From positions 418,717 to 482,716 of the forward strand of contig JBEKOJ010000001.1 of assembly GCA_049521895.1 (NCBI GenBank): DNA of 64,000 nucleotides. Reading direction: 5' to 3'. This document shows positions 1 to 64,000 of the stretch, one piece after another. Origin of the DNA: Candidatus Saccharimonadales bacterium. Its GTDB lineage: Bacteria > Patescibacteriota > Saccharimonadia > Saccharimonadales > UBA10212. Numbering within the stretch: position 1 is the first letter of the stretch; each line of letters opens with the position of its first letter. The translations under genes and the position numbers were made by a program. Under the pieces are notes generated by a model. The model saw nothing but the letters and a program-made list of their open reading frames with translations. It had not been told where the DNA came from and did no database searches.

Positions 1-100
1 CTTTTTTATAAGTTAGGGTGCGATTTCTATCTATCAAACAAGCATAAGGAAAGTCTGTGCCAGACCAAATGATGTCATCGTCCATACAAACTATTCTACC

Positions 101-715
101 TTAGGCTTTTCCGGCCCGCTTCTTGGCAGGTTTATAGTGCCGTACCAGTAGAGTACCAGTAATGGCGGCGTTCCCGATCAAAATATAGATTGGAAACACC
201 GCCGCAGTGTAGCTGAAGCTACCAAGAACAATAACGCCTACGGCTGCAACGAGGACACCTATCGCCCAGGCTAGTAAACTTTCGGTTTCCGGGTATCTCC
301 AGGCTTTGCGCAATGTATACCATGCAAAACAAGCATCACCTAACACGGCCAGGGAGGCATGAACGCTAACTGGGAAGAGATTCATAGCTCTAAGGATAAG
401 CAAAATGATACCGGCAATTAGAATAGGCAGGTCCGCCGGTTCAGGTTTGTCAGTTCCTTTGTGTCCGTATCCCGGAATCAGTGAAACTACAAAGACACTG
501 GCAGTGACAGCAACGAACGATGCAGCGATATAAAATCCGAGCCCAGCGCCTCCGCTGTAAGAGGCCCAAGCACCCACTGCGCCAATGGCCGTCCAACCTC
601 CCCAAGTAATTGGCTGTGGCCTAGTGCTACCCTTGAGGATTGTCCATAAATAATAGACGGCTCCAACAAGCTCTACGATAAGACCAACTGCTGTAAGCCA
701 GTCCTTCCAGACCAT
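101..715 (-). CDS. integral membrane protein, unknown function
   Basis: 204-aa ORF with hydrophobic helix-like segments throughout. It starts 2 nt after the pdaD stop on the same strand. Confidence 0.6.
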   Translation of the reverse strand: MVWKDWLTAVGLIVELVGAVYYLWTILKGSTRPQPITWGGWTAIGAVGAWASYSGGAGLGFYIAASFVAVTASVFVVSLIPGYGHKGTDKPEPADLPILIAGIILLILRAMNLFPVSVHASLAVLGDACFAWYTLRKAWRYPETESLLAWAIGVLVAAVGVIVLGSFSYTAAVFPIYILIGNAAITGTLLVRHYKPAKKRAGKA

Positions 716-717
716 AT

Positions 718-1230
718 CTATTTATGCAAGCCCCGTACTTTAGGTCTTATATCAGACTTCCAGCCAGAGGCTTGAAAAATAGCCATGACTACGGCACAGA
801 CCGGCTTTTGTATACAAGTTATACCAACGACCTTCATGTTAACCGGCCCAAAATTTAGATTGCGGGTAGTCTGTAAAGCCTCCAAGCTCGCCTGTATGTC
901 ACGACGCACAGTGCTTTTGTTGGCACCCTCGTGTTCTACAAACAATCCTTGGCCGGATTTTTTGTTTTGGACCCAGCCAATACCAGCCCAGGCTTCAACA
1001 TTGGGGGTGTCCACCCGCGTATCAGCCATAACAACATAGAGTCTGTCGCCCCAGTTACCTGGTTGGGTATCTATCGGCCGGCTGGAAACTTTGACTTTTG
1101 CCCCTAGAGGAATAACAGAGCTGAGTTTAATCAGATTATAATTGGAGACACCGGCCTCGCCTAAAGCGGAGTCAAAAGCGGATAGCTTTGTTGGACCGGT
1201 GCCTACCCCTGATACGATTTGTATATTCAT
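718..1230 (-). CDS. pdaD: pyruvoyl-dependent arginine decarboxylase
   Basis: 170 aa. The N-terminus VSGVGTGPTKLSAFDSAL and the NLIKLSSVIP segment (Ser-Ser self-processing site) are typical of the PvlArgDC family. Confidence 0.8.
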   Translation of the reverse strand: MNIQIVSGVGTGPTKLSAFDSALGEAGVSNYNLIKLSSVIPLGAKVKVSSRPIDTQPGNWGDRLYVVMADTRVDTPNVEAWAGIGWVQNKKSGQGLFVEHEGANKSTVRRDIQASLEALQTTRNLNFGPVNMKVVGITCIQKPVCAVVMAIFQASGWKSDIRPKVRGLHK

Positions 1231-1316
1231 ATGTTTGTTATTTAACCTACTTAAGATAGCATAACAAGAACAACATCTAGACTCCAGTTTTTTAGGAGTG
1301 TAGTATTATTACAGTT

Positions 1317-1682
1317 ATGGTAAAAATTGCGATTGTTGAGGATGATCTGGCAATAGCCCAGATGTACCGCTTAAAATTTGAGGCGGAAGGCTATAAGGTG
1401 GAAATTGCCGAGAACGGCAAGCTAGGCTTGGCCCTATGTGAAGAGATGAAACCTGATATCTTATTGCTGGATTTAATGATGCCGGAAATGAACGGTGACG
1501 AAATGCTGGCCAAGATGCGTAAAACCGACTGGGGTAAAAGTATCAAGGTTATAATTTTGACTAACGTCGGTGAGCAAGAAGCGCCAGAACACCTTAAAAA
1601 TCTAGATGTATCGGCGTTTATAGTTAAGGCTGATATGACGCCCAAGCAGGTGACTGAGCTAGTCAAATCCAAACTTGCCTGA
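1317..1682 (+). CDS. stand-alone response regulator receiver domain (CheY-like)
   Basis: 121 aa. Carries IVEDD acidic pocket, LLLDLMMPEMNG phospho-acceptor Asp context and a conserved K near FIVKA. No output domain. Confidence 0.85.
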   Translation: MVKIAIVEDDLAIAQMYRLKFEAEGYKVEIAENGKLGLALCEEMKPDILLLDLMMPEMNGDEMLAKMRKTDWGKSIKVIILTNVGEQEAPEHLKNLDVSAFIVKADMTPKQVTELVKSKLA

Positions 1683-1713
1683 TTTAGCTCCAAGTGTCAG
1701 GTAGAATGTAGTT

Positions 1714-3159
1714 ATGAAAATAGGGATTGTCGGTTGGGGCTTGGAGAGCCAGAGCGCATTCAGGTATTTTGGCCCTAGCCACGACTACCTGATAGTTAAC
1801 GAGTCAGCGCAGGATAATTTTCCGCCGGAGTCGAACAAGATCAAAGTCCGTTTCCTGGCCAATAAGGCTCCGATTGGAATTCCAGGACAAGTGCAGGATC
1901 TAAGCTATCTGAAGGGCATCGAAGAATGCGATAAGATCATTTATCAGCCCACGGCTTATTTTAACCTCCAGAAGGTTTTTGGCGACAACCCAGAATTTTG
2001 GAAGAAGGCCACTACTGTTTACGATATTTATTTTGAGAATACTCCAACCCAAAATATAATCGGCGTCACCGGCACCAAAGGCAAAGGCACCACATCTACG
2101 CTGATCGCCAAGATACTCGAGGCCAGCGGCAAAACCGTCCATCTTGGCGGCAATATCGGTACGCCCATCTTGGACTTGCTGCCCAGCATTAAAGCAAGTG
2201 ATTGGCTGGTATGGGAGCTGGCTAACTTCCAGCTAAAAGCTGCTTCTTATAGCCCGCATATTGCCGTCTGTTTAATGATTACTGAAGAACATCTGGACTG
2301 GCATCCGAGCATGGAGGATTACCTGGAGGCCAAAAGTAATCTCTTCCGACACCAAAAAGCCGAAGACGTTGCCATTTACTTTGCTAAAAATGAATACTCC
2401 AAAAAAATAGCCGGGTATTCACCCGGTAAAAAAATTCCTTACTACGAACCGCCAGGAGCATACATTCGCGAAGACGGTGTCATTGTGATTGACGAAACAG
2501 AGGTAATGAACAAGAATGAAGTTAAACTACTGGGCGAACATAATTTACAAAATATTTGTGCTGCCCTTACGGTTGTTTTTGAGGCGCAAGGGAGCGTTGA
2601 CCCCAGTAGAATAGTCCATGGCGGAATTCCACAGGGTCAATCCAGTGGAGCTTTAGCCCCGCTAAACGCCGTAGGCGGCTCCACGTGGATTGACAAAGCA
2701 AAAACAGTATTATCTAGCTTTAGCGGCTTAGAACATCGCTTGGAGTTCGTACGGGCCTTAGATGGCGTAAAATATTACAACGATTCTTTTGCCACCACCC
2801 CCGAGTCAGCAGTGGTCGCCCTAAAGACTTTTAGCGCACCAAAGGTTGTCATCTTGGGCGGATCAGACAAGGGTTTGTCCTTTGACCCGCTTGCCGATGA
2901 GGTTGCCAAAGGAAATGTTCGCAAAGCCGTAGCCATCGGGACTACAGCAGATAAAATAGTCAGTCTACTCAAAGAACACGGCTTCACGAATACCATAACT
3001 GGCTTGAATAAAATGACTGATATCGTGGCAGCTGCCCGCGAAGCTTCTCAGCCTGGCGACGTGGTATTACTAAGTACAGGCTGCGCCAGTTTTGGGCTGT
3101 TTAAGGATTATAAAGACCGCGGCGAACAGTTCAAGAAAGCTGTTCAAGCCCAGCAGTGA
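1714..3159 (+). CDS. murD: UDP-N-acetylmuramoylalanine--D-glutamate ligase
   Basis: 481 aa. Shows the Mur ligase P-loop GVTGTKGKGTT, GLEHRLEF and NDSFATTPES motifs in MurD order. Carries an extra ~31-aa segment (see 2597-2694). Confidence 0.9.
   Translation: MKIGIVGWGLESQSAFRYFGPSHDYLIVNESAQDNFPPESNKIKVRFLANKAPIGIPGQVQDLSYLKGIEECDKIIYQPTAYFNLQKVFGDNPEFWKKATTVYDIYFENTPTQNIIGVTGTKGKGTTSTLIAKILEASGKTVHLGGNIGTPILDLLPSIKASDWLVWELANFQLKAASYSPHIAVCLMITEEHLDWHPSMEDYLEAKSNLFRHQKAEDVAIYFAKNEYSKKIAGYSPGKKIPYYEPPGAYIREDGVIVIDETEVMNKNEVKLLGEHNLQNICAALTVVFEAQGSVDPSRIVHGGIPQGQSSGALAPLNAVGGSTWIDKAKTVLSSFSGLEHRLEFVRALDGVKYYNDSFATTPESAVVALKTFSAPKVVILGGSDKGLSFDPLADEVAKGNVRKAVAIGTTADKIVSLLKEHGFTNTITGLNKMTDIVAAAREASQPGDVVLLSTGCASFGLFKDYKDRGEQFKKAVQAQQ
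2597..2694 (+). other. in-frame 93-nt insertion inside murD containing a 16/17-nt inverted repeat, bracketed by TTGAC direct repeats
   Basis: TTGAC occurs at 2597-2601 and 2690-2694, exactly 93 nt apart. The arms are GTCAATCCAGTGGAGC (2636-2651) and GCTCCACGTGGATTGAC (2678-2694). The encoded ~31 aa lie where E. coli MurD, as I recall its sequence, has no residues. Confidence 0.5.
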
Positions 3160-3293
3160 GCTTTCGAGATTTATTCGACTCCTTCCTGAAACTCCAACTC
3201 GCCAACCATACTCTCAACAGCTGGCAGATTATCAACTAAGACAGACTTTCCGTCGAATAAAAACTCTCTTTAGGGGCGAGTCGACTCGAAAGT

Positions 3294-3989
3294 CTACTGC
3301 TGGGCAAGCACTCGTTTGAGCTGGGCGATAACCGGTTGTTCCGGCTGCATTACGGTTGCCCTATTGCCCGCGTAACCCCTCAAAAGTTGCTCTATCCAAC
3401 GGTAATGGGTACAGCCCAGGACGATTACATCGGCACCTGCTTCACAAACCTCGTTTACAGTTTTTGCGATTTTTTCGCGGTCTACGTTGTTATTCTCAAT
3501 CATTAACGCCCATTCGCTGCAGTCCGGTTCTAAAACTTTTACACCTTTGGCGTATTTATCTTTTAACCAACGGTAGCGCTCACTACTAAGTGTTCTAGGC
3601 GTGGCACAAACGGCAATTACTCCTGTTTTTGTGGCTTCGGCAGCCGGTTTGACCGCTGGCTCCATACCTACCATCGGTACAGAGAACTCCTGTCTTAGCT
3701 GGGCGATTAAATTAGTGGTAACGGTGTTACAGGCCACCACGATAACTTGGCAATTTTCTTGTATGAATTCTTGGAAGATGGGCTTTACGAAGCTGTGGAT
3801 TTCTTCTATGCTGCGCGATCCATAGGGCAAGTGAGCTTTATCATCCTTATAGATAATTTCTATGCCTGGCAATTCGCGCTCAATAGCTCTGATCACATGC
3901 AGGGCGCCTACGCCGCTATCAAACACACCGATCTTAACCTTGGGCACCCCGCTACCAAAATCTTGATGTTCCGAAATAGAGTTATTCAT
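3294..3989 (-). CDS. murI: glutamate racemase
   Basis: 231 aa. Carries VFDSGVGALHV, VVACNT and LGCTHY catalytic-Cys motifs. Confidence 0.9.
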   Translation of the reverse strand: MNNSISEHQDFGSGVPKVKIGVFDSGVGALHVIRAIERELPGIEIIYKDDKAHLPYGSRSIEEIHSFVKPIFQEFIQENCQVIVVACNTVTTNLIAQLRQEFSVPMVGMEPAVKPAAEATKTGVIAVCATPRTLSSERYRWLKDKYAKGVKVLEPDCSEWALMIENNNVDREKIAKTVNEVCEAGADVIVLGCTHYRWIEQLLRGYAGNRATVMQPEQPVIAQLKRVLAQQ

Positions 3990-4001
3990 TCTCTTCTTCT
4001 C

Positions 4002-5006
4002 TCAGGATTTGGTACGGGGCAAGTTGTCGGCTGCCCGGATGACGTTTTCGAACAAAGCGCAGACCGTCAGGGGGCCGACGCCGCCTTTTTCGGGAGTGAT
4101 TATTAGATCATCGCGTTGGTAAACTTCGGGGGCTAGATCACCGACGGTTTTGCCCGATTCGGAGGCCACGCCGGCATCGACCACCACGGCACCAGTTTTT
4201 ATCATGTCCGGATAAAGCACTGCCGGGCTACCAGTAGCTGTGATAATAACGTCGGCTTTCTTGGTATAGTCTGACAAATTTTTGACTTCGCGGCCGATAA
4301 CTTCAACCTCGTAGCCAGAGGCCTTAAGAATTTTTTCTAGCGGTGCGCCAACCAGCTTACCGCGGCCGACCAGTAAAATATGCTTGCCTGCCAGATCAAC
4401 CCCGTAGCCGGCTAGCAGCCACATAATCGCCATCGGCGTCGCCGGTTCAAACCAGGTTCCTCGCACCGTGACGTCCTGCCTTCTGGCGGAGCCAGAAGCA
4501 CCGTCGTCACTTAAGGTCCGCTGCGGCGTCAAAGACTGCGCTACTCCTTCACCGTATTTCATATACGACTCAGTCTGTTGCCCGTCTTTTCCTTGCACCG
4601 CACTCTTATGCGAGGCCCTGGATTTTGTCAAAGGTGGCCATGGTGCATCTGGGTCACCTAGGGCGTCCACGTCCTTTTGCGGTGCTACCAAATTAACTAT
4701 TTCATCTGTTTGGCTGGGATCTGTAAGCGGTAGTTGGACGATGATACTGTGTATGCTGTCGTCATTACTTAACTTGTTAAGTAATTTTGGCGCGTCTTTC
4801 TGTTGGAGCGTATGAATATCTACATCAATACCGACATCGGCGCCGTATTGCTTTTTAAGCCGGACGTAAGTATTGATAACCGGATCGTCTTTAACCTGTA
4901 CAATTGCCAGCTTGGGCCGTATGCCGCGCCCTCGCAGGCTGCGCACCTGTTTAGCGTGGCGCTCCTTGATAAAACCGGCCAGCTCTTGGCCATTAAGTAT
5001 TTTCAT
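4002..5006 (-). CDS. folD: bifunctional methylenetetrahydrofolate dehydrogenase/cyclohydrolase with a ~55-aa internal insertion
   Basis: 334 aa. Motifs IIVQLPL, KDVDA, PATP, GRGKLVGAPL and GGVGPLT are present. The spacer between KDVD and PxTP is ~72 aa versus ~17 in E. coli FolD as I recall it. Confidence 0.85.
   Translation of the reverse strand: MKILNGQELAGFIKERHAKQVRSLRGRGIRPKLAIVQVKDDPVINTYVRLKKQYGADVGIDVDIHTLQQKDAPKLLNKLSNDDSIHSIIVQLPLTDPSQTDEIVNLVAPQKDVDALGDPDAPWPPLTKSRASHKSAVQGKDGQQTESYMKYGEGVAQSLTPQRTLSDDGASGSARRQDVTVRGTWFEPATPMAIMWLLAGYGVDLAGKHILLVGRGKLVGAPLEKILKASGYEVEVIGREVKNLSDYTKKADVIITATGSPAVLYPDMIKTGAVVVDAGVASESGKTVGDLAPEVYQRDDLIITPEKGGVGPLTVCALFENVIRAADNLPRTKS
4764..4785. repeat. 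hairpin palindrome copy 1 (ATTACTTAAC-TT-GTTAAGTAAT), inside folD
   Basis: Read directly from the sequence: 10-2-10 dyad. It encodes LLNKLSN of FolD on the minus strand. Confidence 0.95.
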
Positions 5007-5014
5007 AGTTCATG

Positions 5015-5091
5015 TGGAGGGCCAGGAGGGACTCGAACCCTCGACATTCTGCTTAAGAGGCAGACGCTCTAACCAGCTGAGCTACTGGCCC
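5015..5091 (-). tRNA. tRNA-Lys (anticodon CTT)
   Basis: Cloverleaf folded by eye. Anticodon arm is TCTGC-CTCTTAA-GCAGA, T-loop is GGTTCGAGTCC, and CCA is encoded. Confidence 0.9.
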
Positions 5092-5156
5092 GCTTTTGGG
5101 CATCCGAATACTAGCACGCTCACCCCTGTTTTGTAAACCGATGATACAATTGCTTC

Positions 5157-5660
5157 ATGAGTAGGGACAAGACCAGCCTGAGGCAAAATTTGGTTTCAGC
5201 ACGGCTCAATATGTCGGCACAGGAAGTCCAAGCTAGGAGCCGCGCTATTGCCAATCAACTGATACGCAACGTGGATTGGGCAAACATCGGCAGGATGCAT
5301 ATTTATTCTTCGGTAACTAAATGGAACGAGGTGCAGACCGATCCGATCGCTGAATATGTACGGAGACAATGGCCAACAATTAAAGTTATACGCCCGCTGA
5401 TAAAAGCGGGCCAATTACTACCAAACCAGAAATTTGATCTGATAATCGTTCCGTGTCTGGGATTTGACGAAGAGTTGTACCGACTGGGCCTAGGTGGCGG
5501 GTTTTATGACCGTTTCCTGGTAAACCAGCCAAAAGCCTTAAAAATTGGACTGTGTTTTGCCAATGGATTTATAAAAGATGGCTTGCCCGACGAGCCACAC
5601 GATATTCCGCTAGATGTAATCGTCACTGAAGAGGATATAATTAAGGCCCATGATAGTTAA
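5157..5660 (+). CDS. 5-formyltetrahydrofolate cyclo-ligase
   Basis: 167 aa. The C-terminal motif LIIVPCLGFDEELYRLGLGGGFYDRFL is typical of the MTHFS family. It sits next to folD. Confidence 0.8.
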   Translation: MSRDKTSLRQNLVSARLNMSAQEVQARSRAIANQLIRNVDWANIGRMHIYSSVTKWNEVQTDPIAEYVRRQWPTIKVIRPLIKAGQLLPNQKFDLIIVPCLGFDEELYRLGLGGGFYDRFLVNQPKALKIGLCFANGFIKDGLPDEPHDIPLDVIVTEEDIIKAHDS

Positions 5661-6408
5661 GGCCATAAAAACCAGAAAAGTTACGGCTGGTTCAGGCACG
5701 CTCTTGGAACTGTTGGACGAATATCTTACTGAGCTTAAAGAGAACAGCGTCATTGCTATAACTTCTAAAGTAGCGGCCTTGTGTGAAGGTCGGATTGTAC
5801 CCAAAGACCAAGCGAACAAACAAGACTTAGTAGTTCGTGAGGCCGATTATTACTTGCCGAAAAACCTCAGTAAGTACGGTTTTAGTTTTACTATCATCCA
5901 TAACACGTTAGCGCCGGCAGCCGGAGTTGATGAATCTAACGGCAACGGTAACTATGTTTTGTGGCCCATCGACCCGCAAAAAACTGTTAATGAGGTACGG
6001 CATTACTTAAAGAAACGTTTTGGTCTAAGAGAGATCGGCGTAATTTTAACCGACAGTACTGCCCGCCCACTGCACTATGGTACTGAGGGGGTGGCCATCC
6101 GTTATAGTGGTTTCTCGCCCAGTAATAACTATATCGGTACACCGGACCTTTTTGGACGTACGCTGGAAGTCAGTATTTCGAATGTAGTTGATGCGTTGGC
6201 TTCGGCGGCTGTGGTAGTTATGGGTGAAGGCGCCGAACAGACTCCGATAGCCGTTATTTCTGACATCCCGTTCGTGGCTTTCCAAGACCATGATCCAACA
6301 CTAGAGGAGTTAAAGAAGTTTTACCTGGAGCATATGGAAGATGATTTATTTGAGCCTTTCCTACGCCAAATGGGTTGGCGTGAAGGCGGCCATCGCGGAA
6401 AAGGATAA
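5650..6408 (+). CDS. CofE-like gamma-glutamyl ligase family protein (putative folate/F420-type glutamate ligase)
   Basis: 252 aa. The call rests on family-like segments AITSKVAALCEGR, AGVDESN and VVVMGEGAEQTP, an 11-nt overlap with the upstream cyclo-ligase gene, and my recollection of the family. Confidence 0.6.
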   Translation: MIVKAIKTRKVTAGSGTLLELLDEYLTELKENSVIAITSKVAALCEGRIVPKDQANKQDLVVREADYYLPKNLSKYGFSFTIIHNTLAPAAGVDESNGNGNYVLWPIDPQKTVNEVRHYLKKRFGLREIGVILTDSTARPLHYGTEGVAIRYSGFSPSNNYIGTPDLFGRTLEVSISNVVDALASAAVVVMGEGAEQTPIAVISDIPFVAFQDHDPTLEELKKFYLEHMEDDLFEPFLRQMGWREGGHRGKG

Positions 6409-6485
6409 TGGTACCCCCGGCAAGACTTGAACTTGCGGCCTCTTGTTCCGAAGACAAGCGCTCTAATCCACTGAGCTACGGGGGC
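6409..6485 (-). tRNA. tRNA-Arg (anticodon TCG)
   Basis: Cloverleaf by eye. Anticodon arm is CTTGT-CTTCGGA-ACAAG. CCA is encoded. Confidence 0.9.
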
Positions 6486-6493
6486 CTAACACA

Positions 6494-6838
6494 CTACAGT
6501 ATAGAAGATAGTCCAGTGATTCGTTTATAAGTTCTGGTTCGATGACAATTTGCGCAGACCAATTCACAATTGGCGATTTCTTCTTCTAGCTTTTCAATGC
6601 TGCAATTTTCTATTAGATCGTTTATTGTCGCCGTTTTCTTACCTACGTGATCGAAGTCCATAACGTAGTAAGGATAATTTTTACCGCAGTCGAGGCATGG
6701 GATAACTTCTTTTATGAGATTGATCAGTTCTCTAATGTCTTTTTTTCTTTTTGCTGCCTTTTCAATATAATACTGCCGATTAGCATAGTAATGTCGACGG
6801 ATTGCGGCCCGGCTGTCTTCTATATCTTTGTAGGCCAC
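6494..6838 (-). CDS. HNH endonuclease-like protein
   Basis: 114 aa. The pattern CLDCG...DFDHV...CANCHR matches a Cys4/His-Me finger. Confidence 0.7.
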   Translation of the reverse strand: MAYKDIEDSRAAIRRHYYANRQYYIEKAAKRKKDIRELINLIKEVIPCLDCGKNYPYYVMDFDHVGKKTATINDLIENCSIEKLEEEIANCELVCANCHRTRTYKRITGLSSIL

Positions 6839-6937
6839 GATACCTAATATTTTATCATTTTTAAGGTGTTAATTGGCTATTTTAGCTAATTTTACAATGA
6901 TACAGCACGATTGACGAAGTTAGAACCGTCTTAGTTG

Positions 6938-7663
6938 CTAACTGCTACTTCTAAACCAGCCGTTTTTTGCAACCTTATTCCATATGAATTCGTATAAAAT
7001 CTGATTTCCCTCAGCGCTTAAGTGAAGGCGATCTTTACCGACATTTTGAAGGATCCTAGGCTCCTCGGTTGTATTTGCATAAACTGCACCAACTCTCTTA
7101 GCTGCATCTTGAAATATTTTTGCTACAACTTTTTCTCGTCTTTTTAGGATAGGTCTTAACCACCAGGGAAATATAGTGAGCGTTGACATGTCGCCGGGTC
7201 CCGCAATAACAATTTTAGGACTGTGTCTTTTCATTTTATCGACAAGCTCATAGCAGTGGTGCCGGAATTTAGTTGACGCAAAACCATGCAACACGTCATT
7301 CGACCCAACAATTAGCGCTATCAGGTCCCATCTGCCTTCAATTTGGTCGTTTTTAATATCCGTAATCCACTTACCAAAACCCGCTTCATTAAGATAGATA
7401 ACATGGTGGTTCTTGGCTAACTCATTGGCTATCTTGCTGCCTACTGCGTTGTCAAACTGCTTCATGCCGTGACCGGAGCCGGCACTGTCTCCTAGGACCA
7501 ACAGTTTAAATTTCGGATTTTTTGTATCGCCTAACTCAAAACGCCCTGCTTGATGCGTCTCGCTGTGGGCAAGCTCGTAAGTCCGGTTCAGTTTTGGATA
7601 GGCATAAACGACTGCCCACAAAAGTGCCAACAAAATAAGAACGAGGGCTATAAGAAGTATCAC
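6938..7663 (-). CDS. SGNH/GDSL-type hydrolase with N-terminal membrane anchor
   Basis: 241 aa. Has an N-terminal TM helix, block I LVLGDSAGSG, and GSNDV. Confidence 0.7.
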   Translation of the reverse strand: MILLIALVLILLALLWAVVYAYPKLNRTYELAHSETHQAGRFELGDTKNPKFKLLVLGDSAGSGHGMKQFDNAVGSKIANELAKNHHVIYLNEAGFGKWITDIKNDQIEGRWDLIALIVGSNDVLHGFASTKFRHHCYELVDKMKRHSPKIVIAGPGDMSTLTIFPWWLRPILKRREKVVAKIFQDAAKRVGAVYANTTEEPRILQNVGKDRLHLSAEGNQILYEFIWNKVAKNGWFRSSS

Positions 7664-7708
7664 CTGTTAATAATATCAAAATCTACACGCCTTATTATGG
7701 TTGTGCTT

Positions 7709-7785
7709 TGGTACGCGTGAAGGGATTCGAACCCCCGACCTTTGGTACCGGAAACCAACGCTCTATCCATCTGAGCTACACGCGC
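7709..7785 (-). tRNA. tRNA-Arg (anticodon CCG)
   Basis: Cloverleaf by eye. Anticodon arm is TTGGT-TTCCGGT-ACCAA. CCA is encoded. Confidence 0.9.
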
Positions 7786-7809
7786 TTAACAGAGGTTATT
7801 ATATCATTT

Positions 7810-8373
7810 TTAAGCGCTATTTTCAGGGGTGCCGGTGTCTGGTGCAATCAATTTCTTAGGCAGACCTGACGATTGTTTTTCGGTTTGGGACAGCGTGACT
7901 TGCAGAATTTGCAGCACGCTTTTAGCGTGCTCGCGGCTCATGCCAACCCGGGCAACGCTGGCAGGTTTGGCGTTGGGGCCGGTACTTTGCATAAAATTCA
8001 TTACCACGCCGTAGTTATTGACCATAATGTCCACGATGTCGGTAAACAAAATTCGTGGATCATGATTGCCGGCGGGCAGTTGGGACTGTGGTTTATCATT
8101 GACTACCCGCATAGAAGAGACCCGGCTTATACCATAGCCGGCCAGTCTCCAAAGCCTGACAGCTTCATCGTCACGAACGCCAAAATGGCTAATGAGTAGC
8201 AGCAAGACGTCTTCGGACGGCCGGTTATGGCCAAGCTCAAAACTAGCCAATTGTTTAACGTCAATCTCCACGGCACCAGAGGCCTCGGCCAAGCTTTCGC
8301 GGGCGCGCTCGCGCAACGCTTTAAGTGTCTTACCAAGTTGCTGCATGGAACCCTCTGGTTGTGTTTTGCTCAT
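7810..8373 (-). CDS. XRE-type helix-turn-helix protein with uncharacterised C-terminal domain
   Basis: 187 aa. The N-terminal segment LGKTLKALRERARESLAEASGAVEIDVKQLASFELG is HTH-like. The gene is divergent from murB. Confidence 0.65.
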   Translation of the reverse strand: MSKTQPEGSMQQLGKTLKALRERARESLAEASGAVEIDVKQLASFELGHNRPSEDVLLLLISHFGVRDDEAVRLWRLAGYGISRVSSMRVVNDKPQSQLPAGNHDPRILFTDIVDIMVNNYGVVMNFMQSTGPNAKPASVARVGMSREHAKSVLQILQVTLSQTEKQSSGLPKKLIAPDTGTPENSA

Positions 8374-8416
8374 TAGCGTTTATTGTATCACTACTTTTAG
8401 CCGTATAATTGACGTA

Positions 8417-9445
8417 GTGAACTTAAAGCAAAACGTCAGCTTGGCAAACTATAGCACCATGCGTTTGGGCGGCAACGCCCGTTATTTTGCCGAGGCTGCG
8501 TCTCTGCAGGATGTAGAGCAACTTGGCAAATGGGCTAAAGAGCAAGCTTTGCCGATAATTACCGTCGGCGGCGGCAGTAACATTGTCTGGCGGGACGAGG
8601 GTTTTGACGGCTTGGTGATAGCTGACTGCATCAAAGGTCGGGAGATAGTTAACAAAGACGGCAATGCAACGGTTAAGATTGGCGGCGGCGAAAACTGGGA
8701 CGAAGTTGTTGGCTGGAGCGTAGAACAGGGCCTAAGTGGTATTGAAGCGTTATCTTTGATCCCAGGTACGGCCGGCGCCACACCAGTACAAAATGTTGAA
8801 GCCTACGGCCAGCAAATTGCTGACTCATTGCAAAAAGTCCTGGTTTACGATTTTCGAGACAATACGTTTCGCGAGTTGACTCCTGACCAGTGTAGTTTAA
8901 GCTACCGCAACAGCCGTTTTAAGGATGTTGACCACGGCCGGTTTCTAATTTGCGCCATCTGGCTTAAGCTCAACCGCGGGCAGATGAGCCCGCCCTTCCA
9001 CCATGGCTTGCAAACGTACATTGACCAACGTGGTATTACCGATTTTTCGCCAGTTAGTATCCGCCGAGCAGTTATAGATATCCGCAGTGCTAAACTCCCC
9101 GACCCCGCCAAAATGGCTAACAATGGCTCCTTTTTTAAAAACCCGTTTGTCCCACAAGAGCAATTTGAGAAGTTATCTAGACAGTTTCCGGATATTCTCA
9201 ACTATCCAGCCAATGATGGCAGTATCAAACTTTCGGCTATGTGGCTAATAGAGCATGCCGGTTTTAAGGCCGGTTACCGCGACGAGCCTACCGGCATGGC
9301 TTTGTGGCCCAAGCACGCTTTGGTATTTATAAACGAGCACGCTAAATCCACTGCCGACCTGTTAGCTTTCAGGCAGAAGATTGTTGACAAAGTCCAAGAA
9401 AAATTCGGCATCACACTCGAGCAAGAACCCGAATTACTGCCCTGA
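8417..9445 (+). CDS. murB: UDP-N-acetylenolpyruvoylglucosamine reductase
   Basis: The FAD-binding N-terminus is LANYSTMRLGGNARYF...GGGSNIV, and the family C-terminus is present. I start it at the in-frame GTG 8417, downstream of a TATAAT at 8404-8409, because the 8192 ATG lies inside the divergent gene. Confidence 0.85.
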   Translation: MNLKQNVSLANYSTMRLGGNARYFAEAASLQDVEQLGKWAKEQALPIITVGGGSNIVWRDEGFDGLVIADCIKGREIVNKDGNATVKIGGGENWDEVVGWSVEQGLSGIEALSLIPGTAGATPVQNVEAYGQQIADSLQKVLVYDFRDNTFRELTPDQCSLSYRNSRFKDVDHGRFLICAIWLKLNRGQMSPPFHHGLQTYIDQRGITDFSPVSIRRAVIDIRSAKLPDPAKMANNGSFFKNPFVPQEQFEKLSRQFPDILNYPANDGSIKLSAMWLIEHAGFKAGYRDEPTGMALWPKHALVFINEHAKSTADLLAFRQKIVDKVQEKFGITLEQEPELLP

Positions 9446-10714
9446 ATTATCGCTGGGAAGCGGAAATTGTTTGCAAAATTCCCGTATTTGTCTTTTTAAG
9501 CCGGCCAGTTTTTTAGAATTCTGGGGGTTGGCGATAGCCTCATCAATCCATTGAGCTATTTGAACCATTTCTTTCTCTTTCATGCCGCGGGTAGTTAATG
9601 CCGGAGTACCCAGACGAATACCGGAGGGACTAAACGGCGAGCGTGGATCAAAAGGCACCGTATTTTTATTTACCGTAATCCCGGCTCGGCCCAAAGCTTT
9701 TTCAGCGTCAGCTCCAATGATTTTTTTATTCGTTAAGTCTATCAACAACAGATGATTGTCGGTACCGCCAGTGACCAGTTTATAGTCTTTTTTAAGAAGT
9801 TCTTCGGCTAAAGTCTTGGCATTTTTGACAATCTGCTGACCATATTTCTTAAAACTCGGTTGAGCTGCTTCATATAAAGCCACGGCAATGGCGGCTGTTT
9901 GATGGTTGTGCGGCCCACCCTGCAAGCCTGGAATGATTGCCCTATCAATTAAGGTTGGCAGGTTCTCGGGTTTACGCTCGACCGCCTTGAGAGGATTAGA
10001 AGGATTACCGTTGCATAAAATCATCGCCCCGCGCGGCCCGCGCAAAGTTTTGTGGGTTGTGGTGGTGATCACATCAGCGTATCCAACGGGCGAAGGGTGA
10101 GCACCGGCTACCACCAAACCAGCGATATGCGCAATATCAGCAACCAGCCAGGCTTTAGAAATATCGGCGATTTCTCTAAGCTTTGCCCAATCAAATATTC
10201 TCGGGTAGGCAGTTGCTCCTACAAAAATAAGCTTTGGTTTTTCAGTTTTAACCATTTTTGTCATTTCACCGTAGTCCAAATAGCCGTCTTTACCCGTATG
10301 GTACTGAACGGAGTTGTAAAGCGTGCCGGAAAAATTGACTTTTAGCCCATGCGTCATATGGCCGCCATAATAGAGATGCATACCCATAATGGTGTCTCCT
10401 GGGTCAACCAACGCGAAGTAAACAGCTTGGTTGGCCGGTGAACCAGAATATGGCTGAACGTTGGCGTGGCTAACACCAAACAGTTTTTTAGCCCTATCGC
10501 GGGCGAGATTTTCCACGGCGTCAACGCACTCACAGCCTCCGTAATATCGCATTCCGGGATAACCCTCAGAATATTTATCGGTCAGCCGCGAACCTAGAGC
10601 TTTTAGAACCTCGCCGGAGGTATGATTCTCGCTGGGAATCATTTCCAAGCCCTCGCTTTGACGCCTTTTTTCGGCGGCAATCAATTTTGCTACCTCTTTA
10701 TCTTTCATCGCCAA
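9434..10714 (-). CDS. glyA: serine hydroxymethyltransferase
   Basis: 426 aa. Contains the PLP-Lys motif TTTTHKTLRGPRG and SENHTS. Confidence 0.95.
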   Translation of the reverse strand: MAMKDKEVAKLIAAEKRRQSEGLEMIPSENHTSGEVLKALGSRLTDKYSEGYPGMRYYGGCECVDAVENLARDRAKKLFGVSHANVQPYSGSPANQAVYFALVDPGDTIMGMHLYYGGHMTHGLKVNFSGTLYNSVQYHTGKDGYLDYGEMTKMVKTEKPKLIFVGATAYPRIFDWAKLREIADISKAWLVADIAHIAGLVVAGAHPSPVGYADVITTTTHKTLRGPRGAMILCNGNPSNPLKAVERKPENLPTLIDRAIIPGLQGGPHNHQTAAIAVALYEAAQPSFKKYGQQIVKNAKTLAEELLKKDYKLVTGGTDNHLLLIDLTNKKIIGADAEKALGRAGITVNKNTVPFDPRSPFSPSGIRLGTPALTTRGMKEKEMVQIAQWIDEAIANPQNSKKLAGLKRQIREFCKQFPLPSDNSGQ

Positions 10715-10815
10715 ACTCCCTCTTTCTTTAACTTGGTAAAACTCTATAAGAGACGAGGATTGTTATATCATTGCTTAATTGTATCAGTGTGAACCTGAAA
10801 TGTAAGTTGTATTTT

Positions 10816-10836
10816 TGGTATAGACATTTTATACCA
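10816..10836. promoter_or_regulatory. candidate operator: dyad TGGTATA-N7-TATACCA just upstream of a TGtGATATGAT -10-like box of the HTH-murA gene
   Basis: 7-bp perfect inverted arms read directly from the sequence. The position relative to the ATG at 10861 fits an autoregulatory site. Confidence 0.4.
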
Positions 10837-10860
10837 TCTGTGATATGATTCGATGGTTTT

Positions 10861-12384
10861 ATGCAAGAAACAAACGAGAAAATCGGTCGTTTAATTTACC
10901 AGATCCGGCAAGAGCGCGGTTTAACGCAGTCGTCTTTTGCCAAAAAACTCGGTACCAGCCAGTCGGCTGTTAACCGGATTGAGCACGGCAGGCAAAATCT
11001 AAGCCTGGACACGCTAGGGCGCATCAGTGATGTACTTAATAAACAGATCATTAGCCTTGGCGAGGGTGGTATCAACCTGCGTGTAGAAGGCGGCCACGAG
11101 TTGCACGGCGAGATTACACTAAAAACCAGCAAGAACGCTGCTGTAGCTCTTTTATGCGCGAGCTTACTAAACCGAGGTATGACCCGCTTTAAATCTTTTC
11201 CACGCATTGAGGAAGTTTTTCGTATCATTGAAGTTCTGGAGAGCATCGGCGTACGGATCAGGTGGCTGAATGGCAATGATCTGGAAATCAAAGTGCCCGC
11301 CCAGCTCGACCTGGAAGCTATGAATAAAGAGTCGGCGCGTAAAACGCGTAGTGTACTAATGTTGCTGGGGCCGTTGATGCATCACCATTCCAGTTTTAAA
11401 ATCCCGTATGCCGGCGGCTGTAAGCTAGGCAGACGTACTGTGGCGCCACACCTATTTGCGCTGGAGCAATTTGGCGTTAACGTAATTGCCACAAGCGGGC
11501 ACTACAATGTGAGAGTTAAAAAGAAAGTTCCCCAGGAAAGAGTCGTGTTATATGAACAAGGTAATACCGTAACTAATAACGTCCTTATGGCCGCGGCGCT
11601 CACCAAAGGCACCACCGTTATTCAATCAGCCAGTGCCGATTACATGGTCCAGGACTTGTGCCACTTTCTAGCCAAACTTGGTGTTAAGATAGACGGCATC
11701 GGCTCACCGGTGCTGACAGTCGAAGGTGTCGGCTCCATAAAGAAAAATGTAACTTACACTCCAACCGAAGATCCGATTGAAGCAATGCTATTTATTGCCG
11801 CTGCCGTAACTACCAATTCGCAGCTGACTATCCGCAGGGTTCCACTCTACTGGATTGGCTTGGAACTTCTTAAGCTACACAAGATGGGGTTAAAGACAGA
11901 AATCAGCCCCACCTATAAAGCTGATAATGGTGTGGTTGATCTGGCTGACATAAAGGTCCATAAACACAATGGCGAACTAACTGCACTAGAAGAAAAATTG
12001 CACCCCAATCTTTGGCCCGGTATTAACCCTGATAATATTCCCTACTTTGTCCCGATTGCGGCTGTTTGCCGTGGTCGAACGGTTATCAACGACTGGATGT
12101 ACGAAAACCGGGCAATTTATTTTACGGAGATGACCAAAATCGGTATGAATATAGAGCTGGCTGACCCACACCGTCTGTATATAGAGGGGCCGACCAAGTT
12201 CAATAAAGCCGACGTAGTTTCACCACCAGCGCTCCGGCCGGCTAGTTTACTGTTGATTGGCATGCTAGCAGCCGATGGTGTCAGTATGCTTCGTAACGTT
12301 TACACCATCAACCGTGGCTATGAGGACTTGGCTGAGCGTCTCAATGGTTTGGGCGCCCATATCGAAGTCATCCACGAAGTCTAA
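10861..12384 (+). CDS. murA: UDP-N-acetylglucosamine 1-carboxyvinyltransferase fused to an N-terminal XRE-type HTH domain
   Basis: 507 aa. Residues 1-65 are HTH-like (GLTQSSFAKKLGTSQSAVNRIEHG). The remainder is an EPSP/MurA fold with the catalytic Cys context PYAGGCKLGRR. Confidence 0.85.
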   Translation: MQETNEKIGRLIYQIRQERGLTQSSFAKKLGTSQSAVNRIEHGRQNLSLDTLGRISDVLNKQIISLGEGGINLRVEGGHELHGEITLKTSKNAAVALLCASLLNRGMTRFKSFPRIEEVFRIIEVLESIGVRIRWLNGNDLEIKVPAQLDLEAMNKESARKTRSVLMLLGPLMHHHSSFKIPYAGGCKLGRRTVAPHLFALEQFGVNVIATSGHYNVRVKKKVPQERVVLYEQGNTVTNNVLMAAALTKGTTVIQSASADYMVQDLCHFLAKLGVKIDGIGSPVLTVEGVGSIKKNVTYTPTEDPIEAMLFIAAAVTTNSQLTIRRVPLYWIGLELLKLHKMGLKTEISPTYKADNGVVDLADIKVHKHNGELTALEEKLHPNLWPGINPDNIPYFVPIAAVCRGRTVINDWMYENRAIYFTEMTKIGMNIELADPHRLYIEGPTKFNKADVVSPPALRPASLLLIGMLAADGVSMLRNVYTINRGYEDLAERLNGLGAHIEVIHEV

Positions 12385-12406
12385 GATGTCGAGATAGTCC
12401 TAAATC

Positions 12407-12425
12407 TGATATAATCACCTCTGTT
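12407..12425 (+). promoter_or_regulatory. tRNA promoter: extended -10 TGATATAAT followed by conserved CACCTCTGTT
   Basis: TATAAT lies at 12410-12415. The same TGnTATAAT + ACCYCTGTT module recurs at 15150, 16641 and 44756 (minus strand). Confidence 0.6.
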
Positions 12426-12500
12426 GCGGGTGTGGTATAGCGGCTATTACTCCAGTTTTCCAAACTGGTTACGGGGGTTCAACTCCCCCCACCCGCACCA
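12426..12500 (+). tRNA. tRNA-Gly (anticodon TCC)
   Basis: Cloverleaf by eye. Anticodon arm is CCAGT-TTTCCAA-ACTGG. CCA is encoded. Confidence 0.9.
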
Positions 12501-12652
12501 ACTTTGACTAAAGTCAAAGCATTTAACAATTACACGTTTACCATTTACCAATTATTTTTCATCTAACATTTGTCGAGTCTGGAAAATGACAGTTGGTAAA
12601 TTAATGTAAATTGTGAATTGAAAAATGTAAAATGTCCGCCAGAGGCGGACTG

Positions 12653-12729
12653 TGCCCCGGTAGCTCAGCTGGATAGAGCAGGAGACTTCTAAGCTCAAGG
12701 CCGCAGGTTCGAATCCTGCCCGGGGTACC
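12653..12729 (+). tRNA. tRNA-Arg (anticodon TCT)
   Basis: Cloverleaf by eye. Loop is CTTCTAA and T-arm is GCAGG-TTCGAAT-CCTGC, with CCA encoded. The anticodon stem has only three Watson-Crick pairs (G27/A43 and A31/G39 are mismatched). Confidence 0.8.
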
Positions 12730-12734
12730 ACAAA

Positions 12735-12760
12735 AATGCCCAGCCTCGCGTTGGGCATTT
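12735..12760 (+). terminator. rho-independent terminator after tRNA-Arg(TCT)
   Basis: ATGCCCA-GCCTCGCGT-TGGGCAT stem-loop followed by TTTTT. Confidence 0.7.
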
Positions 12761-12813
12761 TTGTGGTTCTCTGGTAGATTCGGTTCTGCGGCTCGACAGC
12801 TTTAGCTGGCGAT

Positions 12814-12898
12814 AGCCGCAGGTTCGGTCATCCAGCTCGCCTGCAGGAGCTTGCTTCGAGAACGAGCGCAGATGTGCGCTCACCCTGCCCGGGGTACC
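12814..12898 (+). repeat. second, interrupted copy of the tRNA-Arg(TCT) 3' part (GCCGCAGGTTCG + 57-nt insert + CCTGCCCGGGGTACCA)
   Basis: The 12 nt before and the 16 nt after the insert are identical to tRNA positions 12703-12714 and 12718-12729... in order. The insert (12826-12882) replaces only the last three T-loop bases. Confidence 0.85.
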
Positions 12899-13003
12899 AA
12901 AGTTCCGTGCCTGCCAACCTTAAATACGCCTAGTTAGCATTAGAGATCGAGAAATCACAGACCGGTAGTGGGGTGATTTGGCCTCTTTTGTTAGTATGTA
13001 AGT

Positions 13004-13693
13004 ATGCCATCAGTTCAAGAAAAGCACTTTACGGCTTCCGCAACTGTCCGAGATGTTGTTATCGGCATGTCAGATGGCTTGACTGTACCTTTTGCTCTAG
13101 CTGCTGGTTTAACAGGTGCTATAGCTGCCTCCCATTTAATTATTACAGCCGGACTAGCAGAAATTGCCGCGGGCTCGATATCTATGGGTCTAGGCGGTTA
13201 TCTGGCTGCTAAAAGTGACGTTGAACATTATTGGAGAGAGCGCGGCCTCGAGGAACAGGAAGTTCAGGACACACCAAGGGTCGAAGCCCAAGAAGTGCAA
13301 GATATATTCAGACAATATGGCCTAAATAACCACCAGATTGAACCTATCATACGAGGCTTTCAGTCCAATCACAAAGCTTGGATTGATTTTATGATGGCTA
13401 ATGAGCTGGGGCTAGAGAAACCCAAACCCAAGCGTGTGCGTAATAGCGCTCTAACTATCGCCCTAGCCTATGTTACAGGCGGTATAGTACCGCTTTCGCC
13501 CTACTTTTTCATTAGTAATGCTAGACACGCTGTATTGCCTTCGATAGTCGTAACACTTATTGCTTTATTTTTGTTTGGTTTTTTCAAAGCTAAAGTTTCA
13601 GGCACAAAGGCTTGGCGAAGCGCCTGGCAGACAGTTCTGATCGGCGGAATTGCCGCAGCTGCGGCGTTCTTTATCGCTAGGGCTATATCTTAG
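13004..13693 (+). CDS. VIT1/CCC1-family iron/manganese transporter
   Basis: 229 aa. Has the N-terminal RDVVIGMSDGLTVPFALAAG motif and C-terminal TM helices typical of the VIT family. Confidence 0.75.
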   Translation: MPSVQEKHFTASATVRDVVIGMSDGLTVPFALAAGLTGAIAASHLIITAGLAEIAAGSISMGLGGYLAAKSDVEHYWRERGLEEQEVQDTPRVEAQEVQDIFRQYGLNNHQIEPIIRGFQSNHKAWIDFMMANELGLEKPKPKRVRNSALTIALAYVTGGIVPLSPYFFISNARHAVLPSIVVTLIALFLFGFFKAKVSGTKAWRSAWQTVLIGGIAAAAAFFIARAIS

Positions 13694-13704
13694 GCTGGTT
13701 ATAC

Positions 13705-14745
13705 CTAGCTTGTTAAGGTAAGAGCTATAAGGCCAAGAATGTATACGGCTAGAACTATTATCGAATCAACCCCCATACGAAAATAGATTCGCTTCGGTCG
13801 AACCACCAGACCAATTATGTAGATTCCCGTTAGTAGTACGCCTAGTGCTGCAAACCATATATCGCTAGTCGACGCATTCTTTAAGATAGAGTGGCCGGCA
13901 ATCAAATCACAGATTACAAACAGTGCCGGCATGAAGGCATTGCCACCGAAAATATCGCTCATAGCTAGTTTGTAGTCCCCCAGGTCTATGGAGCCGAACC
14001 CCGTACTTATGTTTGGCAAAGCACCAGCAAAAGCGATGAAAGTCGCGGCAAATAAACCTGTGCCAATTCCCCAGGCGTTCGCCAACTGCGTACCGCTAGA
14101 TTGCAATCCAACTCCGGCAACCAAAGTAGCTAGTGCAGCAACTCCAAAAATGAGGAAAATCTTCGAACTGGAGGCACTTTTCAAAGATGGATGGTTAATC
14201 ATAGCCCGTCTCTCATGGTGTTCTCGCCCGGGATGAGCATGAATTGCTTCGCTACGCCAGGGTAAACCCTTTCTGGCCCGAAATATTAACCATAGGCCAA
14301 AAATCCACAGTACAAAAATTAAAGCCGAGGACAGGCTTACTCGCGAATAAATAACCACTGGCGTTTTAATGGCAATAATCGAGGCAACAGCAACCAATAT
14401 GACAATTACTGCTTCCAGAACTAGGGTTAAAGAAGCGGCCGAGAACGTCAGCGGACTGTCAACTTTCATACGAGCATCAAGCAGGCTAATAACTACCGTC
14501 TGAATAGCAATTCCGCCCAGTAAAGTGCCAATGATTACATCGTAATGATGGGCCAGCGCCGCCGACACCACAATGGCGGTTTCTGGCAAACTGGTGGCTA
14601 TACCTAGAATTAACAGGCCGCCAAAAGCGCTCCCAAGCTTATATTTAGCATCTATGGCATCGGTAGTTCGTGTAAGCCATATTCCTGCCACCCAAATCAT
14701 TGCTGCAGAGATTAAAAACTCTAATATCAAACTCAGGTGCGGCAT
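13705..14745 (-). CDS. sodium/calcium exchanger (CaCA) family membrane protein
   Basis: 346 aa, polytopic. Contains the alpha-repeat motif GIATSLPE and a second repeat GALPN. Confidence 0.75.
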   Translation of the reverse strand: MPHLSLILEFLISAAMIWVAGIWLTRTTDAIDAKYKLGSAFGGLLILGIATSLPETAIVVSAALAHHYDVIIGTLLGGIAIQTVVISLLDARMKVDSPLTFSAASLTLVLEAVIVILVAVASIIAIKTPVVIYSRVSLSSALIFVLWIFGLWLIFRARKGLPWRSEAIHAHPGREHHERRAMINHPSLKSASSSKIFLIFGVAALATLVAGVGLQSSGTQLANAWGIGTGLFAATFIAFAGALPNISTGFGSIDLGDYKLAMSDIFGGNAFMPALFVICDLIAGHSILKNASTSDIWFAALGVLLTGIYIIGLVVRPKRIYFRMGVDSIIVLAVYILGLIALTLTS

Positions 14746-14852
14746 TCTGCAACCATCATATCATCAGCCGGATGGGTTCTAATATCGTTCAGCACCGATT
14801 GCCAACATTTACTGCAGACCCTAAACACAAATACTGTTAAACTTGTGTCAGA

Positions 14853-15152
14853 ATGTCCGTAGCTGAAGGGCTCAAGCCAAATTGGTGGGAAGTGCAAGCT
14901 TTGGGTATGGTGGAGCCAATCGAGATTGTGCTCGGTGCCATGGTATGTGATGGATGCAGGCAGGAGATAAGAGCACATAGGCTAAACCCCGAGTTTTTTG
15001 AGCTCGGACCGCCCTTGGAGTCTACGAGAATACTATGCGGCGCTAGCGAAAAAAAGGTTGCTCCGCTCCCGCATGGAACGAGTATTACCATTTATGATTT
15101 TTCAGTGCAACGTAAGCCCGACGAAGCTGTGGTGCCTCTAGGCGTACTCTGA
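14853..15152 (+). CDS. hypothetical protein
   Basis: 99-aa ORF in an otherwise empty interval with no recognisable motif. Its stop overlaps the tRNA-His promoter. Confidence 0.3.
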   Translation: MSVAEGLKPNWWEVQALGMVEPIEIVLGAMVCDGCRQEIRAHRLNPEFFELGPPLESTRILCGASEKKVAPLPHGTSITIYDFSVQRKPDEAVVPLGVL

Positions 15153-15170
15153 TATAATTACCTCTGTTCT
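15150..15170 (+). promoter_or_regulatory. tRNA promoter module TGATATAAT + TACCTCTGTT
   Basis: TATAAT lies at 15153-15158. It has the same architecture as the other tRNA promoters in the window. Confidence 0.6.
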
Positions 15171-15299
15171 TTCAGATTATTTTTCAAATTTTCAAAGCGG
15201 CGGTCTACTAACCGTTTGAAAAATTGAGAGGAGGAGCATAGCGCTAAGCCGAAGCTTTTGCGAAAAAGCAAAACGAGGCCGGCGCGCAAGCTCCGACGA
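15165..15299 (+). ncRNA. L-type structured leader, copy 1 (precedes tRNA-His)
   Basis: Contains an A/T-rich 12-bp hairpin (15185-15226), a purine block GAGAGGAGG and a closing helix GGAGC/GCTCC. It ends in CTCCGACGA directly at the tRNA 5' end. Homologous copies lie at 44612, 47933 and 55360. Confidence 0.55.
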
Positions 15300-15377
15300 G
15301 GCGAATGTAGCTCAGTTGGTTAGAGCGTCGGGTTGTGGTCCCGAAGGTCGTGGGTTCGAGACCCATCATTCGCCCCA
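15300..15377 (+). tRNA. tRNA-His (anticodon GTG) with encoded G-1
   Basis: Cloverleaf by eye. Loop is TTGTGGT, there is an extra 5' G opposite the discriminator C, and CCA is encoded. Confidence 0.9.
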
Positions 15378-15385
15378 AGTAAATT

Positions 15386-15922
15386 ATGGCAAGAGATATT
15401 GATCCTTTTTCGCAGCCAATCGGTTTAGGCGGCCAAAGGCCACGCAACCAAGAAGAATATAACCGCTTTGTCTTGCAAACGGTACAGCCAGGTCTGGCTG
15501 GATTGATGGACGGCTCGGTATCCACTTTGGCGCCGATTTTTGCCGTCGCCTTTGCTACCCACAAACCTCACTTCGCTTTTTTGACTGGAATCGCGGCGGC
15601 CGTAGGCGCCGGAATCAGTATGGCTTTCGCCGAGGCTTTAAGCGACACCGGTGAGTTAACTGGCCGCGGACGACCTTTACGCCGCGGTATTATAATCGGC
15701 ACCATGACTTTTTTGGGCGGCATTTTCCATACTCTGCCTTTCTTAAGCTCCAATTTCCATACCGCTCTGAGCTTGGCCTACTTAATAGTGGGCATGGAGT
15801 TGGTTGCAATCGCCTATATACGCTACCACTACTTTGATATGAGGTTTTGGCTGTCAGTTTTACAGGTGATTGTCGGTGGCGGGCTGGTATTTACGGCCGG
15901 TATTTTAATAGGTAGCGCCTAG
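15386..15922 (+). CDS. VIT-family (CCC1-like) membrane protein, short form
   Basis: 178 aa. The motif GLMDGSVSTLAPIFAVAFAT plus TM helices makes it a paralogue-like relative of 13004-13693. Confidence 0.65.
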   Translation: MARDIDPFSQPIGLGGQRPRNQEEYNRFVLQTVQPGLAGLMDGSVSTLAPIFAVAFATHKPHFAFLTGIAAAVGAGISMAFAEALSDTGELTGRGRPLRRGIIIGTMTFLGGIFHTLPFLSSNFHTALSLAYLIVGMELVAIAYIRYHYFDMRFWLSVLQVIVGGGLVFTAGILIGSA

Positions 15923-16581
15923 GTACTTTGGGCGACTTGCAGAGCTATTAGCACGGCTAGCGGCACAAAGATATTATCCAGCCCCAGGCCGGTGACATTT
16001 TCTACCATGGTTAGCACGGGCGGCAACAGCAACAAAACCCAGACATAGTGGCTGAAGTTTATGAAGCTAGAGGTGTACAGCAGGCCTGCCCCTAAGATAC
16101 ACAGCGATACGAACCAAAAGGCCATAGAGCCGACAACCGTTTTGAGCTGATGAAACACTTTATACTTCCAGCGACGACCATAGCCTTGGCCTACCACTGC
16201 GGCAAAACCGTCGGCCAGCGCCATGTTTAAAACAGCCAAGGCAAAGAAGATTTTGTTAGTAGTAAGTAGCGCACAGAGCAGGATAGCTAGCGCTAGCATT
16301 ACGTCACCGTAACTTTCACGGGTGTCTTTGGTAATGCCGCGCAGGTGCAGCCATTGATAGCGACGGTTAATAAGCACGACCACCGCCATAGCCAACGCAA
16401 TAAGTTGGATAGAACGCCAGCTTATTAGCCACGGCCAGAAAGCTGCGAATGTGCCAACCGAAATGTGGGTAAACTTACGCAAGTTTTCACCCTTTAGAAT
16501 TTTGTAGCGCCACAGGATTTCGGCGATAACCAATAGTCCGAATACGCTAATCAGGCAATAAATAACCGCGAGCATTATCAA
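15919..16581 (-). CDS. polyprenol/dolichol kinase - CdsA-like membrane protein
   Basis: 220 aa, polytopic. The segment MALADGFAAVVGQGYGRR resembles the CTP-dependent kinase/cytidylyltransferase family. Confidence 0.5.
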   Translation of the reverse strand: MIMLAVIYCLISVFGLLVIAEILWRYKILKGENLRKFTHISVGTFAAFWPWLISWRSIQLIALAMAVVVLINRRYQWLHLRGITKDTRESYGDVMLALAILLCALLTTNKIFFALAVLNMALADGFAAVVGQGYGRRWKYKVFHQLKTVVGSMAFWFVSLCILGAGLLYTSSFINFSHYVWVLLLLPPVLTMVENVTGLGLDNIFVPLAVLIALQVAQST

Positions 16582-16640
16582 TATTGTAGCTTATTTGAAA
16601 AGCGGTACACTCGGGGCGGGTAGTTCATCTATCTGTTTTC

Positions 16641-16660
16641 TGCTATAATTACCCCTGTTG
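16641..16660 (+). promoter_or_regulatory. tRNA promoter module TGCTATAAT + TACCCCTGTT
   Basis: TATAAT lies at 16644-16649. Confidence 0.6.
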
Positions 16661-16674
16661 CACTTTCTGTTTAA

Positions 16675-16762
16675 GGGGAAAGGTAGTAGCGCCGATTCGG
16701 CTTTAGCCGAAGACGGATTCATTCCGGCAGGCGCGTTGAAGGAAAACCGTAGGTTGTCTTTC
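16675..16762 (+). ncRNA. R-type structured element, copy 1 (leader of tRNA-Pro CGG)
   Basis: About 88 nt homologous to 41097-41186. The two copies share identical ends (GGAAAGGTAG... and ...GGAAAACCGTAGGTTGTCTT). Two internal hairpins keep their pairing through compensatory changes. Confidence 0.55.
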
Positions 16763-16773
16763 AAAAATGGTTA

Positions 16774-16849
16774 CGGGGTGTGGCGCAGTTGGTAGCGCGC
16801 AGCGTTCGGGACGCTGAGGTCGCCGGTTCAAGTCCGGCCACCCCGACCA
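16774..16849 (+). tRNA. tRNA-Pro (anticodon CGG)
   Basis: Cloverleaf by eye. Anticodon arm is CAGCG-TTCGGGA-CGCTG. CCA is encoded. Confidence 0.9.
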
Positions 16850-16866
16850 CGTCCTAGCTAATTCCA

Positions 16867-17019
16867 GCCCCGCTAGAAATTTTGGCAATCAAGTGGCCAA
16901 AATTTAGCGGGGCCTTGCATTGCTACTCCTTTCCCCACAAAATCGTTAGCACAATTTTGCGGGGACCCCAAAAAACCGGCTCAATTCTAACCCCATTGCA
17001 TCTGAGCCATGCAATGGGG
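16867..17019 (+). repeat. three tandem CCCC...GGGG hairpins
   Basis: H1 spans 16867-16913 (about 19 bp with 1 bulge). H2 spans 16933-16964 (10 of 11 bp). H3 spans 16991-17019 (11 bp perfect). Confidence 0.8.
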
Positions 17020-17073
17020 ATCCCCAGAGAGAAGCTGTTTTACAAGAAAGGCATAAGCTGATATAAACCAAGC

Positions 17074-17889
17074 ATGCCTGGCGCGCATTTTTTTAATTCG
17101 GTGGTTATCGCGATCAAGGGGGCACTGGAGGTTGTCCGGCAATCCCTAAAGGTCATAAAAAAACATCCGGAAATTTCGTCTTACCCTTTCACGGCCTTGC
17201 TGTTTGTCTCTGTTACCTATCCGCTGATTGGAGCTTCTATTTTTGCCCGGTGGTATAACCGGATATTCAATGATGCCGGCAGTATAGCCCCACACCACTT
17301 GCGCATAATTTTAGGCCTAGTCGGTTTTTCGGCATTCTACACGGCTCTAGTCACAGCCTATTTCAGCTGTATCGTTTCGGCTGGCGTATTGGCCAAATTA
17401 GAAGGCCGGCCCACGCCACCGTTATATGGCCTGCGCAAGGTTCTGCGGCATTTCTTCAGGGTCACGCGTTTTGCTATCTTATCTGTTTTTTTCTTCCCGG
17501 TCGGTATCTACGCGCAAAGAGGGAGGTTGCCTAAGGGTTGGCTGGGTGTCTTGGGCAGCTCAATCACGCTCCATATCGCCCAGGTGGCTCCAGCAATTCT
17601 AAGTACCAGAAAAAAATTTACTGCCACGATACGTGACGCGGTGGATATTCTTGGCAAAACCTGGAAGGTGGGATTAACGCTAAAAATTGCTATGTATGTA
17701 GTGATTTTTGTGGTTGTAGCGCTGCCAAAACTAATACAACACGGTTTGTTCAAAGGCCACGTGGCCAGTAATGTGAGCTGGTTAGTCAGTCTAGAGCTAG
17801 CTGCCTCAAGCTATGTGACGCTTAAGGTAATAAACAGTTTGTTCACGACCGTCCTCTATTACCAAGCGAAAACCCAGGGAAATAACTAG
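17074..17889 (+). CDS. polytopic membrane protein, unknown function
   Basis: 271-aa ORF with several hydrophobic helices. Confidence 0.55.
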   Translation: MPGAHFFNSVVIAIKGALEVVRQSLKVIKKHPEISSYPFTALLFVSVTYPLIGASIFARWYNRIFNDAGSIAPHHLRIILGLVGFSAFYTALVTAYFSCIVSAGVLAKLEGRPTPPLYGLRKVLRHFFRVTRFAILSVFFFPVGIYAQRGRLPKGWLGVLGSSITLHIAQVAPAILSTRKKFTATIRDAVDILGKTWKVGLTLKIAMYVVIFVVVALPKLIQHGLFKGHVASNVSWLVSLELAASSYVTLKVINSLFTTVLYYQAKTQGNN

Positions 17890-17933
17890 CTGGTTTCTAC
17901 CTCTGTTTTTTGCTATAATCCGAGCGCGATGAT

Positions 17934-18010
17934 CGGGGTGTGGCGCAGTTGGCTAGCGCGCCGCGTTTGGGACGCGGAGGTCGGAGGTTCAAGTCCTCTC
18001 ACCCCGACCA
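17934..18010 (+). tRNA. tRNA-Pro (anticodon TGG)
   Basis: Cloverleaf by eye. Anticodon arm is CCGCG-TTTGGGA-CGCGG, with CCA encoded. It is preceded by TGCTATAAT at 17920-17928. Confidence 0.9.
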
Positions 18011-18021
18011 TTTTTTAGATT

Positions 18022-19536
18022 CTATTTGGCGAATTCGATGGCGCGGGTTTCGCGGATGACGTTAACCTTGATAGTACCCGGGTACTGCATAGTGGATTCA
18101 ATCTTAGTAGCGATATCGCGTGCCAGCCTAATGGCCTGCAGGTCATCAATAGCTTTAGGCTTTACGAATACACGCACTTCGCGACCGGCGCTGATGGCAT
18201 AGGCTTTTTCTATACCGTCAAAGCCCAGTGCCGTGTTTTCTAAGTCCTTCATACGCTCGGCAAAGTTTTCGGCACTAATGTTACGGGCGCCAGGCCGGGC
18301 GGCGCTAATGGCGTCACAAACACGGATGATCATCGCCTCTACGCTGGTAGCTTCCATGTCATCATGGTGCTGCTCGGCTGCCAAAGCCACGGCTTCAGGA
18401 GCGCCATATTTACGCAACATCTCACCCGAAATATGGTGATGTTTGCCCTCCAGTTTATGACTAAGAGCTTTACCGATATCGTGCACCAGCCCAGCGTATT
18501 TGGCAATCTTCACATCTGCGCCAAGCTCATCAGCCAACACACCGGCCAGTTGGGCGATCTCGGTGGAGTGTTTCAGGACGTTTTGGCCGTAGCTGGTGCG
18601 GTATTTAAGCTCACCCAGTAGTTGCAAGATTTCTTTAGGAATACCAATTACGCCCACTTCACGGGCAGCGTCTTCGCCAGCGCGCATAACGTCTTTTTGA
18701 ACCTGTTTTTGAGCTTTTTCAACTACCTCTTCGATGCGGCCCGGGTGTACACGCCCGTCTTTAAGCAACATTTCCATGGCCTGGCGGGCAATCTCACGCC
18801 GCACTGGGTCGAAGCTGGAAAGAATAACCATACCGGGTGTCTCGTCTACTAAAATATCCACGCCAGTAGCCCGCTGCAGGGCTTGGATATTGCGGCCTTC
18901 TTTGCCGATGATACGGCCTTTCATCTCTTCATCTTCCAGCTTGACGGCTGTAACTGTGCGCTCAGATGTAACCTCATTAGCCATGCGTTCCATGGCAGTT
19001 GTCAGAATTACTGCTGCTTGTTCTTCGGCTTCGTCCTTAGCATCGTTCTGCAATTTGACGACCAAACCTAGCAGATCATTTTTAATGTCACGTTCGGTCA
19101 TTTGCATTAGTTTCTCACTGGCCTCGTCTTTACTTAGCTTGGCGATTTTTTCCAACTTCTCCTGTTGTTTACCACGGATGTCACGGATTTCATTTTTGAG
19201 TGCCTCTACTTCGTCTTCAGCTTTGCGCAAGTTCTCAGAGCGCTTATCTAGCTCATCTAGTTTTTTGTCGAGTGATTCTTGGCGCTCTAGCAAGCGTTGT
19301 TCTAAGTTCTTAATTTCATCGCGGCGTTTTTGCTCATCTTTACGGGCTTCTTCGACTCGTCTGTCGGCTTCCTCACGGGCCTTACTGATAGTCTCCTCAG
19401 CCTCTTTTTTGGCTTTAGCCAACTCTTTTTTGACTTTGTCGGTCTGGGTTTTATTAAGCCGTCGATTAAAAACTGTGGCTCCGCCACCGCCCACTAATAA
19501 GCCGGCTATTGCCAGCACAATAGTTACTACTATCAT
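18022..19536 (-). CDS. rny: ribonuclease Y
   Basis: 504 aa. Has an N-terminal TM helix, a long charged coiled coil, a KH domain (GRIIGKEGRNI) and an HD domain (HDIGKA). Confidence 0.95.
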   Translation of the reverse strand: MIVVTIVLAIAGLLVGGGGATVFNRRLNKTQTDKVKKELAKAKKEAEETISKAREEADRRVEEARKDEQKRRDEIKNLEQRLLERQESLDKKLDELDKRSENLRKAEDEVEALKNEIRDIRGKQQEKLEKIAKLSKDEASEKLMQMTERDIKNDLLGLVVKLQNDAKDEAEEQAAVILTTAMERMANEVTSERTVTAVKLEDEEMKGRIIGKEGRNIQALQRATGVDILVDETPGMVILSSFDPVRREIARQAMEMLLKDGRVHPGRIEEVVEKAQKQVQKDVMRAGEDAAREVGVIGIPKEILQLLGELKYRTSYGQNVLKHSTEIAQLAGVLADELGADVKIAKYAGLVHDIGKALSHKLEGKHHHISGEMLRKYGAPEAVALAAEQHHDDMEATSVEAMIIRVCDAISAARPGARNISAENFAERMKDLENTALGFDGIEKAYAISAGREVRVFVKPKAIDDLQAIRLARDIATKIESTMQYPGTIKVNVIRETRAIEFAK

Positions 19537-19713
19537 CTTTTACCCCTTTCTAAGGGCAGCCGGACCGGCGAGTTACTTATGCGTCACTATCACTTCTTTA
19601 GCTAGTTCCTCGGCCGGTCAGTATGCTATCAAATAATTTATGTGTCCGAATAAGGACTCTCCCAAAACAGAAAATCCTACCTAGATAATATCACAATTTT
19701 ACGTTTCGCTTAT

Positions 19714-20097
19714 TTATTTGCTCGGGGGTGGCGTAGCAGCTGGGGCACCGTATTTGGGCAGCGCGAGACGGTCACTCAGACCAGCGCTTAGGGCCTGAAG
19801 GCCTTTGTTAACCCAATCCTCGCCAGCAGTAGCAACAATTGGGATATCATAGCTGTACGCCAGAGCATTAGCGACTGTCAGGCCGATGCGCAGCCCGGTA
19901 AAACTGCCTGGGCCTTTAAAGCACACTATGCCCTCAAGCTGGTCTATGGAAATACTTAACTTGTTAAGTATTTCCTGAATCTTAATATGAATAGTCGCAG
20001 CCAGTTGGCGGTCGGCTGGCCATGCTATATATGCCAATTGCTGGTCGCCATCGTAAATTCCTAGCTCGGCCCCAGGACTATCGGTTTTTAGTGTCAA
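19714..20097 (-). CDS. tsaB: tRNA t6A biosynthesis protein TsaB (short form)
   Basis: 127 aa. Carries the GPGSFTGLRIG motif and sits directly downstream of tsaE. Confidence 0.75.
   Translation of the reverse strand: MTLKTDSPGAELGIYDGDQQLAYIAWPADRQLAATIHIKIQEILNKLSISIDQLEGIVCFKGPGSFTGLRIGLTVANALAYSYDIPIVATAGEDWVNKGLQALSAGLSDRLALPKYGAPAATPPPSK
19950..19973. repeat. hairpin palindrome copy 2 (AAATACTTAAC-TT-GTTAAGTATTT), inside tsaB
   Basis: 11-2-11 dyad read directly from the sequence. It encodes EILNKLSIS. Confidence 0.95.
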
Positions 20098-20102
20098 GAC
20101 TC

Positions 20103-20588
20103 TTATGGTTCAACTCCTTCGAAACGAGCTCGCAGCTGCTCAATCAAACCAGCCAACGATTGCGGGTAAGTTATCTCTACCGCTCTTTCATCGGGACTAT
20201 CTGGCACAGGCTTGAGTCCAACGACCATACGGCTATCCGGCAATACACCGCGCACGATATCACTCCATTCCACCACTGTAATTACCCGGCTTTTTTGCAG
20301 TGACTCTTTCAGCTGGTCAGACACCACGCCGGGCTGGCTCAAGCGGTAAAAATCAAAGTGGTGAATCTCCAGACTTTTAGCCTTGTAGATTTTGCTGAGC
20401 GTGAAAGTCGGGCTGGCAACTTTATCATCGCTGCCCAAACCCCGAGCCAGTCCGCGTACAAAGGTCGTTTTGCCGCCGCCCAGATCAGAGCGCAATTCTA
20501 GGAGTATTGGCGGACTCAGTAGTCTGCCCAGCTGCTCGCCTAGCCTCTCGGTATCGGCGGAAGTGGTAGAGCGCAGCTGCCAAATCAT
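20103..20588 (-). CDS. tsaE: tRNA t6A biosynthesis ATPase TsaE
   Basis: Contains the P-loop SDLGGGKTTFVRGLARGLG. I chose the start at the MIWQL Met; the ORF could begin at 20609. Confidence 0.8.
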   Translation of the reverse strand: MIWQLRSTTSADTERLGEQLGRLLSPPILLELRSDLGGGKTTFVRGLARGLGSDDKVASPTFTLSKIYKAKSLEIHHFDFYRLSQPGVVSDQLKESLQKSRVITVVEWSDIVRGVLPDSRMVVGLKPVPDSPDERAVEITYPQSLAGLIEQLRARFEGVEP

Positions 20589-21876
20589 GTCGGTACTCAT
20601 ATAATGCATATATTACGGCTAGGCCTCCCACGCCGGCAAGTATCGCCGGGTGCAAACTGCCGGATGTTGATGTACCAGCCGTGCTGGAATTCCCTCCTGA
20701 TGAGTTACCGGTACTTATGCCCAGAACAGTCGTACTGTTTGATTTGGTGCTGGAGTTTTTGGCAGCCGGCGGCGCACTGATGACATTTTTGGCGCCGGGG
20801 GTGGCAGCGGTTGTCCATTGCCACAGGCCATCGGCATAAACCCAGGCATAGCCGTCCTTGGCTTTAGTGTAAACATCTGATTGCTCGAGGGTATTGCCCG
20901 AAGGATCAAGAAGCATTACCTGACCACCATTGTTGCTGAGGCTTAACCCGGTTTCTGAAGAATAATATACCCCGAACTGTAGCGGCTGCAGCATAGTGCC
21001 GGCAGGAAAAGTGTATTTATGGGTGGTGCTGATACCGACTTGGATCATAAAACCACTGAGATCGAACGGATGGTTGTTGGAGTTATAAAGCTCAACAAAC
21101 TCATCGTCGGCATCAGTCTGCGGTGGCGCCGGATTGGGTAGGATTTCGGACAGTCGCGGCGCGGCTAGACCAACATCGTCGGCAGGCAGCCCGGCATCTG
21201 AAGAGTTGCCGGTAACGCCTACAACACTAGGCACAGCGCCGCCGGCCTGTTCCAAGCCGGTGGACACGCTGCCGCCGGTACTGACGTCAAGCTGGCAGGC
21301 GTTGTTGCTGTCCAAATCAGCCAGCTGCCACTTATAAATGCCGCCGTTGGCGTAACGATAGTACATGCCTTTGGGGTCCTTACTGCTGGAGGGTACATTT
21401 TGAATCTGGCCGTTAGTGGCAGAAGACCACGATAAGGCGTCAACCGGTGTTTGCGATACGCCCAAGCTGCCCAGGCCAGTTTGTACTATTTGCAAAAATC
21501 CGGCAGTGTCGCCCAAGTTAACAGACAGTTTGCCAGTTGCTACCGCGCCGCAAGTATTCATCCCAACCGAACTGAGCAGAATGGTTTGGCCAATTGCCAG
21601 CTTGACGGCCGGTAGTTGCTGCGAAGACTTACTGACTCCAATATCCAGTGGATTATAACTGTTAAATTCATCCAGCCAATAGCTGCTGAGGTCGGCGATG
21701 TCTTTATCGCTATTGTTTTGTAGAACTAGAAATTCATCACCGGTGATTTTAATTTCTGCAACAGCTAGGGTGGGTGGCACCGCCATCATAGATGGCCCAG
21801 CAGCTAATGTCAGCGGCTGGACAGCCATAATTAGCCAGGTAAGCATAAGAAATACTACTATAAAATATTTCTTCAT
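20485..21876 (-). CDS. secreted/anchored protein with two lamin-tail-like domains and a C-terminal TM helix
   Basis: 463 aa with a signal-like N-terminus. LSEILPNPAPPQTDADDEFVELYN and AEIKITGDEFLVLQN are LTD-type motifs. The 3' end overlaps tsaE by about 100 nt in another frame. Confidence 0.7.
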   Translation of the reverse strand: MKKYFIVVFLMLTWLIMAVQPLTLAAGPSMMAVPPTLAVAEIKITGDEFLVLQNNSDKDIADLSSYWLDEFNSYNPLDIGVSKSSQQLPAVKLAIGQTILLSSVGMNTCGAVATGKLSVNLGDTAGFLQIVQTGLGSLGVSQTPVDALSWSSATNGQIQNVPSSSKDPKGMYYRYANGGIYKWQLADLDSNNACQLDVSTGGSVSTGLEQAGGAVPSVVGVTGNSSDAGLPADDVGLAAPRLSEILPNPAPPQTDADDEFVELYNSNNHPFDLSGFMIQVGISTTHKYTFPAGTMLQPLQFGVYYSSETGLSLSNNGGQVMLLDPSGNTLEQSDVYTKAKDGYAWVYADGLWQWTTAATPGAKNVISAPPAAKNSSTKSNSTTVLGISTGNSSGGNSSTAGTSTSGSLHPAILAGVGGLAVIYALYEYRHDLAAALYHFRRYREARRAAGQTTESANTPRIAL

Positions 21877-21978
21877 ATGCTCAAATTAGGCACTTATACC
21901 CGCACTTACAGTAAACAGATTATACCTTATCTCCCCAAAGTCCTTGACGACTTAGGGTACTTGGTGTACCATGACTTT

Positions 21979-22359
21979 ATGATTAATGGGATGAATGAAA
22001 AGCAAGCGAGGGAAGCGCTTAAGCGCCTGTTTAACGGTGTGAACGGCAATCAGATAACCCGCAAACAAATACTGGATAAAATCAGCTATAAGACCCTGAC
22101 AAACTACAGCCCCGCTCTAGTAGGCTATGGGTTGTGGACTCCTAAGAGAAGTGGCCGCAAGTATACGTCTTGGGAATTGACCGATAAGGGTAAGGAGGTG
22201 CTAGTTCTAGGCGCCCCGACCATACCAGAACAACAGACGCTAGTCCCCCGAGTAACTTCTGACTCCGATATCTACGCTGAGGCTATCCGTATCACCAATG
22301 AGTTCAATGACCGCTACAAGGCCGGTAAACACGAATGGAGGTTAGTAGAGAAAGGATAA
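21979..22359 (+). CDS. hypothetical IS passenger protein (possible winged-helix DNA binding)
   Basis: The ORF-track start at 21877 lies outside the IS boundary, so I start at the first internal Met. The protein is basic and helix-rich with no firm motif. Confidence 0.45.
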   Translation: MINGMNEKQAREALKRLFNGVNGNQITRKQILDKISYKTLTNYSPALVGYGLWTPKRSGRKYTSWELTDKGKEVLVLGAPTIPEQQTLVPRVTSDSDIYAEAIRITNEFNDRYKAGKHEWRLVEKG

Positions 22360-22377
22360 GCTGTTAATGCTCATTGC

Positions 22378-22547
22378 CCTGAACAGGCCTAAACGGGGAG
22401 AATCACCTTGAGAAAGTGCCCCAAACCTGTTCAGGACAGTGCGCACTAGCGATAGCGTACAGGTGGGGTGATACGGGAGGTCTCCGTAAATCCACGTGGT
22501 GGTGACTAGGCTGGCCAAGCTGAAACCCCGTATCCGCCCATCTGTAC
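22378..22547. ncRNA. strongly structured non-coding segment inside the IS
   Basis: A perfect 10-bp stem joins CCTGAACAGG (22378-22387) and CCTGTTCAGG (22426-22435). A second 21-position stem (18 Watson-Crick pairs, 1 G-U and 2 mismatches) joins 22457-22477 and 22527-22547. No ORF is present. Confidence 0.45.
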
Positions 22548-22585
22548 ACTATCAAGCTTATTTTAACTTTTTAATTCCTAATTGT

Positions 22586-22624
22586 CAACAGCTATCTCTG
22601 TTGATTACGCTGTACTGCTATAAT
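22586..22624 (+). promoter_or_regulatory. internal promoter TGCTATAAT preceded by dyad CAACAG-N6-CTGTTG
   Basis: The dyad spans 22586-22603. TATAAT lies at 22619-22624, followed by AAGGAG and a GTG start. Confidence 0.45.
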
Positions 22625-22646
22625 AATAGCATAAGGAGCAAGCCTC

Positions 22647-22766
22647 GTGCCCAAAAAAGACAACCCAATCCCTTCTACAACCAAAAATGAGTTTTTTAGG
22701 GTATTAAAAAAGGTTAGTCGCAAGACAAAGCAGAAACCCAAAGAAGCATCACCGAAAGCGCATTAA
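22647..22766 (+). CDS. possible 39-aa lysine-rich micro-protein
   Basis: GTG start 8 nt after AAGGAG. The peptide is VPKKDNPIPSTTKNEFFRVLKKVSRKTKQKPKEASPKAH. It is not in the ORF track because it is below the size cutoff. Confidence 0.3.
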   Translation: MPKKDNPIPSTTKNEFFRVLKKVSRKTKQKPKEASPKAH

Positions 22767-23230
22767 TGAATCCGGCGGTCTATTAATATCTGTAGTGTTT
22801 TAATCACACCCTCTATAATTGCCAAGATAGCGCCGCCAACTACCGCACCTGTATAGAATCGTTGAGATCTACCGTACGCTTTCAAAGAATCATCTACTAA
22901 ACCAGCGGGGTATATAAAAAACTTCTTACCTATAAAGTGGCGGCCTTTAATAGAAGTTACATATAAAGTCCAGTTACTACTAAGCCAATCTATGTATCCG
23001 TGTTCCTTAGATGCAACTAATATTGCGGCAACAGTACTCTCGCTTGGTTTTCTGAGTTTCCGAGATTTTATGTAGTCTTGAGTGAGGGCGAGCAATGCCT
23101 CGTTTTGTGCCTTGAAGGTTTGGGTGTGAGAAAGTATCTCGTACCTATTAGAATCTATGTACCTTACTAACTTGTACATATCTTTCATCTCTGCCATACG
23201 CTGAATTATACCTCTTGTCTGCGCAATCAT
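22763..23230 (-). CDS. hypothetical IS passenger protein with C-terminal hydrophobic helix
   Basis: 155 aa. Its start overlaps the transposase stop by 4 nt (ATGA), implying co-translation with the transposase. Confidence 0.55.
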   Translation of the reverse strand: MIAQTRGIIQRMAEMKDMYKLVRYIDSNRYEILSHTQTFKAQNEALLALTQDYIKSRKLRKPSESTVAAILVASKEHGYIDWLSSNWTLYVTSIKGRHFIGKKFFIYPAGLVDDSLKAYGRSQRFYTGAVVGGAILAIIEGVIKTLQILIDRRIH

Positions 23231-24111
23231 GTCTTACTCCGTGCAGATATGCTTACCTTGTCCATCAAAGCCCAAAACATAGGCTGAAAATCGTTTCTAT
23301 GGCTCTGCCTAAATGCATATTCGTTCACGTAGTTTTGTAAATGCTGAGAGCTAACGTGTCTATATACGCCCCGCATTCCACGCTTCATGTTACCCCAAAA
23401 GTTCTCAATGTTTTGGGTGTGAGTATCACCATCAACGTAATGCCTTTTGCCATGCTGGATAGTCTCATGGTAATAGCCTTTTTTATAAAGGCGTTTGTAG
23501 GAGCGGTGCTCATCAGAATAGATGGTAGACTCTCGCTGGATGTTCTCTTCAACTTCCCGTAATAACACTAACTCACCAGCAGACTTAACGTGCTTGGCTC
23601 TGACTACTCCGCCACGCTCGGCCATACCAAAGACCACAGGATTATCCTTCCTTGACTTATGAGGCTTACGAATGGTAGAGCGCTTTAGCGGGTCGGCGTG
23701 CATATAAGTTTCATCAATCTCAATTTCACCGTATAATCGCTCGCCATCATCACTCATCATAGATCTAATCTGGTGAAACATCCGCCACGCGGTTTTGTAA
23801 GTTACCCCTGTTTCACGCTCTAACTGTTTGGCTGAGATTCCGGCTCTAGTAGCGGCCATAATGAATATAGCCTCAAACCATATAGTTAAAGGTGTACTAG
23901 ATTTGTGGAAGATGGTATTTGCAGTAGGAGATGTAGAACCACCACAGTATTCGCAAGCATAAACTTTCATACTCCTTCGTTTGTGGTGAGGAGTTATCTT
24001 CTCACACTTCTTGCAAGTTATGCCCTCTGGGTACAGATATTCTTTCAACCATTCCAGACAAGCATCCTCATTTGGGAAATCTATCTTTAACTGTTGTCGT
24101 GTATATTTCAT
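23227..24111 (-). CDS. IS1595-family (ISXO2-like) DDE transposase
   Basis: 294 aa. Has an N-terminal Cys-rich zinc ribbon (CKKCE...CEYCG), an HTH (GISAKQLERETGVTYKTAWRM), EIDETY and DEHRSY acidic motifs. Confidence 0.9.
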   Translation of the reverse strand: MKYTRQQLKIDFPNEDACLEWLKEYLYPEGITCKKCEKITPHHKRRSMKVYACEYCGGSTSPTANTIFHKSSTPLTIWFEAIFIMAATRAGISAKQLERETGVTYKTAWRMFHQIRSMMSDDGERLYGEIEIDETYMHADPLKRSTIRKPHKSRKDNPVVFGMAERGGVVRAKHVKSAGELVLLREVEENIQRESTIYSDEHRSYKRLYKKGYYHETIQHGKRHYVDGDTHTQNIENFWGNMKRGMRGVYRHVSSQHLQNYVNEYAFRQSHRNDFQPMFWALMDKVSISARSKT

Positions 24112-24342
24112 GACGATATTAAACCTCCTTTCAATGAGGTTAAACTGAACTTAATTGAATATTTTTAGGTTTTTCGTTAATTAACCCTTTTAATTAACCC
24201 TTACTGTAGGTCAGGGTATAAGTGCCTCAAATTATATCTCTCAGCTTACTCTCAGCAAGCGCTTGTGCTAATAATTATGTTGTGGATATTAACGCAAGTT
24301 CAGTAGTAGCGTGATAATTGCTAGACGGCTATACTGGAGGGT

Positions 24343-24870
24343 ATGTTAAGGTTAAGCGCTAGCCTTAGAAACCAGCCGGTACTGAGTTTAAGGTCCGGCG
24401 ACCAAATCACTACGGCCATCGAACCGATTATTAATCCGCATAACCTAAAAATAGTCGGCTGGTGGTGTAAAGCGCCCGCTGGCAAAGAACTGGTATTACT
24501 AGCAGACAACGTGCGCGAGATTATGCCAAATGGCCTGGCCGTGAACGACGATGCCGACCTTAGCGACCGGAAAGATTTAGTCCGTCACGATGATATTCTA
24601 AAAATCCGTTTCCAGCTGCTAGATAAACTGGTCAAAACCAAGCGTCAAAAGTTGGGTAAAGTCAGCGACTTTAGCTATAACGACGGCTTGTTCGTGCAAA
24701 AACTATACGTAGCGCGCAGTCTGGCCAAAGTTTTCTCCAAAGATGAAACTTTACTGATTGACCGAACGCAGATTTTGGAAGTTACTGATAATTATATTTT
24801 AGTACGCGATAGTGATGTAAAGGCAACCGAAGAAGAGCTGGCTGGTGCGCTGGGTACGGTTGCCGCTTAG
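24343..24870 (+). CDS. PRC-barrel-like domain protein
   Basis: 175 aa with two repeats of a PRC-barrel-like pattern (VLSLRSGDQI..., GKVSDFSYND...). The assignment is tentative. Confidence 0.5.
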   Translation: MLRLSASLRNQPVLSLRSGDQITTAIEPIINPHNLKIVGWWCKAPAGKELVLLADNVREIMPNGLAVNDDADLSDRKDLVRHDDILKIRFQLLDKLVKTKRQKLGKVSDFSYNDGLFVQKLYVARSLAKVFSKDETLLIDRTQILEVTDNYILVRDSDVKATEEELAGALGTVAA

Positions 24871-24897
24871 AAATACCCAGGCATGTTTACTCTGTTA

Positions 24898-24921
24898 AAT
24901 TACTTAACTTGTTAAGTAATT
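24898..24921. repeat. hairpin palindrome copy 3 (AATTACTTAAC-TT-GTTAAGTAATT), intergenic
   Basis: 11-2-11 dyad lying between the convergent stops of 24343-24870 and recX. Confidence 0.95.
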
Positions 24922-24925
24922 GGGG

Positions 24926-25525
24926 TTAGGTATTTTTTAGAGTTCGGTTAATCAATTCGTAATCGAACCCTTGTTGGGCTAAGTATTGTTTAAGCTTAAG
25001 AGGATCGTTTTGATAGCGTAATAGTTTGGTTTTCTTAGCGATTAAGCTTTCCAGGCGTTTTTTCTCATTATTCTCCGAGCCAGCTAGAACTTCATCTGCC
25101 ACTTTCCTATTGATCCCTTTCGTGAAAAGCCCACTGCGGATCGCGCGGTTACTTTTGCCCCGGCGAGTCTGCAAATCTACGAACCAGATAGCAAATTTGG
25201 CGTCATCAAGATATTTTTTTTGACTAAAATCATTGATTAAATTTCTTATCTGCTCGGGCGCGGCTTTTTTTCGGTAGAGATAATCCTTAAACTCACGCTC
25301 CGAGTGCGGCCGGTTAAGCAGCCACTCCAGCGCCCAGGCTTTTAGCTTGCCGTCCTCAGAAATTTTTTTGAATTTTTTAACCTCGGCTACGCTCAGCTCG
25401 TCGTTTTGTTTAACTTTATATCTAATCAGTTCGTCCAGGCTAAGCGAGAAGCTATACTTATTATCTACAAAGACGCTCACCCGCTGTGAATTTTTAACTT
25501 GCTGCTCAAGGGCGGTTATTTTCAT
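24926..25525 (-). CDS. recX: recombination regulator RecX
   Basis: 199 aa with three-helix repeat pattern. It lies in the recA gene cluster, two genes downstream. Confidence 0.8.
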   Translation of the reverse strand: MKITALEQQVKNSQRVSVFVDNKYSFSLSLDELIRYKVKQNDELSVAEVKKFKKISEDGKLKAWALEWLLNRPHSEREFKDYLYRKKAAPEQIRNLINDFSQKKYLDDAKFAIWFVDLQTRRGKSNRAIRSGLFTKGINRKVADEVLAGSENNEKKRLESLIAKKTKLLRYQNDPLKLKQYLAQQGFDYELINRTLKNT

Positions 25526-25534
25526 AAGCTAACC

Positions 25535-26590
25535 TTAAAGAGCCTGCAGAGAATGTGTTTCTATCTGAGAGCGCTCGGCGAGCAGGCCGTGTTTGCCGTT
25601 GGGGTAAACAAAATATTGATGCGGCATATTTAGTTGATTAAGGGCGCGGCTTAAATCGGCGGAGAATCTGGGTGGCACTATACGATCCTTGGCGCCTACA
25701 TATATTTGAATATAGGCATGTGTGTGAATTAAGAAATTAAGCGGCGAGGTATAGTCCCAAAATTTAGGGTTAGTGAGAGGCGTACCATATTTTTTGAGCA
25801 CCGATTTGTGTATAGAAAACGCCACCGGGTTAGCCACATCAGATTTGGGCATATAAGAACTAAACATATCTTGCACATTGCCCACCGGGCCGGATAGCAG
25901 GATAACATTTTTGATATCCGGCGAAAGTACCGCCGCCCGCAGCGCCAAGTAGGCACCCATACTGTGACCCCAAAGACTAATATTTTTAGCATTTAGTCCC
26001 GGGGTATCTTTAATTGAAGCTATCAAACTCAGGATGTCGGTGTTGTAGGCCATGGAATAGTAGGCGCCCTCCGGTTTACCCTGATGGATTGACACCCCCT
26101 GCCCCCGCAGGTCGGGCTTAACAACTGCAAAACCGTGCTGGCTGTAAAATTCCATATCAGGCAAATAAGCTTTTTTAGTAGAATAGGCCGCCGGCTGGAT
26201 GTAGCCATGCAGCAGAATAATCACCGGATAACCAGCTGGTGGTGGTGGAGTACTTGGAGTGGTCATCAATCCATATTCGGTCAATCCGTCTGCCGGTACC
26301 GAAAAATTTATGATCGCCCGCTGGACATTGTGGTCAGGGCCAAGCACTGAGACCTTTTTAAGTAGGTTGCCCCGATAAACAGCCTGGGCGGCAATCCGCA
26401 AATCAAGATTGGCATAAGGCTGGTTGGTGGATATTAGTTGGTTGGTGTTGAACGATTTGGTGGTAAAAGGTTCGCCGACTTCATTGCCAACGATATAAAT
26501 TAAAATCAGTACCGTTAGCAAACAGACAAAAATAAGTATAGATTTTAGTGAAAGGTGGCTGATTTTTGCACTTAGCTGACGGAGTTTCAT
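25535..26590 (-). CDS. alpha/beta hydrolase (S9/dienelactone-hydrolase-like) with N-terminal anchor
   Basis: 351 aa with an N-terminal TM helix and the nucleophile elbow GHSMGA. Confidence 0.75.
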   Translation of the reverse strand: MKLRQLSAKISHLSLKSILIFVCLLTVLILIYIVGNEVGEPFTTKSFNTNQLISTNQPYANLDLRIAAQAVYRGNLLKKVSVLGPDHNVQRAIINFSVPADGLTEYGLMTTPSTPPPPAGYPVIILLHGYIQPAAYSTKKAYLPDMEFYSQHGFAVVKPDLRGQGVSIHQGKPEGAYYSMAYNTDILSLIASIKDTPGLNAKNISLWGHSMGAYLALRAAVLSPDIKNVILLSGPVGNVQDMFSSYMPKSDVANPVAFSIHKSVLKKYGTPLTNPKFWDYTSPLNFLIHTHAYIQIYVGAKDRIVPPRFSADLSRALNQLNMPHQYFVYPNGKHGLLAERSQIETHSLQAL

Positions 26591-26593
26591 AGT

Positions 26594-27040
26594 TTAGCGG
26601 CCTATGACTAGTATAAAAGCTAGGGCTATAGCAAACCAGACCATTTCCACATAAAGTCCTCTTGGCAATTCGACGCGCTGGATCGTTTTATGATAGCGCC
26701 GCAATTGGCCTAATAATCCTGACTGATAAATTTTTGGCGGTTTGCCCTGCAAAATTTCTGGCAGCCACATAACATCCGGCGCCATACACAACAGACCGCA
26801 AGTTATCACCAGCCAGCCAGGGATTACTAACACAATGGCTAAAATTATAAGCAAGATGATACTTAAGGATAAATCGCTGCCCATAGCAATCTTGCGAGCC
26901 AGCCCAGTAAGCCCATAGTCCCAGTGGGGGATAGCATCAATGGCAAAGTGAGCAAGTAGCGCCAGCGGCAAAGCCAGCTCAGGCTGTTTGATAACAACAG
27001 CTACCAGTGCGCCGGTCGCGGCATGATTAAGCCCGGTCAT
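26594..27040 (-). CDS. small polytopic membrane protein
   Basis: 148 aa, hydrophobic, with His-rich HFAIDAIPHWDY. It sits immediately downstream of recA. Confidence 0.5.
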   Translation of the reverse strand: MTGLNHAATGALVAVVIKQPELALPLALLAHFAIDAIPHWDYGLTGLARKIAMGSDLSLSIILLIILAIVLVIPGWLVITCGLLCMAPDVMWLPEILQGKPPKIYQSGLLGQLRRYHKTIQRVELPRGLYVEMVWFAIALAFILVIGR

Positions 27041-27051
27041 CTGACCCTATT

Positions 27052-28083
27052 CTACTCAGCTTGGGCAGCAGCCATGGTCTCTTTGGCAATTTTTTCTAAA
27101 ACTTTTGGATTATCTTTCAGATATTGCTTGGCGGCTTCGCGGCCCTGGGCGATCTTCTGGCCCTGGTATTCGTACCAAGCGCCATTTTTATCCACCACTC
27201 CGTGAGCAGCGGCCAGGTCAATTACGTCACCCTCAATGCTAATCCCTTGGTTGTACATAATATCAAACTCGGCTTCACGGAACGGCGGCGCAACTTTGTT
27301 TTTGACAACCTTGACGCGGCAGTGGTTGCCTATGACGGTATCGCCAGACTTAATTTGACTGAGGCGACGGATATCCATGCGTACGGTAGCATAAAACTTC
27401 AGGGCATTGCCGCCGGTGGTGGTCTCGGGGTTACCAAACATCACGCCGATTTTCATCCTAAGCTGGTTCACAAAAATTACTGTGCATTTGGTACGGTTGA
27501 TGACGGCGGCGAGTTTGCGCAGTGCTTGGCTCATCAATCGGGCTTGCAAACCCATGTGGGCATCACCCATATCACCCTCGATTTCAGCCTGTGGTACCAG
27601 AGCGGCCACGGAATCCACCACAATAATATCGACAGCATTGCTGCGCACTAGTGCCTCAACGACTTCCAGAGCTTGCTCGCCGCTGTCCGGCTGGCTGATT
27701 AGCAGATTATCAATGTTGACCCCCAGACGTTTGGCATAAGCTGGGTCTAGGGCGTGTTCGGCATCTACGTAAGCCGCCGTGCCGCCGGTTTTTTGGACTT
27801 CGGCTACGGCGTGTAAGCAAACTGTGGTTTTTCCCGAAGATTCCGGCCCGTAGATTTCAATAACGCGGCCTTTGGGAATACCGCCGCCAAGCGCCAGATC
27901 GAGGCTTAGGCTACCAGATGGAATAGTCTCGACGTCAATTCTGTGGGCTTCGCCAAGACGCATAATGCTGCCTTTACCAAACTGTTTTTCAATCTGGTCG
28001 ACAGCTAGTTGCAGGGCTTGGGATTTGCCGCTGCCGGCGGCCGATGCGGCGCCATCTTTTTTAACTTTGGTTTTGTCAGCCAT
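27052..28083 (-). CDS. recA: recombinase RecA
   Basis: 343 aa with Walker [10 protein letters not shown] and the RecA signature [14 protein letters not shown]. Confidence 0.97.
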
Positions 28084-28232
28084 AAAGATTCTCCTTACCC
28101 GCCTTAAATCCGACGGATGTGCTTTCTAGTTTCAAGTATATCAGGCGGCACTGCTACAAAAAGTGCTGAAGCTTAAAAATAGCTGAGAAATAACATATCG
28201 TCCCTGTGGATGGTACTCAATTCTTAGCAGTT

Positions 28233-29822
28233 TTAGGGTTTAGTTAGCACTTCCCGCCAGGAAAGAATATTGAAACCGGTTGTCAGTGGATAGCTAGGCG
28301 GCGGCGAATAAAGCATGCTGTAGTCATACTGGGTAACGGTATGTTCTATGCCTGAGACGTAACCGTTGACTGGATCGTTGGCAGCATCACCACAAGCATC
28401 ACCAACTAGCCAGTTCCAAGTCCAAGTTTGGCGGGTGGCAACGGAGCCGTAAAATAATAGTTGCTGATTGGAGTTTATCCAGCCGTGAGTACAGCGATTA
28501 GCATTAGTGCGGTAGTAGACTGGATATTCTACGTTGCCAGATTCGGAGAGTATGGCGGCATCGATTTCGTAAGTAAAGCTACCGCTGGCTGGTGGTGCAT
28601 ACGGCGCAACCAAAATATCTCCCTCGGTCACTAAGCCAATGGAGTCACTGCCATTCTTGGTGGAGTAAAGCAAATCGTCAGCTATGACAATATCGGCGTT
28701 ATTATTGGTCGCCAGACGGCCAGCGGCAATAGTGACACGGCCGTGAAAAGTCGGATTACTCCTTACCCAAACATTATCCTCAGCAAAAATTACCCCAGAG
28801 GACGGCATAGCAATACCGGTAGCAACCGATTGTAGCGTGAGGGCGCTGGAATAGGTGGCAGCCTGGTCATTTTCGGCGTTGACGTTATACAGGTCATAGG
28901 TACCGTTGGTATTTAGCTGGATTAGGTAGCCTTTAGTCAGGCTAAAACTGCCATTGCTGCTGCGCTGCGGCAAATAAGCCGGAGTGCGAGTATTCGGGGT
29001 CTGTGAACAAGCGTTACTTTGGCTGGCCAGACTAGCGGTTGAGCTGTATGAGGCAAAGGCAGTCTTTTTCATAGAGCACAAACTGGTACTAACCTGGTTG
29101 AAGTCCACCGCCGGCTCCGGATATAACCAGTTGCTCTTGGAGCGGCTGTCGCAATTTACTGGAGATGTAACGCTGCTGCTACACCAGACACCCGGCTCAC
29201 TAGTATGGCCATCGCCGCCCAGAGCCACCGACGGCACATAAGTGGAGTTGGTACTGGAGACAGTATCCGTGTTGGGACCATCCATCCTGATTCCCTGGTT
29301 AGAAAAAATTGGCCCGTCAGCTGTTTCGTCGTTACCGAACCATAATGCCGAATCGCCGGCCACCCCGTAACTGGCAAAAGACGGCTCGCCGATTTGCGCC
29401 TGCACAGTGCGGTGAATATTGGTGTTTTTTACCTGTCCGGTAGAGCGTACGGTAGCCACGGTGGAACCGCTGCCCTGCGGATTGATCCAAATGGTAAAGG
29501 TGCCTTCATTGACGGCATTACTATCTACGTAGTTATGTACATAAGGCCCATAGCCCAGCGTCGGATTGGGCGTGGTTGGCGTAGACTGGCCATCTTTAAA
29601 GTCAGTAGGATTATGGCTGAGATGCCAAAGATAGTAATTGATACCTGCTTCGGCTATGTTGAAGGCCTGTTGGCTTTGCACGTTACCATTAACAACCGAC
29701 AAATTGGTATCAATCACTTCTACCAGAGCCGCGGAAATAATAATTGCCACCACTATGAAACTGAGGATAGTCGGTAGAATGAAGCCTTCGTCGCTGGGCG
29801 GAAAAACTTTAAGCCACTTCAT
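28233..29822 (-). CDS. pilus-associated protein with N-terminal hydrophobic anchor (PilX/tip-like)
   Basis: 529 aa. It is the last gene of the pilin-like operon and overlaps the upstream gene by 4 nt. It has an N-terminal TM segment and is Thr/Ser/Asn-rich. Confidence 0.55.
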   Translation of the reverse strand: MKWLKVFPPSDEGFILPTILSFIVVAIIISAALVEVIDTNLSVVNGNVQSQQAFNIAEAGINYYLWHLSHNPTDFKDGQSTPTTPNPTLGYGPYVHNYVDSNAVNEGTFTIWINPQGSGSTVATVRSTGQVKNTNIHRTVQAQIGEPSFASYGVAGDSALWFGNDETADGPIFSNQGIRMDGPNTDTVSSTNSTYVPSVALGGDGHTSEPGVWCSSSVTSPVNCDSRSKSNWLYPEPAVDFNQVSTSLCSMKKTAFASYSSTASLASQSNACSQTPNTRTPAYLPQRSSNGSFSLTKGYLIQLNTNGTYDLYNVNAENDQAATYSSALTLQSVATGIAMPSSGVIFAEDNVWVRSNPTFHGRVTIAAGRLATNNNADIVIADDLLYSTKNGSDSIGLVTEGDILVAPYAPPASGSFTYEIDAAILSESGNVEYPVYYRTNANRCTHGWINSNQQLLFYGSVATRQTWTWNWLVGDACGDAANDPVNGYVSGIEHTVTQYDYSMLYSPPPSYPLTTGFNILSWREVLTKP

Positions 29823-30430
29823 AAGTTGGTCTTTCTGTTGCGGAGGCTAACCTGCAATGATAATCGCTGCTTACCTGAAGCAGTTGGAAAGTTTGCCGGT
29901 ACAACCAGATTAATCTGGATCCCCTTTATGGAATTTTCGTCACTAATCGGCAAACTAAGTACGTTGCCAGAAGCGTCAAGATAGTTAAACAAGTTAACTC
30001 CATTTAGCTGATAGTAATTATCTATGACGCTGTAAGTGGCTTTTTGCGAGGTTATCGGCGTGCCTATGGGCGGATTGGCTGTCATCGGTGTGACATCGGC
30101 GTAGAGCGTGGTGGCGCTGGCATTAAGATAGTAGTGGATTTGTGATACGTAAGCGTCATTGGGTGAAAAATAGGCATAAATTGTCAGGTCATTACCAGAT
30201 TCAGAAACAATATTGGTCAATCCGCGTACGACATTAGCGATACGTTGCGATTCTATGGCCAGATTAGTAAACTCCGAGCCATCAGCCTGCAGCCCGAAAT
30301 ATTGATTAAGCAACGTGCTAAAGATACTATAGGCAGTCAGTGAAACCAGAAAAGCCACGACCATAGCGATCATCAACTCGACAATCGTAAAGCCTCGGGC
30401 TCCCCTGCCTTGTACGTTACGGCGTGACAC
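29819..30430 (-). CDS. minor pilin (prepilin-type N-terminal cleavage/methylation domain)
   Basis: The G|FTIVELMIAMVV class III signal motif is present. Confidence 0.75.
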   Translation of the reverse strand: MSRRNVQGRGARGFTIVELMIAMVVAFLVSLTAYSIFSTLLNQYFGLQADGSEFTNLAIESQRIANVVRGLTNIVSESGNDLTIYAYFSPNDAYVSQIHYYLNASATTLYADVTPMTANPPIGTPITSQKATYSVIDNYYQLNGVNLFNYLDASGNVLSLPISDENSIKGIQINLVVPANFPTASGKQRLSLQVSLRNRKTNL

Positions 30431-32021
30431 TCAAACCTCCCAACTGTGGACTTGCAGGTAAAGTTAGCGTATAGCCATTGGCTGATATCACCAGCTGCGC
30501 ATTGCCTACTGATATGCCAGACAGGTTCACCGTGCAGTTAATTTGGCTACCGCTGGTTCCGGTACACAATGAGACGTAAGTATTGCTGTTCTGGATAAAC
30601 TTGACGCTAGTTCCGCAGCTAGACGGCGAGTTGCTACACGGTAAGTTGGTCCCGTTAACCTGAAAACTAAAGCTGTTTAACGCACCGCCGGTTTGGCTAA
30701 CATCATAGGGCGAAAAACTGGTCACGCGCGGGAAGTTAGCGCTGGTTGTCAACAGCAAACGAACTTTCTGGTAATAGTTGCGGCCACCGTAGGGGAAAGT
30801 GACGGATGGTGGGTTGCCGGGATCATAAATTGGCACGCTAACAGGGTTAAGCGGATTGGTGCCACTGTAAGGCAGTGCAGCCGCCAAATAGTAGGTAGTA
30901 CTACCGACGCTGCAGCTGCTAGCGCCGCTGTCGCCGCAGAAGATGTACGGCCCTGGTACCAAATTGGATATGCCGACCAGACCGCTGCTATCGGTAATTG
31001 GCCGAGTGTCAGAAGGATTAAGGGTGTCGTAGTAATAAGACGTGTCGCTAGTGGAGGTGTATTTTTTATAACCGCCCTTTGTATAAACCTTAACGTTTGG
31101 CAGCGGGTTGCCATTGGTATCTGTGGTCTCCAGCAACAGGCTGTCCGGTCCCTGTAATTTGATAGTTAGTGTTACATAAGAAGATTGCTGGGCAAGGATC
31201 TTTTGGCTGGGGTAGTTAGGCTGCAGACTGCCGGATGGTATTATGGTCGCAAGCGTGGAATATCCAGAGTTAGAAGCAGTTACAGTGTAGTCGTAGTTTA
31301 AGGTGTCTGGCGGCAAGTCGTAAAAGATAGCAATGCCATTCTCGTCAGTGTTATCAGATACATTGACTGGCCCGACCTTAGTGTTTACAACGTTGACGGT
31401 AGCACCAGTTACGGGCGCACCGTTGCTATCTATCACGCTCACAAATAACGCACCGGTGGTACTGGCAGTCTCAGCTACTTTAGCTGATATCTGAGTGTCC
31501 ACCTCTGCCAGTTGTGTGCCGTCAGGGTTAAAGACGGTGACGTCAACGATTTTATAGTCTGCCGGGTTACTATCTACAGCCGGTGCGCCCGAAGGCGGCG
31601 GGTAGCTACGACAGTAAATCTGTTTTAGAGCTTGGGTAGGGTAGCTACCGCAGCCGTCATAAGCATCATCTATATAGCCGATGTTGGTCTTTACAGTGTA
31701 AGTAATACCGTTGAGTGTCTGGCTAGTGCTGGCCGGCAGTGGATTAGTGGTATAGATGCTGCCACCGGCAACTGCCAGACTGTCATAGGGTAAAGACTTC
31801 AAGTACTCCATTTGGTTGGTTGCCAAGGCCGAGGCCACGGCTTTTTCTTTGGCTATTACCGCACTATTAGCCAGGCTGGTAAAAAGCCCTGTCAAGCTGA
31901 AGGCGACTATAGACAGTACGGTCAGCGCAATAACAAGCTCTGCCAGCGTAAACCCACCTGAGTTATTGCAAGATCTTCGGTGGAGAAACTTACTTCTTCT
32001 GCAACTTCGGCCATAACGCAT
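30417..32021 (-). CDS. large pilin-like protein with prepilin N-terminus
   Basis: GGFTLAELVIALTVLSIV motif followed by a ~480-aa beta-rich, Thr/Ser/Asn-rich extension. Confidence 0.7.
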   Translation of the reverse strand: MRYGRSCRRSKFLHRRSCNNSGGFTLAELVIALTVLSIVAFSLTGLFTSLANSAVIAKEKAVASALATNQMEYLKSLPYDSLAVAGGSIYTTNPLPASTSQTLNGITYTVKTNIGYIDDAYDGCGSYPTQALKQIYCRSYPPPSGAPAVDSNPADYKIVDVTVFNPDGTQLAEVDTQISAKVAETASTTGALFVSVIDSNGAPVTGATVNVVNTKVGPVNVSDNTDENGIAIFYDLPPDTLNYDYTVTASNSGYSTLATIIPSGSLQPNYPSQKILAQQSSYVTLTIKLQGPDSLLLETTDTNGNPLPNVKVYTKGGYKKYTSTSDTSYYYDTLNPSDTRPITDSSGLVGISNLVPGPYIFCGDSGASSCSVGSTTYYLAAALPYSGTNPLNPVSVPIYDPGNPPSVTFPYGGRNYYQKVRLLLTTSANFPRVTSFSPYDVSQTGGALNSFSFQVNGTNLPCSNSPSSCGTSVKFIQNSNTYVSLCTGTSGSQINCTVNLSGISVGNAQLVISANGYTLTLPASPQLGGLSVTP

Positions 32022-32087
32022 ACGCTTATTGTACTAGAGTGGGCCAGCCTGCAGGTAGCGATAGATTCTGGGTTATACTTAAAGCAT

Positions 32088-33893
32088 ATGCGTATTAATG
32101 ACAACTTTGTCATTGAGCTGCTTAGGCATAGCCGGAAAATAACTGAGGAGCAGCTCAAGGCCCTCCTGGAGCAGCAGAAGACCGAGAAAAAACCGCTTCA
32201 AGAGCTGGCTCTAAAAGCTAATTTGGTATCGGAAAAAGAGCTGGCCTATCTTTACTCAGGGCTAATTGAGGTACCTTTTGTCGAACTTGCGCCACGCAAT
32301 ATCAATAAAGAGGTGCTAAAACTAATACCGGAACGCGTGGCTCGTCAATATAATGCTGTGGTTTTTGACGTCAAGCTTGATGGCAGCAAGCTGCTGGCCA
32401 TGGAAGACCCCGACGATGTACAAGCCCTAAACTTTTTGCAAAAACAGCTTGGTCCAGATGTGCAGGTTTATCTGGCAACGCGGTCCAACATCCTGGCAGC
32501 CCTTGATCAGTACCGTAGCAACATTACCAGTGAACTTACACAAGTAATCGCTAGTGAGAACAGCTCTCAAAAAAATGATGAAGAGGAAGAAGTTAAAGAA
32601 GAAGACGTGGCCGAGGATAGTCCGGTTGCCCAAACTGTTAACTTAATAATTGATTTTGCGATCAAACAGGGCGCCAGCGATATTCATATTGAGCCACGGG
32701 AGGATTATGTATCTATCCGATATCGCATTGACGGACAGTTGCGCGAAACCAATAAACTACCTAAAAAAATTCTGTTACCCCTCGTCAGCCGCATTAAAAT
32801 TTTATCTAACCTCAAGATTGACGAGCGCCGGGCGCCCCAAGACGGCCGCTTTAAAGTTGTAGTTGGTAGCGGTCAGTACGCGCTACGTGTTAGTACCTTG
32901 CCAATAGCCGACGGCGAGAAAGTGGCAATGCGTATTTTAAATGAGTCCAGCAAAGCTTCGTCGCTGCAAGAGCTGGGTTTCTGGGGAATAAGTCTGGAAC
33001 GTCTAGAACAAGCTCTAACCCGTCCACACGGCTTGGTATTATTTACCGGGCCAACAGGTTCAGGCAAAAGTACCAGCTTGTTTAGTATTTTGAGCCGCTT
33101 AAATCAGCCGGTGGTGAACATCAGCACCGTGGAGGACCCGATAGAATACAAAATCCCAGGTGTTAATCAGGTTCAGGTTAATCCGGTCGCCGGTATGACC
33201 TTTGCTAACGGACTGCGGGCACTGTTACGCCAAGACCCCAATATCATTATGGTCGGCGAGATTCGTGACAACGAGACCGCCAACTTGGCAGTGCAGGCCG
33301 CCCTGACTGGACATCTGGTTTTCAGTACCGTGCACACCAATAACGCTGCTACCTGCTTACCGCGCCTGCTAGACATGGGCATAGAACCTTTTCTGATTGC
33401 CAGCACTGTACGGGCTATCGTTGCCCAACGTCTGGTACGGCGATTAGTACCAGAGGTGATGGAAGCCTACAAGCCCGATGAGCCAACCATCAAGCGCATT
33501 CAAGCAGCATTTGGCGTCGATGGTGCTGAGGGTATAAAACGTGTGCACGAACTGGAAATGCAAGCTATTACTGGTAACATAGGCCAGTTTGGTCCTAGCG
33601 GCAAAACAGCCGAAGCCCTAGAGCCATCCACCACCGAACAGACTATAAGTCGCTTGTGGCGTATTAGTGGCATTGGTGGTACTAGTTCTTTTCGCGGCCG
33701 AATAGGTATTTACGAAGTTCTTACTTTAAGTTCAGAGGTTCAAAAAATGATTGTCAGTAACGATACCAGTGAGAACATCCAGAACCAAGCTATCAAAGAG
33801 GGTATGATTACCATGCAGACCGACGGCTTGATAAAGGCACTACGCGGTCAAACGACGCTTGAGGAAGTATTAAGGGTAACGAGTGAAACATAA
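32088..33893 (+). CDS. pilB: type IV pilus assembly ATPase PilB (GspE family)
   Basis: Walker A GPTGSGKST plus Asp and His boxes. I chose the start at ATG 32088 because the 31980 ATG lies inside the divergent pilin gene. Confidence 0.9.
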   Translation: MRINDNFVIELLRHSRKITEEQLKALLEQQKTEKKPLQELALKANLVSEKELAYLYSGLIEVPFVELAPRNINKEVLKLIPERVARQYNAVVFDVKLDGSKLLAMEDPDDVQALNFLQKQLGPDVQVYLATRSNILAALDQYRSNITSELTQVIASENSSQKNDEEEEVKEEDVAEDSPVAQTVNLIIDFAIKQGASDIHIEPREDYVSIRYRIDGQLRETNKLPKKILLPLVSRIKILSNLKIDERRAPQDGRFKVVVGSGQYALRVSTLPIADGEKVAMRILNESSKASSLQELGFWGISLERLEQALTRPHGLVLFTGPTGSGKSTSLFSILSRLNQPVVNISTVEDPIEYKIPGVNQVQVNPVAGMTFANGLRALLRQDPNIIMVGEIRDNETANLAVQAALTGHLVFSTVHTNNAATCLPRLLDMGIEPFLIASTVRAIVAQRLVRRLVPEVMEAYKPDEPTIKRIQAAFGVDGAEGIKRVHELEMQAITGNIGQFGPSGKTAEALEPSTTEQTISRLWRISGIGGTSSFRGRIGIYEVLTLSSEVQKMIVSNDTSENIQNQAIKEGMITMQTDGLIKALRGQTTLEEVLRVTSET

Positions 33894-35133
33894 AAATAAT
33901 CAAGATAAGGGCTCGGTTGAGTTCAGCTATATTACCCTGGCAGACGGCAAGAAAGTTAGCGGTACTATAGCTGCCCCTTTCCGTGAGGCAGCCATTGCTG
34001 CTCTGCGCCAGCAAAATATCAAACCGCTTAGCGTACGCGAGGTGAAGGCAAAAAAGAGCCTGCTTAATATATCCATCGGCAAAGCCAAGGTTAAAAAGCG
34101 TGATTTGGTAATCTTTACCCGTGAGCTTTCTACTATGGTTAGTGCCGGCGTACCACTGCCGCGGGCACTTGGGACACTGTCCGACCAGTCGGAGAATAAA
34201 TATTTCCAAGAGGTAATTATCGGTATAAATCACGAGGTCGAAGGTGGCGCCCCGTTAGCTGATGCTATGGCCAAATATCCTAATGTATTTAGCGATGTTT
34301 ACGTGAATATGGTTCGGGCCGGCGAAGCCGGCGGGATTTTAGATGATATTCTTAAACGCCTAGCTACCCAGGTAGAAAAAGACGAAACCATCCGTAAAAA
34401 AATCCACGCTGCTATGGCCTACCCGATAGTCATTCTGACCATTACCATCATTGCTTTCTTTGGCATCATGATATTCATTTTACCTAAGATCGCCAAGATT
34501 ATTAAAGACTTAGCTGGCCCCAACGCCCAGTTGCCAGTTTACACGCGGGTACTAATGAGTATCAGTAATTTTATGCAGCACAATTTCATTTTTATCTTCA
34601 TCATCTTGGCACTAGCCATTTGGGGTTTTCAGCACTATATAAGTACCCCTAAAGGACTTTATGCCTGGCACGGTTTTTTGCTACGTACGCCTATAATTGG
34701 ACCAGTAATAGCTAAAATCGTCGTGGCGCGCTTTTCGCGTACCTTTGCTTCGCTTATGGGCTCCGGCGTCAGCATACTCGAGGCTTTGGAGGTAACTGGC
34801 AAAGCAGTTGGCAACCGTGTTGTCCAAAAAGAGCTGGCTGACATTGCTATCAACGTTAAAAATGGCCAACCGCTGGGCAAGCAGCTAATGGAAGCTAAGT
34901 TCTTCCCGCCTATTGTCGGACAGATGATGGCCGTGGGCGAAGAAACTGGTAAAATCGATCAGGTGTTGGTCAAAGTAGCCGACTTCTATGAGGAAGAGGT
35001 AGATGCTGTAATTGATGGTCTGGCCGCCGTTATTGAACCCATCATGATAATCATCCTTGGTGCTATCGTAGGGGTTATTGCGGCATCGGTTATGGGACCA
35101 ATTGCCAATCTATCTAAACAAATCAATGGTTAG
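33883..35133 (+). CDS. pilC: type IV pilus platform protein PilC (GspF family)
   Basis: 416 aa with two GspF repeats and three TM segments. It overlaps the pilB stop. Confidence 0.9.
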   Translation: MKHKNNQDKGSVEFSYITLADGKKVSGTIAAPFREAAIAALRQQNIKPLSVREVKAKKSLLNISIGKAKVKKRDLVIFTRELSTMVSAGVPLPRALGTLSDQSENKYFQEVIIGINHEVEGGAPLADAMAKYPNVFSDVYVNMVRAGEAGGILDDILKRLATQVEKDETIRKKIHAAMAYPIVILTITIIAFFGIMIFILPKIAKIIKDLAGPNAQLPVYTRVLMSISNFMQHNFIFIFIILALAIWGFQHYISTPKGLYAWHGFLLRTPIIGPVIAKIVVARFSRTFASLMGSGVSILEALEVTGKAVGNRVVQKELADIAINVKNGQPLGKQLMEAKFFPPIVGQMMAVGEETGKIDQVLVKVADFYEEEVDAVIDGLAAVIEPIMIIILGAIVGVIAASVMGPIANLSKQING

Positions 35134-35258
35134 GTTTACCTCTATCCACATCTTTGCTTGACAAGCTTATGCTTATATTTATACAATCAAGCTCATGGAA
35201 CGGCTGCGTTCAGCGAATATACAAATTAGTTGATAAACCATATTAGAAGGGTGGGAAT

Positions 35259-35711
35259 ATGCTTTCATTAAAAAAATATAAGAACCAAGGTTTCACCATC
35301 GTTGAACTTTTGATAGTCATCGTGGTAATCGGTATCTTGGCCACATTAGTAATTACTACCTATAACGGTGTGCAGTCCAAGGCCCGCGATACTAAGCGCA
35401 AGACGGACATTAACGCTCTCCAGGGCCAGGTGGAAGCTTTTAATACCAACGCTGGCTACTACCCGACTTTAGCGAATATCAATAGTTCTACCTGGCGCAC
35501 GACCAATATGAAGGGCTTGGATCCATCAGCACTGCAGGATCCGCAGGGTAGCGCACAGACTCTGGTAGCTTCACCGGCGACTGGTTCCTACGCCTATGCG
35601 GCTGCGCCTAGCGGTTGTGATGATGTTACAACCAATTGTACTAGCTATACTCTGACTGCCACGCTCGAGAATCCGGCCGGTAGCACTTATGCTAAGACTG
35701 GTACTGACTGA
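35259..35711 (+). CDS. pilA: major type IV pilin
   Basis: 150 aa. Leader ends ...KNQG|FTIVELLIVIVVIGILA with Glu at +5. A strong terminator follows. Confidence 0.85.
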   Translation: MLSLKKYKNQGFTIVELLIVIVVIGILATLVITTYNGVQSKARDTKRKTDINALQGQVEAFNTNAGYYPTLANINSSTWRTTNMKGLDPSALQDPQGSAQTLVASPATGSYAYAAAPSGCDDVTTNCTSYTLTATLENPAGSTYAKTGTD

Positions 35712-35728
35712 TCCTAGCAATTAGGTAC

Positions 35729-35767
35729 AACAAACCCGGAAGGATGTAGCTTTCCGGGTTTGTTTAT
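35729..35767 (+). terminator. rho-independent terminator after pilA
   Basis: ACAAACCCGGAA / TTCCGGGTTTGT 12-bp stem followed by TTAT. Confidence 0.7.
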
Positions 35768-35849
35768 AGCTAGCCACAGACTGTTGTCTGACTCTTTTCA
35801 AACCCTTTAATGTTATACTCGTAGCTATAAGGATAACCAGTATTAACAG

Positions 35850-36923
35850 ATGAAGCCGGTGAACTTTTATCACGACCAGCCGTTGTTCGGTCTGGACATT
35901 GGGCACTCCAGCTTGAAAGTCATGCAAGTAGACACAACTGGTAAGGCCCCAAAGATACTGGGTTATGGAGTAGCTGATTATCCGCCCGAGGTTATCAAGA
36001 ATGGGGTCATTGTCGACCACAAAACACTATACGACTGTTTGTTCAAGCTTTTGAACAAAGGCTTACTGGGTTATATCGATACCGGCCGGGTAGTGTGTAC
36101 CATTCCAACAGCTTTTACCTTTAGCCGCTCGATGAAATTACCGCCCATGGACCGTTCGGACCTTACCGAGGCCGTCAATCTTGAGACCGAACAATATATC
36201 CCCGTACCGATTGCTAACTTATATATTGATTACGAGATTGCGCGCGAGGATAAAGATGGCATAGAGTTGCTGATGGTGGCTTCGCCAAAAAATATTGTTG
36301 ATAGCCGCGTACAATTTTTAGAGAAGGTCGGCTTAGAACCAATAGCGCTGGAGCCGACTATGAATGCTGCCGCTCGGTTGTTCGCCGTTGCGGACTCGTC
36401 GCATAACCAGCCGTCTATCTTGATCGACTTTGGCTCGGTCGCTATAGATGTGGCGGTTTTTGACCAGACGATGTTTGTCAACACTACTGTGATCGGTGGT
36501 AGTGATAACCTTACTGATCTTATTGCCAAGCAACTAGGAGTTTCTGCGACTAAAGCCTACGAGCTCAAGAATAGCCACGGTATTGCGCCTGGCCCCAGGC
36601 AGCACGAGATTAAAGAGGCAACTAAGCCAATGCTGGACAACTTGATCCGTGAAATCCAAAAGATTATTCGCTACTATGACGAACGACAAACACAACTCCA
36701 CCACAAACTCGTCCAGATTATTACTATTGGTGGTGGCGCCAATATGCCCGGACTTAGCGACTTTATATCCGCCGAGCTACATATGCCCACACGCAAACTT
36801 GACCCTTGGCAAACTATTGACTTTAACAGTTTGCCTACGCCCGATGATCTAGACCGCTCGATGTATATAACTGTCGCTGGCGCGGCCATTTTAAATCCAA
36901 AGGAGATTTTTTCGCGTGATTAA
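35850..36923 (+). CDS. pilM: type IV pilus assembly protein PilM (actin-like ATPase fold)
   Basis: 357 aa with LFGLDIGHSSLKV and IGGGANMPGL motifs. Confidence 0.85.
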   Translation: MKPVNFYHDQPLFGLDIGHSSLKVMQVDTTGKAPKILGYGVADYPPEVIKNGVIVDHKTLYDCLFKLLNKGLLGYIDTGRVVCTIPTAFTFSRSMKLPPMDRSDLTEAVNLETEQYIPVPIANLYIDYEIAREDKDGIELLMVASPKNIVDSRVQFLEKVGLEPIALEPTMNAAARLFAVADSSHNQPSILIDFGSVAIDVAVFDQTMFVNTTVIGGSDNLTDLIAKQLGVSATKAYELKNSHGIAPGPRQHEIKEATKPMLDNLIREIQKIIRYYDERQTQLHHKLVQIITIGGGANMPGLSDFISAELHMPTRKLDPWQTIDFNSLPTPDDLDRSMYITVAGAAILNPKEIFSRD

Positions 36924-37515
36924 TCTATTGCCACCAGAAAGGGCTATACGTATCCGTTACGGCCGTGGTAACAGTCTGCTTATTCAGTGGTTGATCTCTA
37001 TGGGCATAGCCATAGTTGGCTTAGTGCTGATAGTAGCTAGTGGCGTAGTTTATATTAATCAACAATCAGGTGATCTGAAAAAAAATATTGCTACTGATAA
37101 TGAACAGCTAACTACTGGAGATATCGGCCAGGTGGAAGCTAATGTTAAGGCCATAAGCAGCGATGTCAAACTCATCAACCAGGTCCTCAGCCGCGAAATC
37201 CGTTTTTCGGACCTGATGCAACAAATCGGCAAGGTCATGCCAGCTGGTACTGTTTTGAGTTCTTTGACCCTGACAAACATCAATGGCGCTATGGATATTA
37301 CTGCCAATACATTAGATAACCCTTCGGCGGCTCAGATTGCAATTAACCTAAGCGATCCTGGTAATAATCTGTTCACGCACGTTGATATTGTCAGTATTGC
37401 CTGCGCGAATGACCATCCTACTTCGCCTTATCCCTGTGTTGCTACTTACAGAGCCCTATTCAGTAAATCAGCCTCCAGCCGCTTTTTGAACGTAGCTAAA
37501 GGGCCAGACCAATGA
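36916..37515 (+). CDS. pilN: PilN-like pilus assembly protein
   Basis: Starts MINLLPPE (the INLLP motif) and has a single TM helix. It overlaps pilM. Confidence 0.7.
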   Translation: MINLLPPERAIRIRYGRGNSLLIQWLISMGIAIVGLVLIVASGVVYINQQSGDLKKNIATDNEQLTTGDIGQVEANVKAISSDVKLINQVLSREIRFSDLMQQIGKVMPAGTVLSSLTLTNINGAMDITANTLDNPSAAQIAINLSDPGNNLFTHVDIVSIACANDHPTSPYPCVATYRALFSKSASSRFLNVAKGPDQ

Positions 37516-38168
37516 AACCTTTTGACAGCAAACAGTTGCGCTGGATACTGCTAGGGGTTTTAGGGCTGACAGTTATATTATTCATCGGCATTGCTTATTT
37601 TGGGTTGTCCATGCTGGGCAGCAAAAGCCAAAAAATGGTCGACTTAAAACTGCAAAGCGCAGCCGCGGAAAATCAGCTTACCAGTCTTGACGTGGCAAAG
37701 AAAGAAATCAAGCAATACGGTTACTTTAAGACAGTTACTGGGGAAGTTATACCCAATGATAAAGACCAAGCGGCAGCAGTACTCCAGATAAACCAGTTTG
37801 CCGCCAGTGCCGGTTTTCGGCTTCAGGGTATATCTTTCCCAAGCAGCAACTTAGGTTTGACTACCAGTGGCGCCTCGGCCAACGCCCAGACCGCTTCACC
37901 ATCAGCTATAATCAGCCAAGCTACCCCTGTAAATGGTATACCGGGTCTATATAGTGTCCTGCTTACTATTACTCCGCAGACTGACCAGGATCTACCTGCC
38001 AACCAACAGGTTACATACGACAAGCTGCTGGCTTTTCTAAACAGCATAGAAAATAACCAACGTACGGCCCAAATCACCCAGGTAACAGTTACGCCAGTAT
38101 ATAATAGCGACGGCTCATTCCGCTGTCTGAATTTTACACTTTCTATTAATATATTCTTAAAGCCATGA
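37512..38168 (+). CDS. PilO-like pilus assembly protein
   Basis: 218 aa with a single N-terminal TM helix and a coiled segment. It is translationally coupled within the pilMN operon. Confidence 0.5.
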   Translation: MKPFDSKQLRWILLGVLGLTVILFIGIAYFGLSMLGSKSQKMVDLKLQSAAAENQLTSLDVAKKEIKQYGYFKTVTGEVIPNDKDQAAAVLQINQFAASAGFRLQGISFPSSNLGLTTSGASANAQTASPSAIISQATPVNGIPGLYSVLLTITPQTDQDLPANQQVTYDKLLAFLNSIENNQRTAQITQVTVTPVYNSDGSFRCLNFTLSINIFLKP

Positions 38169-38476
38169 AGAAAAATCTTAACTTTGATTTCAAGGCCGTC
38201 TTGCCGCGTCTTAAAAAACTGCAAAAACAATTAGCCGCGCACCGGGCCTTTATAACTATCCTGGCTGTGCTGCTGGCCTATGTCTTCATACTCTGGCAGA
38301 TCAACCGTCTCGCCACCGCTGAACCTTCACCGGACGCCCTGTCTGCCACTAACTCCACCAGCAGCGTTCCATCAATTGACAGTAATGCCATCAAACAGAT
38401 ACAAACCCTAGAACAAAATAGTCCTAGTGTGCATGTACTGCTGCAAGCGGCCCGCAATAACCCCTTCCAAGAGTAG
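38165..38476 (+). CDS. small membrane-anchored protein, last gene of the pilM operon
   Basis: 103 aa with a single TM helix and a 4-nt overlap with the upstream gene. Its stop codon lies inside the inverted repeat arm at 38470-38487. Confidence 0.45.
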   Translation: MKKNLNFDFKAVLPRLKKLQKQLAAHRAFITILAVLLAYVFILWQINRLATAEPSPDALSATNSTSSVPSIDSNAIKQIQTLEQNSPSVHVLLQAARNNPFQE

Positions 38477-38642
38477 ATCTTCGCACCGCCCGTCCTGTTG
38501 CCTGGCAAAGCCAGGCATGCCGGCGGACTTCTGGCGCATTACTACGTCAGCGTCTCCGTTGCTCGTTCGCCGTATGTTAGATACGACTTACTGCGCTACT
38601 CGTCGCTTCCTTGTACTGTATCCAGGTGCGAAGATCTACTCT
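38470..38642. repeat. 18-bp perfect inverted repeats enclosing 137 bp (MITE-like or long-stem RNA)
   Basis: AGAGTAGATCTTCGCACC (38470-38487) is the exact reverse complement of 38625-38642. An internal 7-bp hairpin GCCTGGC-AAA-GCCAGGC spans 38500-38516. Confidence 0.8.
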
Positions 38643-38696
38643 GCTCCGCAAGCTCAAATGCGTAAACCCTTCCTCTTGAAAGCAAGTTTCTGGAAT

Positions 38697-38718
38697 AATA
38701 CTTAACTTGTTAAGTATT
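38697..38718. repeat. hairpin palindrome copy 4 (AATACTTAAC-TT-GTTAAGTATT), intergenic
   Basis: 10-2-10 dyad lying between the pil operon end and the convergent stop of 38723-39379. Confidence 0.95.
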
Positions 38719-38722
38719 TATG

Positions 38723-39379
38723 CTACAGGCCCTCTTTGCCGGCTTCGCTTTCGGCATAACTTTGCCGGGCTTCCAAAATACGCTCGGCATAGATGTCTGG
38801 AGTTGGACACCAAGGAAAAACAAAATTATCCTCTTCGCCAGCGGTTTCTATAGTCAATGTCCCGTAACCAAAAATAGTAGCCAAAAAACCCTTGTGCTCG
38901 GCTGTTACGTCCTGCACATTAGACATGGAAAGCCTTGAGATCTTACGGATAAATAGACCTCTTTGGATAACTTGTATCAAACTCCTATTACTGACAACCA
39001 GCCGGCTCTGCCGGTAAATATAGGTTGCTACCAGCAGCACCAATGCCACTAGCGCCACTACTATGATTGCAATAGCTATCATCAGTGTGTAGGCCTGCCC
39101 GGAGAGGTTATCCAAAAAGCTCGGCGCTAAAACTTTTATCAAAACCACTACGGCGATTAAGCCGGCCAAGGCCTCGAGGTAAATCGCTATAATGCCAATC
39201 GGGTGGCGGTGCACAATGGTAACTATGCGCTCGCCAGGCTCCAACATATCGCTATTTGATTTGGATATCGGGGGAGACGATGGCTGTAGATTAACAGGTG
39301 GTGGAGATGGCACCGGTATTTGAGCAGGGGGTGGCGGAACTGGTACCGGAGGTGTTGGCATGGGAGTCTCAGGCTGCAT
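38723..39379 (-). CDS. membrane protein with bacterial PH (YdbT/bPH_2-like) domain and Pro-rich N-terminus
   Basis: 218 aa. The segment GERIVTIVHRHPIGII followed by two TM helices and a C-terminal beta-rich domain resembles the bPH_2 family. Confidence 0.6.
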   Translation of the reverse strand: MQPETPMPTPPVPVPPPPAQIPVPSPPPVNLQPSSPPISKSNSDMLEPGERIVTIVHRHPIGIIAIYLEALAGLIAVVVLIKVLAPSFLDNLSGQAYTLMIAIAIIVVALVALVLLVATYIYRQSRLVVSNRSLIQVIQRGLFIRKISRLSMSNVQDVTAEHKGFLATIFGYGTLTIETAGEEDNFVFPWCPTPDIYAERILEARQSYAESEAGKEGL

Positions 39380-39469
39380 GGCTCGATTATATAGCTTCGC
39401 GCCAGGAAAACTTTATTTTTAAGGATTGTTTTCTTGGGCTCGGCATATAATTCTCCTTAATCAGCTGAA

Positions 39470-40507
39470 TTATAACAGGCTAGGCTGGGATTTTGTGGCT
39501 TTTGGTTTCTTACCTAGGTGCTGCCAGGCTTTCGGTGTAACCTTACGACCGCGCGGTGTGCGTTCCAGTAACCCAATCTGCATCAGGTATGGCTCAATAA
39601 AATCCTCAATGGTGGTACGCTCTTCGGCGGTCAAAGCCGCCAGCGTTTCTACGCCCACCGGCCCGCCATTGTGGTGTTCAATGATCACGCCGAGTAAATG
39701 TCGGTCGGCGGGGTCCAATCCCAGATCATCAATTTCCAGCAGCGCCAGAGCTTCTGTAGCCAAAGCCTCATCAATTATGCCATCACCGTTAATATCGGCA
39801 TAATCACGCACTCGCTTTAGCAGACGGTTGGCAATGCGCGGGGTCAGGCGAGCGCGGCCAGATAATAAATCAGCCGCCTGCTTGTCAATTGGCACATCTA
39901 GTATTTTGGCCGAGCGGTTGATAATCCGACTTATCTCTTCCGGCGTATAAAATTCCAGTCGGTGGATCATACCAAAACGGTCACGCAACGGCGGCGCCAG
40001 CGCGCCGGCACGAGTAGTAGCGCCAATGATGGTAAATTTGGGCAAATCCAGCCGCAAACTGCGTGCGCTCGGGCCTTTGCCCAGCATTATATCTAGCTTG
40101 AAGTCTTCCATGGCCGCGTATAGCACTTCTTCTATCACGCGGTGCAAACGATGGATCTCGTCGATAAACAAGATGTCACCATCCTGTAGATTAGTCAGCA
40201 GGGACGCCAAATCACCGGCCCGTTCGATTGCCGGGCCGCTGGTTACGCGAATTTGCGCCCCCATTTCATTGGCTATCACACCGGCTAATGTAGTTTTGCC
40301 CAAGCCCGGTGGTCCATAAAGCAAGATATGGTCGATCGGCTCGCCGCGTTTTTTGGCGGCATCAATTGCCAGTTTAATGTTTTTTTTCAGACGTTCCTGG
40401 CCAACGTAATTTTTAAAATCACGCGGGCGCAGAGTTTGTTCCAACTCTAACTCTTCCGGCTCGTCCTTGCCGGCAGTATTGATAATCCTTTCAACCGCCA
40501 TACCCAC
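39470..40507 (-). CDS. ruvB: Holliday junction branch migration helicase RuvB
   Basis: 345 aa with Walker [10 protein letters not shown], Walker B FIDEIHR and the RuvB C-terminal winged helix. Confidence 0.95.
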
Positions 40508-40533
40508 ATTCTAACATTTGCTATGATGAACCC

Positions 40534-41109
40534 ATGAAAGAGTTCCTAGCCATAGACATAGCTTTGCTGCCACCTGACGAAGTTATGGACACAGTAATAG
40601 CTATAAACAAAAGCCATAAACCTGATTTTTTGTTAAATAAAACCTCTCGGTTGCCTCACATAACTCTTTGCCAAGCAACTATAAAAAACAGGGATATCCC
40701 AAAACTTGCATTACTACTAGAAGAAATTGCCTCACGGCACAATCCTCTTATTTTGAAAGCAAAACTTGTTAATACACCCTACAGGTATTTCAAAATAGAT
40801 AGGACCAAGGACATTGATAATCTACATGACCAAGTAATGGCTAGCTCTAAAAACCTTATATTATATGACATAAAACCAGAGTACTTCTACGATTCTCCTG
40901 TAAGAGAAAGCAGTGTTGAATATGTGCGTAATTTTCAGAAGAAAGCTGCTTATGAGAAATATGATCCTCATATAAGCCTAGGTATAGTCAAGCCCACTTC
41001 GCATGAACAGGCCATTAGTTTTGTTACTAAGCGTTTAACTATCTGTCACCTCGGTAACTACAACACCTGCCGTAAGATTCTTTTTGAAACGGTACTGAAG
41101 GAAAGGTAG
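40534..41109 (+). CDS. 2H phosphoesterase superfamily protein (LigT-like)
   Basis: 191 aa with two H-x-T/S-x motifs (PHITLCQ and PHISLGI). Confidence 0.65.
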   Translation: MKEFLAIDIALLPPDEVMDTVIAINKSHKPDFLLNKTSRLPHITLCQATIKNRDIPKLALLLEEIASRHNPLILKAKLVNTPYRYFKIDRTKDIDNLHDQVMASSKNLILYDIKPEYFYDSPVRESSVEYVRNFQKKAAYEKYDPHISLGIVKPTSHEQAISFVTKRLTICHLGNYNTCRKILFETVLKER

Positions 41110-41186
41110 CAGCGACCGGTTCCGCGTAGCGGAAACTGGATTCACTCCAGTAGGGAGCGCCGGAGGAAAACCGTAGGTTGTCTTCC
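41097..41186 (+). ncRNA. R-type structured element, copy 2 (orphan, between the 2H phosphoesterase gene and ftsH)
   Basis: Homologous to 16675-16762 with the same ends and covarying hairpins. No tRNA follows it. Confidence 0.5.
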
Positions 41187-41189
41187 GGA

Positions 41190-43061
41190 TTAATTCAAAA
41201 TGGCGGCTTTGGGGAGATGTGAGCCCTTAAGGATTGTTAGAACTTCTTTGGCTTCCACGGTTTCTTTTTCTAACAGAGCCTTTTTGAGGTCTTCCAATTT
41301 GTCCATGTTAGCCTTAAGCACTGCCCGGGCCCGGGTGGCAGCTTCGGTAATCAAAGCTTCTACTTCATCATCGATAACCTTAGCGGTTTCGTCCGAATAC
41401 TGGCGTTCGTGGACTAATCTTTCTAGCATCATGCCCTCGTCCACTTGGAAGACCTGATCGCGCAGTTTTTTGCCCATGCCTTGGTTTACAATCATGTCAC
41501 GGGCCAGTTCGGCCGCCTTTTGCAAATCAGAGCCCGCCCCAGTTGTTACCCTATCAATACCGTAGATTAACTCTTCGGCAACCCGTCCACCCAACATGCG
41601 CGCCAACACATCTTTATATTCAACAATGCTGTGGTAGCTTTTATCCTCGGGCGGGATGAACCAAGTTACACCGCCAGTTGCCCCGCGTGGGATAATGGTA
41701 ACTTTGTGGACCATGTCGCTATCTGGCAGCACGTGGCCGACTATGGCATGGCCAGCCTCGTGATAGGCTGTTAGTTCCTTTTCTTTATCGCTCATGATCT
41801 TACTTTTGCGCTCTGGGCCAATGGCAACTTTTTCAAAGGCTCCAACTACATCTTCGTCCTCAATAACTTTGCGGTTATGCCGGGCGGCCAAAATTGCCGC
41901 CTCGTTGGCTATGTTAGCCAGATCTGCGCCGCTGCTACCGGCACTTTTGGCTGCCAACGAATCCAAATCCACGTCTTTGCTGACCGGCTTTTCAGCAAAA
42001 TGCACTTTTAGTATGGCTTCGCGGTCTTTGCGGTCGGGTAAATCAATATTTACCCGCCGGTCAAAACGTCCGGGGCGCAGCAGTGCCGGGTCTAGCACAT
42101 CCGAGCGGTTTGTAGCCGCCAGAACTATTACGTTTTGTCCCTGCTCAAAGCCATCCATCTCTACCAATATTTGATTGAGTGTTTGTTCGCGCTCATCGTG
42201 TCCACCGCCCATGCCGGATCCGCGGCGGCGGCCAACGGCGTCAATTTCGTCTATAAAAATGATGCATGGGGCGTTTTTCTTGGCCTTGTTAAACAGATCG
42301 CGCACCCTACTGGCGCCCACGCCTACGAACATTTCTACGAACTCTGAGCCACTGATGCTAAAAAATGGTGCGTTGGCTTCACCAGCTACCGCCCGTGCAA
42401 GCATGGTTTTACCGGTACCCGGTGGCCCAATTAACAGAACTCCCTTGGGAATTTTGGCCCCTACGCCCTCAAATTTCTTGGGGTATTTAAGAAACTCCAC
42501 TACTTCTTGCAAATCTTGTTTAGCTTCGTCGCTACCAGCAACATCTTTAAAACTGATGCGGTTTTTCTCATTACCATAAAGCCTAGCCCGGCTTTTGCCA
42601 AAACTTAAGGCCTGGTTCCCTTGCCCTTGGGCGCTACGGAACATAAATATAATCAGTACAACTATAATCACTACCGGAAGTACCCCTGTGAGTAAGCCAA
42701 TCCAGATACTGTTGCTGCTGGAGGGCGGAGCATTGGTCAAGACGACTTTGCCTTGCTGCAACCCCTGTTGATAGATACTGGAGCCGTCTTCTTTATAGGA
42801 TTTTTCGGTAGCTTTGGCCTGGCCTTTAGGGGTGATGTCCAATTCATCGCCCTTAACGGTTATCTGCTGGGTTTTACCACTGTTAGCATCGCTAATTACC
42901 TGCGAGAATGGAACGGTTTTAAGTTGGCTTGGTTGATTAAAGGCCGCAAATATAATCAGCCCAAAAAGAATGATTAAAGCCAAGAAGCCAACGTTCTTAA
43001 AATTGTTACGCCGTCGGTCATCGCTCCCGCCTCCAAGGCGAAACTGGTTTCTACCATCCAT
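41190..43061 (-). CDS. ftsH: ATP-dependent zinc metalloprotease FtsH
   Basis: 623 aa with AAA+ Walker A GPPGTGKT, the SRH region and the HEAGH zinc motif. Confidence 0.97.
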
Positions 43062-43088
43062 ACTGCAGATATTATAGCAGGCAGATCA

Positions 43089-43994
43089 TCATCTGTTGCT
43101 AAAGTGTGCTTCTGTAGCACCAACTACCAAGCTTAAGTTCTTGCCGACATCAACCTTAGTGTTTGGTCTGGCAGTTTTTAGCGCAAGATTCAACCGCTCG
43201 ATAGTTTTTTCATCAAACTGATTGTTTCCATTGGCTTTTAACCAAAAAATAATCAGTTCGTTGGCAATTACCGTAGGCATAGTTGCAAATTTACTACGAT
43301 CAACATGATCATTACTAGTAATAGTATGCGATAAGGTCGCAATTATATTGTTTAGCTCTAGTCTATTTTTTGCGACTTTTTCTATATTTTTAACTAATTC
43401 TTGTTTCTGTGAAGCTTTTAGTCTAGGGATAATTTGCAGGCGGATATAGTTGCGCAGATACTTCGAATCCTTGTTGGTGCTATCTTCGTGCCAGCCAAGC
43501 TTGTGGTATTTAGCATACCTGACAATTTTAGTTTTAGGAGTATTAATTAACGGCCTGACAATCCCGGGATTGTCCATTATTGATGTTAGTCCCCGTCGCC
43601 CAGTACCGCGTAAGATGTTAATGAGAGCCGTTTCAATCAGATCATCCTGGTGGTGGGCGGTAATTATTGCTCTGGCTTTATGCCGCTTTCTCAGCGCGTT
43701 TAAAAATGCGTAGCGGGCATTTCTTGCCTTTTCCTCGCTAGCTGCAACGCCGAGTTCACCATGCCCGACCTCAAATTGCAGCCCGTATCTTTTGGCCGCT
43801 CGTTTAACAAGCTTCTCGTCCTTTGAGGCATCACTTCGTATACCGTGGTTGAAATGAGCTACAACTAGCTCAACATCTGGCTTTTTTGATAGCAAATCAA
43901 GCAGAGCCATAGAGTCTACGCCGCCACTGACACCAAGAACGTACTTGCCGGGTTCTATCTGAATATTCATAATCAAACCTCCTCTATTCGGCAT
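43089..43994 (-). CDS. tilS: tRNA(Ile)-lysidine synthase
   Basis: PP-loop LGVSGGVDSMAL. The start could alternatively be the Met at 43970. Confidence 0.85.
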   Translation of the reverse strand: MPNRGGLIMNIQIEPGKYVLGVSGGVDSMALLDLLSKKPDVELVVAHFNHGIRSDASKDEKLVKRAAKRYGLQFEVGHGELGVAASEEKARNARYAFLNALRKRHKARAIITAHHQDDLIETALINILRGTGRRGLTSIMDNPGIVRPLINTPKTKIVRYAKYHKLGWHEDSTNKDSKYLRNYIRLQIIPRLKASQKQELVKNIEKVAKNRLELNNIIATLSHTITSNDHVDRSKFATMPTVIANELIIFWLKANGNNQFDEKTIERLNLALKTARPNTKVDVGKNLSLVVGATEAHFSNR

Positions 43995-44490
43995 TTGTGG
44001 GTTGACGCCGGCAGCTATATTCTTTACCGGTCAGATAGATGATTATCAGATCAAAGATAGTTAGTGCTATTAAGCCAACAGAGAATTTATAGCTAATCCT
44101 ATAAACCTGGTAAACCACGAACAAGCTAGTTACTGTTATTAGCGCGACGTATGCCCAAAGGTGATTTCTTAGCACCTCAACCACTAAAACCAGCTTTACG
44201 ATGCCGTGGCTCAGTAGATAAGCAGCACCAAAGGTCAGTGAAGTACCGCTGAGGCCATGGGCGGTTTTTAGAATATGGTTAGCGATAAAGTCATGTGGAT
44301 CCTCTGACAGTTCGCCTTGGGTCAGTCTGGCTGCCCAGCGGTTAATCTCATCGGGTGTGATGAGTAACAGCAAAATTCCACCAAGCGCCTCTAGTAGGCC
44401 ATCTAGTCCCTTAAGATAAAGGCCGATCCTAAAAGCTTTGTCGGTGGCGGTTTTAGGGTGTTCGACCGGATTATAGTCGAGTTTATTCAT
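43984..44490 (-). CDS. small polytopic membrane protein (DUF2127-like)
   Basis: 168 aa with four hydrophobic helices. Confidence 0.55.
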   Translation of the reverse strand: MNKLDYNPVEHPKTATDKAFRIGLYLKGLDGLLEALGGILLLLITPDEINRWAARLTQGELSEDPHDFIANHILKTAHGLSGTSLTFGAAYLLSHGIVKLVLVVEVLRNHLWAYVALITVTSLFVVYQVYRISYKFSVGLIALTIFDLIIIYLTGKEYSCRRQPTNAE

Positions 44491-44534
44491 AGGTTAACGG
44501 GTTAAAGAACCCAGACTATGAGTTCCAGCACTTT

Positions 44535-44611
44535 TGGTAGCAGCGACAGGAATCGAACCTGTGACCTCGGGCTTATGAGTCCCACGCTCTAACCAACTGA
44601 GCTACGCTGCC
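44535..44611 (-). tRNA. tRNA with anticodon CAT (elongator Met or Ile2/lysidine substrate)
   Basis: Cloverleaf by eye with loop CTCATAA and CCA encoded. There is an A31/G39 mismatch at the base of the anticodon stem. tilS lies about 0.5 kb away. Confidence 0.8.
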
Positions 44612-44741
44612 TCGTCAGAGTCGACGTGCCGGCCTCCGTACTTTTACTATTTAGAAAAAGTACTTGCGGCCTCAGGTCGTCTCTCCCTCTTCAATTTCAC
44701 AAGCAAGACAACTACTTGTCTTGTGAAATTGCTAAAGAACA
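44612..44741 (-). ncRNA. L-type structured leader, copy 3 (precedes the CAT tRNA)
   Basis: On the minus strand it runs: promoter TGCTATAAT (TATAAT 44753-44748) + ACCCCTGTT, a 12-bp A/T hairpin (44692-44731), the purine block AAGAGGGAGAG, then CTCTGACGA abutting the tRNA. Confidence 0.55.
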
Positions 44742-45107
44742 GGGGTTATTATAGCACAAAACAGATTAGCCCGGGGCTATTCTTCGTTTATCACTTCGTC
44801 TATCGCCAGAAGTTGCGGGTCTTCTGTCGGCAGCAGCACGTATGTTAGCGCGTCAGCCATTTTTTACCTCGTTTTTGTATTTTTTTGATCTGCTATTTAT
44901 TATCATAAGGCTTTTGTTTTGCCTGTCAACAACTTTTAAGCTTGTTTTTATGCTAACTTCGTGGTTAACTATCGCCGTTAGGATCTTATCTGTTCTTGGT
45001 CAAGAGAGAACTAGTGAACGGCCGCAAGGAGATTGTCCGAGTTCAACCGTAGCCAGACGAGTAAGGGGTCGTTCCTAAGTTAGTTAAAGAAATCAAGGAT
45101 ACACTCA

Positions 45108-45362
45108 ATGTACAAATTATTTGTAGGCGGTTTGCCTTTTTCTACTACCGATGATGAGCTCAAAGAACTTTTTGCTGCTCACGGTACCGTAGCTTCAGCT
45201 ACCGTTGTCCGCGACCGCGATAGCGGCCGCAGCAAAGGCTTTGGCTTCGTCGAGTTCGAAAACGACGAAGAAGGTAAAGCTGCCGAGGCTGCCCTTAACG
45301 GCACCGAGGTTGGTGGACGCAACATTTCTGTTGCCCAAGCCCGCCCCAAAGAAGAGCGCTAA
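45108..45362 (+). CDS. RRM-type RNA-binding protein
   Basis: 84 aa with RNP2 LFVGGL and RNP1 KGFGFVEF. Confidence 0.9.
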   Translation: MYKLFVGGLPFSTTDDELKELFAAHGTVASATVVRDRDSGRSKGFGFVEFENDEEGKAAEAALNGTEVGGRNISVAQARPKEER

Positions 45363-45383
45363 GTTTACTTCGACGCTTAAACA

Positions 45384-45412
45384 AAACTCCCTCGATCTGG
45401 GGGAGTTTTTTT
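45384..45412 (+). terminator. rho-independent terminator after the RRM gene
   Basis: ACTCCC-loop-GGGAGT stem followed by a T7 run. Confidence 0.75.
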
Positions 45413-45455
45413 GATAACTAGACAGACTTGACGCATCGCATAGGGAGGAATCTGG

Positions 45456-46844
45456 TTATTTGATAGTTGCGTATTGTTCGACCTTATCGGTCGTGGTGTT
45501 GTATATAGCGATGTACTCGTGGTTCGTAGAGGTAGCGGTATCTAGAATCTGAAGGATAATTTTATCATCGCCAGCCCAGCCCTTGGGGATTATCTGGCTA
45601 ATCTGAGTTATACCATCCGGTACGGGGTTAAAAGAGCTGGTGTCCTTGGTGTTAGTATCAATTACTGTATACCCGTTACTTTTAAACAAAACCGGGAAGA
45701 GATAAAGCTTGTCGCCCTTGGGAGACAGGCTGGTAAAACTATCGGTGGTTACGGCTAGCACTTCAGGTTTATTATCGAGCGACTGTTCGGAGAACTGGTT
45801 TACAGCCGCGCCAACCGTAACTTCATTAGTAAAAATTAAGCCGCCATCTTCTCTGGTGTAGATATCGTAAATGCCACTGCCATCGGTAGTCAATTGGCTA
45901 CTTTTACCAGTAGTTAAATCAAGCTGGAATAAATCGCTGCTGACTGCTGGCTTGGTGGTTGCGCCGCCGGCCTCGACATATTTGGTGGCTGGTTTATCGG
46001 CATAAATAACGGTGTTATTATCTGCCCAAGCCGGGCTGGCATAGCTCATTTCTACCGCATAATCATTGGCGGCGGTCCGACTAAAGCCCTCGCCTATCGG
46101 GTTTAGTGTGGCTGGATAGTCTTTCGTTGTGTTGCTGCGTATATCCCACACTGTTATTTTGTTTTTCTGTGGCAGCGCGAGCTTGTAGCCGTCGGGCGAA
46201 ACGCTACAACAGATTGTGTCAGATACTTCTTCAGGGGTCGCCGAAAAAACTATCTTGTTCTCGCCGGTGTTCAAATCAAGCAGCCTCGCGCCGAGCTTTT
46301 TGTCAACGCCACTGCCTTCGTCAAAACCATACACTACAAAATGGTCACTCATAATATGCGGGGTTCCGCCTCCAGACGTAAGCTTATAGGCTTTATTGGT
46401 CTTCAAATCGTAAAGATAAAGACCGCTATCTCCATAACTGACCACGTTCGCGGAGACTATGACAGTATTGACGTCCGGGTTCGCGCTTTTTACCGTTGGT
46501 AGACCGATAGTCGAGAGTTCTTTGAACTTGCCGGCGTCATAAGTCAGATAGCCTGCTACCGAATCGCCAAACGAAAATTGAGGTTTGGCGCTGGCAAGAG
46601 TAGTGTTGGATGTTTGGTTTGGCGATGAGTTTTTGGAAGTGCTGTGGTACTTAACGAAATAAACAGCTGTTCCGACGGCCAGTATTAGAATTCCGATAAT
46701 AATTATCCAAAGCTTGCTTCTTTTTTGTGGCAAATTCCCAAGGGGAGGCGGCGGAACCGGTTGTTGGCTAACAGGTGGTGTCTCGACCAATTGGGGCTGG
46801 GGTGCAGGCGTTATGGACGGTGGAGCAGTAGAATCATCGTTCAT
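45456..46844 (-). CDS. membrane-anchored protein with beta-propeller-like (TolB/WD40-like) ectodomain
   Basis: 462 aa with a Pro-rich N-terminus, one TM helix and a repetitive beta-strand pattern. Confidence 0.55.
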   Translation of the reverse strand: MNDDSTAPPSITPAPQPQLVETPPVSQQPVPPPPLGNLPQKRSKLWIIIIGILILAVGTAVYFVKYHSTSKNSSPNQTSNTTLASAKPQFSFGDSVAGYLTYDAGKFKELSTIGLPTVKSANPDVNTVIVSANVVSYGDSGLYLYDLKTNKAYKLTSGGGTPHIMSDHFVVYGFDEGSGVDKKLGARLLDLNTGENKIVFSATPEEVSDTICCSVSPDGYKLALPQKNKITVWDIRSNTTKDYPATLNPIGEGFSRTAANDYAVEMSYASPAWADNNTVIYADKPATKYVEAGGATTKPAVSSDLFQLDLTTGKSSQLTTDGSGIYDIYTREDGGLIFTNEVTVGAAVNQFSEQSLDNKPEVLAVTTDSFTSLSPKGDKLYLFPVLFKSNGYTVIDTNTKDTSSFNPVPDGITQISQIIPKGWAGDDKIILQILDTATSTNHEYIAIYNTTTDKVEQYATIK

Positions 46845-47018
46845 TAAACTTAAGTATTACAGAACAGTTGATGAAATACAAAAAGGCGCTAAAGCGCCTT
46901 CTGAATCTAACTTGGTAGCCCGAGTTCATTCGAATTGGAACAACCTCAGGGCAGAATTGGCCAGATGGAAAGCTTTATCTAGGAGCGGTAATCTGTTTGC
47001 TAGCTCTACCGCTCAGTA

Positions 47019-47543
47019 CTAGAACAGGCCGAATGTTGGCAACGATTGGCTACAGGAAATGCTTTGGTAATAAGTTAGAGCCCCGTTATGCGCTGGGTCT
47101 GCCGAATTAAAGCTGATTACGACCGAACAGTAGTTACTGGCTAGAAGCTTATGGACATTGACGCCCATGCTTCTATAAATGTATCGGTTGCCGTTGTTGT
47201 CAGAGCCGTATATGTATGCACCCCAACCATTACTTTTAAGTGAGGCTGTGGCTGTTTGAATATAGTTTTTCAGGTAAGAAGCGGGCTTTCCGTTTGCTCC
47301 AAAAGTGAGCTTGGACTGACACACGGTCTCAAATTCCGAGGGAGCACACTTTACTTCTGTCGGCGTTAAATTATTGGTGACTTGAGATGCTTGCGACAAA
47401 CTAATCGCACTTTTTATGGAACTATTAACATTACGCGGTGCTATATAGTATCGAATTACTAAAACAGCGAAGACCGTAATTAGGATGATTGCCACAAGCA
47501 CAATTAATAAGTTTTTTAGCGGGAGTTTTAAATACCGTTTCAT
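47019..47543 (-). CDS. hypothetical anchored/secreted protein
   Basis: 174 aa with an N-terminal TM helix and no recognisable motif. Confidence 0.5.
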   Translation of the reverse strand: MKRYLKLPLKNLLIVLVAIILITVFAVLVIRYYIAPRNVNSSIKSAISLSQASQVTNNLTPTEVKCAPSEFETVCQSKLTFGANGKPASYLKNYIQTATASLKSNGWGAYIYGSDNNGNRYIYRSMGVNVHKLLASNYCSVVISFNSADPAHNGALTYYQSISCSQSLPTFGLF

Positions 47544-47581
47544 TGACTAGAATATAACCTATTTTTTGAATTTAGGATAAT

Positions 47582-47594
47582 AGGACTCGAACCT
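47582..47594 (-). repeat. third, isolated copy of the tRNA-fMet T-arm (AGGTTCGAGTCCT)
   Basis: 13 nt identical to the tRNA T-arm, preceded on the minus strand by ACCCCTGTT (the promoter-module motif). Confidence 0.6.
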
Positions 47595-47670
47595 AATTAA
47601 CAGGGGTGAGTTTTGATGTAAATCAAAAAGAGACTGGTTTTGGAACCAATCTCTATCTGTAATTATCACT

Positions 47671-47774
47671 TGGTAGCGGGGAGAGGACGGCGTCAGGGCT
47701 AACACGCCTGACTATATCCGCTCCTGCGTTACTCGGAATAAATTCCTGCGTGACTTAGTCGCTACACGAACCTC
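47671..47774 (-). repeat. second, interrupted copy of the tRNA-fMet 3' part (GAGGTTCG + 80-nt insert + CCTCTCCCCGCTACCA)
   Basis: The 16-nt 3' end is identical to the tRNA. The T-stem 5' strand is repeated at 47767-47774. The insert spans 47687-47766. Confidence 0.8.
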
Positions 47775-47823
47775 CCGCTCACTACGTTCGCTCAACGAGG
47801 TTCTCGCCCTTCTCCGAACCATG

Positions 47824-47850
47824 AAAAAAGACCCATCAGAAGATGAGTCA
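47824..47850 (-). terminator. rho-independent terminator after tRNA-fMet
   Basis: On the minus strand: GACTCATC-TTCT-GATGGGTC followed by TTTTTT. Confidence 0.7.
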
Positions 47851-47857
47851 TTTTTCA

Positions 47858-47932
47858 TGGTAGCGGGGAGAGGACTCGAACCTCTGACCTCGTGGTTATG
47901 AGCCACGCGAGCTGCCACTGCTCCACCCCGCG
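47858..47932 (-). tRNA. initiator tRNA-fMet (anticodon CAT)
   Basis: 5' CGCGGGGTGGAGCAG as in bacterial initiators. Position 1:72 is a C/U mismatch. CCA is encoded. Confidence 0.85.
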
Positions 47933-48085
47933 TCGTTGGAGCAAGCCACCAGCTTGCAACGACGAACAGCTAAACTTACGTTTATTGTTCGTGTCTTCAG
48001 CTTTATGCTGCTCCTCCTCTCAAATTTTCAAACCGTGATCAGACCCCCGCTTTGAAAATTTGTGGAAGACCAAGTACATATTCTA
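47933..48085 (-). ncRNA. L-type structured leader, copy 2 (precedes tRNA-fMet)
   Basis: On the minus strand it has a perfect 12-bp A/T hairpin (48021-48062), the purine block GAGAGGAGGAGCA and a closing helix GGAGCA/TGCTCC. It ends in CTCCAACGA at the tRNA 5' end. A -10-like TATAAC lies at 48095-48090. Confidence 0.55.
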
Positions 48086-48104
48086 ATCTGTTATAAGGTG
48101 TTTG

Positions 48105-48569
48105 TCAATCGCTGAAGAGTTTGCGTCCGAGCAAAAAATCCCGCCAATCCTCTAAGTTTTTGGCTACTCCTGTCGGGCCATTTGTTGTGTTGGCATTATT
48201 CGCCGTAGTGGGGGAGACGGCCAAAGATGGATCAATATATTTCATAGCCACACTCTTTGGAATCAGCAAGACCGTTTCGCCGGGGGCGGCTAAGCCAAAA
48301 TTCTGCCGGGCGGCCAGTTCCAGATACTGGTTAGTCTGCAGATATTCATTCTGTAAGGACATATTGGCATTCTGCAAGCCAAGTACACTGTTCTGCTGCC
48401 TCAGGGTAGAGATTTGCTTTTGCAACTCGTAGTTATTCTGAACAGTTTTTACACCGCTCCAGGTAATAGCCAACACGATGACGGCAAAAATATAAAGGCC
48501 GACGTTACGAATATCGGTTAGCTGCCTAATGCGAGCACTGTTCCACTTGGTTTTATTTTTTTTAAACAT
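48105..48569 (-). CDS. septum formation initiator (FtsB/DivIC-like)
   Basis: 154 aa with an N-terminal TM helix followed by a Leu/Gln-rich coiled coil. Confidence 0.6.
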   Translation of the reverse strand: MFKKNKTKWNSARIRQLTDIRNVGLYIFAVIVLAITWSGVKTVQNNYELQKQISTLRQQNSVLGLQNANMSLQNEYLQTNQYLELAARQNFGLAAPGETVLLIPKSVAMKYIDPSLAVSPTTANNANTTNGPTGVAKNLEDWRDFLLGRKLFSD

Positions 48570-48576
48570 CTTAAGC

Positions 48577-48652
48577 TGGTGGGGATGCCTGGACTTGAAC
48601 CAGGGACCAATCGGTTATGAGCCGACTGCTCTAACCACTGAGCTACATCCCC
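48577..48652 (-). tRNA. tRNA with anticodon CAT (elongator Met or Ile2)
   Basis: Cloverleaf by eye. Anticodon arm is GTCGG-CTCATAA-CCGAT. CCA is encoded. Confidence 0.85.
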
Positions 48653-48687
48653 GTATACCAAGTATAACAGATAGGGAAGGTCTGGTT

Positions 48688-49629
48688 TTAGTCTAAATAA
48701 CTTAAGAGTTCTTGTAAGCTTCTAGCTGCCATTAGCTTTTCGCGTAGTTCTTTGGCATCGTCAAAGCCGTTTATATAGATCTTGCAGAATTTATTAAGAG
48801 TTTCTACCCTCCGCTCACCATTTTTCCAAGTTCTCGCAAATAGCCTGACGTGTTTGCGATATAGCTCTATCTTCTGCTCTTTACCAAAGCTTGCCCACGG
48901 GCTGGTTCTGGCAAATACGAACGGATCATTGAATACTCCGCGACCGATCATTACACCGTCCAGCTCATATTTTTTGGCCAGCTTCTCGGCTTGCTGGCGG
49001 CTCATAACATTGCCGTTACCAACAATCAGCGTAGAAGGGCAGAGGGCATCGCGCGTTTCCCGGGCTTGGCCGACTAAATCCCAATTAGCCGGAACTTTAG
49101 AGAGTTGCTTAGCTGTCCGGCCATGAATACTTAACATGTTAAGTTTTTTCGTCAGCAGGAACTCGATCCAGCCCATATCTACTGTTGTAAATCCTACGCG
49201 CGTTTTGATGCTAACAGGGAAGTCCTTGCCCACCCCCTCTCTTGTTGCATCAATAATTTCCGCCGCTAGCTCTCTGTTGTTCATCAGTGCTGCGCAAGCG
49301 CCATTTTTGATAACTGTTTTGACTGGGCACCCCATGTTAAGGTCTATCCCATCAAACCCCATGGCTTTTATTTCGGTTGCGGTTTTTTTAAAATTTTCGG
49401 GTTTTAGCCCCCACAACTGGGCAAAAATCGGCCGCTCTTTATCTGTAAAACGCAATTTTGGCAGCAGCTTTTCCCGCCCTGGGCTCTGTAGGCCATCAAC
49501 GTTTACAAATTCAGTGATAAACAGATCCGGCTTGGCACAATCGGCTACGATCTGGCGGAAAACTGTGTCCGTAACATCGTCCATTGGCGCCAACACCAAA
49601 AACGGCCTCGGTAATTGATTAACATTCAT
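48688..49629 (-). CDS. dus: tRNA-dihydrouridine synthase
   Basis: 313 aa with LAPMDDVTD, DLNMGCP (catalytic Cys) and HGRT motifs. Confidence 0.85.
   Translation of the reverse strand: MNVNQLPRPFLVLAPMDDVTDTVFRQIVADCAKPDLFITEFVNVDGLQSPGREKLLPKLRFTDKERPIFAQLWGLKPENFKKTATEIKAMGFDGIDLNMGCPVKTVIKNGACAALMNNRELAAEIIDATREGVGKDFPVSIKTRVGFTTVDMGWIEFLLTKKLNMLSIHGRTAKQLSKVPANWDLVGQARETRDALCPSTLIVGNGNVMSRQQAEKLAKKYELDGVMIGRGVFNDPFVFARTSPWASFGKEQKIELYRKHVRLFARTWKNGERRVETLNKFCKIYINGFDDAKELREKLMAARSLQELLSYLD
49129..49144. repeat. variant of the hairpin palindrome (ACTTAACATGTTAAGT, perfect 16-mer), inside dus
   Basis: It has the same arms as the main motif with a CATG centre. It encodes KLNMLS. Confidence 0.8.
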
Positions 49630-49643
49630 AATATTTAGAAAAA

Positions 49644-50069
49644 CTAGTAAGTTTTTCGGGCATCCTCCACGTTTGGAGGCGGCCCGTCTGCGTTTATTAG
49701 TTGTCTAGATCCTAAACCCCTTCTGGTTTTTTTCCTCTTTGCCTTAGGCCTGCTAGCCAGCACTCTCCTAGCAGCACGCCCTATCAAGATATCCTCGTCT
49801 TCCGGTGTCAAAGTTTTAGATCTTTCGCGAGTACCAAATGCGGTAGTTTGACCCTGTTGATCCACAATACCACGTCTAAAATCTATGTCTTTCTGTATGT
49901 CATCTACGACTGGTCTTATTTTACTAGGTGGCAAGTGGGGCTTTGGCGGCAGCGGCTCGACTGGTATTGATGGTTCAAGCTCCGGTATGGGTATTGCAGA
50001 TTTTATAGGTAGCCGGCCTTGGCCATCATCGGGCTGTGCTGCATAGTCACTCTCTGGATCCTTTAACAT
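49644..50069 (-). CDS. hypothetical Pro/Arg-rich protein
   Basis: 141-aa ORF of low complexity, positioned between ruvA and dus. Confidence 0.4.
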   Translation of the reverse strand: MLKDPESDYAAQPDDGQGRLPIKSAIPIPELEPSIPVEPLPPKPHLPPSKIRPVVDDIQKDIDFRRGIVDQQGQTTAFGTRERSKTLTPEDEDILIGRAARRVLASRPKAKRKKTRRGLGSRQLINADGPPPNVEDARKTY

Positions 50070-50086
50070 ATTTATATCCTAACATA

Positions 50087-50659
50087 CTAGGTTTTGAGGG
50101 CGGCTTTTATGCGGTCTTCAGGCGAGAGTTTGGAATCAACTTTACTGAGGGCTTGGGCGGCATCTTGGACAGAGTAACCTAAAGCTACTAATCCCTGCAG
50201 AGCTTCGTCGTTGGGATTGGCACTGGCAGTTAGAAAATCTGTAGCATCTTGGCTGGCGGTCAGGCCAACTTTGTCCTTCAGATCCACCACAACCCGTTCG
50301 GCCACCCTTTTGCCCACGCCGTTAGCTTGAGTAATAAACTTGGTGTCGCCGGCAGCAATTGCCTGGCGTACATGCGACAAACTCGCAATACTCATAATGG
50401 CCAACGCCATCTTGGGGCCTACTCCGTTAACGCTCAGCAACTGTTCAAAAAGCAGCTTAGCTGGGACTTCACGAAAGCCAAATAAATCATGGGCGTTATC
50501 CCGGATATGTTCATAAATATAAAGTTTGGCTGGCTTACCAGTTTCTAGCGCGCCAAAATCTTCAAAACTGACGTTCAGGCCATAGCCAACGCCGGCACAC
50601 TCCAAAATTACAGTATCGCCAAGTTTTTCGGTTACCTTACCTTCCAAAACTGCAATCAT
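50087..50659 (-). CDS. ruvA: Holliday junction DNA helicase subunit RuvA
   Basis: 190 aa with an OB N-terminus and HhH motifs (LLSVNGVGPKMA, ANGVGKRVAERV). Confidence 0.9.
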   Translation of the reverse strand: MIAVLEGKVTEKLGDTVILECAGVGYGLNVSFEDFGALETGKPAKLYIYEHIRDNAHDLFGFREVPAKLLFEQLLSVNGVGPKMALAIMSIASLSHVRQAIAAGDTKFITQANGVGKRVAERVVVDLKDKVGLTASQDATDFLTASANPNDEALQGLVALGYSVQDAAQALSKVDSKLSPEDRIKAALKT

Positions 50660-50663
50660 GGTC

Positions 50664-51143
50664 TTATTCTACACGAGATGTCATAGCATGGGTTATAGCG
50701 GCGGCTAAGGCGTCGGCGCAATCGTCCGGTTTTGGTACTTCTTTCAGACCCAATATTACCCGCACCATTTCTTGCATTTGTTTTTTATCGGCACGACCGT
50801 ACCCGGTAAGCGATTGCTTGATTTGCAGCGGCGTGTACTCGGCAATCTCTAAACCAGCTAGCTTACCTGCTAGCATAGCCACGCCGCGAGCGTGGCTGAC
50901 ACTAATTGCCGTAGTAATATTTTGGGCGAAAAAAAGCTTTTCTATCACCATCACGGTCGGTTTAGTGTGTGCTATTTCGCTAGCTAAGTGGCGATAAATC
51001 TCAATCAACCTCTCGTCCAGGGGCTGGTGGACATTTGTGCGGATCACCCCTCCGTCAATTAATTTAGCTTTGCCGCCCGCAGAGGTTTCTATAACCCCGA
51101 ACCCTAAAATCCCCGTCCCTGGATCAATTCCGATGATCCTCAT
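50664..51143 (-). CDS. ruvC: crossover junction endodeoxyribonuclease RuvC
   Basis: Starts MRIIGIDPGTG (catalytic Asp). The ATG overlaps the upstream stop (ATGA), so the longer ORF-track start at 51236 is rejected. Confidence 0.9.
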   Translation of the reverse strand: MRIIGIDPGTGILGFGVIETSAGGKAKLIDGGVIRTNVHQPLDERLIEIYRHLASEIAHTKPTVMVIEKLFFAQNITTAISVSHARGVAMLAGKLAGLEIAEYTPLQIKQSLTGYGRADKKQMQEMVRVILGLKEVPKPDDCADALAAAITHAMTSRVE

Positions 51144-51958
51144 CTGTATTCTTCGGTTATTGGCTGGATGATGTCCAAAATCTCTTTGTGCATATCCGGC
51201 GCAGCAACCAAAACGCCGTTTATATCCTCGTCCCATCTCGGGACCTCTTCACCAAAAATATCTGTGACTTTTGCCCCGCTCTCCTGGGCAATCAAACAAC
51301 CGGCGGCTAAATCCCATGGGTTAATCACACTAGTGATACAGGCATCAAAATATCCAGCTCCAACCATTGGCAAGATGTAGGCAATCGGGTGGTCAAAGAT
51401 GGTGAACCCACCCTTTTTACCAAATGCCGCTGCCAGTTTGCCATCGATGTCGTTACTCTTAAAAACTGCTTGGTTGACGCCGCCAACTACCCAAGCTGAT
51501 ATTACCTTTTTCCCTCGATGAACGTGGTTGCTTAAATCCAATTTGTTGCCATTCTCGTAAGCACCACCCCCTTCTACAGCCCAAAAAATCCGCTCGGTAT
51601 TGGGGTCGGACACTACTCCAAGTTTTGGTTGACCGTCTTCCACGAAGGCAACGCTAAACGCAAAAACCGGCACACCACGACCAAAATTCGGTGTGCCATC
51701 CAGCGGATCAACTATCCACAGCTGCTCGCTGTTTAGCATATAGCTTTCTTCTTCACCTAAGACCCCGTGATCGGGAAACTTTCGCTTGACCCTGGAGATT
51801 ACCATTGAGTTGATCTCAGTGTCCGCTAATGTGACGGGTGTGAGATCTTCCTTGATGTCCATCTGGAGGGATTTTGTAAGAAAATGCTTGAGCATAATCT
51901 TTCCGGCTTCTTCGGCTAACTCTTTTGCAAATTCTAAATAGTTCTTCGGGTCATTCAT
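51140..51958 (-). CDS. inositol monophosphatase family protein
   Basis: 272 aa with WIVDPLDGTPNF and the GEE metal-site motif. Confidence 0.85.
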   Translation of the reverse strand: MNDPKNYLEFAKELAEEAGKIMLKHFLTKSLQMDIKEDLTPVTLADTEINSMVISRVKRKFPDHGVLGEEESYMLNSEQLWIVDPLDGTPNFGRGVPVFAFSVAFVEDGQPKLGVVSDPNTERIFWAVEGGGAYENGNKLDLSNHVHRGKKVISAWVVGGVNQAVFKSNDIDGKLAAAFGKKGGFTIFDHPIAYILPMVGAGYFDACITSVINPWDLAAGCLIAQESGAKVTDIFGEEVPRWDEDINGVLVAAPDMHKEILDIIQPITEEYR

Positions 51959-52602
51959 TTTAAAAATTCTTCTCTAGTTCCGTCTATTAATATAACCTGT
52001 CCATCCTCCAGTGGCTTGTATGAAATCTTGTGCTTTTTAAAATACTGGATTGATTTATCGGCCTCTGCACCAAACCAATCAGACTTGCAGTGTGGAACAA
52101 TCATAAAATCGACCAGACCTAATCCATCCCAGATAATTTCTTTGTTAGGATAATTATCTGGAACCGCATCCGGCTGTGGTCTATCGCCGTATTCAATACC
52201 GCGCAGTGACGGGGCGGTAATACAGGCTCCGGCACTCCAACCACCGTAAAGAATTTTATCTTCTTTTAGCAATTTTTTAAGGATCATATCGAGGCTGCTG
52301 GCTCTCATAGCTCTGCGCAAAATGAAAGTATTTCCGCCTGATGACCAGAGTGAGCCAAAATTACTTAACTTGTTAAGTAATTTCTCCGATTCACCGAAAT
52401 AATCGCGCAGGTCTATTTCTTCAAATTCAAATCCGGCGGCTTCAAACATCTTTTTCTTTTCTGGGGTACTCCAATTTCTCTCCTCTGGAGACAAATCATC
52501 TTGGGCATTCTTTAAATAGGCAGCTTTTTTGTTCTTGCCCGCCAGTTTTGCGGCGACTTCAGGGTAATTTCCAAGGTCTTGTGATGACAAAAATAGGCGC
52601 AT
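51955..52602 (-). CDS. peptidase E-like (S51 family) protein
   Basis: 215 aa with SSGGNTF and GWSAGA (nucleophile Ser) motifs. Confidence 0.7.
   Translation of the reverse strand: MRLFLSSQDLGNYPEVAAKLAGKNKKAAYLKNAQDDLSPEERNWSTPEKKKMFEAAGFEFEEIDLRDYFGESEKLLNKLSNFGSLWSSGGNTFILRRAMRASSLDMILKKLLKEDKILYGGWSAGACITAPSLRGIEYGDRPQPDAVPDNYPNKEIIWDGLGLVDFMIVPHCKSDWFGAEADKSIQYFKKHKISYKPLEDGQVILIDGTREEFLK
52358..52383. repeat. hairpin palindrome copy 5 (AAATTACTTAAC-TT-GTTAAGTAATTT), inside the S51 peptidase gene
   Basis: 12-2-12 dyad. It encodes EKLLNKLSNF. Confidence 0.95.
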
Positions 52603-53018
52603 TATTTTCTCTGCTCAGCTTTACGAATGCTATCTACGGCCCACTCATCCCTGATTTTACCGTCTTTGAGCATTTTCTCTATTGCTTGCAGGCTAAACCA
52701 TTTTGCATCTAATATTTCCTCTGGCTGGGGTGTGATCTCCCCATCCTCAATCTTGGCTTCAAAGGAGTAAAGTGCCCTACCCGACCTATCGCTGTCTTTT
52801 ATATAGAGCGGTTCTGGATCTATAATCTTGACTACTAATCCCACTTCCTCTAAGGCTTCACGCGTCGCAGTTTCTGGTAAGGTTTCTCCCTTGTCTTGAA
52901 TGCCTGCTGGCAGGTTCCACAACCCTCGCACTTTTTCCCATTTTTCTTGCACAAGTAGATACTCACCGCTTTCATTCCTCAAAACTACGCCTGCGGCTGG
53001 GACATTTTCATCGCTCAT
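52602..53018 (-). CDS. NUDIX hydrolase
   Basis: 138 aa with the Nudix box GIQDKGETLPETATREALEEVG. Confidence 0.85.
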   Translation of the reverse strand: MSDENVPAAGVVLRNESGEYLLVQEKWEKVRGLWNLPAGIQDKGETLPETATREALEEVGLVVKIIDPEPLYIKDSDRSGRALYSFEAKIEDGEITPQPEEILDAKWFSLQAIEKMLKDGKIRDEWAVDSIRKAEQRK

Positions 53019-53746
53019 ACGTTAACTCCTTCGGGGATATCAAAATTGGTGTGGGTGGCTATAACATCATCTAAATCATCAAGGGCGTTCATGAGATTAA
53101 TTACTTTGCGGGCAGTTTCCGGATCGCTGATTTCTACGGTATTGTTGGGCACGTAGGTAAGCTCGGCGTCAACCACTTCCAGCCCGGTGTCTTTTAGCCG
53201 ATCCCGGACTTTAGCCAAATCGTGCTGAGCAGTATAAATAACGGTTTCGCCTGTTTCCTTTTCTTCTACCACATCCTCGGCACCAGCTTCAATTGCCTGT
53301 AATTGAATGTCTTCGCCAATACCTTTTACCCGAATTACCCCTTTGTGGCTAAATTGGAAGGCCACGCTTCCTTGCTCGGCCATGTTACCGCCGGACTTAC
53401 TGAAAGCCGTGCGGACCTCGGGCAGTGTACGGTTCTTATTATCCGTTGCCACGTCCACCAAAACGGCTATGCCGCCTGGCCCGTAGCCTTCGTACATTGC
53501 TTGCTCGAGCTGAGTAGTAGATTTGTCGGACGCCCGCTGAATGGACCGCTCTATGTTGGTATTAGGCATGCTGGCTTTCTTGGCTTTTTCAACAACCATA
53601 GCTAGCGCCGAGTTAGTGGCTGGGTCGGTGCCGCCACGGGCAGCTATGGCAATCTGGTTACCAAGTTTGGTAAACAGGGCGCCGCGCTTAGCATCGTTGG
53701 CGCCCTTTTGGCGTTTGATAGTCGCCCATTTGGAATGTCCACTCAT
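53015..53746 (-). CDS. yebC: YebC/PmpR family DNA-binding regulator
   Basis: 243 aa starting MSGHSKWATIKRQKG. Confidence 0.95.
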   Translation of the reverse strand: MSGHSKWATIKRQKGANDAKRGALFTKLGNQIAIAARGGTDPATNSALAMVVEKAKKASMPNTNIERSIQRASDKSTTQLEQAMYEGYGPGGIAVLVDVATDNKNRTLPEVRTAFSKSGGNMAEQGSVAFQFSHKGVIRVKGIGEDIQLQAIEAGAEDVVEEKETGETVIYTAQHDLAKVRDRLKDTGLEVVDAELTYVPNNTVEISDPETARKVINLMNALDDLDDVIATHTNFDIPEGVNV

Positions 53747-53829
53747 ACAATAATTATCTCATTGATTAAAGTTTCTGTTAATCTGCCTGCCCCTTACCAA
53801 AACCTGAGCGAAGAAGAGGCTGGATAAGC

Positions 53830-55272
53830 CTATTCCGCAGAATCAAGTTTTTGGTGAGGGGTTATTATAGCATTTTTTAGGTGGACGTGCCTTTGAGCCG
53901 CTAAAACCGCCAACAGCACCAGACCATAGCAGGCAACCATTAGGGCTGGGGCAATGGTCAGATGCAAAAATTCGGAGGGAATACTTGCTAATATATGCAC
54001 AACATCAAGCATATATGTCAGTAGCAACCGGGCCGGCAACGCAAACCAGCCGGCGACCGGCGCGGCCAAGCTGCCGGCCGCAGCAGCAATAGCTGATAGT
54101 AACATTGCTACTGATACCAGAGGCACAATCAAGAGATTAGCAATTAAGGCGACCAGTGAAAGTTGGCCAAAAGTCATCATAATCAACGGCTGGGTCATGA
54201 TTTGGGCCGAAAAAGTTTCAATCAGAACCGAAGTCAATATCTTTGGTGGCCGGCTAAATAGGCGGGCGGAAATTATTGGCGCTATCACCAAGACGCCAAA
54301 AAAGGCCAGGAACGACAGGTACCACCCCAAATCGCCCCAAACGTAAAATGGGCTAATCATCCCTGTTAAAGCTGCTGTGAAGCCGATAAGAACCAGGGGC
54401 TTGATTCGCCGGCCATAAAACCAGGCCCACAAAGTCAACAGCGAGACGATTGCCGCCCGCACAATAGACGCGCTAAAACCAGTTATAAGCACAAAGCCGG
54501 CGATAAAGGTGAGCGACAGCATCAGCTGCTGGTATTTGGAGGGCAATCTCAACCGCGCTATAGCCCGGGCAATAATCGTTACATTGTAGCCAGATACCGC
54601 CACGATGTGCACCAGGCCCACCATCGTTAAAGCAGCCAGAACGTCTTGCGGTAGGGTAACCCGTTGGCCAACCAGTAACCCCATGGCAAATGAGGCTACC
54701 GGCTCGGGCAAAGCGTTCTGCATGCCAGCGGCAAAACGCCGGCCAACACTGATAAGCCAGCTATGGCCGATGCCGATGCGGGTTAGCTGCGCATAAGCTA
54801 TGGTCGCCTGGTTGGCGCCACGAGTAGGATAAAGTTTGCCGGTTACTTGCACCCTATCACCCCTGTAAATCATGTGCTCGCCAAAACCACTGAGTTTAAA
54901 CGAACCAGCTAGCGGCTGGTTCTTGGGGGCTATAAGCTGGACATTATTTGCCGTGAATTGGATTTGCGATTTCGTAGAATAGACAGAGTCGCTAGTAGCT
55001 GTAGCCTGAATAGTCACTTTTTGCAGGCTGTAGTCCTGCAGGACATGCAGCCGCTGCATATAAATTCCGCCACGCCACATGCCTAAGCCTAAACCCAGCA
55101 AACAAATTACAATCAGGCTGGTGAAATTTTTTGATTTCAAAAGTAAAAACAGAGGAGTAAATATTAACCACCAAATCTGCGGCGTAATCTGTAATTTACG
55201 CGATAAACCCAGCCCCGCCAGAACCGCAGTGCAACCAGCGGTAATCAGAGTAGTTCGCCTAAACTTTCTCAC
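53830..55272 (-). CDS. comEC: DNA internalisation channel ComEC/Rec2 (competence domain, no beta-lactamase domain)
   Basis: 480 aa, polytopic. The N-terminal OB-like region plus competence-domain pattern (HIVAVSGYNV) is present. The apparent start is GTG. Confidence 0.8.
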   Translation of the reverse strand: MRKFRRTTLITAGCTAVLAGLGLSRKLQITPQIWWLIFTPLFLLLKSKNFTSLIVICLLGLGLGMWRGGIYMQRLHVLQDYSLQKVTIQATATSDSVYSTKSQIQFTANNVQLIAPKNQPLAGSFKLSGFGEHMIYRGDRVQVTGKLYPTRGANQATIAYAQLTRIGIGHSWLISVGRRFAAGMQNALPEPVASFAMGLLVGQRVTLPQDVLAALTMVGLVHIVAVSGYNVTIIARAIARLRLPSKYQQLMLSLTFIAGFVLITGFSASIVRAAIVSLLTLWAWFYGRRIKPLVLIGFTAALTGMISPFYVWGDLGWYLSFLAFFGVLVIAPIISARLFSRPPKILTSVLIETFSAQIMTQPLIMMTFGQLSLVALIANLLIVPLVSVAMLLSAIAAAAGSLAAPVAGWFALPARLLLTYMLDVVHILASIPSEFLHLTIAPALMVACYGLVLLAVLAAQRHVHLKNAIITPHQKLDSAE

Positions 55273-55359
55273 TATTCTGCCATCATGGCAGATATTTGTT
55301 CATAAATTAATTGCTTAAGGTTGATTTTTGGCCTAATAAAACAGATAATGTAAGGTGTT

Positions 55360-55478
55360 TCGTCGGAATCGAGGCACCGGCTTCCGTGAGCTTGTAGACC
55401 GTGCTCACTTTCAGCCTCGGCTCGCTTCCTCCTCTCAATTTCGCAAACGGTCGCTAGCGCCCCGATTCGCAAAATTGC
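55360..55478 (-). ncRNA. L-type structured element, copy 4 (orphan; lies in the comEC upstream region, same strand)
   Basis: On the minus strand it has an 11-bp hairpin with two G-U pairs (55437-55476), GAGAGGAGGAAGC and a closing helix. It ends in ATTCCGACGA, but no tRNA follows. The comEC start is 88 nt downstream. Confidence 0.5.
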
Positions 55479-55664
55479 AAGAGAAATTTTGGACGCCCAA
55501 ACTCACACACTTGGATGCAGTGCAAGACGCCGCCGAGGAACGCCCGCAGGTGTATTACAATACATTGAGGACGTACCGCCGGCGAGCAACGTAGCAGTGC
55601 GCCAAAAAGCCAGCAGGGTTTACGGCTTTGCCGGGAAGCAGTGTTGGCTGGTGTGTGAATTTGG

Positions 55665-55740
55665 GGGCCCATAGCTCAGTTGGTAGAGCAGAGGCCTTTT
55701 AAGCCTCGTGTCGCGGGTTCGAGACCCGCTGGGCCCTCCA
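55665..55740 (+). tRNA. tRNA-Lys (anticodon TTT)
   Basis: Cloverleaf by eye. Anticodon arm is GAGGC-CTTTTAA-GCCTC. CCA is encoded. Confidence 0.9.
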
Positions 55741-55748
55741 ATGAAAGT

Positions 55749-55775
55749 GCCCGGCCTTGCGCCGGGTATTTTCAT
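55749..55775 (+). terminator. rho-independent terminator after tRNA-Lys(TTT)
   Basis: CCCGGC-CTTGC-GCCGGG stem-loop followed by TATTTT. Confidence 0.65.
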
Positions 55776-55827
55776 TGGTTGTCTTAGTCGGTTTCGGTTC
55801 CGCGACCAAGACGCAAAGCGGATTGTA

Positions 55828-55916
55828 GTCGCGGGTTCGGTCATCCAGGTCGCGCGCAGTCCGCCTGAAGCGGACGAGCACGGCTGCAGATGTGCGCTGT
55901 CCCGCTGGGCCCTCCA
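55828..55916 (+). repeat. second, interrupted copy of the tRNA-Lys(TTT) 3' part (GTCGCGGGTTCG + 61-nt insert + CCCGCTGGGCCCTCCA)
   Basis: The flanks are identical to the tRNA. The insert (55840-55900) shares GTCATCCAGSTCGC and GCAGATGTGCGCT blocks with the insert at 12826-12882. Confidence 0.85.
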
Positions 55917-56021
55917 ACCATAAGCATTTTGACCTCTATAATTAACAGGCTACAATCTTATATAATTGCACACAACAAGCTAATTATTGACAACAGTTTA
56001 TAATTATGCTTATATGTGTGT

Positions 56022-56261
56022 ATGTCTCGGGAAAGAAATTCCACTTACTACAGGGATTATGCTGATATGGCACAAGAAATGATTAATGGCTTAAGCGATG
56101 GTGATATGCCACACGTAGGAACACTGCAATATATGTACGGCATTAGTGAAGCGGGTCGTGTGCAAGCAGAACTTGTTATGGACCATATTTTGGCTGACCC
56201 TCAACTAACAGAACAGTTTGACGCTACTGTTACTGCGTTTCAAGCAGAACAAGCGGCTTAA
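56022..56261 (+). CDS. hypothetical small acidic protein (island cassette 1)
   Basis: ORF in the A+T-rich cassette. TTGACA-N17-TTATAT (55987-56015) ends 6 nt before this ATG, so the mRNA may be leaderless. The ORF-track start is 56016. Confidence 0.4.
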   Translation: MSRERNSTYYRDYADMAQEMINGLSDGDMPHVGTLQYMYGISEAGRVQAELVMDHILADPQLTEQFDATVTAFQAEQAA

Positions 56262-56271
56262 TCTTGATAAT

Positions 56272-56499
56272 ATGGAAAGCAGGATTGGTTGGCTACATAA
56301 TACTTCAGGGGATGAAATACCTGTAGATCCGACATTAATTACAGATACATCTGGTGAATTAGTGGACGTAACGCCACAACAACTAGAGCAAATACTTGCC
56401 AATGACCCTGACTCTATTTTGCAGTTAATGGCTTGGGGTAGTTTTCAGAGCAGACAAGAAGCTGAGGCATTTCTTGCTGAGAGCGAGCAAGCCTCTTAA
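56272..56499 (+). CDS. hypothetical small acidic protein (island cassette 1)
   Basis: 75-aa ORF starting at MESRIG, 8 nt after the previous stop. No recognisable motif. Confidence 0.4.
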   Translation: MESRIGWLHNTSGDEIPVDPTLITDTSGELVDVTPQQLEQILANDPDSILQLMAWGSFQSRQEAEAFLAESEQAS

Positions 56500-56506
56500 T
56501 TTCGGC

Positions 56507-56534
56507 TGCTACAGCCTTCACGGTGGCCCTCCAC
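56507..56534 (+). repeat. 28-nt cassette-boundary repeat TGCTACAGCCTTCACGGTGGCCCTCCAC, copy 1
   Basis: Identical to 57660-57687. Its 3' half resembles the tRNA-Lys acceptor end (TGGGCCCTCCA). Confidence 0.9.
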
Positions 56535-56647
56535 AGATAAGACCTAGTGCATCTTCCAAACAGATACTCCCGCCCAGTAATTAATTGACAATCTAGGCAA
56601 GTGATAGTATTCTTAACTTTTTAAAGAGTCGAGGTAGTATTGTTACC

Positions 56648-57613
56648 ATGACAGAACGCAATCCGCAGTTATCGCAGAAGGTTATTGATCTCGCTTGGGA
56701 AGCTGCACAGGCCAGTGACCGAGCATTCGATGAGCGTGATCTAGCCAACTTTAAAATACTAAGTGATATGGCTGCAACTGTTATGCTATTGCCCACTACC
56801 GCGTTTAATTTTCAACGTGCTGAAATTCCATCTGCCCAAGTACCGGAAATTGACGTTGAAACAACTGAACGGCTGGAGGTTCTACCCACTGATTACCGTA
56901 AATTAGTACTAAACCGCTATACCGAAAAAAATGAAGTAGTAGGTACCCAAATTAATGCCAACACCCTGCCTGAACACTATCGGCTGCCGGGGTTAAGTGA
57001 ATTTATAGAAGAGGTCATAGCTTTAGCTCCGGTCTATGAAGCATTTATCAAAAATAGCTGGGAGCCAGAAGTAGTTTTTGTGCCCAACAACCTAAGCCTC
57101 GAGCAGTGGGACAGCCTGCTCATGGGCCATACATTGCCAAATGGCCGTAAGTCCAAGGGCCTATCACGTGCCTGGAGAGTTAATGAAGTTTATGACCAAG
57201 GAACCGACGCTAACCCATGGTATTTAGCTATTGTATGTAGTACTGAAAGACCCCCGCTTACTAATGTAAGTCCTGACGGTGAACACGGCTCTCGAGCCAA
57301 TAAAACCATTAGAATATTGTCAGAACTGCCAAACATAGCTGACGTCTCATCTCCAGAAGCCATTATTAATCAAGCTAGTCCATCAGAAGAAATGTATTGT
57401 GCTTTTCAGCTTGCTCGCTTAGAGCGTGGTGAGCAACCCGTAGACACCGAGACCTGGACCATTGGCAAAGAAAATATTAGCCTGGGATCTCTGTTCTTTA
57501 GCTTTCCTATATACAAGCGGCAGGTTTTCTCTTTCTTTAGCGATCGTGCTCACCGCCTTGAAGGTAGCGGTGTCCGCCCCTCAGCTAACGGTAAAGATCT
57601 AGTTCTCGGCTAG
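56648..57613 (+). CDS. hypothetical protein (island cassette 2)
   Basis: 321-aa ORF with no motif I recognise. It is preceded by TAATTAATTGACAA, a promoter-like sequence homologous to that of cassette 1. Confidence 0.55.
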   Translation: MTERNPQLSQKVIDLAWEAAQASDRAFDERDLANFKILSDMAATVMLLPTTAFNFQRAEIPSAQVPEIDVETTERLEVLPTDYRKLVLNRYTEKNEVVGTQINANTLPEHYRLPGLSEFIEEVIALAPVYEAFIKNSWEPEVVFVPNNLSLEQWDSLLMGHTLPNGRKSKGLSRAWRVNEVYDQGTDANPWYLAIVCSTERPPLTNVSPDGEHGSRANKTIRILSELPNIADVSSPEAIINQASPSEEMYCAFQLARLERGEQPVDTETWTIGKENISLGSLFFSFPIYKRQVFSFFSDRAHRLEGSGVRPSANGKDLVLG

Positions 57614-57659
57614 GGACATAATTACTAATATGTAGGTGTTGGCTACCCTGAATTGTAGT

Positions 57660-57687
57660 TGCTACAGCCTTCACGGTGGCCCTCCAC
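57660..57687 (+). repeat. 28-nt cassette-boundary repeat, copy 2
   Basis: Identical to 56507-56534. It is followed by the terminator hairpin at 57692-57716. Confidence 0.9.
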
Positions 57688-57691
57688 GGAA

Positions 57692-57716
57692 AGCTCATCA
57701 TTTGGATGAGTTTTTA
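57692..57716. terminator. terminator hairpin between the island and the convergent membrane-protein gene
   Basis: CTCATC-ATTTG-GATGAG stem-loop followed by TTTTT. Confidence 0.65.
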
Positions 57717-58193
57717 TTTGTGTCTCTTAATATAATGACTTCTACTGAACCAGACCAGCAATAGGCTTACTAGAGTACCAATACCAATAATTATTGCTTC
57801 TTGCTTTTCTAGCTGGTTCCAAATGCTAAGGTTGCTAAAATTAATGTTCGCCCAGTTGCTCAGTAGCGGACCGACCGTTAGGGCCAGCAAACCGCCGCTA
57901 GCCAGAGCTGGTACGATTTGTAAGTAAAAACGTGAATGTGTGGCGTGTTTTCTAGTCAGTAAAAGCGTTATCGCCAGCGGCACGGCAATCATTATTAGAT
58001 TGATGGCGTTGCCGCTTAGCAGCTGGCCTGATGACACCAAGTGGCTCAACCAATGCTGCGTGCTACCGCTAGCATAGGTGGCAGCTGTAAAGCCGGTGCA
58101 GAGCGCCAAAAATCCCAGGGCCGCATCGGCCCGTAACAAAAAAGTTAACACCAGAGGCGCAGCAAGCAGAGCAATCAGTACCAATTCGGCCAT
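57714..58193 (-). CDS. polytopic membrane protein, unknown function
   Basis: 159 aa with four to five hydrophobic helices. Confidence 0.55.
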   Translation of the reverse strand: MAELVLIALLAAPLVLTFLLRADAALGFLALCTGFTAATYASGSTQHWLSHLVSSGQLLSGNAINLIMIAVPLAITLLLTRKHATHSRFYLQIVPALASGGLLALTVGPLLSNWANINFSNLSIWNQLEKQEAIIIGIGTLVSLLLVWFSRSHYIKRHK

Positions 58194-58296
58194 ACACTGT
58201 TATTTTAGCACTAGCGCTTAGAAAAGTACGGCTGTTCCAAGGTCAATATTTAAAATTTTTGAATACGGCTACTAATTGCGAACTCTTTATTTAGGC

Positions 58297-59214
58297 TTAT
58301 GCGCCAACACGGTCTTTACGGTGCCTAGCTTTGGCATTAACTTCTACGTACTCAATAATTTTTTCGGCGACGTTGCGACTCGTAACCAGCTCTATGCCAA
58401 ACCCAGGACTGGAGTTAACCTCAAGCACAAGCGGTCCTCTATTACTCCTCATAAGATCCACGCCACAGATAGATAGACCCATAGCCCTAGCGGCCTTGAT
58501 GGCCACGTGTTTTTCTTCATCTGTTAGCTTTACCGTACTCCCCTCTCCGCCTTGGTGAAGGTTAGAACGGAATTCCTCCTCAACATTAATGCTTTGGCGT
58601 TTCATACTGGCCACTACTTGACCACCCACCACGAAAGCCCTGATGTCGGTTCCGGCTGACTCCTCTATATACTCTTGTAGCAAGATGTTAGTGCCATCGT
58701 CGTCCATCATATAAAAAGATTGGATAACTGACTTTGCAGCCTTTCTGGTTTCTGCCAGCACTACACCCCGGCCATGGGTGCCACGAGCCAGTTTGATGAT
58801 AATTGGCGGGCCGTCCAGTTTTTCCATTACTTGGTCAACGTCGGTGGCGCCGCGGGAGAAAATGGTTTTTGGAATACCAATACCAGCCCGCGCTAACAGT
58901 TGCACAGAGCGGAGTTTATCACGGGAACGCACAATGGCAATTGAGCTGGCAGTAGTAAAGACACCTTGCATCTCAAACTGCCGCACAATAGCCGTACCGT
59001 AGCGGGTATAGCTAGCCGCAATACGCGGGATAATGGCATCAAAGCCAGTCAGAATCTCGCCTTCGCAGGTAACGATTGGGTTGCTTTTTTCTATCTTGGC
59101 CTCGCATAGCACATAGTTAATAATGCGCACTTCGTGTCCGCGCTTGATGGCTTCTTCTTTCAGCCGTTTGGTTGAGTAATTGCCTGGCCCCTTGGATAAG
59201 ATTGCTATTTTCAT
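58297..59214 (-). CDS. rimK: RimK-family ATP-grasp alpha-L-glutamate ligase
   Basis: 305 aa with ATP-grasp motifs (IIKLARGTHGRGV, LQEYIEES, EVNSSPG). Confidence 0.9.
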   Translation of the reverse strand: MKIAILSKGPGNYSTKRLKEEAIKRGHEVRIINYVLCEAKIEKSNPIVTCEGEILTGFDAIIPRIAASYTRYGTAIVRQFEMQGVFTTASSIAIVRSRDKLRSVQLLARAGIGIPKTIFSRGATDVDQVMEKLDGPPIIIKLARGTHGRGVVLAETRKAAKSVIQSFYMMDDDGTNILLQEYIEESAGTDIRAFVVGGQVVASMKRQSINVEEEFRSNLHQGGEGSTVKLTDEEKHVAIKAARAMGLSICGVDLMRSNRGPLVLEVNSSPGFGIELVTSRNVAEKIIEYVEVNAKARHRKDRVGA

Positions 59215-59221
59215 ATTGCTA

Positions 59222-59641
59222 TCATTTTACATGGCCACGATACTTGGTTCCCTTAGTAGCGTCAACCAAGAACCCATGGTCCCTTAAAAACTGTCGACCG
59301 ATTAAGACACCCTTTTTCATAAGTGTACGGTCGGCCAGAGTTACGGATATCGGATACTGCACACCCCGGATAGTAACTGTGGTTGGGATGCAATAGCGTA
59401 GAGAGACAGCTCCGTTGCTGCTACGCACCTCCTTAAGGGTAAACCCGGTTGCTGTTACTGCCTTGTCTAGACCAAAGGGCAAAAATTGTACCGCCTTTTC
59501 GCCCGTGGATAGCAAAACCTCTTTTATGCGGGTAGCATGTACGGATCCGCTAGTGGCACCGGTATCCACTTTGGCAACCACGTCAAAAAGCCCGAAATCC
59601 GGGAGGCTGACTTTTTCAAATGCACCGATTACTTTTTGCAT
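59222..59641 (-). CDS. RimK-associated retropepsin-like protease domain protein
   Basis: 139 aa. AKVDTGATSGSVHA is an aspartic-protease-like motif. It occupies the conserved position upstream of rimK. Confidence 0.7.
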   Translation of the reverse strand: MQKVIGAFEKVSLPDFGLFDVVAKVDTGATSGSVHATRIKEVLLSTGEKAVQFLPFGLDKAVTATGFTLKEVRSSNGAVSLRYCIPTTVTIRGVQYPISVTLADRTLMKKGVLIGRQFLRDHGFLVDATKGTKYRGHVK

Positions 59642-59709
59642 CTGTTAATAATAACATATTCGCGTTAATTAAGCAACGTTTGGCCCGTTGTGTGCGTTCT
59701 CCTATACTT

Positions 59710-60309
59710 ATGGACGTGAGCGATTCAAATTCTACTCATAATTATCTTAGAGCTTTTAGTGAACACGGGGAAAGTCCTAAATCTTTAAAATGGATTAGCT
59801 ATAAATCTGTGGCAAAAAGATACAGACAACTGGTGCGCGACCTAAATTTTGAGAATAAAACTATTCTCGATGCTGGCTGTGGGATGGGAGATCTTTTACC
59901 ATTTATCTATGCTAAAAGCTCAAATTTCGACTATTTGGGTGTAGACATTATTCCCGAGTTTATCGATATTGCTAAAAAACGCTACGAAGGCAATGCATTC
60001 AAAGTAGCAGATGTATTTGGCAAAGACTTTAACCAAAAGTTCGACGTGATCGTATCCTCAGGAATTATGAATCATAATATCTCTGATTGGCTGGAAGTAA
60101 GAAAAAAAATGATAGTCAAGCTCTTTGATTTAGCAAATGAGGTACTGGCTTTTAATATGGCCGGGGCACTAAATCCTATACCTTCAGACCAAAAAATCGC
60201 CTACGCCAATGCTAAAGAAATTTTAGACTTTTGCGCTACCCTTACACCAAAGTTAATCCTTAAAACCCATTATCACCCCAAAGACTTCACGGTAGTGATG
60301 TTCAAGTAA
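59710..60309 (+). CDS. class I SAM-dependent methyltransferase
   Basis: Motif I ILDAGCGMGDL. I chose the start at ATG 59710 to avoid overlap with the divergent gene. Confidence 0.7.
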   Translation: MDVSDSNSTHNYLRAFSEHGESPKSLKWISYKSVAKRYRQLVRDLNFENKTILDAGCGMGDLLPFIYAKSSNFDYLGVDIIPEFIDIAKKRYEGNAFKVADVFGKDFNQKFDVIVSSGIMNHNISDWLEVRKKMIVKLFDLANEVLAFNMAGALNPIPSDQKIAYANAKEILDFCATLTPKLILKTHYHPKDFTVVMFK

Positions 60310-60531
60310 AACTGATTGTCATTAGTTGTTCTAGGCAAAGGGTGCCGCCTTTTTCGAGGTAGGATCGGAGAGATTTATTTCTACCCCTGGGCTTTATGAA
60401 CCCTTACGTAAACAATTACAATGGCCACCGCCAGAATTAGCAGCAACAGTATTAACATAGGGATAAAACCTTTTTGGTTTTTATGCATCCTAATTTTATT
60501 TTAGTACTGCTGAAAATAAACACAACCTTCT

Positions 60532-61179
60532 TTGACAATACCGAGCACATGTTATAGTGATATCGTGAACGATTTAGAACGTGTCCGAGCCGATTCTGGC
60601 TTTGATAAGATGACTAGCTTGCCAGACCGGGTAGCTTTCTTGACTCAACTGGAAACCCTGGCAAGTGAAAGGCCTGGCGATTTCGGCGTCCTCATTGCGG
60701 ATCTTGATAGGTTAAAGGTAATTAATGACGCGGGGGGGCATGCAGCTGGAAATTTTATGATAATAAGTGCGGGTAATATTATATCATCGAGTATCCGTGT
60801 TGAGTCTGAAGGTACAGGAGTAGACCCAGAGAGAAGAGCAAAAATCAGCGGGCCCGACGCAGTAGCAGCTAGGATTCATGGTGATGAGTTTGGCATCATA
60901 CTGCCCGGGGTAAATAGTCCGGACATCTTGGAAGTCATCCGACAGCGCGTGGAACAAGATTTAGAAAGAGGAGGAATAGATGCCTCTATCGACGGCCGAG
61001 TACATATGCAGGGAGAAGCTGTTGATACGCTAGTCCATGAGGCAGACCTGCTAATGTTAAAAAGGAAAAACGAAAGAAAAAAAGCAGTCTTTGAAGCACT
61101 TCCTAAGCATAAGCGTGTCGCTGCCAGATTGGGTTTATTAATGCTGCATTATGCGGGAATGAATCCGCCTCGCCAATAA
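60532..61179 (+). CDS. GGDEF-domain protein with altered active-site motif (HGDEF)
   Basis: Carries DLDRLKVINDAGGHAAGN and RIHGDEFGIILPG. It has no sensor domain and an apparent TTG start. Confidence 0.6.
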   Translation: MTIPSTCYSDIVNDLERVRADSGFDKMTSLPDRVAFLTQLETLASERPGDFGVLIADLDRLKVINDAGGHAAGNFMIISAGNIISSSIRVESEGTGVDPERRAKISGPDAVAARIHGDEFGIILPGVNSPDILEVIRQRVEQDLERGGIDASIDGRVHMQGEAVDTLVHEADLLMLKRKNERKKAVFEALPKHKRVAARLGLLMLHYAGMNPPRQ

Positions 61180-61181
61180 GT

Positions 61182-62294
61182 CTAGCCGAATAGGCCTTTT
61201 TTGCCCTCGGTTTTGCGCAGCTGCTCTAGCAGCTGTTTTTGTTTGGAGCTAAGTTTAGTTGGCGTGTCTACTAGTATGGTTACGATGTGGGCACCGCGCA
61301 GGCCGTCGCTTAGCCGCGGTACGCCGTGGCCGGAAAGTTTGAAGTCTGTACCGCTCTGGGTGCCGATAGGCACGCGCATACGTACCGGGCCATCTACTGT
61401 ATCTACCTCTATTTCAGTACCCAGCGCGGCATCTATCATGGTGACGTGTTCGCTGGAAAGAATTAAATCACCTTCGCGGGTGAATTTTTTATGCGGTTTC
61501 ACTCTTACGTTAACGTATAAGTCGCCCTTGGGGCCGTTGGCGATAGCCTCGCCGTGCTCACGAAGGCGAATAGTAGCACCGTCGTCTATGCCGGCTGGCA
61601 CTTTAAGATTAATGGTTTGATGACGGCCTTTAGTCCCCTTGCCGCCGCAAACACTGCAGACTTTTTCGGGAATTCGTCCACGACCATGGCATTTGGTGCA
61701 AGTGGTAGCCTGTTGGATATTGCCAAAAATAGTGCGTGTAACCCGTTTGATCTGGCCAGAGCCGTCGCACTCGTCGCATTTTTTGAGCTCGTAGCCGGGC
61801 TCTACGGTGGTGCCGTTACAGTGCTCGCAGGTGTCTTCCATGTTGAGGCGCAGTTCCACCTCGGTGCCAAAAACAGCTTGCTCGAAAGTAATTTCAACAG
61901 AGGTTTCGACGTCGCGGCCACGGTTTTGGCGCCGGCGGCCCGCACCACCTAAATCGCCAGTAAAGAAGCTGCCCAAGATGTCGCCGAGACCCAGGTCGCC
62001 AAAGTCAAAGTTGACATTCTCTGTTCCGGTGCCAAAACCGCCAAAGCCAGCGAATGGGCTACCATCAGAGGCGGCACTGCTACCCACGCCGGCGTGGCCG
62101 AACTGGTCATAGCGTTTACGCTTAGAGTCGTCCTTTAGAACTTCGTAGGCTTCGTTAACTTCCTTGAACTGCTCTTCACTGCCGCCACGATCCGGGTGGT
62201 GCTCTACCGCCAGCCGGCGGTAAGCTTTTTTGATCTCATCAGCACTGGCGCTCTTGGATACACCGAGCACCTCATAGTAGTCTCTTTTAGCCAT
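61182..62294 (-). CDS. dnaJ: molecular chaperone DnaJ
   Basis: J domain DYYEVLGV...HPD, a G/F region and four CxxCxGxG zinc motifs. I chose the start at MAKRDYY. Confidence 0.95.
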
Positions 62295-62520
62295 GGTCAG
62301 GCGTTCCTGTTTGGCGTTCAATCCGTTTTTCGATTATCCAACCGTATACGTCTCTTGTTGAAAGACCGTGGACACGCGCCAAACGTGCCAGCTCTAAAAC
62401 GTGCCTTGTTGACACGGGTAAATCGATCGGAGCCTCATCTAAGATTCTTAAAACTTCCGGGTCAGTTTCTATCCTTTTCATTCTTTCCTCGACTGTAAGC
62501 GGTCGCTCAAACTCAGTCAT
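62287..62520 (-). CDS. hypothetical small protein
   Basis: 77-aa ORF coupled to the flanking genes by 8-nt overlaps. Confidence 0.4.
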
Positions 62521-62836
62521 TTTTGAGCTCCCTATTCAGCCATTCTTGGGCGCTTTTAGAAATTCGTGAAACTGGTACGGCTTCCAAAACAAAGGTTTCG
62601 TAGCTATGGAGTTTAGTAACTTCGGCTTCGATTTTATCGAATAAATCCAGTTTACTTAACATGCCAAGGAAAACTTCGTCGGCCTGCTCTACTTTACCGT
62701 GCCACCAGAACTCTCCAGCATAAGAGGAAAGTTGCCCGTAGCAAGCAATCAGTTTTTTTTGCAGCAAAGTTGAACCGATTTTATCTGCTTCTTTTTTATT
62801 AGCGCATGTCAGCCACAACTGGCAAAAATCAGCCAT
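62513..62836 (-). CDS. cutA: divalent-cation tolerance protein CutA
   Basis: 107 aa with CutA-like pattern (ACANKKEADKI..., YWWHGKVE, HSYETF). Confidence 0.75.
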   Translation of the reverse strand: MADFCQLWLTCANKKEADKIGSTLLQKKLIACYGQLSSYAGEFWWHGKVEQADEVFLGMLSKLDLFDKIEAEVTKLHSYETFVLEAVPVSRISKSAQEWLNRELKND

Positions 62837-63193
62837 TTATAAAGCGCCTATCTCCTCTTGAACATCTTTTAACTGCTCCAGCCAGTAGGGAAATAGCTCT
62901 TTGGCAGTAGCAATAGTAAAACCTGTAAATGGCTGCTCGCGCTTTTGGTTAACGATGGCACTAAGGACACTATGGGTCTCCCTGAGAGGCGAGTAAAGAG
63001 AGCTGCGCTCATCATCAAATACGTGGTTCGGCATAGCGTTTATTTCGGCGTCCCAGCGGTTTACTATAGACCTCATATGTTCAAGCGGTGTTATATCGTG
63101 TTCTGCAAGCATTGGATCAAGCCTCGCCCAGAAAGTCTCAGGATCAATTCCGACAGTTCTTTTACCATCTGCTAAAGCTTCGGGTCCTATCAT
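62837..63193 (-). CDS. hypothetical protein
   Basis: 118-aa ORF abutting the cutA start. No recognisable motif. Confidence 0.45.
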   Translation of the reverse strand: MIGPEALADGKRTVGIDPETFWARLDPMLAEHDITPLEHMRSIVNRWDAEINAMPNHVFDDERSSLYSPLRETHSVLSAIVNQKREQPFTGFTIATAKELFPYWLEQLKDVQEEIGAL

Positions 63194-63345
63194 TGTTTCT
63201 TCTCCTTATCTATTACTTCACCATTGATGAATTTGCGGTCTTTGCTGACGTAGGTTTCCTGGGCGTATTTGATGCCCAGCTTAACTCCTGCGCTTAGTGC
63301 CAATATTGGCAGCAGGACATAGTGCAAGAAGTTAGCTAGTTTCAC
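63190..63345 (-). CDS. possible 51-aa single-TM micro-protein
   Basis: The GTG starts immediately after the dnaK stop, and the TGA overlaps the next ATG (ATGA). It has a hydrophobic N-terminal helix. It is below the ORF-track size cutoff. Confidence 0.3.
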   Translation of the reverse strand: MKLANFLHYVLLPILALSAGVKLGIKYAQETYVSKDRKFINGEVIDKEKKQ

Positions 63346-64000
63346 CTATTCTTCTTTCTTGCCGTCAGGTCCTGAGCCTGTCGAAGGATCGTCGATGACT
63401 TCGCCTTCAACCGGTTCGTCTTTGTCCTTCTTGTCGGATTTCTTGCCGCTGGTCTTATCTTCACCGGTTTCTTGTTCCTTGTTCCCTGTTTCTGAATCGG
63501 CTTGGGCCGATTCGTATATCTTGGCGCCGATAGGCATGATCTTGTCGCTTAGGTCTTTGGCTGCCTTTTCCAGCTCTTCCTTATCGGTGGCTTCAAGATG
63601 GGTTTTGGCTTCGTCTATTGCCCCTTGGATGGTCTTAGTATCTTCCTCGGATAGTTTATCTTTGTAGTCGGTCTTCATTTTTTCGGCCTGGTAGACAGCG
63701 TTGTCCAAATGGTTTTTAACTTCGATGGCTTCGCGCTTTTTCTTGTCTTCTTCGGCATGGACTTCGGCCTCTTTTGCGGCCTTTTCTACTTCTTCTTTGT
63801 CAAGATTGCCGCTGCCCTGGATAGTAATGCTCTGCTCTTTACTGGTGCCTTTATCTTTGGCAGTAACATTCAAAATACCGTTGGCATCAATGTTGAAAGT
63901 AACCTCAATTTGCGGCACGCCGCGCGGCGCCGGCGGAATACCGTCCAACACAAAACGTCCTAAGCTTTTGTTGTCGGCCGACATTTCGCGTTCGCCTTGC
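63346..64000 (-). CDS. dnaK: molecular chaperone DnaK, C-terminal part (gene continues beyond the window)
   Basis: Substrate-binding and lid region ([34 protein letters not shown]) with an acidic tail. The reading frame is open to the window edge. Confidence 0.95.

Follow-up and report, generated by a model that had tools for sequence, protein, structure and literature searches.

A perfect palindrome dispersed through a Saccharibacteria genome as a candidate site array for a dimeric DNA-binding protein

A palindrome of 18-24 bp, with a consensus of about AAW-TACTTAAC-WW-GTTAAGTA-WTT, recurs inside genes and at gene ends in a genome of Candidatus Saccharibacteria, a group of the CPR/Patescibacteria, and is a putative recognition site in double-stranded DNA. 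Its unit is a dyad with a WW centre and helical-turn geometry, which is conserved at the DNA level, follows a definite placement relative to genes, turns over by substitution and is dispersed through the genome. The window analysed here is a 64-kb stretch of a 770-kb contig of that genome, obtained from a peat metagenome, and it encodes PilB, PilC, PilM, pilins and ComEC. The exact form TACTTAAC-TT-GTTAAGTA (the 18-mer TACTTAACTTGTTAAGTA) occurs five times in the window, with TT on the plus strand in all five, and one variant is present, as an earlier sequence-only reading had counted:

Copy 1, 4764-4785 (core 4766-4783), arms 10+2+10, inside folD (4002-5006, minus strand), gene-strand peptide L-L-N-K-L-S-N
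Copy 2, 19948-19975 (core 19953-19970), arms 13+2+13, inside a tsaB-like gene (19714-20097, minus strand), peptide I-L-N-K-L-S-I
Copy 3, 24898-24921 (core 24901-24918), arms 11+2+11, in the 55-nt spacer where a PRC-barrel-like gene (24343-24870, plus strand) converges on recX (24926-25525, minus strand)
Copy 4, 38697-38718 (core 38699-38716), arms 10+2+10, intergenic, 6 nt beyond the stop of a bPH_2 gene (38723-39379, minus strand) and also downstream of a type IV pilus operon (plus strand)
Variant copy, 49128-49145, TACTTAACATGTTAAGTt, that is TACTTAAC-AT-GTTAAGTt, with an AT centre and one arm mismatch, inside dus (48688-49629, minus strand), peptide L-N-M-L-S
Copy 5, 52358-52383 (core 52362-52379), arms 12+2+12, inside a peptidase S51 gene (51955-52602, minus strand), peptide L-L-N-K-L-S-N

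The recurrence is not due to chance, as had been claimed, since none of 100 dinucleotide-preserving shuffles contained a match at up to two mismatches, and the copies are 68-84% identical over 31 nt with the identity coming from the core alone, which agrees with the earlier view that they are not the tips of a longer repeat. Arm lengths previously given as 10-12 nt hold for four copies, the arms at 19948-19975 measuring 13 nt where 11 had been reported. Within the window, TACTTAAC is found eight times, six of them inside dyads, and GTTAAGTA five times, always inside dyads; only two half-sites (both TACTTAAC) therefore lie outside dyads, lone half-sites are not in excess, and the recognised unit is thus the palindrome. 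The centre of unascertained exact-arm sites is TT/AA in eight, AT in three and TA in five and never contains G or C, the same behaviour as in helix-turn-helix operators with non-contacted centres, such as that of the 434 repressor. As read from the sequence, the 8+2+8 layout places equivalent arm positions ~10 bp apart, about one helical turn. The TT orientation described earlier is indeed constant inside the window and is not a feature of the element, whose centre is WW and whose polarity in genes follows the codon; it carries little weight because minus-strand genes contain three of the five copies, with the centre read as a codon (AAG, Lys), and the polarity is reversed at two intergenic sites in another part of this genome.

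Symmetry extends beyond the core, as had been noted, the first flanking pair being complementary in five of five copies (T..A in three, A..T in two). Flank complementarity adds 1-4 or more pairs of variable sequence to the stem (z = 3-6), with 16-nt perfect arms at one site. In the flanks, Watson-Crick combinations are enriched and G·T pairs are not (13 against 27 expected at pairs 3-5), which favours symmetry of the DNA over an RNA stem. The hairpin itself is weak (11-bp stem, -6.5 kcal/mol).

Among 235 sites, 137 (~60%) are genic and 98 intergenic. Genic sites always lie in the single stop-free frame, giving the peptide (I/L)LNKLS, and occupy orthologous positions in unrelated housekeeping hosts, among them recX, valS, folD, glyA, tsaB, rluB, gatB, rnhB, and murI. 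For example, the exact motif is found at the orthologous FolD position in at least six other species. Homologues of the S51 gene with 60% and 77% identity are present in two relatives (L152 and L195) whose sequence blocks were fetched via an exact match. Some genic sites, such as that in valS, are retained across many species. The valS site is an exact 18-mer in the genome of the window and in L256 and matches at 17 of 18 positions in L257, two relatives picked without reference to the motif, and a motif-compatible peptide occurs in 70% of 120 ValRS homologues. Since ILNKLSI has about 2,600 possible encodings, the exact ValRS 18-mer points to selection on DNA and not on protein, which sustains the earlier claim that the DNA itself is under selection, or drive. 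AT-centred copies are likewise not confined to the window, with ILNMLSI in 8 of the 120 ValRS homologues. Genic copies arise by substitution, without insertions or deletions: in an alignment of 17 tsaB-like orthologues, the site is present only in the genome of the window, L031 and L053, and the other 14 carry unrelated sequence of equal length at the position of copy 2.

Outside genes, the per-base enrichment is 17.8-fold where genes converge, 3.6-fold in tandem and 1.4-fold in divergent spacers, and 16 of 22 tandem-spacer sites fall in the quarter adjoining the upstream stop. Intergenic copies are shaped as A3-5, stem and T3-5, and the strand preference disappears after accounting for coding. 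At the recX junction of L145 and L196, the palindrome forms the entire spacer and its stem holds both stop codons; in L031, which lacks the site, these genes overlap. Homologues of the genes flanking copy 4 are found in L110, L150, L200 and L205, each fetched via an exact match.

The genome of the window contains 8 exact sites in roughly 100 kb (~1 per 12 kb), including 3 in a 23-kb second stretch more than 100 kb away, so that enrichment extends beyond the window. Along the contig, sites are spread over 190 kb or more. They are spaced more evenly than at random: over 77.5 kb, no gap exceeds 17 kb (P(max gap <= 16.9 kb) = 0.0026). Regional clustering in this genome is weak or absent. Relatives yielded 16 extra exact-arm sites in 1.48 Mb of fetched DNA (~1 per 92 kb), the density around their sites being 1 per 36-92 kb; the species of L256 and L247 has 1 site in 44 kb, and L257 has none that is exact in 22.6 kb. 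Dense runs also occur: on some contigs, one gene junction after another carries a site, giving 5 (3 exact and 2 near variants) within 5 kb. Scans of public data returned at least 110 matching stretches from genomes and at least 118 from metagenomes, and these, together with the ValRS homologues, confirm that the motif is common to relatives; ~90% of the genome matches listed are Saccharibacteria MAGs, and IMG/VR gave only 3 matches in 2.9 million viral contigs. No published description of the dyad was found in the literature.

The best explanation of these features, plausible though short of probable, is an array of binding sites for a putative conserved dimeric protein that binds double-stranded DNA, an alternative in the sequence-only reading that suits the anatomy no less well than the uptake tag does. 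A homodimeric, sequence-specific protein conserved in this Saccharibacteria clade would read the dyad with one monomer per 8-bp arm, both arms lying on the same face of the helix because about one helical turn separates their centres, and the two central A/T pairs would be uncontacted and need only be deformable. The reader is presumed to be dimeric and to act inside the cell, as is the effect of its binding, which would be to mark or organise the chromosome with no regulation of promoters. Its sites would form a chromosome-wide array, sparser in relatives than here, following the logic of parS, NBS, SBS and matS. As the genome is ~92% coding, sites would be placed where their cost is least, that is, right after stops, above all those of convergent genes, and, in genes, in the single stop-free frame. 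The density matches that of known protein-site arrays.

Like parS/ParB, NBS/Noc, SBS/SlmA, matS/MatP and ram/RacA, the dyad is a palindrome (12-16 bp in those systems), probably read by a dimer, with tens of copies per chromosome, conserved orthologous sites and no association with promoters, and its sites lie mostly in genes because the genome is dense. It differs from them in its unrelated sequence, its 2-bp WW spacer between the arms, its lack of regional confinement in this genome, its variable copy number and its strong enrichment at gene 3' ends. Homologues of ParB, Noc, SlmA or MatP were not identified near the sites, and a search for a candidate reader protein found none, the conserved neighbour of recX being PRC-barrel-like by eye with no Pfam or NCBIfam match. 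The parS consensus is the 16-bp TGTTNCACGTGAAACA, and its sites cluster near oriC, beside parAB. A parS/ParB centromere was rejected because the sequence differs and oriC-proximal clustering is lacking: canonical parS was found neither in the window (up to 3 mismatches) nor in the 1.54 Mb of DNA fetched (up to 1 mismatch), dnaA occurs in only 3 of 228 site-bearing blocks, and the surroundings of dnaA showed neither parA nor parB. One conserved site lies ~2.5 kb from dnaA, and ~137 kb separates this gene from a site that one relative has in its counterpart of the folD-glyA stretch of the window. The cyanobacterial HIP1 (GCGATCGC) is also a clade-specific palindrome over-represented in and between genes; its length is 8 bp and its frequency about one per kb, whereas the dyad is 18-24 bp and more than 10-fold rarer.

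Several features count against the array of protein-binding sites. The wide spread of copy number among relatives is unusual for chromosome-organising sites, and the weak or absent regional clustering is a further point against it. Flank bases covary so that both half-sites stay identical, which is not predicted if half-sites are read independently and needs an extra assumption, namely palindrome-perfecting template switching or use of a hairpin. The ~18-fold convergent enrichment and the hugging of upstream stops in long tandem spacers are also stronger than least-cost placement requires.

The main rival, a DNA-uptake or self-recognition tag, which the sequence-only reading preferred, is possible, though on the unlikely side. 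A putative type IV pilus/ComEC receptor, acting as a dimer, would prefer duplex DNA bearing the dyad, and biased uptake followed by recombination would drive the motif into every tolerant position of the genome. DUS and USS build up inside genes by substitution; they are non-palindromic single units of 9-12 bp that form hairpins only from inverted pairs and occur about once per kb. The accumulation of the dyad in genes by substitution in the sole open frame fits such a tag, as do its strong preference for the 3' ends of genes and for convergent junctions and the variation in copy number between lineages, as from drive of varying strength. Like the DUS of Neisseriaceae and the USS of Pasteurellaceae, the dyad is specific to a single clade among the matches listed, uses tolerated frames in genes and hairpin-forming inverted repeats at gene ends, is nearly absent from viral contigs and is evenly spaced, in a host group with natural competence, type IV pili and ComEC, the genes for the last two being present in the window. 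Two oral Saccharibacteria are competent by experiment in a comEC-dependent manner (PMC10633639), which favours the tag; that the report of their transformation makes no mention of an uptake sequence tells against it. The preference for a DUS/USS analogue is not supported, because two testable defining features, unit type and density, fail. The dyad is a perfect palindrome without an excess of lone half-sites, unlike every known DUS/USS, and its density of ~1 per 12 kb or less, with only a handful of copies in many relatives, is below theirs by 10-fold in this genome to ~100-fold in relatives. Single sites such as that in valS are retained even in low-copy relatives, and no receptor is known.

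The gene-end placement, the A-stem-T shape of intergenic copies and the stem extension by complementary flanks would also suit a single-stranded hairpin at transcript 3' ends, either a bidirectional intrinsic terminator or an mRNA-stabilising element, perhaps factor-bound, with genic copies as tolerated by-products or attenuators, and the window has no excess of classical GC-rich terminators (23, where shuffles give 20.3). This is nevertheless improbable, and the RNA hairpin fits worst of what the sequence-only reading had offered, because most sites are genic and some of these are kept across species, G·T pairs are depleted and not tolerated in the variable stem, the stem is weak, no strand preference is left after accounting for coding, and a structural hairpin has no need of an invariant 16-nt stem sequence. 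An Rfam search of the window returned only tRNAs at the gathering score and no family match to the dyad, and a consensus terminator scan of the stretch from 20 to 40 kb of the window called neither of the two intergenic copies there.

A selfish or mutationally propagated palindrome without host benefit, REP/REPIN-like or hairpin-templated and copied to new places by a hairpin-recognising enzyme or template switching, is very improbable, since, even though the recX junction resembles a clean insertion of ~20 bp (gene overlap in L031 against a palindrome-only spacer in L145 and L196), dense local runs and wide copy-number differences occur, and the arms remain mutually identical with perfect extension, genic copies come without indels, orthologous positions are kept in species with widely diverged proteins, the core is invariant over the whole clade as REPs are not, no Y1/RAYT-type transposase is present in ~190 kb of annotated neighbourhoods, and the sole transposase in the window, an IS1595, has one copy and no relation to the sites. 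REP and BIME elements share with the dyad short, hairpin-capable palindromes that sit at the 3' ends of genes and where genes converge, in variable copy number; REPs are extragenic, imperfect and confined to species or genera, whereas the dyad is perfect, mostly intragenic in frame and clade-invariant, and a REP/RAYT system was rejected on the in-frame genic share and on the absence of Y1_Tnp from the Pfam tables of those neighbourhoods.

It is unlikely that this dyad represents the first case outside Proteobacteria of a DNA-uptake or self-recognition sequence, a palindrome read by a putative dimeric pilus/ComEC receptor. If it did, epibionts bathed in host DNA could separate the DNA of kin, to be recombined, from the DNA of the host, to be used as food.

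The exact 18-mer TACTTAACTTGTTAAGTA occurs five times in the window and is joined by one variant dyad.

Dyad sites in the window (start positions)
4766: exact 18-mer
19953: exact 18-mer
24901: exact 18-mer
38699: exact 18-mer
52362: exact 18-mer
49128: dyad variant, TACTTAAC-AT-GTTAAGTt

Of these copies, four are internal to genes on the minus strand (folD, a tsaB-like gene, dus, and a peptidase S51 gene) and two fall where convergent genes end (PRC-like/recX and pilus operon/bPH_2). By exact protein matches, the window falls at ∼418.7–482.7 kb of a 769,618-bp peat-metagenome contig (JGI 3300038418 Ga0427942_000004). It encodes RNase Y, TsaB/E, a type IV pilus set, ComEC, RecA/RecX, RuvABC, and 12 dispersed tRNAs, and this gene content, like the public matches, indicates Candidatus Saccharibacteria. 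The arms measure 10–13 nt per dyad in the window, and the core can be written TACTTAAC-WW-GTTAAGTA. As the sequence-only reading had proposed, the dyad is not a product of chance (0 matches at ≤2 mismatches in 100 dinucleotide-preserving shuffles), nor is it part of a longer repeat, the flanks past the arms being unrelated from copy to copy. The half-site TACTTAAC occurs eight times in the window, six of them within dyads, and lone half-sites are not enriched there, so the repeated unit is the entire palindrome. Two 4-mismatch relatives at window positions 62653-62670 and 13702-13719 (TACTTAACATGCCAAGGA and TACCTAGCTTGTTAAGGT) may be decayed copies or chance matches.

Anatomy was analyzed on a pool of 235 unique sites. 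For sites that were not ascertained through the search pattern, the central pair was TT/AA eight times, AT three times, and TA five times, and never included G or C; since A and T occur in all combinations, the centre is WW rather than an asymmetric TT. Within genes it is a codon position, encoding Lys as AA, Leu as TT, and Met as AT; TA would make a TAG stop, and this constraint accounts for the genic counts on the coding strand (112 AA-sense, 24 TT-sense, and 1 AT) and for the apparent polarity in the window. The constant TT orientation claimed earlier is consequently not a feature of the element, and the polarity on the contig is reversed at two intergenic sites of the valS region. The 8+2+8 layout separates the arms by one helical turn, and in the flank consensus the left side is rich in A and the right side in T. 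Symmetry is kept beyond the core, as had also been suggested, with flank complementarity above the shuffled-flank control at intergenic sites (z = 4.6, 6.0, 5.3, and 3.1 for pairs 1–4) and at genic sites (z = 4.4 for pair 1), and a compensatory A·T to T·A flank change separates two relatives whose neighbouring protein is in each case ∼81% identical to that of the window. G·T flank pairs are depleted rather than tolerated (13 observed vs. 27 expected), and an 11-bp RNA stem would amount to only −6.5 kcal/mol; taken together, these observations argue more for DNA-level symmetry than for an RNA stem.

A scan of 185,579 species-representative genomes yielded at least 110 blocks with the motif, and ∼90% of the genome blocks among the matches listed were Saccharibacteria or Saccharimonadales MAGs from many assemblies; a JGI metagenome scan yielded at least 118 stretches with the motif, and IMG/VR just 3 matches. 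In the MAG ERR599062_bin.104, which is labelled only 'uncultured bacterium' and not as Saccharibacteria, the 18-mer lies within a longer nested palindrome, GTTACTTAACTTGTTACTTAACTTGTTAAGTAACAAGTTAAGTAAC (L027 ∼6340-6390; L050 ∼2255-2305), which appears to be a different element with a core common by descent or chance. The ValRS gene of the window organism, reached via the homologue P0378, places the valS region at 589–612 kb on the same contig, 106–130 kb past the window, and this 22.9-kb stretch carries three exact sites, at a convergent junction, inside valS, and at a gene 3′ end, the last with perfect 16-nt arms. Enrichment outside the window, on which the sequence-only reading had made itself depend beforehand, was therefore found, at ∼1 site per 12 kb well beyond it in this genome. 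The idea that the window region holds a special cluster of sites was rejected on the same evidence, the density being equal >100 kb away, and the excess of window-gene homologues in site-bearing blocks (28–44% of blocks) thus reflects old orthologous sites in low-copy relatives. Copy number differs widely among relatives.

Sites in selected relatives and stretches
L256/L247 species: 1 site (in valS) in 44 kb
L257: 0 exact sites in 22.6 kb, the valS site being a 17/18 match
Ga0105238_10000042: 5 sites (3 exact, 2 near variants) in 5 kb, at successive gene junctions

Over all site-bearing blocks, 16 extra exact-arm sites were found in 1.48 Mb, together with 41 near variants (1–2 arm mismatches). 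An IS1595-family transposase gene (window 23227-24111, −) lies between the recX neighbourhood and an LTD-domain protein gene; its copies were considered as a route to other genome regions and dropped because the transposase is single-copy, with the same locus in every contig holding the protein. At ∼595 kb on the contig, the same genome carries a large serine recombinase (Resolvase + Recombinase + Zn_ribbon_recom, 587 aa; L254/L255 14842-16605), which lies by a run of hypothetical genes next to valS and is uncalled in the JGI copy (L253). This stretch of ∼9 kb is probably an integrated element, and it contains no dyad sites.

Placement relative to genes is far from uniform, as shown by enrichments calculated per base against an even spread of sites.

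Enrichment of sites by gene context
Convergent junctions: 17.8-fold
Tandem spacers: 3.6-fold
Divergent spacers: 1.4-fold
Coding DNA: 0.68-fold

Convergent sites number 35 at 241 junctions, against 6 divergent sites at 248, and 16 of the 22 sites in tandem spacers fall in the quarter adjoining the upstream stop. The recX/PRC-like spacer is exactly the palindrome in two relatives, with both stop codons within the stem, and in a third the two genes overlap and the site is absent. Just past the window end (L120 731-2110), two tandem guanylate-kinase paralogues are followed, 5 nt past the second stop and upstream of hrcA-grpE-dnaK, by a 2-mismatch dyad variant. Sites in the window and its extensions are spaced more evenly than chance would give (P(max gap ≤ 16.9 kb) = 0.0026, in a test chosen post hoc). 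Neither dnaA nor parB was found in the window, its gene tables hold no parA, parB, or dnaA, and no canonical parS occurs in it or in the 1.54 Mb of fetched DNA. The dnaA of the window organism was sought via homologues of the L054 DnaA, of which P0038 belongs to another species; in a relative reached via P0092, a site in the region matching the folD-glyA stretch of the window lies ∼137 kb from dnaA, and several species have a conserved site or variant ∼2.5 kb upstream of dnaA.

The palindrome has one stop-free frame per strand, and every genic site uses that frame, encoding (I/L)LNKLS(N/I/K) or LNLLS in host genes without a common theme (recX, valS, folD, glyA, tsaB, rluB, iscS-like, apbE, gatB, rnhB, murI, a histidine kinase, a glycosyltransferase, gdh, dus, and S51). 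Where a site occupies another frame, it persists through a minimal TAA-removing change, GTTAAG to GTCAAG, with YLTSQV as the peptide in that frame; this recurrent one-arm variant was at first considered as evolution of a hairpin that tolerates G·U on the strand with TT, a view rejected because the effect is a coding one. Genic sites turn over by substitution, without indels: the tsaB site is limited to the subgroup of the window, and the recX-internal site is missing from it. A class-wide conserved recX site was likewise rejected, the peptide occurring in 1 of 150 diverse RecX representatives and the site belonging to one subgroup. In JACOTW01 (L030), recX holds two copies 93 nt apart, the first TT-sense (1523-1540, LLNLLSN) and the second AA-sense (1616-1633, LLNKLSN). 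A motif-compatible peptide is present in 84 of 120 ValRS homologues (64–79% identical to the query), and the valS site matches the motif exactly in the DNA of the window organism and of L256, and at 17/18 in L257, L256 and L257 being loci picked regardless of the motif. Only ∼1 in 2,600 synonymous encodings of the peptide gives the motif (counted from the codon table), and the exact DNA therefore indicates a constraint on DNA.

The FolD ORF (window 4002-5006, −; 334 aa) has ∼70 residues between its two Pfam domains, more than the usual linker. The MurA gene (window 10861-12384, +; 507 aa) encodes an N-terminal XRE-type HTH_3/HTH_31 domain, a fusion kept in many Saccharibacteria loci (64–81% identity), and a second enzyme fusion in the same genome, an HTH-HAD hydrolase (282 aa; L253 12928-13776), is convergent with valS. 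Two families of short conserved sequences near tRNA genes, the first CAAATTTTCAAAGCGG...TTGAAAAATTGAGAGGAGGA and the second TCTGATATAATTACCTCTGTT with TATAAT within, look like tRNA promoter or leader elements.

Window positions of the two tRNA-adjacent families
15177-15238 (+)
48009-48062 (−)
55427-55485 (−)
12386-12425
15129-15168
16620-16659

What remains is a duplex dyad that would be read by a putative dimeric protein, in two versions. The version tentatively preferred is an intracellular site array following parS/NBS/SBS/matS logic, because the palindrome, WW centre, helical-turn geometry, copy number, and per-site conservation are typical of such arrays and are all matched by the dyad. 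A conserved 175-aa recX neighbour was set aside as a candidate reader, having no family match and being PRC-barrel-like. The other version, a dimer-read uptake tag, is judged somewhat less likely. It better explains the lineage-specific expansion, even spacing, parking at gene ends, and scarcity in viral DNA, and it agrees with the competence published for the group (PMC10633639); membership of the classical DUS/USS, the affinity first favoured, fails on the palindromic unit and the density. The weakest case is that for an RNA hairpin, which is improbable since the majority of sites fall within genes, G·U pairing is not tolerated, the stem is both weak and invariant in sequence, no strand preference is left, and Rfam gives no match. 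A REP-like selfish repeat is very improbable, the genic sites being in frame, indel-free, and conserved across species, with no RAYT in ∼190 kb of annotated neighbourhoods. A serine-recombinase crossover site, alike in its arms and central dinucleotide, was dropped because dozens of direct and inverted copies in essential genes would leave the genome scrambled.

Of all members of the candidate phyla radiation, Saccharibacteria have been studied best; they are naturally transformable and dependent on type IV pili. To our knowledge, genome-wide DNA signals that act in cis have not been described in this group, and a literature search returned no description of the motif, an uptake sequence, or a genome-wide palindrome in Saccharibacteria. 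The dyad stays exact while the genes around it diverge and dictates the peptide in housekeeping enzymes, which implies that a conserved, sequence-specific putative reader exists. Whether that reader organises the chromosome or acts as an uptake receptor, the motif is a concrete bait for pulldown; it is also a simple variable for transformation constructs that could improve the genetics of these hard-to-handle bacteria, and it could explain how Saccharibacteria separate kin from host DNA.

Follow-up and report, generated by a model that had tools for sequence, protein, structure and literature searches.

The uptake words of Neisseria (DUS) and Pasteurellaceae (USS) are exact, lineage-wide words that are substituted into a permissive coding frame, are enriched right past genes, and are kept at orthologous positions among related species whose cells carry pilus and ComEC competence genes. 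The word described here was found in a 64-kb stretch of Saccharibacteria DNA (the whole stretch analysed, hereafter the window) and is alike in these respects. However, DUS and USS occur about once per kb, whereas the window holds six copies in 64 kb, a 10-100 times lower density, and their functional unit is an asymmetric 9-12-mer, whereas the Saccharibacteria word is palindromic and its half-site is not enriched. HIP1 (GCGATCGC) of cyanobacteria is likewise a lineage palindrome that entered coding sequences by substitution and is kept at orthologous sites; it is 8 bp long and present in thousands of copies, in contrast to 16-24 bp and tens of copies here. The function of HIP1 is debated.

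parS and Noc-binding sites (NBS) are palindromes of 14-16 bp with tens of copies, mostly in genes, that are conserved over very wide distances and read by a dimeric protein. Their copies usually deviate from the consensus, whereas the Saccharibacteria copies are nearly all perfect. The half-site of our motif is unrelated to the parS consensus, the window had no match to TGTTNCACGTGAAACA (or ATTTCCCGGGAAAT) at up to three mismatches, and dnaA was present in 1 of 110 motif loci among the matches listed, which is about chance; a canonical parS or ori-proximal cluster was rejected on these grounds. A tblastn search of 1.3 Mb of Saccharibacteria motif loci with approximate Spo0J/Soj queries, a weak test, gave no ParA/ParB match.

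REP and REPIN elements resemble the word as short hairpin-forming palindromes at gene 3' ends, often convergent ones, with strand-specific G.T pairs in the stem. REPs are reported to be strictly extragenic and species-specific, with hundreds of copies and a GTAG or CGTC tag (PMC3733652). The Saccharibacteria word, by comparison, lies in long ORFs in about 65% of cases and is constant across a class-level lineage; REP/REPIN was rejected as its consensus has neither GTAG nor CGTC and its copies are not strictly extragenic. Rickettsia palindromic elements (RPE) and in-frame MITEs also place palindromic DNA within protein-coding genes, but they are insertions that add residues, whereas the Saccharibacteria word leaves protein length unchanged.

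Copies of the palindrome in the window

The + strand bases 4764-4785 were ATTACTTAACTTGTTAAGTAAT, and the - strand read A CTT AAC AAG TTA AGT within the FolD ORF. Five exact copies of the 15-mer CTTAACAAGTTAAGT were present in the window, all on the - strand, at 4767, 19954, 24902, 38700, and 52363, and they had the 18-mer TACTTAACTTGTTAAGTA in common; a one-mismatch variant, CTTAACATGTTAAGT, was located at 49129. In the window the word proved to be palindromic, its 10-13-nt arms flanking a 2-nt centre. The core is a 16-bp inverted repeat, ACTTAAC-WW-GTTAAGT, preceded by AAAT (or AATT) and followed by ATTT (or AATT) as usual flanks, for a total of 20-28 bp. ACTTAAC-TT-GTTAAGT occurred exactly five times against about 0.2 expected, and together with the centre variant the 16-mer was found against an expectation of 0.16-0.73 in 64 kb. 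The chance level was obtained from dinucleotide-preserving shuffles (n = 100), which averaged 0.16 matches when as many as two mismatches were allowed; none of the 100 equalled the observed count, and chance or low complexity was thereby ruled out. The half-site TACTTAAC was seen twice outside full sites (1.9 expected). The enriched unit is the whole inverted repeat and not the half-site alone, and a single DUS-like word was rejected because the half-site was at expectation. Restriction-site avoidance was also rejected, as CTTAAG and GTTAAC showed no depletion.

A sequence-only reading of this DNA had reported one identical string in folD, tsaB, and an S51 peptidase gene and a variant in dus. 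Both the sequence and the Pfam assignments of the hosts agreed with that report, and its list of gene copies was right; the two exact intergenic copies (24902 and 38700) are additional.

Copy 1 (4764..4785, ATTACTTAAC-TT-GTTAAGTAAT), with 10-nt arms that are 100% complementary, forms codons 75-81 of folD (4002..5006, - strand; Pfam THF_DHG_CYH and THF_DHG_CYH_C) and is translated on the - strand as L-L-N-K-L-S-N, in the context KLLNKLSND. Copy 2 (19948..19975, GGAAATACTTAAC-TT-GTTAAGTATTTCC) is a perfect palindrome of 28 nt with 13-nt arms (100%) in a short tsaB-type gene of 127 aa (19714..20097, - strand; Pfam TsaD family); its peptide is E-I-L-N-K-L-S-I-S and its RNA fold was predicted at -13.3 kcal/mol (z = -7.5). 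Copy 6 (52358..52383, AAATTACTTAAC-TT-GTTAAGTAATTT; 12-nt arms, 100%) encodes K-L-L-N-K-L-S-N-F (EKLLNKLSNF) in the Pfam-assigned Peptidase_S51 gene (51955-52602, - strand) and had a predicted fold of -9.3 kcal/mol. The centre variant, copy 5 (49129..49144), is the perfect 16-bp palindrome ACTTAAC-AT-GTTAAGT, read as L-N-M-L-S (KKLNMLSI) in dus (48688-49629, - strand, assigned by Pfam).

The remaining two copies are intergenic between convergent genes. Copy 3 (24898..24921, AATTACTTAAC-TT-GTTAAGTAATT) lies 9 nt past the stop codon of recX (24926..25525, - strand). In the relative L201, a copy is also found at the recX stop, with the stop codon inside the motif. The place in the window recX homologous to the mid-gene motif of other clades reads L-I-N-D-F-S. 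Copy 4 (38697..38718, AATACTTAAC-TT-GTTAAGTATT) is situated at the end of a pilus operon, 7 nt past the stop of a bPH_2 gene (38723-39379, - strand), and L110 has a copy at the same position after the orthologous bPH_2 gene. A decayed copy with three mismatches, ACCTAGC-TT-GTTAAGG (13703..13718), marks the exact junction of the convergent genes VIT1 (13004-13693, + strand) and Na_Ca_ex (13705-14745, - strand). The five window copies are all oriented alike. However, a polar signal tied to replication, like Chi, KOPS, or Ter, was rejected, as orthologous sites flip and the genes that hold TT-sense copies run in the direction of both their neighbours and the GC skew.

No further exact copy was found in 19 kb of adjoining sequence of the same genome. 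The density in the source genome was about 1 per 11-14 kb, and that in most other Saccharibacteria loci was about 1 per 50-190 kb; such a wide spread in copy number between genomes is odd for a housekeeping landmark. Palindromy, extragenic copies, and sharing across the lineage lie beyond what the sequence-only reading had described.

Distribution in Saccharibacteria and constraint on the nucleotides

An exact 18-mer scan over 185,579 species genomes gave at least 110 stretches, and the comparison loci were those chosen for these exact matches. Nearly all matches listed were Saccharibacteria MAGs or mis-binned contigs with the same host genes: several contigs assigned to Burkholderiaceae, Verrucomicrobiia, Dormiibacterota, and Babeliales carried the motif in Saccharibacteria-type genes. 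The palindrome thus appears to be specific to Candidatus Saccharibacteria. A literature search gave no match for the motif sequence, nor for an uptake sequence or palindromic element in Saccharibacteria. In IMG/VR, only 10 matches with mixed centres were obtained, which is about chance; a phage or mobile origin was rejected on this result, the same length of the host proteins, and the recX spacer, as the distance from recX to the next gene was no longer with the motif than without it.

Among the matches listed, the same place recurred in recX (26 of at least 110 loci, as the mid-gene motif of other Saccharibacteria clades), valS (9), folD (7), cysteine desulfurase (6), rsuA/rluB (5), apbE (4), tsaB (3), glyA (3), and gatB (2). 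Orthologous positions retain their copies from one genus to another, at loci with nucleotide identities to the window of at most 74%, and the interior can flip. The tsaB site reads CTT GAC TTG TTA AGT in L201 and L203, and L202 has CTT AAC AAG TCA AGT, whose interior is exactly that of L201/L203 in reverse complement; this inversion changes three residues at once. Sites also seem to shift and yet adjoin the same gene, as for recX (in the gene or at its stop), glyA (in the gene or after the stop), and folD (in the gene or about 180 nt downstream). In the Saccharibacteria loci listed, 120 sites had exact arms, 13 had one mismatch, and 12 had two. About 60-65% of copies were inside long ORFs, including essential genes such as valS, folD, and gatB, and about one-third were intergenic.

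Among 32 intergenic copies that could be classified at the loci listed, 17 were in convergent, 14 in tandem, and 1 in divergent spacers. They lay 2-17 nt past a stop or had the stop codon inside the motif, and several hold their position between genomes. This convergent or tandem placement at gene ends suggests a function other than promoter control, and a promoter or operator role was rejected since 31 of the 32 mark 3' ends of genes.

To compare the host proteins, those with the motif were aligned to solved structures with HMMER. FolD LLNKLSNDD was opposite LINTLNHDD of PDB 3p2o, and TsaB EILNKLSIS was opposite EVLKEAGLT and EILAASGAS of YeaZ structures, in both cases gap-free at the motif; the S51 peptidase alignment, of low identity, had a 3-residue indel beside the motif. 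The earlier proposal that the motif arose by substitution is borne out by FolD and TsaB. An in-frame inserted palindromic element (RPE or MITE) was rejected, as the FolD and TsaB alignments show no added residues. The element enters genes by point substitution where the peptide is already near L-x-x-L-[NS], in the only stop-free frame. That the reading frame is forced had been pointed out before and is correct, as TAA is present in two of three frames on each strand.

For FolD, the seeds GGVGPLTVC and G[RK]GKLVG[AEK]P, neither of which overlaps the motif, recovered 79 orthologues. L-N-x-L-S was present in 13 FolD peptides (12 of the 79 orthologues and the window copy), with CTT in 13/13, AAC in 13/13, TTA in 12/13, and AGT in 12/13, and with AAG in 7/7 where the centre residue was Lys. 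The background usage in the same FolD genes was 0.14 for CTT, 0.51 for AAC, 0.14 for TTA, 0.10 for AGT, and 0.33 for AAG, and Leu and Ser codons elsewhere in these genes varied freely. The centre residue was K, M, L, R, or T, and the arms were constant. Mismatches at the FolD site were bimodal: approximately 21 orthologues had 0-1, two had 2-3, and the remainder had 4-9. Saccharibacterial FolD orthologues without the motif had the general bacterial pattern L-[LI]-x-x-L-N-x-D, as expected if LNKLS is lineage-specific, and LNKLS with varied codons was not encountered in distant phyla. The near-frozen minor codons in FolD, where the synonymous positions hardly vary, uphold the earlier claim of a DNA-level constraint overriding protein and codon preference.

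Purifying selection therefore acts on the nucleotides and not on the peptide or codon preference. That the same pentapeptide is present in many unrelated enzymes could be taken to mean that a short protein motif, L-N-K-L-S, is selected and that nucleotide identity is a by-product of codon bias. However, the frozen codons are minor ones (CTT, TTA, and AGT), about one-third of copies encode no protein, LDLLS becomes LNKSS wholesale upon DNA inversion, and the centre residue varies while the arms are fixed. This protein-level reading, to which we assign a negligible probability, is already refuted by the codon, intergenic, inversion, and centre-residue evidence.

A proposed cis-acting element and its possible readers

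Together with other Patescibacteria, the Saccharibacteria account for a large and poorly understood share of bacterial diversity. To our knowledge, almost nothing is known of how they organise, segregate, exchange, or transcribe their small genomes. On the patterns above, we consider that the palindrome has an even chance of being a Saccharibacteria-specific, cis-acting DNA element read by a putative sequence-specific factor. A sequence-specific reader is inferred from the arm sequence, which is fixed and not merely self-complementary. Such a reader would most likely be a protein, acting as a dimer on the symmetric duplex or on a hairpin or cruciform extruded from it. The element may act at the level of the chromosome or in DNA processing, as a signal that functions anywhere and is sited where it is least harmful; candidate processes are the organisation of the chromosome, DNA uptake or recombination, and the formation of transcript 3' ends. 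We estimate that approximately 28-36 bits are conserved, against about 13 bits that would be enough for six sites in 64 kb; such an excess is seen more often in elements that spread by drive than in ordinary binding sites.

A signal for the specificity of DNA uptake or recombination, spread into core genes and gene ends by competence-driven molecular drive, would account for the exactness of the word and its few degenerate copies, for an information content that seems well above the need of recognition, for the forced frame in coding sequences and the location directly past stop codons, and for the kept orthologous positions in core genes, of which recX was the most frequent among the matches listed. 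The window itself encodes ComEC (PF03772), PilB, PilC, PilM, pilins, RecA, RecX, and RuvABC. Natural transformation has been demonstrated for Saccharibacteria (PMC10633639). The same work is silent on any required signal (PMC10633639), however, and the low density compared with known uptake sequences, the enrichment of only the full inverted repeat where known uptake words are single asymmetric units, and the apparent relocation of sites beside the same gene (recX, glyA, and folD), which a signal depending on density alone does not predict, make this a fairly unlikely explanation. A related proposal, which we regard as unlikely, is that the palindrome is a hairpin-forming self-recognition signal for uptake or recombination with a reader associated with the pilus or ComEC. 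It would explain the perfection of copies, their lineage-wide spread, their concentration in core and genome-maintenance genes, and free inversion. If true, it would be a first for the candidate phyla radiation and also the first signal of this kind to be palindromic.

The word could instead act in RNA, as a hairpin with the loop CAAG or CUUG through which an RNA-binding protein or RNase would mark 3' ends or govern transcript processing, stability, or attenuation. Since the arms are palindromic, the stem is the same in transcripts of both strands, and exact copies had predicted stems of -6 to -13 kcal/mol (z of -2 to -7.5). Intergenic copies stand directly past stops in convergent or tandem spacers in 31 of 32 cases, and sites remain with particular genes. 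Canonical intrinsic terminators were at chance in the source genome (23 against 20.3 expected), so that another 3'-end signal would be useful. The palindrome is no intrinsic terminator itself, having 2/7 G-C pairs in its core, flanks past ATTT that are not T-rich, and sites not called by the terminator scan; the lack of a U-tract and the two G-C pairs also weigh against the RNA reading in general. The downstream location holds for the intergenic third, but most copies are inside essential coding sequences (about 60%, with valS, folD, and gatB). Furthermore, the common G5 variant was compatible with G.U on the sense strand in five coding cases but gave an A.C mismatch in four, and the invariant C7 and G10 beside a variable centre would be loop positions, whose conservation is left unexplained. 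A known RNA family was rejected, as the motif had no Rfam match and the window yielded only 12 tRNAs at the gathering score. We regard an RNA signal as decidedly unlikely. Less probable still is a functionless palindrome that perpetuates itself by quasi-palindrome template switching and gene conversion between copies. Inversion of the interior among close relatives, compensated variants that agree with quasi-palindrome correction, and palindromy extending perfectly within coding sequence (28 nt in tsaB) speak for it, but template switching cannot fix one 7-nt arm across genera at most 74% identical to the window. Neither the avoidance of promoter spacers nor the bimodal kept-or-gone state in FolD is explained, and a perfect palindrome is normally an unstable sequence that selection removes.

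Returning to the cis-acting element, a word constant enough across genera to dictate amino acids in FolD, ValRS, RecX, GlyA, TsaB, and others points to a putative sequence-specific reader and a putative genome-level process, and it offers a clean natural case in which DNA-level constraint overrides protein sequence. The motif could serve as a diagnostic marker for Saccharibacteria contigs, as a concrete bait for the reader, and as a concrete variable for the existing transformation systems.

The symmetry of the copies was compared with respect to the duplex and hairpin forms. The flanks of all five window copies were symmetric, in two alternative forms. Flank position 2 covaried as T..A or A..T in 55 of 80 sites against 35 expected, the sites not being phylogenetically independent, and the flank symmetry of intergenic copies is mostly accounted for by the fixed AAAT...ATTT consensus. 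Compensated G5-C12 variants occurred at L003:280 and L201:2036, and compensatory double variants were only 1 of 14. On the strand with the pyrimidine centre, variants gave 18 G.T pairs against 6 A.C pairs. These data weakly suggest a hairpin form of the element. The position-5 G was linked in cis to the pyrimidine centre at approximately nine independent sites, with the G5 change on the other strand in two FolD sites as counter-examples.

A palindrome recurring in genes and spacers of the window

The plus strand at 4764–4785 reads ATTACTTAACTTGTTAAGTAAT. The 15-mer singled out by the sequence-only reading occurred exactly five times in the window, always on the minus strand (at 4767, 19954, 24902, 38700, and 52363), and a one-mismatch form at 49129, whose AT centre makes it a perfect 16-bp palindrome, and a decayed copy at 13703 were also found. 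None of 100 shuffles attained the observed count, the shuffle mean being 0.16 matches at the same stringency. That reading had placed the string in FolD, TsaB, and an S51 peptidase, with a variant in Dus, and all four hosts were confirmed by Pfam, the TsaB-type protein being short. The remaining two exact copies were intergenic, each between convergent genes: that at 24902 lies 9 nt past the recX stop and that at 38700 lies 7 nt past the stop of a bPH_2 gene. The string is an inverted repeat with arms of 10–13 nt and a 2-nt centre, and its arms are the longest perfect short-spacer inverted repeats of the window. Symmetric flanks were present in all five copies, in the two forms AATT..AATT and AAT..ATT.

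At the recX end (24926–24945, minus strand), the last codons, AAAAATACCTAAC, differ by one mismatch from the element's left half plus flank, and the full copy stands 8 nt beyond; in the close relative L201, the recX stop falls within the motif. This arrangement suggests that, in the lineage of the window, the site was re-created or underwent a small duplication. About 800 bp from the copy at the recX end is a gene for an IS1595-family (ISXO2-like) transposase (23227–24111, minus strand); no link between it and the palindrome was seen.

Constraint on the nucleotide sequence

The motif had been proposed to arise by substitution rather than insertion, under selection or drive at the DNA/RNA level, with frozen synonymous positions in orthologues as one check. 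To avoid ascertainment bias, 79 FolD orthologues and their DNA were retrieved from metagenomes with seed sequences that exclude the motif. L-N-K-L-S was written CTT AAC AAG TTA AGT in six of six cases and in the window. Across the 13 L-N-x-L-S peptides of this set and the window, CTT and AAC were used in 13, and TTA and AGT in 12, whereas elsewhere in the same genes the shares were 0.14 (CTT), 0.51 (AAC), 0.14 (TTA), and 0.10 (AGT), and the mean top-codon share of conserved leucine columns off the motif was 0.44. The variable part was the centre (AA 8, AT 3, TT 3, CT 1, AG 1, and AC 1). Mismatches to the motif were bimodal, with 0–1 in about 21 orthologues, 2–3 in two, and 4–9 in the rest; orthologues lacking the motif had the general sequence L-[LI]-x-x-L-N-x-D, and their codons varied freely. 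At the protein level, LNKLS was found in 47 of the 120 closest FolD relatives. Compared with solved structures, neither FolD nor TsaB showed a gap at the motif; the S51 peptidase alignment, of low identity, contained a 3-residue indel beside it. The frozen FolD codons and the ungapped alignments therefore uphold the proposed interpretation.

The centre read TT on the plus strand in all five exact window copies, and orientation was not kept among orthologues. The tsaB site was CTT AAC AAG TTA AGT (LNKLS) in the window, CTT GAC TTG TTA AGT (LDLLS) in the close relatives L201 and L203, and CTT AAC AAG TCA AGT (LNKSS) in a third, L202. Reverse-complementing the L201 interior gives exactly that of L202; the palindrome interior has thus been inverted, which changed three residues together. 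TT-sense copies occurred in genes co-oriented both with their neighbours and with the local GC skew, so orientation does not track replication. The approximately 70:30 surplus of sense-strand AAG is most simply explained if Lys is preferred to Leu at the protein level.

Distribution among Saccharibacteria

Searching one genome per bacterial or archaeal species for exact TACTTAACTTGTTAAGTA returned at least 110 stretches, and nearly all of the matches listed were Candidatus Saccharibacteria or Saccharimonadales MAGs. The window is itself Saccharimonadales DNA, and its FolD and RecX each had 100% identical entries in the databases. In conserved genes, no listed locus exceeded about 74% nucleotide identity to the window, so the word has stayed constant across deep divergence. 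Most of the otherwise-labelled contigs are probably mis-binned, since their copies lie in the same host genes, of Saccharibacteria type: in L009, L061, L068, L069, and the DATIIZ01 loci L010, L015, L021, L038, and L080, labelled Sulfotelmatobacter, Burkholderiaceae, Verrucomicrobiia, Dormiibacterota, or Babeliales, it lay in recX, valS, or nifS of this type. Binning contamination or mislabelling is the likely cause, and the motif could mark such contigs. Chance seems to account for a few matches, which came from an archaeon, a betaproteobacterium, Neptuniibacter, and Clostridia. In the uncultured marine bacterium ERR599062_bin.104 (L027:6347–6375 and L050:2262–2290), outside Saccharibacteria, the 18-mer belongs to a short tandem array whose units resemble ACTTAACTTGTT (gttACTTAACTTGTTAAGTaacaagttaagtaac), probably an unrelated repeat. 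Among 2.9 million viral contigs, the free-centre pattern gave 10 matches with mixed centres, about the number expected by chance.

Density in this genome was about one per 11–14 kb (six in 64 kb) and similar in the close relatives L201–L203; most other loci had about one per 50–190 kb, unevenly between genomes. A further 10 kb to the left of the window contained no copy, and a further 9 kb to the right only a 2-mismatch copy, aaatACTTAGCAAGTCAAGTattt (L205:6095–6110, about 4 kb past the right end), 5 nt after the guanylate kinase gene stop and upstream of hrcA-grpE-dnaK. In 841 kb of loci, which had been picked for exact copies, degenerate copies were scarce: the arms were exact at 120 sites, with one mismatch at 13 others and two at a further 12. 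The half-site alone was not enriched; the unit is the whole inverted repeat.

Placement was analysed in 118 exact copies, namely the listed matches and those of the window. Sixty-eight lay in long ORFs with AAG on the sense strand (L-N-K-L-S), 10 in ORFs with TTG (L-N-L-L-S), a few of these being chance matches, and 40 were intergenic. Among the matches listed, the residue at which a coding copy sits in a given protein was shared between species: RecX (26 loci), ValRS (9), FolD (7), cysteine desulfurase (6), RsuA/RluB pseudouridine synthase (5), ApbE (4), TsaB (3), GlyA (3), and GatB (2), with single cases including MurI, TilS, glutamate dehydrogenase, and a glycosyltransferase; apart from those tested by Pfam, families were named by reading the sequences. 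Six of these families (folD, murI, glyA, tsaB, recX, and tilS) have orthologues inside the window. The 32 classifiable intergenic copies among the 118 lay in convergent (17), tandem (14), or divergent (1) spacers, and several intergenic positions were common to more than one genome. Tandem-spacer copies always adjoined the upstream gene's stop, 2–17 nt away, or supplied it with their own TAA. Where the in-gene copy was missing, a copy tended to adjoin the same gene: recX (window and L201), glyA (L055 and L063), and folD (L113, L147, and L152). This is a weak hint of same-gene relocation, which would speak for a function tied to the locus rather than for a density-only signal.

Possible roles and neighbouring genes

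The palindrome is a real, Saccharibacteria-wide cis-element under nucleotide-level selection. It is apparently undescribed: Rfam gave no match, and nothing was found in the literature on the sequence or on Saccharibacteria uptake sequences or palindromes. With roughly even chances of being right, we propose that a putative sequence-specific factor reads it as a DNA element, placed where it is least harmful. A competence or recombination signal is rather unlikely. Its placement resembles that of DUS/USS and the host has competence genes, but its density is 10–100 times too low and its half-site lacks enrichment. Natural transformation in Saccharibacteria is established, and the paper concerned mentions no such signal (PMC10633639). 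We are more doubtful still of an RNA 3'-end or processing hairpin. RNA stems of −6 to −13 kcal/mol were predicted for exact copies; an intrinsic terminator was rejected, as the element has no U-tract and most copies lie inside genes. Terminator-like hairpins with T-tracts were at chance level in 20001–40000 (23 against 20.3 expected), and the genome seems to have no canonical intrinsic terminators. A functionless, self-perpetuating palindrome appears the least probable of these three rivals. Unlike REP sequences, the element also occurs in genes, spans species, and has no GTAG/CGTC tag; unlike inserted elements such as RPE, it leaves host protein length unchanged. parS/NBS had no sequence match in the window. 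ParA/ParB had none in 1.3 Mb of site-bearing loci, a weak test because the queries were approximate; dnaA was present in one of the 110 loci listed.

The element might be read as a duplex or in a paired single-strand (hairpin) form. Consistent with the latter are the two alternative symmetric flank forms inside one genome, covariation at flank position 2 (55 of 80 against 35 expected, inflated by related sites), two compensated variants (G5–C12), the 18 G·T against six A·C pairs on the pyrimidine-centre strand, and recurrent ACTTGAC-YY-GTTAAGT at about nine independent sites, with that strand sense or antisense. However, intergenic flank symmetry is largely the fixed AAAT..ATTT consensus, only one of 14 double variants was compensatory, G5 lies on the other strand in two FolD sites, and the would-be loop bases C7 and G10 are invariant.

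For the proposed DNA-reading factor, one candidate to consider could be MurA (EPSP_synthase family; 10861–12384, plus strand), which has an Xre-type HTH_3 DNA-binding domain fused to its N terminus, an unusual combination for a cell-wall enzyme. A separate HTH_31 protein is encoded at 7810–8373. The window also encodes recA, ruvA, ruvB, ruvC, comEC, and a type IV pilus cluster (a 534-aa pilin-like protein, pilB, pilC, pilin, and pilM); with recX and yebC, these genome-maintenance and competence genes are concentrated at 27052–38476 and 39470–55272. Compared with solved structures, FolD (4002–5006) has an insertion of about 54 residues in the region of residues ~117–184, where the catalytic domain gives way to the NAD(P)-binding domain, and its relatives form two length classes, of about 262–280 and 322–340 aa. 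TsaB, usually about 210–230 aa, has only about 127–131 aa in this clade, approximately its N-terminal half, and this length is kept in relatives (window 19714–20097; L201:13515–13910; L202:13103–13495; L203:9803–10195). Twelve single tRNA genes are scattered over the 64 kb (e.g., 5018–5091, 12426–12497, and 48580–48652).

Follow-up and report, generated by a model that had tools for sequence, protein, structure and literature searches.

A possible family of structured RNA elements built around partial tRNA copies in Saccharimonadales tRNA transcription units

Classically, an att site is recognised where the 3' end of an intact tRNA gene recurs downstream as a direct repeat. Parts of tRNAs are put to other uses in Y RNA/YrlA and tmRNA, which combine a tRNA-mimicking part with a protein-binding or functional module, and in engineered tRNA scaffolds, whose cargo sits within the anticodon stem of a complete tRNA, whereas theta (minimal HDV-like) ribozymes adjoin phage tRNA genes. 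In TnpB/Cas12-type guides, a scaffold is followed by a 3' segment identical to the target. Here we analyse a stretch of 64,000 nucleotides from a Candidatus Saccharimonadales bacterium (contig JBEKOJ010000001.1; hereafter the window, with positions counted from its first letter) that contains three modules, located after tRNA-Arg, tRNA-Lys and the initiator tRNA-Met (iMet). To our knowledge, there is no close precedent for a cargo hairpin enclosed by a clamp whose two sides copy the 3' third of a neighbouring tRNA, one in antisense and the other exactly in sense, and a limited search of the full-text literature found no description of such a module.

In each module, the order 3' of the tRNA is a terminator hairpin, an antisense arm (tRNA positions ~45-76), an apical hairpin, and a sense arm in which positions 45-57 and 59/61-76 are copied exactly and which is split at T-loop position 58 by an insert containing what we call the rod (Table 1). 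The exact copies comprise 12+16 nt in the Arg module, 12+16 nt in the Lys module and 8+18 nt in the iMet module. After tRNA-Arg, copy b corresponds to the variable loop, the T-stem 5' strand and TTCG, and copy c to the T-stem 3' strand, the acceptor 3' strand, A73 and CCA; the insert between them holds the helix GTCATC/GATG-TGC, the rod and the block GCAGATGTGCGCT. The initial annotation had reported tRNA-Arg, its terminator and a split second copy of the 3' end with a 57-nt insert replacing only T-loop positions 58-60, all of which is confirmed in the sequence, except that its copy coordinates were one base low. It had also stated that the insert behind tRNA-Lys begins and ends alike, and both blocks are indeed exact in the two units, namely GGTTCGGTCATCCAGSTCGC (2 matches in the window vs. 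0 expected) and GCAGATGTGCGCT (12868-12880 and 55886-55898). Its statement that no matching 5' strand is present does not hold, given that the sense copies are preceded by a diverged copy, in antisense, of the entire 3' third. The unit also extends beyond what that annotation described, and the third unit, after the initiator tRNA-Met, was not listed there.

Table 1. Positions of the three modules, their parent tRNAs and associated features in the window
Feature	Position	Strand	Source
tRNA-Arg(TCT), parent gene of the copied 3' third	12654..12730	+	ARAGORN; Rfam tRNA 62.2 bits
Terminator-like hairpin 3' of tRNA-Arg (A-tract, GC stem, T-tract)	12731..12763	+	read from sequence
Arg antisense arm, diverged reverse complement of tRNA positions 45-76, TGGT-TCTCTGGTA-GATTCGGTTCTGCGGC	12764..12792	+	
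Arg apical hairpin, closing the long stem, TCGACAGC TTTA GCTGGCGATA	12793..12814	+	folds, sequence comparison
Arg sense copy b, GCCGCAGGTTCG, exact copy of tRNA positions 45-57	12815..12826	+	
Arg 57-nt insert in place of T-loop positions 58-60	12827..12883	+	
Arg rod core (P2a, bulged C, P2b, RCA/GA internal loop, P3, tetraloop, bulged A)	12835..12867	+	
Arg sense copy c, CCTGCCCGGGGTACCA, exact copy of tRNA positions 61-76	12884..12899	+	
Terminator-like hairpin and T-run, 3' of the Arg module and 5' of the VIT1 gene	12970..12995	+	terminator scan
VIT1 gene, downstream of the Arg module	13004-13693		Pfam
tRNA-Lys promoter	55321-55349		
Structured 5' leader, tRNA-Lys promoter to tRNA	55490..55664	+	
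tRNA-Lys(TTT), parent of the second module	55665..55740	+	ARAGORN, Rfam
Hairpin after tRNA-Lys, equivalent of the Arg terminator	55738-55778		terminator scan
Lys module, same subtype as Arg	55776..55916	+	
Lys antisense arm	55776-55806	+	
Lys apical hairpin	55807-55827	+	
Lys copy b	55828-55839	+	
Lys insert (rod 55848-55885)	55840-55900	+	
Lys copy c	55901-55916	+	
Initiator tRNA-Met, parent of the third module	47858-47932	-	
Hairpin after tRNA-iMet, equivalent of the Arg terminator	47849-47830		terminator scan
iMet module, third in the window	47671..47822 (about)	-	
iMet part AGCGGGAGGTTCG, after the antisense arm	47779-47767	-	
iMet rod, then an extra hairpin	47757-47725	-	
iMet 18-nt exact copy of tRNA positions 59-76	47688-47671	-	
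Intrinsic terminator directly 3' of the iMet module	47629..47654	-	terminator scan

The modules share with the att repeats of integrative elements a downstream copy of the tRNA 3' end, including CCA, and flanks that vary among genomes. The att core, however, is uninterrupted, whereas in the module 57-85 nt of conserved, covarying sequence interrupt the block at position 58; the module further differs from att scars by its antisense copy, its spacing (only ~84 nt from tRNA-Arg to the sense copy) and its lack of an integrase. As in Y RNA/YrlA and tmRNA, a tRNA-like part (T-arm, acceptor-like helix, NCCA) is joined to a separate, putatively functional part, but the tRNA part of the module is an exact copy of its neighbour that differs per locus, is paired to an antisense arm in cis rather than forming a D/T elbow, and has T-loop A58 replaced. 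There was no Rfam match to Y RNA or tmRNA, ARAGORN found no tmRNA, and neither rsr/rtcB neighbours nor a trans-translation context is present in the window. Engineered tRNA scaffolds, 3' external transcribed spacer RNAs and mascRNA likewise have a cargo RNA that is expressed, folded and protected by virtue of its place in or on a tRNA transcription unit; unlike in the engineered scaffolds, the cargo of the module lies in the T-loop of a partial tRNA copy, behind a terminator, and its clamp is an inverted repeat of a third of the tRNA. T-box RNAs resemble the module in being matched to one tRNA and in a UGG near a terminator that can pair with the tRNA CCA, but the module lacks a specifier codon and Stem I, lies 3' of the tRNA gene and has no Rfam T-box match. 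Moreover, the UGGN of the modules does not covary with the discriminator base (UGGU occurs with U in Lys, and UGGA and UGGC with A in Gly and L043), and the genes downstream of the modules, VIT1 and hypothetical proteins, are not genes of amino-acid metabolism. Theta ribozymes are similar as small structured RNAs beside tRNA sequences, but the helix order of the module does not fit a nested double pseudoknot, and Rfam ribozyme models gave no match at E up to 10.

To compare the antisense arms with their tRNAs, we aligned each arm to the reverse complement of the cognate tRNA third and to shuffles. The resulting z values were 6.7 for Arg, 6.2 for Lys, 5.7 for L038, and 4.5 and 3.7 for iMet modules (4.5 for that of the window), and none of 2000 shuffles reached the alignment of the Arg arm; in L002, the Pro and Gly arms resemble their own tRNAs only weakly (z = 1.3-1.4). 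The Arg antisense arm and sense copies form an end-to-end duplex (-32.5 kcal/mol) for which the cognate pairing is the best, and cognate pairing was best or tied in five of eight modules. Several departures of the Arg arm from a perfect complement are, by our own comparison, C-to-T changes, which would retain G-U pairing in the RNA; the Lys arm also holds changes that break pairs. The copies in the modules track the sequence of their own tRNA: the iMet tRNA of L038 has the T-stem GCAGG/CCTGC and that of the window and of L043 AGAGG/CCTCT, and the modules match in each case. A T-stem and an acceptor-like helix can form in the module and NCCA is present, although A58 is replaced, the D-arm is absent and the antisense pairing covers the same nucleotides. 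The exact identity of the sense copies would not be needed for a mere clamp, and points either to gene conversion or to a function in which the tRNA sequence itself is put to use.

The rod, which is not derived from the tRNA, can be aligned across 11 instances from 5 tRNA types and 6 genomes, in which 90.9 % of the pairs are standard. Changes on both sides were observed in 8 of the 10 pairs (24 double-change cells), none of 500 shuffles reached any of these measures, and slid controls were 16-41 % paired. Eleven cells of the alignment are G-U or U-G and, read from the opposite strand, would turn into A-C mismatches, indicating selection on one strand. The rod thus behaves as expected in a generic test for structured RNA under purifying selection, with double changes exceeding those of shuffled and slid controls, and strand-specifically so. 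Its bulged C, RCA/GA internal loop and bulged A are invariant. With rod model R2, the Arg rod scores 39.2 bits (E = 4e-8). Known examples number only about a dozen. A near-identical counterpart of the Arg apical hairpin is found by sequence comparison in the iMet module of L038.

In the iMet module of the window, AGCGGGAGGTTCG is the complement of the acceptor 3' strand fused directly to the T-stem 5' strand. The initial annotation had offered a tRNA-minihelix-like RNA as a fallback to an att scar, and this direct fusion in iMet modules brings the fallback closer to the evidence. Separately, a 13-nt T-arm fragment lies 75 nt past this module. The same rod also occurs in the 5' leader of tRNA-Lys (55538-55576), where it is not part of a sense/antisense/sense arrangement; located between the promoter and the tRNA, it should be transcribed. 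This leader rod is also present in the relative L044, and compensatory changes distinguish the closing stem of the leader in the window from that in L044.

The stem of the hairpin after tRNA-Arg, as read from the sequence, can be extended by pairing of the tRNA CCA with TGG at 12764-12766; with the equivalent CCA/TGG extension, the stem after tRNA-Lys reaches 18 pairs. Our simple terminator scan did not list the Arg hairpin, in our reading probably because its 9-nt loop exceeds the limit of the scan. Terminators following the module itself are present for the iMet, Arg and L043 modules, and the L043 terminator resembles that of its tRNA. Between the tRNA terminator and the module, a scan of the window found no sigma-70-like promoter.

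Several other identities were considered and rejected. ARAGORN and the Rfam tRNA model called the 12 true tRNAs of the window alone, with no cloverleaf called in the module, which argues against a tRNA gene or pseudogene; the sole tRNA match in an E-value scan of 12700-12960 came from the true tRNA-Arg gene itself, in the form of its truncated 3' end (12700-12727). Hammerhead, HDV-like, twister, pistol and hatchet ribozymes disagree with the module in core sequence or helix order, and Rfam gave no match to them; a K-turn would require a helix register that conflicts with the covarying P3 pairs. More generally, Rfam 15 gave no non-tRNA match at the gathering threshold in the window, L001, L002 and L005, and at E up to 10 nothing past the tRNAs (the best sub-threshold matches being noise). 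A small ORF starting from the AUG in GCAGATGTGC is conserved in neither length nor sequence. A minus-strand primer-binding site is at odds with the G-U pairs, by which the structure belongs to the plus strand, and with the lack of a reverse transcriptase in the window. A TnpB/IscB omega RNA or an IS110 bridge RNA would sit at an element's end beside its effector gene, and no such gene adjoins the modules in the DNA that could be read.

Among relatives, modules occur after Pro, Gly, Lys and initiator Met tRNAs. An exact-pattern scan of 185,579 species genomes returned 12 matches, of which 3 were true relatives and the others chance matches in high-GC coding sequence; of 23 matches in metagenomes, 2 were true, 1 of these being a duplicate. 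Across the collections searched for the blocks, as the initial annotation had suggested, they are present solely in other Saccharibacteria/Patescibacteria assemblies, and in the DNA that could be read no integrase lies beside them. The unit is fixed in the species (7 independent metagenome contigs, at least 99.85 % identical), and the same locus is carried by populations from peat. The set of module-bearing tRNAs varies among genomes, and so does the DNA 3' of tRNA-Lys and tRNA-Arg. The tRNA-Lys module is absent in 7 more distant relatives, in which the neighbourhoods are rearranged. Modules after iMet, in turn, are found in all three genomes examined (the window, L038 and L043), whose ComEC proteins are 65-77 % identical. 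The modules in L001 and L005 and an orphan module in L043 have no adjacent cognate tRNA.

With a confidence that stops somewhat short of the halfway mark, we favour the reading that the 170-nt unit is a member of a hitherto undescribed family of structured RNA elements that lie within Saccharimonadales tRNA transcription units. On the tRNA strand, the arms would pair into a long imperfect helix from which the rod branches off, forming a three-way junction. The element RNA would be made by read-through from the tRNA promoter and would end in the tRNA's own NCCA, several copies having a terminator of their own; since the intervening hairpin resembles a competent terminator, the module may be poorly transcribed. 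The tRNA-derived arms might serve as a clamp and a tRNA-like end by which the RNA is folded, trimmed and stabilised, and the rod might be the working part, most likely one to which a protein or other partner binds. The arms were probably born of fold-back or tandem copying around the terminator, and their match to the tRNA may have been maintained through selection or local gene conversion. If real, such elements would add a previously undescribed family of structured non-coding RNAs to the candidate phyla radiation, where RNA biology is almost unexplored, with a design in which cargo is inserted at one T-loop position and the copies are re-matched whenever the tRNA differs. They would also bear on how small RNAs use tRNA promoters and tRNA-processing enzymes, on what keeps short sequences identical to a neighbouring gene, and on how integration scars are told from functional RNAs among partial tRNA copies, which matters for genome-island finders. 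The rod motif offers a concrete handle in the search for a candidate binding partner.

Two alternatives place the origin of the modules in DNA processes. The unit could be a neutral by-product of replication, in which template switching and tandem duplication at the terminator palindrome left a functionless pseudo-tRNA fragment that is gene-converted. The succession of sense copy, terminator palindrome, antisense copy, hairpin and sense copy is the expected output of hairpin-templated copying, and both the similarity of the two L043 terminators and the differing sets of module-bearing tRNAs are in line with it. We nevertheless consider this account improbable, as the rod is not tRNA-derived and yet is conserved with compensatory changes across tRNA types, genomes and a 5' leader, the iMet modules persist among the three genomes at the above divergence of ComEC, and the unit is fixed within the species; the C-to-T changes that would keep G-U pairing in the Arg arm also speak against it, tempered by the pairing-breaking changes in the Lys arm. 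The att-scar reading of the initial annotation is most unlikely. Here, a tRNA-targeting integrative element would have left the unit behind as a scar or miniature remnant, with the copy as the displaced original tRNA end (attR) and the blocks as arm-type protein-binding sites of a common integrase family. This reading would account for the direct repeat downstream of an intact tRNA, the variable DNA 3' of tRNA-Lys and tRNA-Arg and the T-arm fragment beyond the iMet module, but not for a repeat broken at position 58 by a covarying hairpin, the ~84 nt between tRNA and copy, or an antisense copy, which is not a product of att recombination. The G-U pairs, as a mark of one-strand selection, the fixation of the unit and the occurrence of iMet modules in all three genomes argue against it as well. 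A Pfam search of ~70 ORFs in the 64 kb found no integrase, reverse transcriptase, serine recombinase or other site-specific recombinase (the sole transposase found, IS1595, is 10 kb from the module), and exact searches of a viral collection with type-specific blocks found no module, one block giving 0 matches and a second only chance matches in coding sequence.

In a cis switch or quality-control device, which we regard as unlikely, the antisense arm would have two possible pairing partners, namely the upstream tRNA in its 3' third and the module's sense arm, acting as a decoy. Pairing with the tRNA would form a giant hairpin tipped by the terminator, and the choice would report or control how read-through pre-tRNA is folded, processed or decays, the rod recruiting the acting factor. 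The same 30 nt occur three times in succession, in sense, antisense and again sense orientation, the terminator stem already extends from the tRNA CCA to the TGG that opens the antisense arm, RNase Y is encoded in the window, and the exact identity of the decoy would be explained because decoy and tRNA compete for one partner. However, invasion of a folded tRNA is unlikely, the segments would be present only in read-through transcripts, orphan modules have no adjacent tRNA, the leader rod occurs outside the triple arrangement, and the varied downstream genes suggest no regulatory logic. It is distinctly unlikely that the modules are a new kind of tRNA-programmed genetic element, in which a conserved RNA scaffold (rod and junction blocks) gains, by templated copying, antisense and sense copies of the 3' third of the adjacent tRNA gene, for spread between tRNA transcription units or for guiding a candidate protein to DNA or RNA with that tRNA end; a possible target could be the attP of elements integrating into that tRNA gene. 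A guide-like RNA, whose scaffold of arms, rod and conserved junction blocks would present the 16-19-nt 3' tail that is identical to the tRNA, alone or together with the 12-nt copy, to direct a candidate protein to the tRNA gene itself or to such an attP, has the layout of the TnpB/Cas12 type in its favour, together with the retargeting of modules to different tRNAs behind an unchanged scaffold and the variability of the DNA 3' of tRNA-Lys and tRNA-Arg. It is very unlikely all the same: no TnpB, IscB, Cas, IS110 or other candidate effector is present in the window or beside any module that could be read, Rfam HEARO and other guide-RNA families gave no match, the supposed guide is already paired to the antisense arm, and the target would be the cell's own tRNA gene.

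Three minor observations concern sequences outside the modules. A 321-aa protein is encoded downstream of the Lys module, but its homologues are not syntenic and are uninformative. Scanned with a 17-mer from the rod tip, the viral collection yielded a similar hairpin tip in a phage tRNA array, where it lies between tRNA-Ser genes (L047, L049), and also one in L046; as these tips score only 13-15 bits with the rod model, we excluded them from membership. An annotated phage collection gave no match. Finally, a 12-nt match to the tRNA-Arg end occurs at 60901-60912 within a GGDEF gene, and we take it as chance.

Within the window, 12 tRNA genes are set among housekeeping genes, in a locus also found on a 769-kb contig, and three of them are followed by a module containing sense copies of the 3' third of the tRNA and an insert. 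Judged by homologues of its ComEC, the window belongs to Candidatus Saccharimonadales. The initial annotation had described the Arg module as a split copy of the 3' end of tRNA-Arg(TCT), a layout that is exact apart from coordinates one base low, and it had correctly noted that the Lys insert has the begin and end blocks of the Arg insert: both conserved blocks are exact between the two modules (2 matches of a 20-mer vs. 0 expected by chance). In the module of the initiator tRNA-Met (iMet), the tRNA 3' end is copied exactly over 18 nt, and the insert is different yet alignable. The first sense copy ends at G57 of the T-loop in every case, and the second starts at position 58, 59 or 61; therefore, the insert takes the place of A58 and sometimes also of positions 59-60.

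Modules and rods in the window
Feature	Position	Strand	Remark
tRNA-Arg(TCT)	12654-12730		
Hairpin 3' of tRNA-Arg(TCT)	12731-12763		A-tract/GC-hairpin/T-tract
Arg module, first sense copy	12815-12826		GCCGCAGGTTCG, tRNA positions 45-57
Arg module, insert	12827-12883		57 nt
Arg module, second sense copy	12884-12899		CCTGCCCGGGGTACCA, tRNA positions 61-76
tRNA-Lys(TTT) module	55828-55839, 55840-55900, 55901-55916		Layout as in Arg
Module 3' of initiator tRNA-Met	47822-47671	minus	
Rod	12835-12867		Covariance model
Rod	47725-47757	minus	Covariance model
Rod	55848-55885		Covariance model
Rod	55538-55576		Covariance model

Directly 3' of the tRNA terminator lies a diverged reverse complement of the tRNA 3' third (TGGT-TCTCTGGTA-GATTCGGTTCTGCGGC in the Arg module vs. 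TGGTACCCCGGGCAGGATTCGAACCTGCGGC for the perfect complement). Alignments of this antisense arm compared to shuffles gave z = 6.7 for Arg, z = 6.2 for Lys and z = 4.5 for iMet, and two relatives had z = 5.7 and 3.7 for their iMet modules; by the same comparison, the match was weak in the Pro and Gly modules of the Saccharibacteria assembly L002. Antisense arm and joined sense copies pair end to end (−32.5, −30.9, −27.6, −24.8 and −22.6 kcal/mol), with the cognate partner best or tied in 5 of 8 cases, and the initial annotation was therefore wrong in stating that a complementary strand is absent. The predicted overall fold is one long, imperfect hairpin composed of the antisense arm, a small apical hairpin and the sense arm, from which the insert branches off. 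The iMet module (hairpin at 47654-47629), the Arg module (12970-12985) and the module of the relative L043 are each followed by a terminator-like hairpin, which in L043 resembles the terminator of the tRNA itself.

The rod, a hairpin inside the insert, follows a scheme common to all subtypes (P2a, bulged C, P2b, RCA, P3, loop, P3', GA, P2b', bulged A, P2a'). We aligned 11 rods from Arg, Lys, Pro, Gly and initiator Met modules (six genomes), one orphan module and one 5' leader; standard pairs occupy 90.9 % of the cells, and 8 of the 10 pairs show both-sided changes (24 cells), with P2b variants UC/GA, GC/GC, CC/GG and AC/GU, and P3 variants GGAG/CUCC, GAAG/CUUC, GGAA/UUCC, GUCCGC/GCGGAC and GGUGUAU/AUACAUU. 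None of 500 shuffles matched the real rods in any of five measures, and sliding the partners by 1-3 columns reduced pairing to 16-41 %. Given that the G-U pairs of the rod are A-C mismatches on the opposite strand, the structure is on the strand of the tRNA. A covariance model of the rod detected four rods in the window.

The promoter of tRNA-Lys(TTT) (55321-55349) is followed by about 305 nt (from 55360 to 55664) before the tRNA, whereas in most relatives the same promoter lies about 20 nt from the tRNA and the long leader is missing. The last 175 nt of the leader (55490-55664) form a closed structured domain enclosing the same rod that the 3' modules have, which is also present in the relative L044 (about 1150-1328), with several compensatory changes in the closing stem (CCCAAACUCACACAC/GUGUGUGAAUUUGGG in the window vs. 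CCCAAAUUUACGCA/UGCGUAAAUUUGGG in L044). Because it is located between promoter and tRNA, this domain should be transcribed, and the position argues for the rod as an RNA motif. A second repeated leader motif, a 12-bp hairpin (CAAATTTTCAAA ... TTTGAAAATTTG) followed by the Shine-Dalgarno-like GAGAGGAGGA(G/A)GC, lies upstream of tRNA-Met genes and once inverted, toward ComEC; its positions are 48070-47990 (minus strand, in the iMet leader) and about 55400-55470 (within the Lys leader, in reverse orientation) in the window, and about 17633 (minus strand) in L038. The iMet leader spans about 145 nt in the window vs. 15 nt in L038.

Exact-pattern scans of the collection, together with a survey of the sequences flanking tRNA genes of relatives, identified at least about a dozen members, and the set of module-bearing tRNAs varies by genome. 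Modules lie 3' of tRNA-Pro(TGG) and tRNA-Gly(TCC) in L002, a Lys module lies at a contig end in L032, and iMet modules are present in L038 and L043; the Lys module is missing in seven relatives. Arg(TCT) of L002 has no module, and tRNA-His follows 27 nt downstream (L002 2233-2413), whereas in the window (12900-15300) the module, a VIT1 transporter, a Na/Ca-exchanger-like gene and a 99-aa ORF separate these tRNAs, with a second VIT-family gene 3' of tRNA-His. The iMet module was found in 3 of the 3 genomes where initiator tRNA-Met could be examined (ComEC proteins 65-77 % identical). In L038, the T-stem of the iMet tRNA is GCAGG/CCTGC and the module has GTCGCAGGTTCG and CTGCCCCCGCT; in the window and L043, tRNA and module alike have AGAGG/CCTCT. 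Judging from these sequences, the module copies track the local tRNA. Within the species, the Lys unit is present in seven independent metagenome contigs (99.85-100 % identity), without presence/absence polymorphism among them, and the iMet unit is 100 % identical in the 4 of 4 that reach the locus.

Orphan or degenerate copies, with the cognate tRNA not adjacent, occur in L001, L005 and L043. The Lys-type orphan of L043 (about 4000-4130, minus strand; 39.8 bits with the rod model) lies 5 kb from tRNA-Lys and contains a 13-nt copy of the tRNA-Lys end, GTCCCACTGGGCC; in place of a tRNA, a short sequence ending in CCACCTCCA and a terminator precede it. In the Patescibacteria assemblies L001 (670-806) and L005 (2671-2790, minus strand), the module is preceded by about 120-135 nt of sequence other than a tRNA, closing with GGGAGAGCCA or GGGGGAGCCA and then a terminator. 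This stretch, for which Rfam gave no match, may be another CCA-ending small RNA.

The initial annotation had likened the unit to an att scar. A classical att scar conflicts with several observations: the core is interrupted, the spacing is 84 nt, an antisense copy is present, the covariation is strand-specific, and the unit is fixed within the species, with an iMet module in each of the three genomes examined. Pfam scans of about 70 window ORFs detected no integrase, serine recombinase, reverse transcriptase or RNA-guided nuclease; the sole mobile-element gene in the window encodes an IS1595-family transposase (23227-24111, minus strand). The DNA 3' of tRNA-Lys and of tRNA-Arg differs among genomes, and no far-end repeat bounding an island was found. 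A small HNH-motif ORF (6494-6838, minus strand) adjoins tRNA-Arg(TCG). The 13-nt AGGTTCGAGTCCT (47595-47583, minus strand), located 75 nt past the CCA of the iMet module and just beyond the module terminator, has the sequence of the T-arm of initiator tRNA-Met; it may be a former att core or what is left of a decayed tRNA. A 12-nt exact match to the tRNA-Arg(TCT) 3' end, CTGCCCGGGGTA (60901-60912), inside a GGDEF-domain gene is probably due to chance.

The sequences establish a three-part anatomy, a match to the cognate tRNA, strand-specific rod covariation, trailing terminators, conservation and a rod in a leader located between promoter and tRNA. Roughly and by our judgement, the module is probably a selected RNA-level element in the broad sense that also covers the switch and guide readings given below. 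Because no promoter was found between the tRNA terminator and the module, transcription would occur as read-through starting at the strong tRNA promoter. Antisense arm and sense arm would together fold into a clamp, the RNA would end in a tRNA-like NCCA, and the rod, whose unpaired nucleotides are invariant, would present the functional surface, with a protein as its probable partner. Copying around the palindrome of the terminator, both by fold-back and in tandem, may have produced the arms. To this specific reading, a clamp-plus-rod RNA, we assign a likelihood slightly short of even. The exact identity of the sense copies exceeds what a clamp requires; it would be maintained by short-tract conversion, with the tRNA 115 nt upstream as the source, or else the tRNA sequence itself would be used. 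On the latter basis, the module could instead act in cis as a switch controlling the tRNA precursor, which we consider unlikely, or serve as a guide-like RNA, which appears more doubtful still.

The module matches no curated RNA family, nor was it recognized as either a tRNA or a pseudogene. Its nearest systems are tRNA-like modular RNAs (YrlA/Y RNA, tmRNA), tRNA-scaffolded or tRNA-linked small RNAs, and att repeats; none of these is known to combine an inverted-plus-direct clamp of tRNA thirds with an insertion at T-loop position 58. We would rate the module as belonging with tRNA-derived structured RNA; the chance that it is new as a category (for example, a templated tRNA-programmed element or guide) is small.

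Other elements were observed near tRNA genes. An intergenic element shared by the window (16850-17070, after tRNA-Pro(CGG)) and L002 (about 2420-2550, minus strand, after the Gly module) holds TTTGGCAATCAAGTGGCCAAA with complementary GC-rich arms on either side, and looks like a third family of structured repeats that flank tRNA genes. The tRNA-Lys/ComEC region is a rearrangement hotspot: comparison of window positions 55273-57713 with L038, L039 and L040 shows that some relatives have tRNA-Lys and its promoter flipped with respect to ComEC, and tRNA-Lys is followed by a sortase and an ice-binding-like gene in L040 vs. two or three small ORFs and a 321-aa orphan protein in the window. Rod-like hairpins also occur in the viral contigs L047 (2584-2665, minus strand), L049 (about 215-300, minus strand) and L046 (3303-3370). 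Any likeness of these to the rod is confined to the tip (GACGC..CAGGAATTTATTCCGAGCA), which matches the iMet-type rod tip at about 26 of 31 positions, and the rod model gives them just 13-15 bits; two of them sit between tRNA-Ser genes of a 15-tRNA array.
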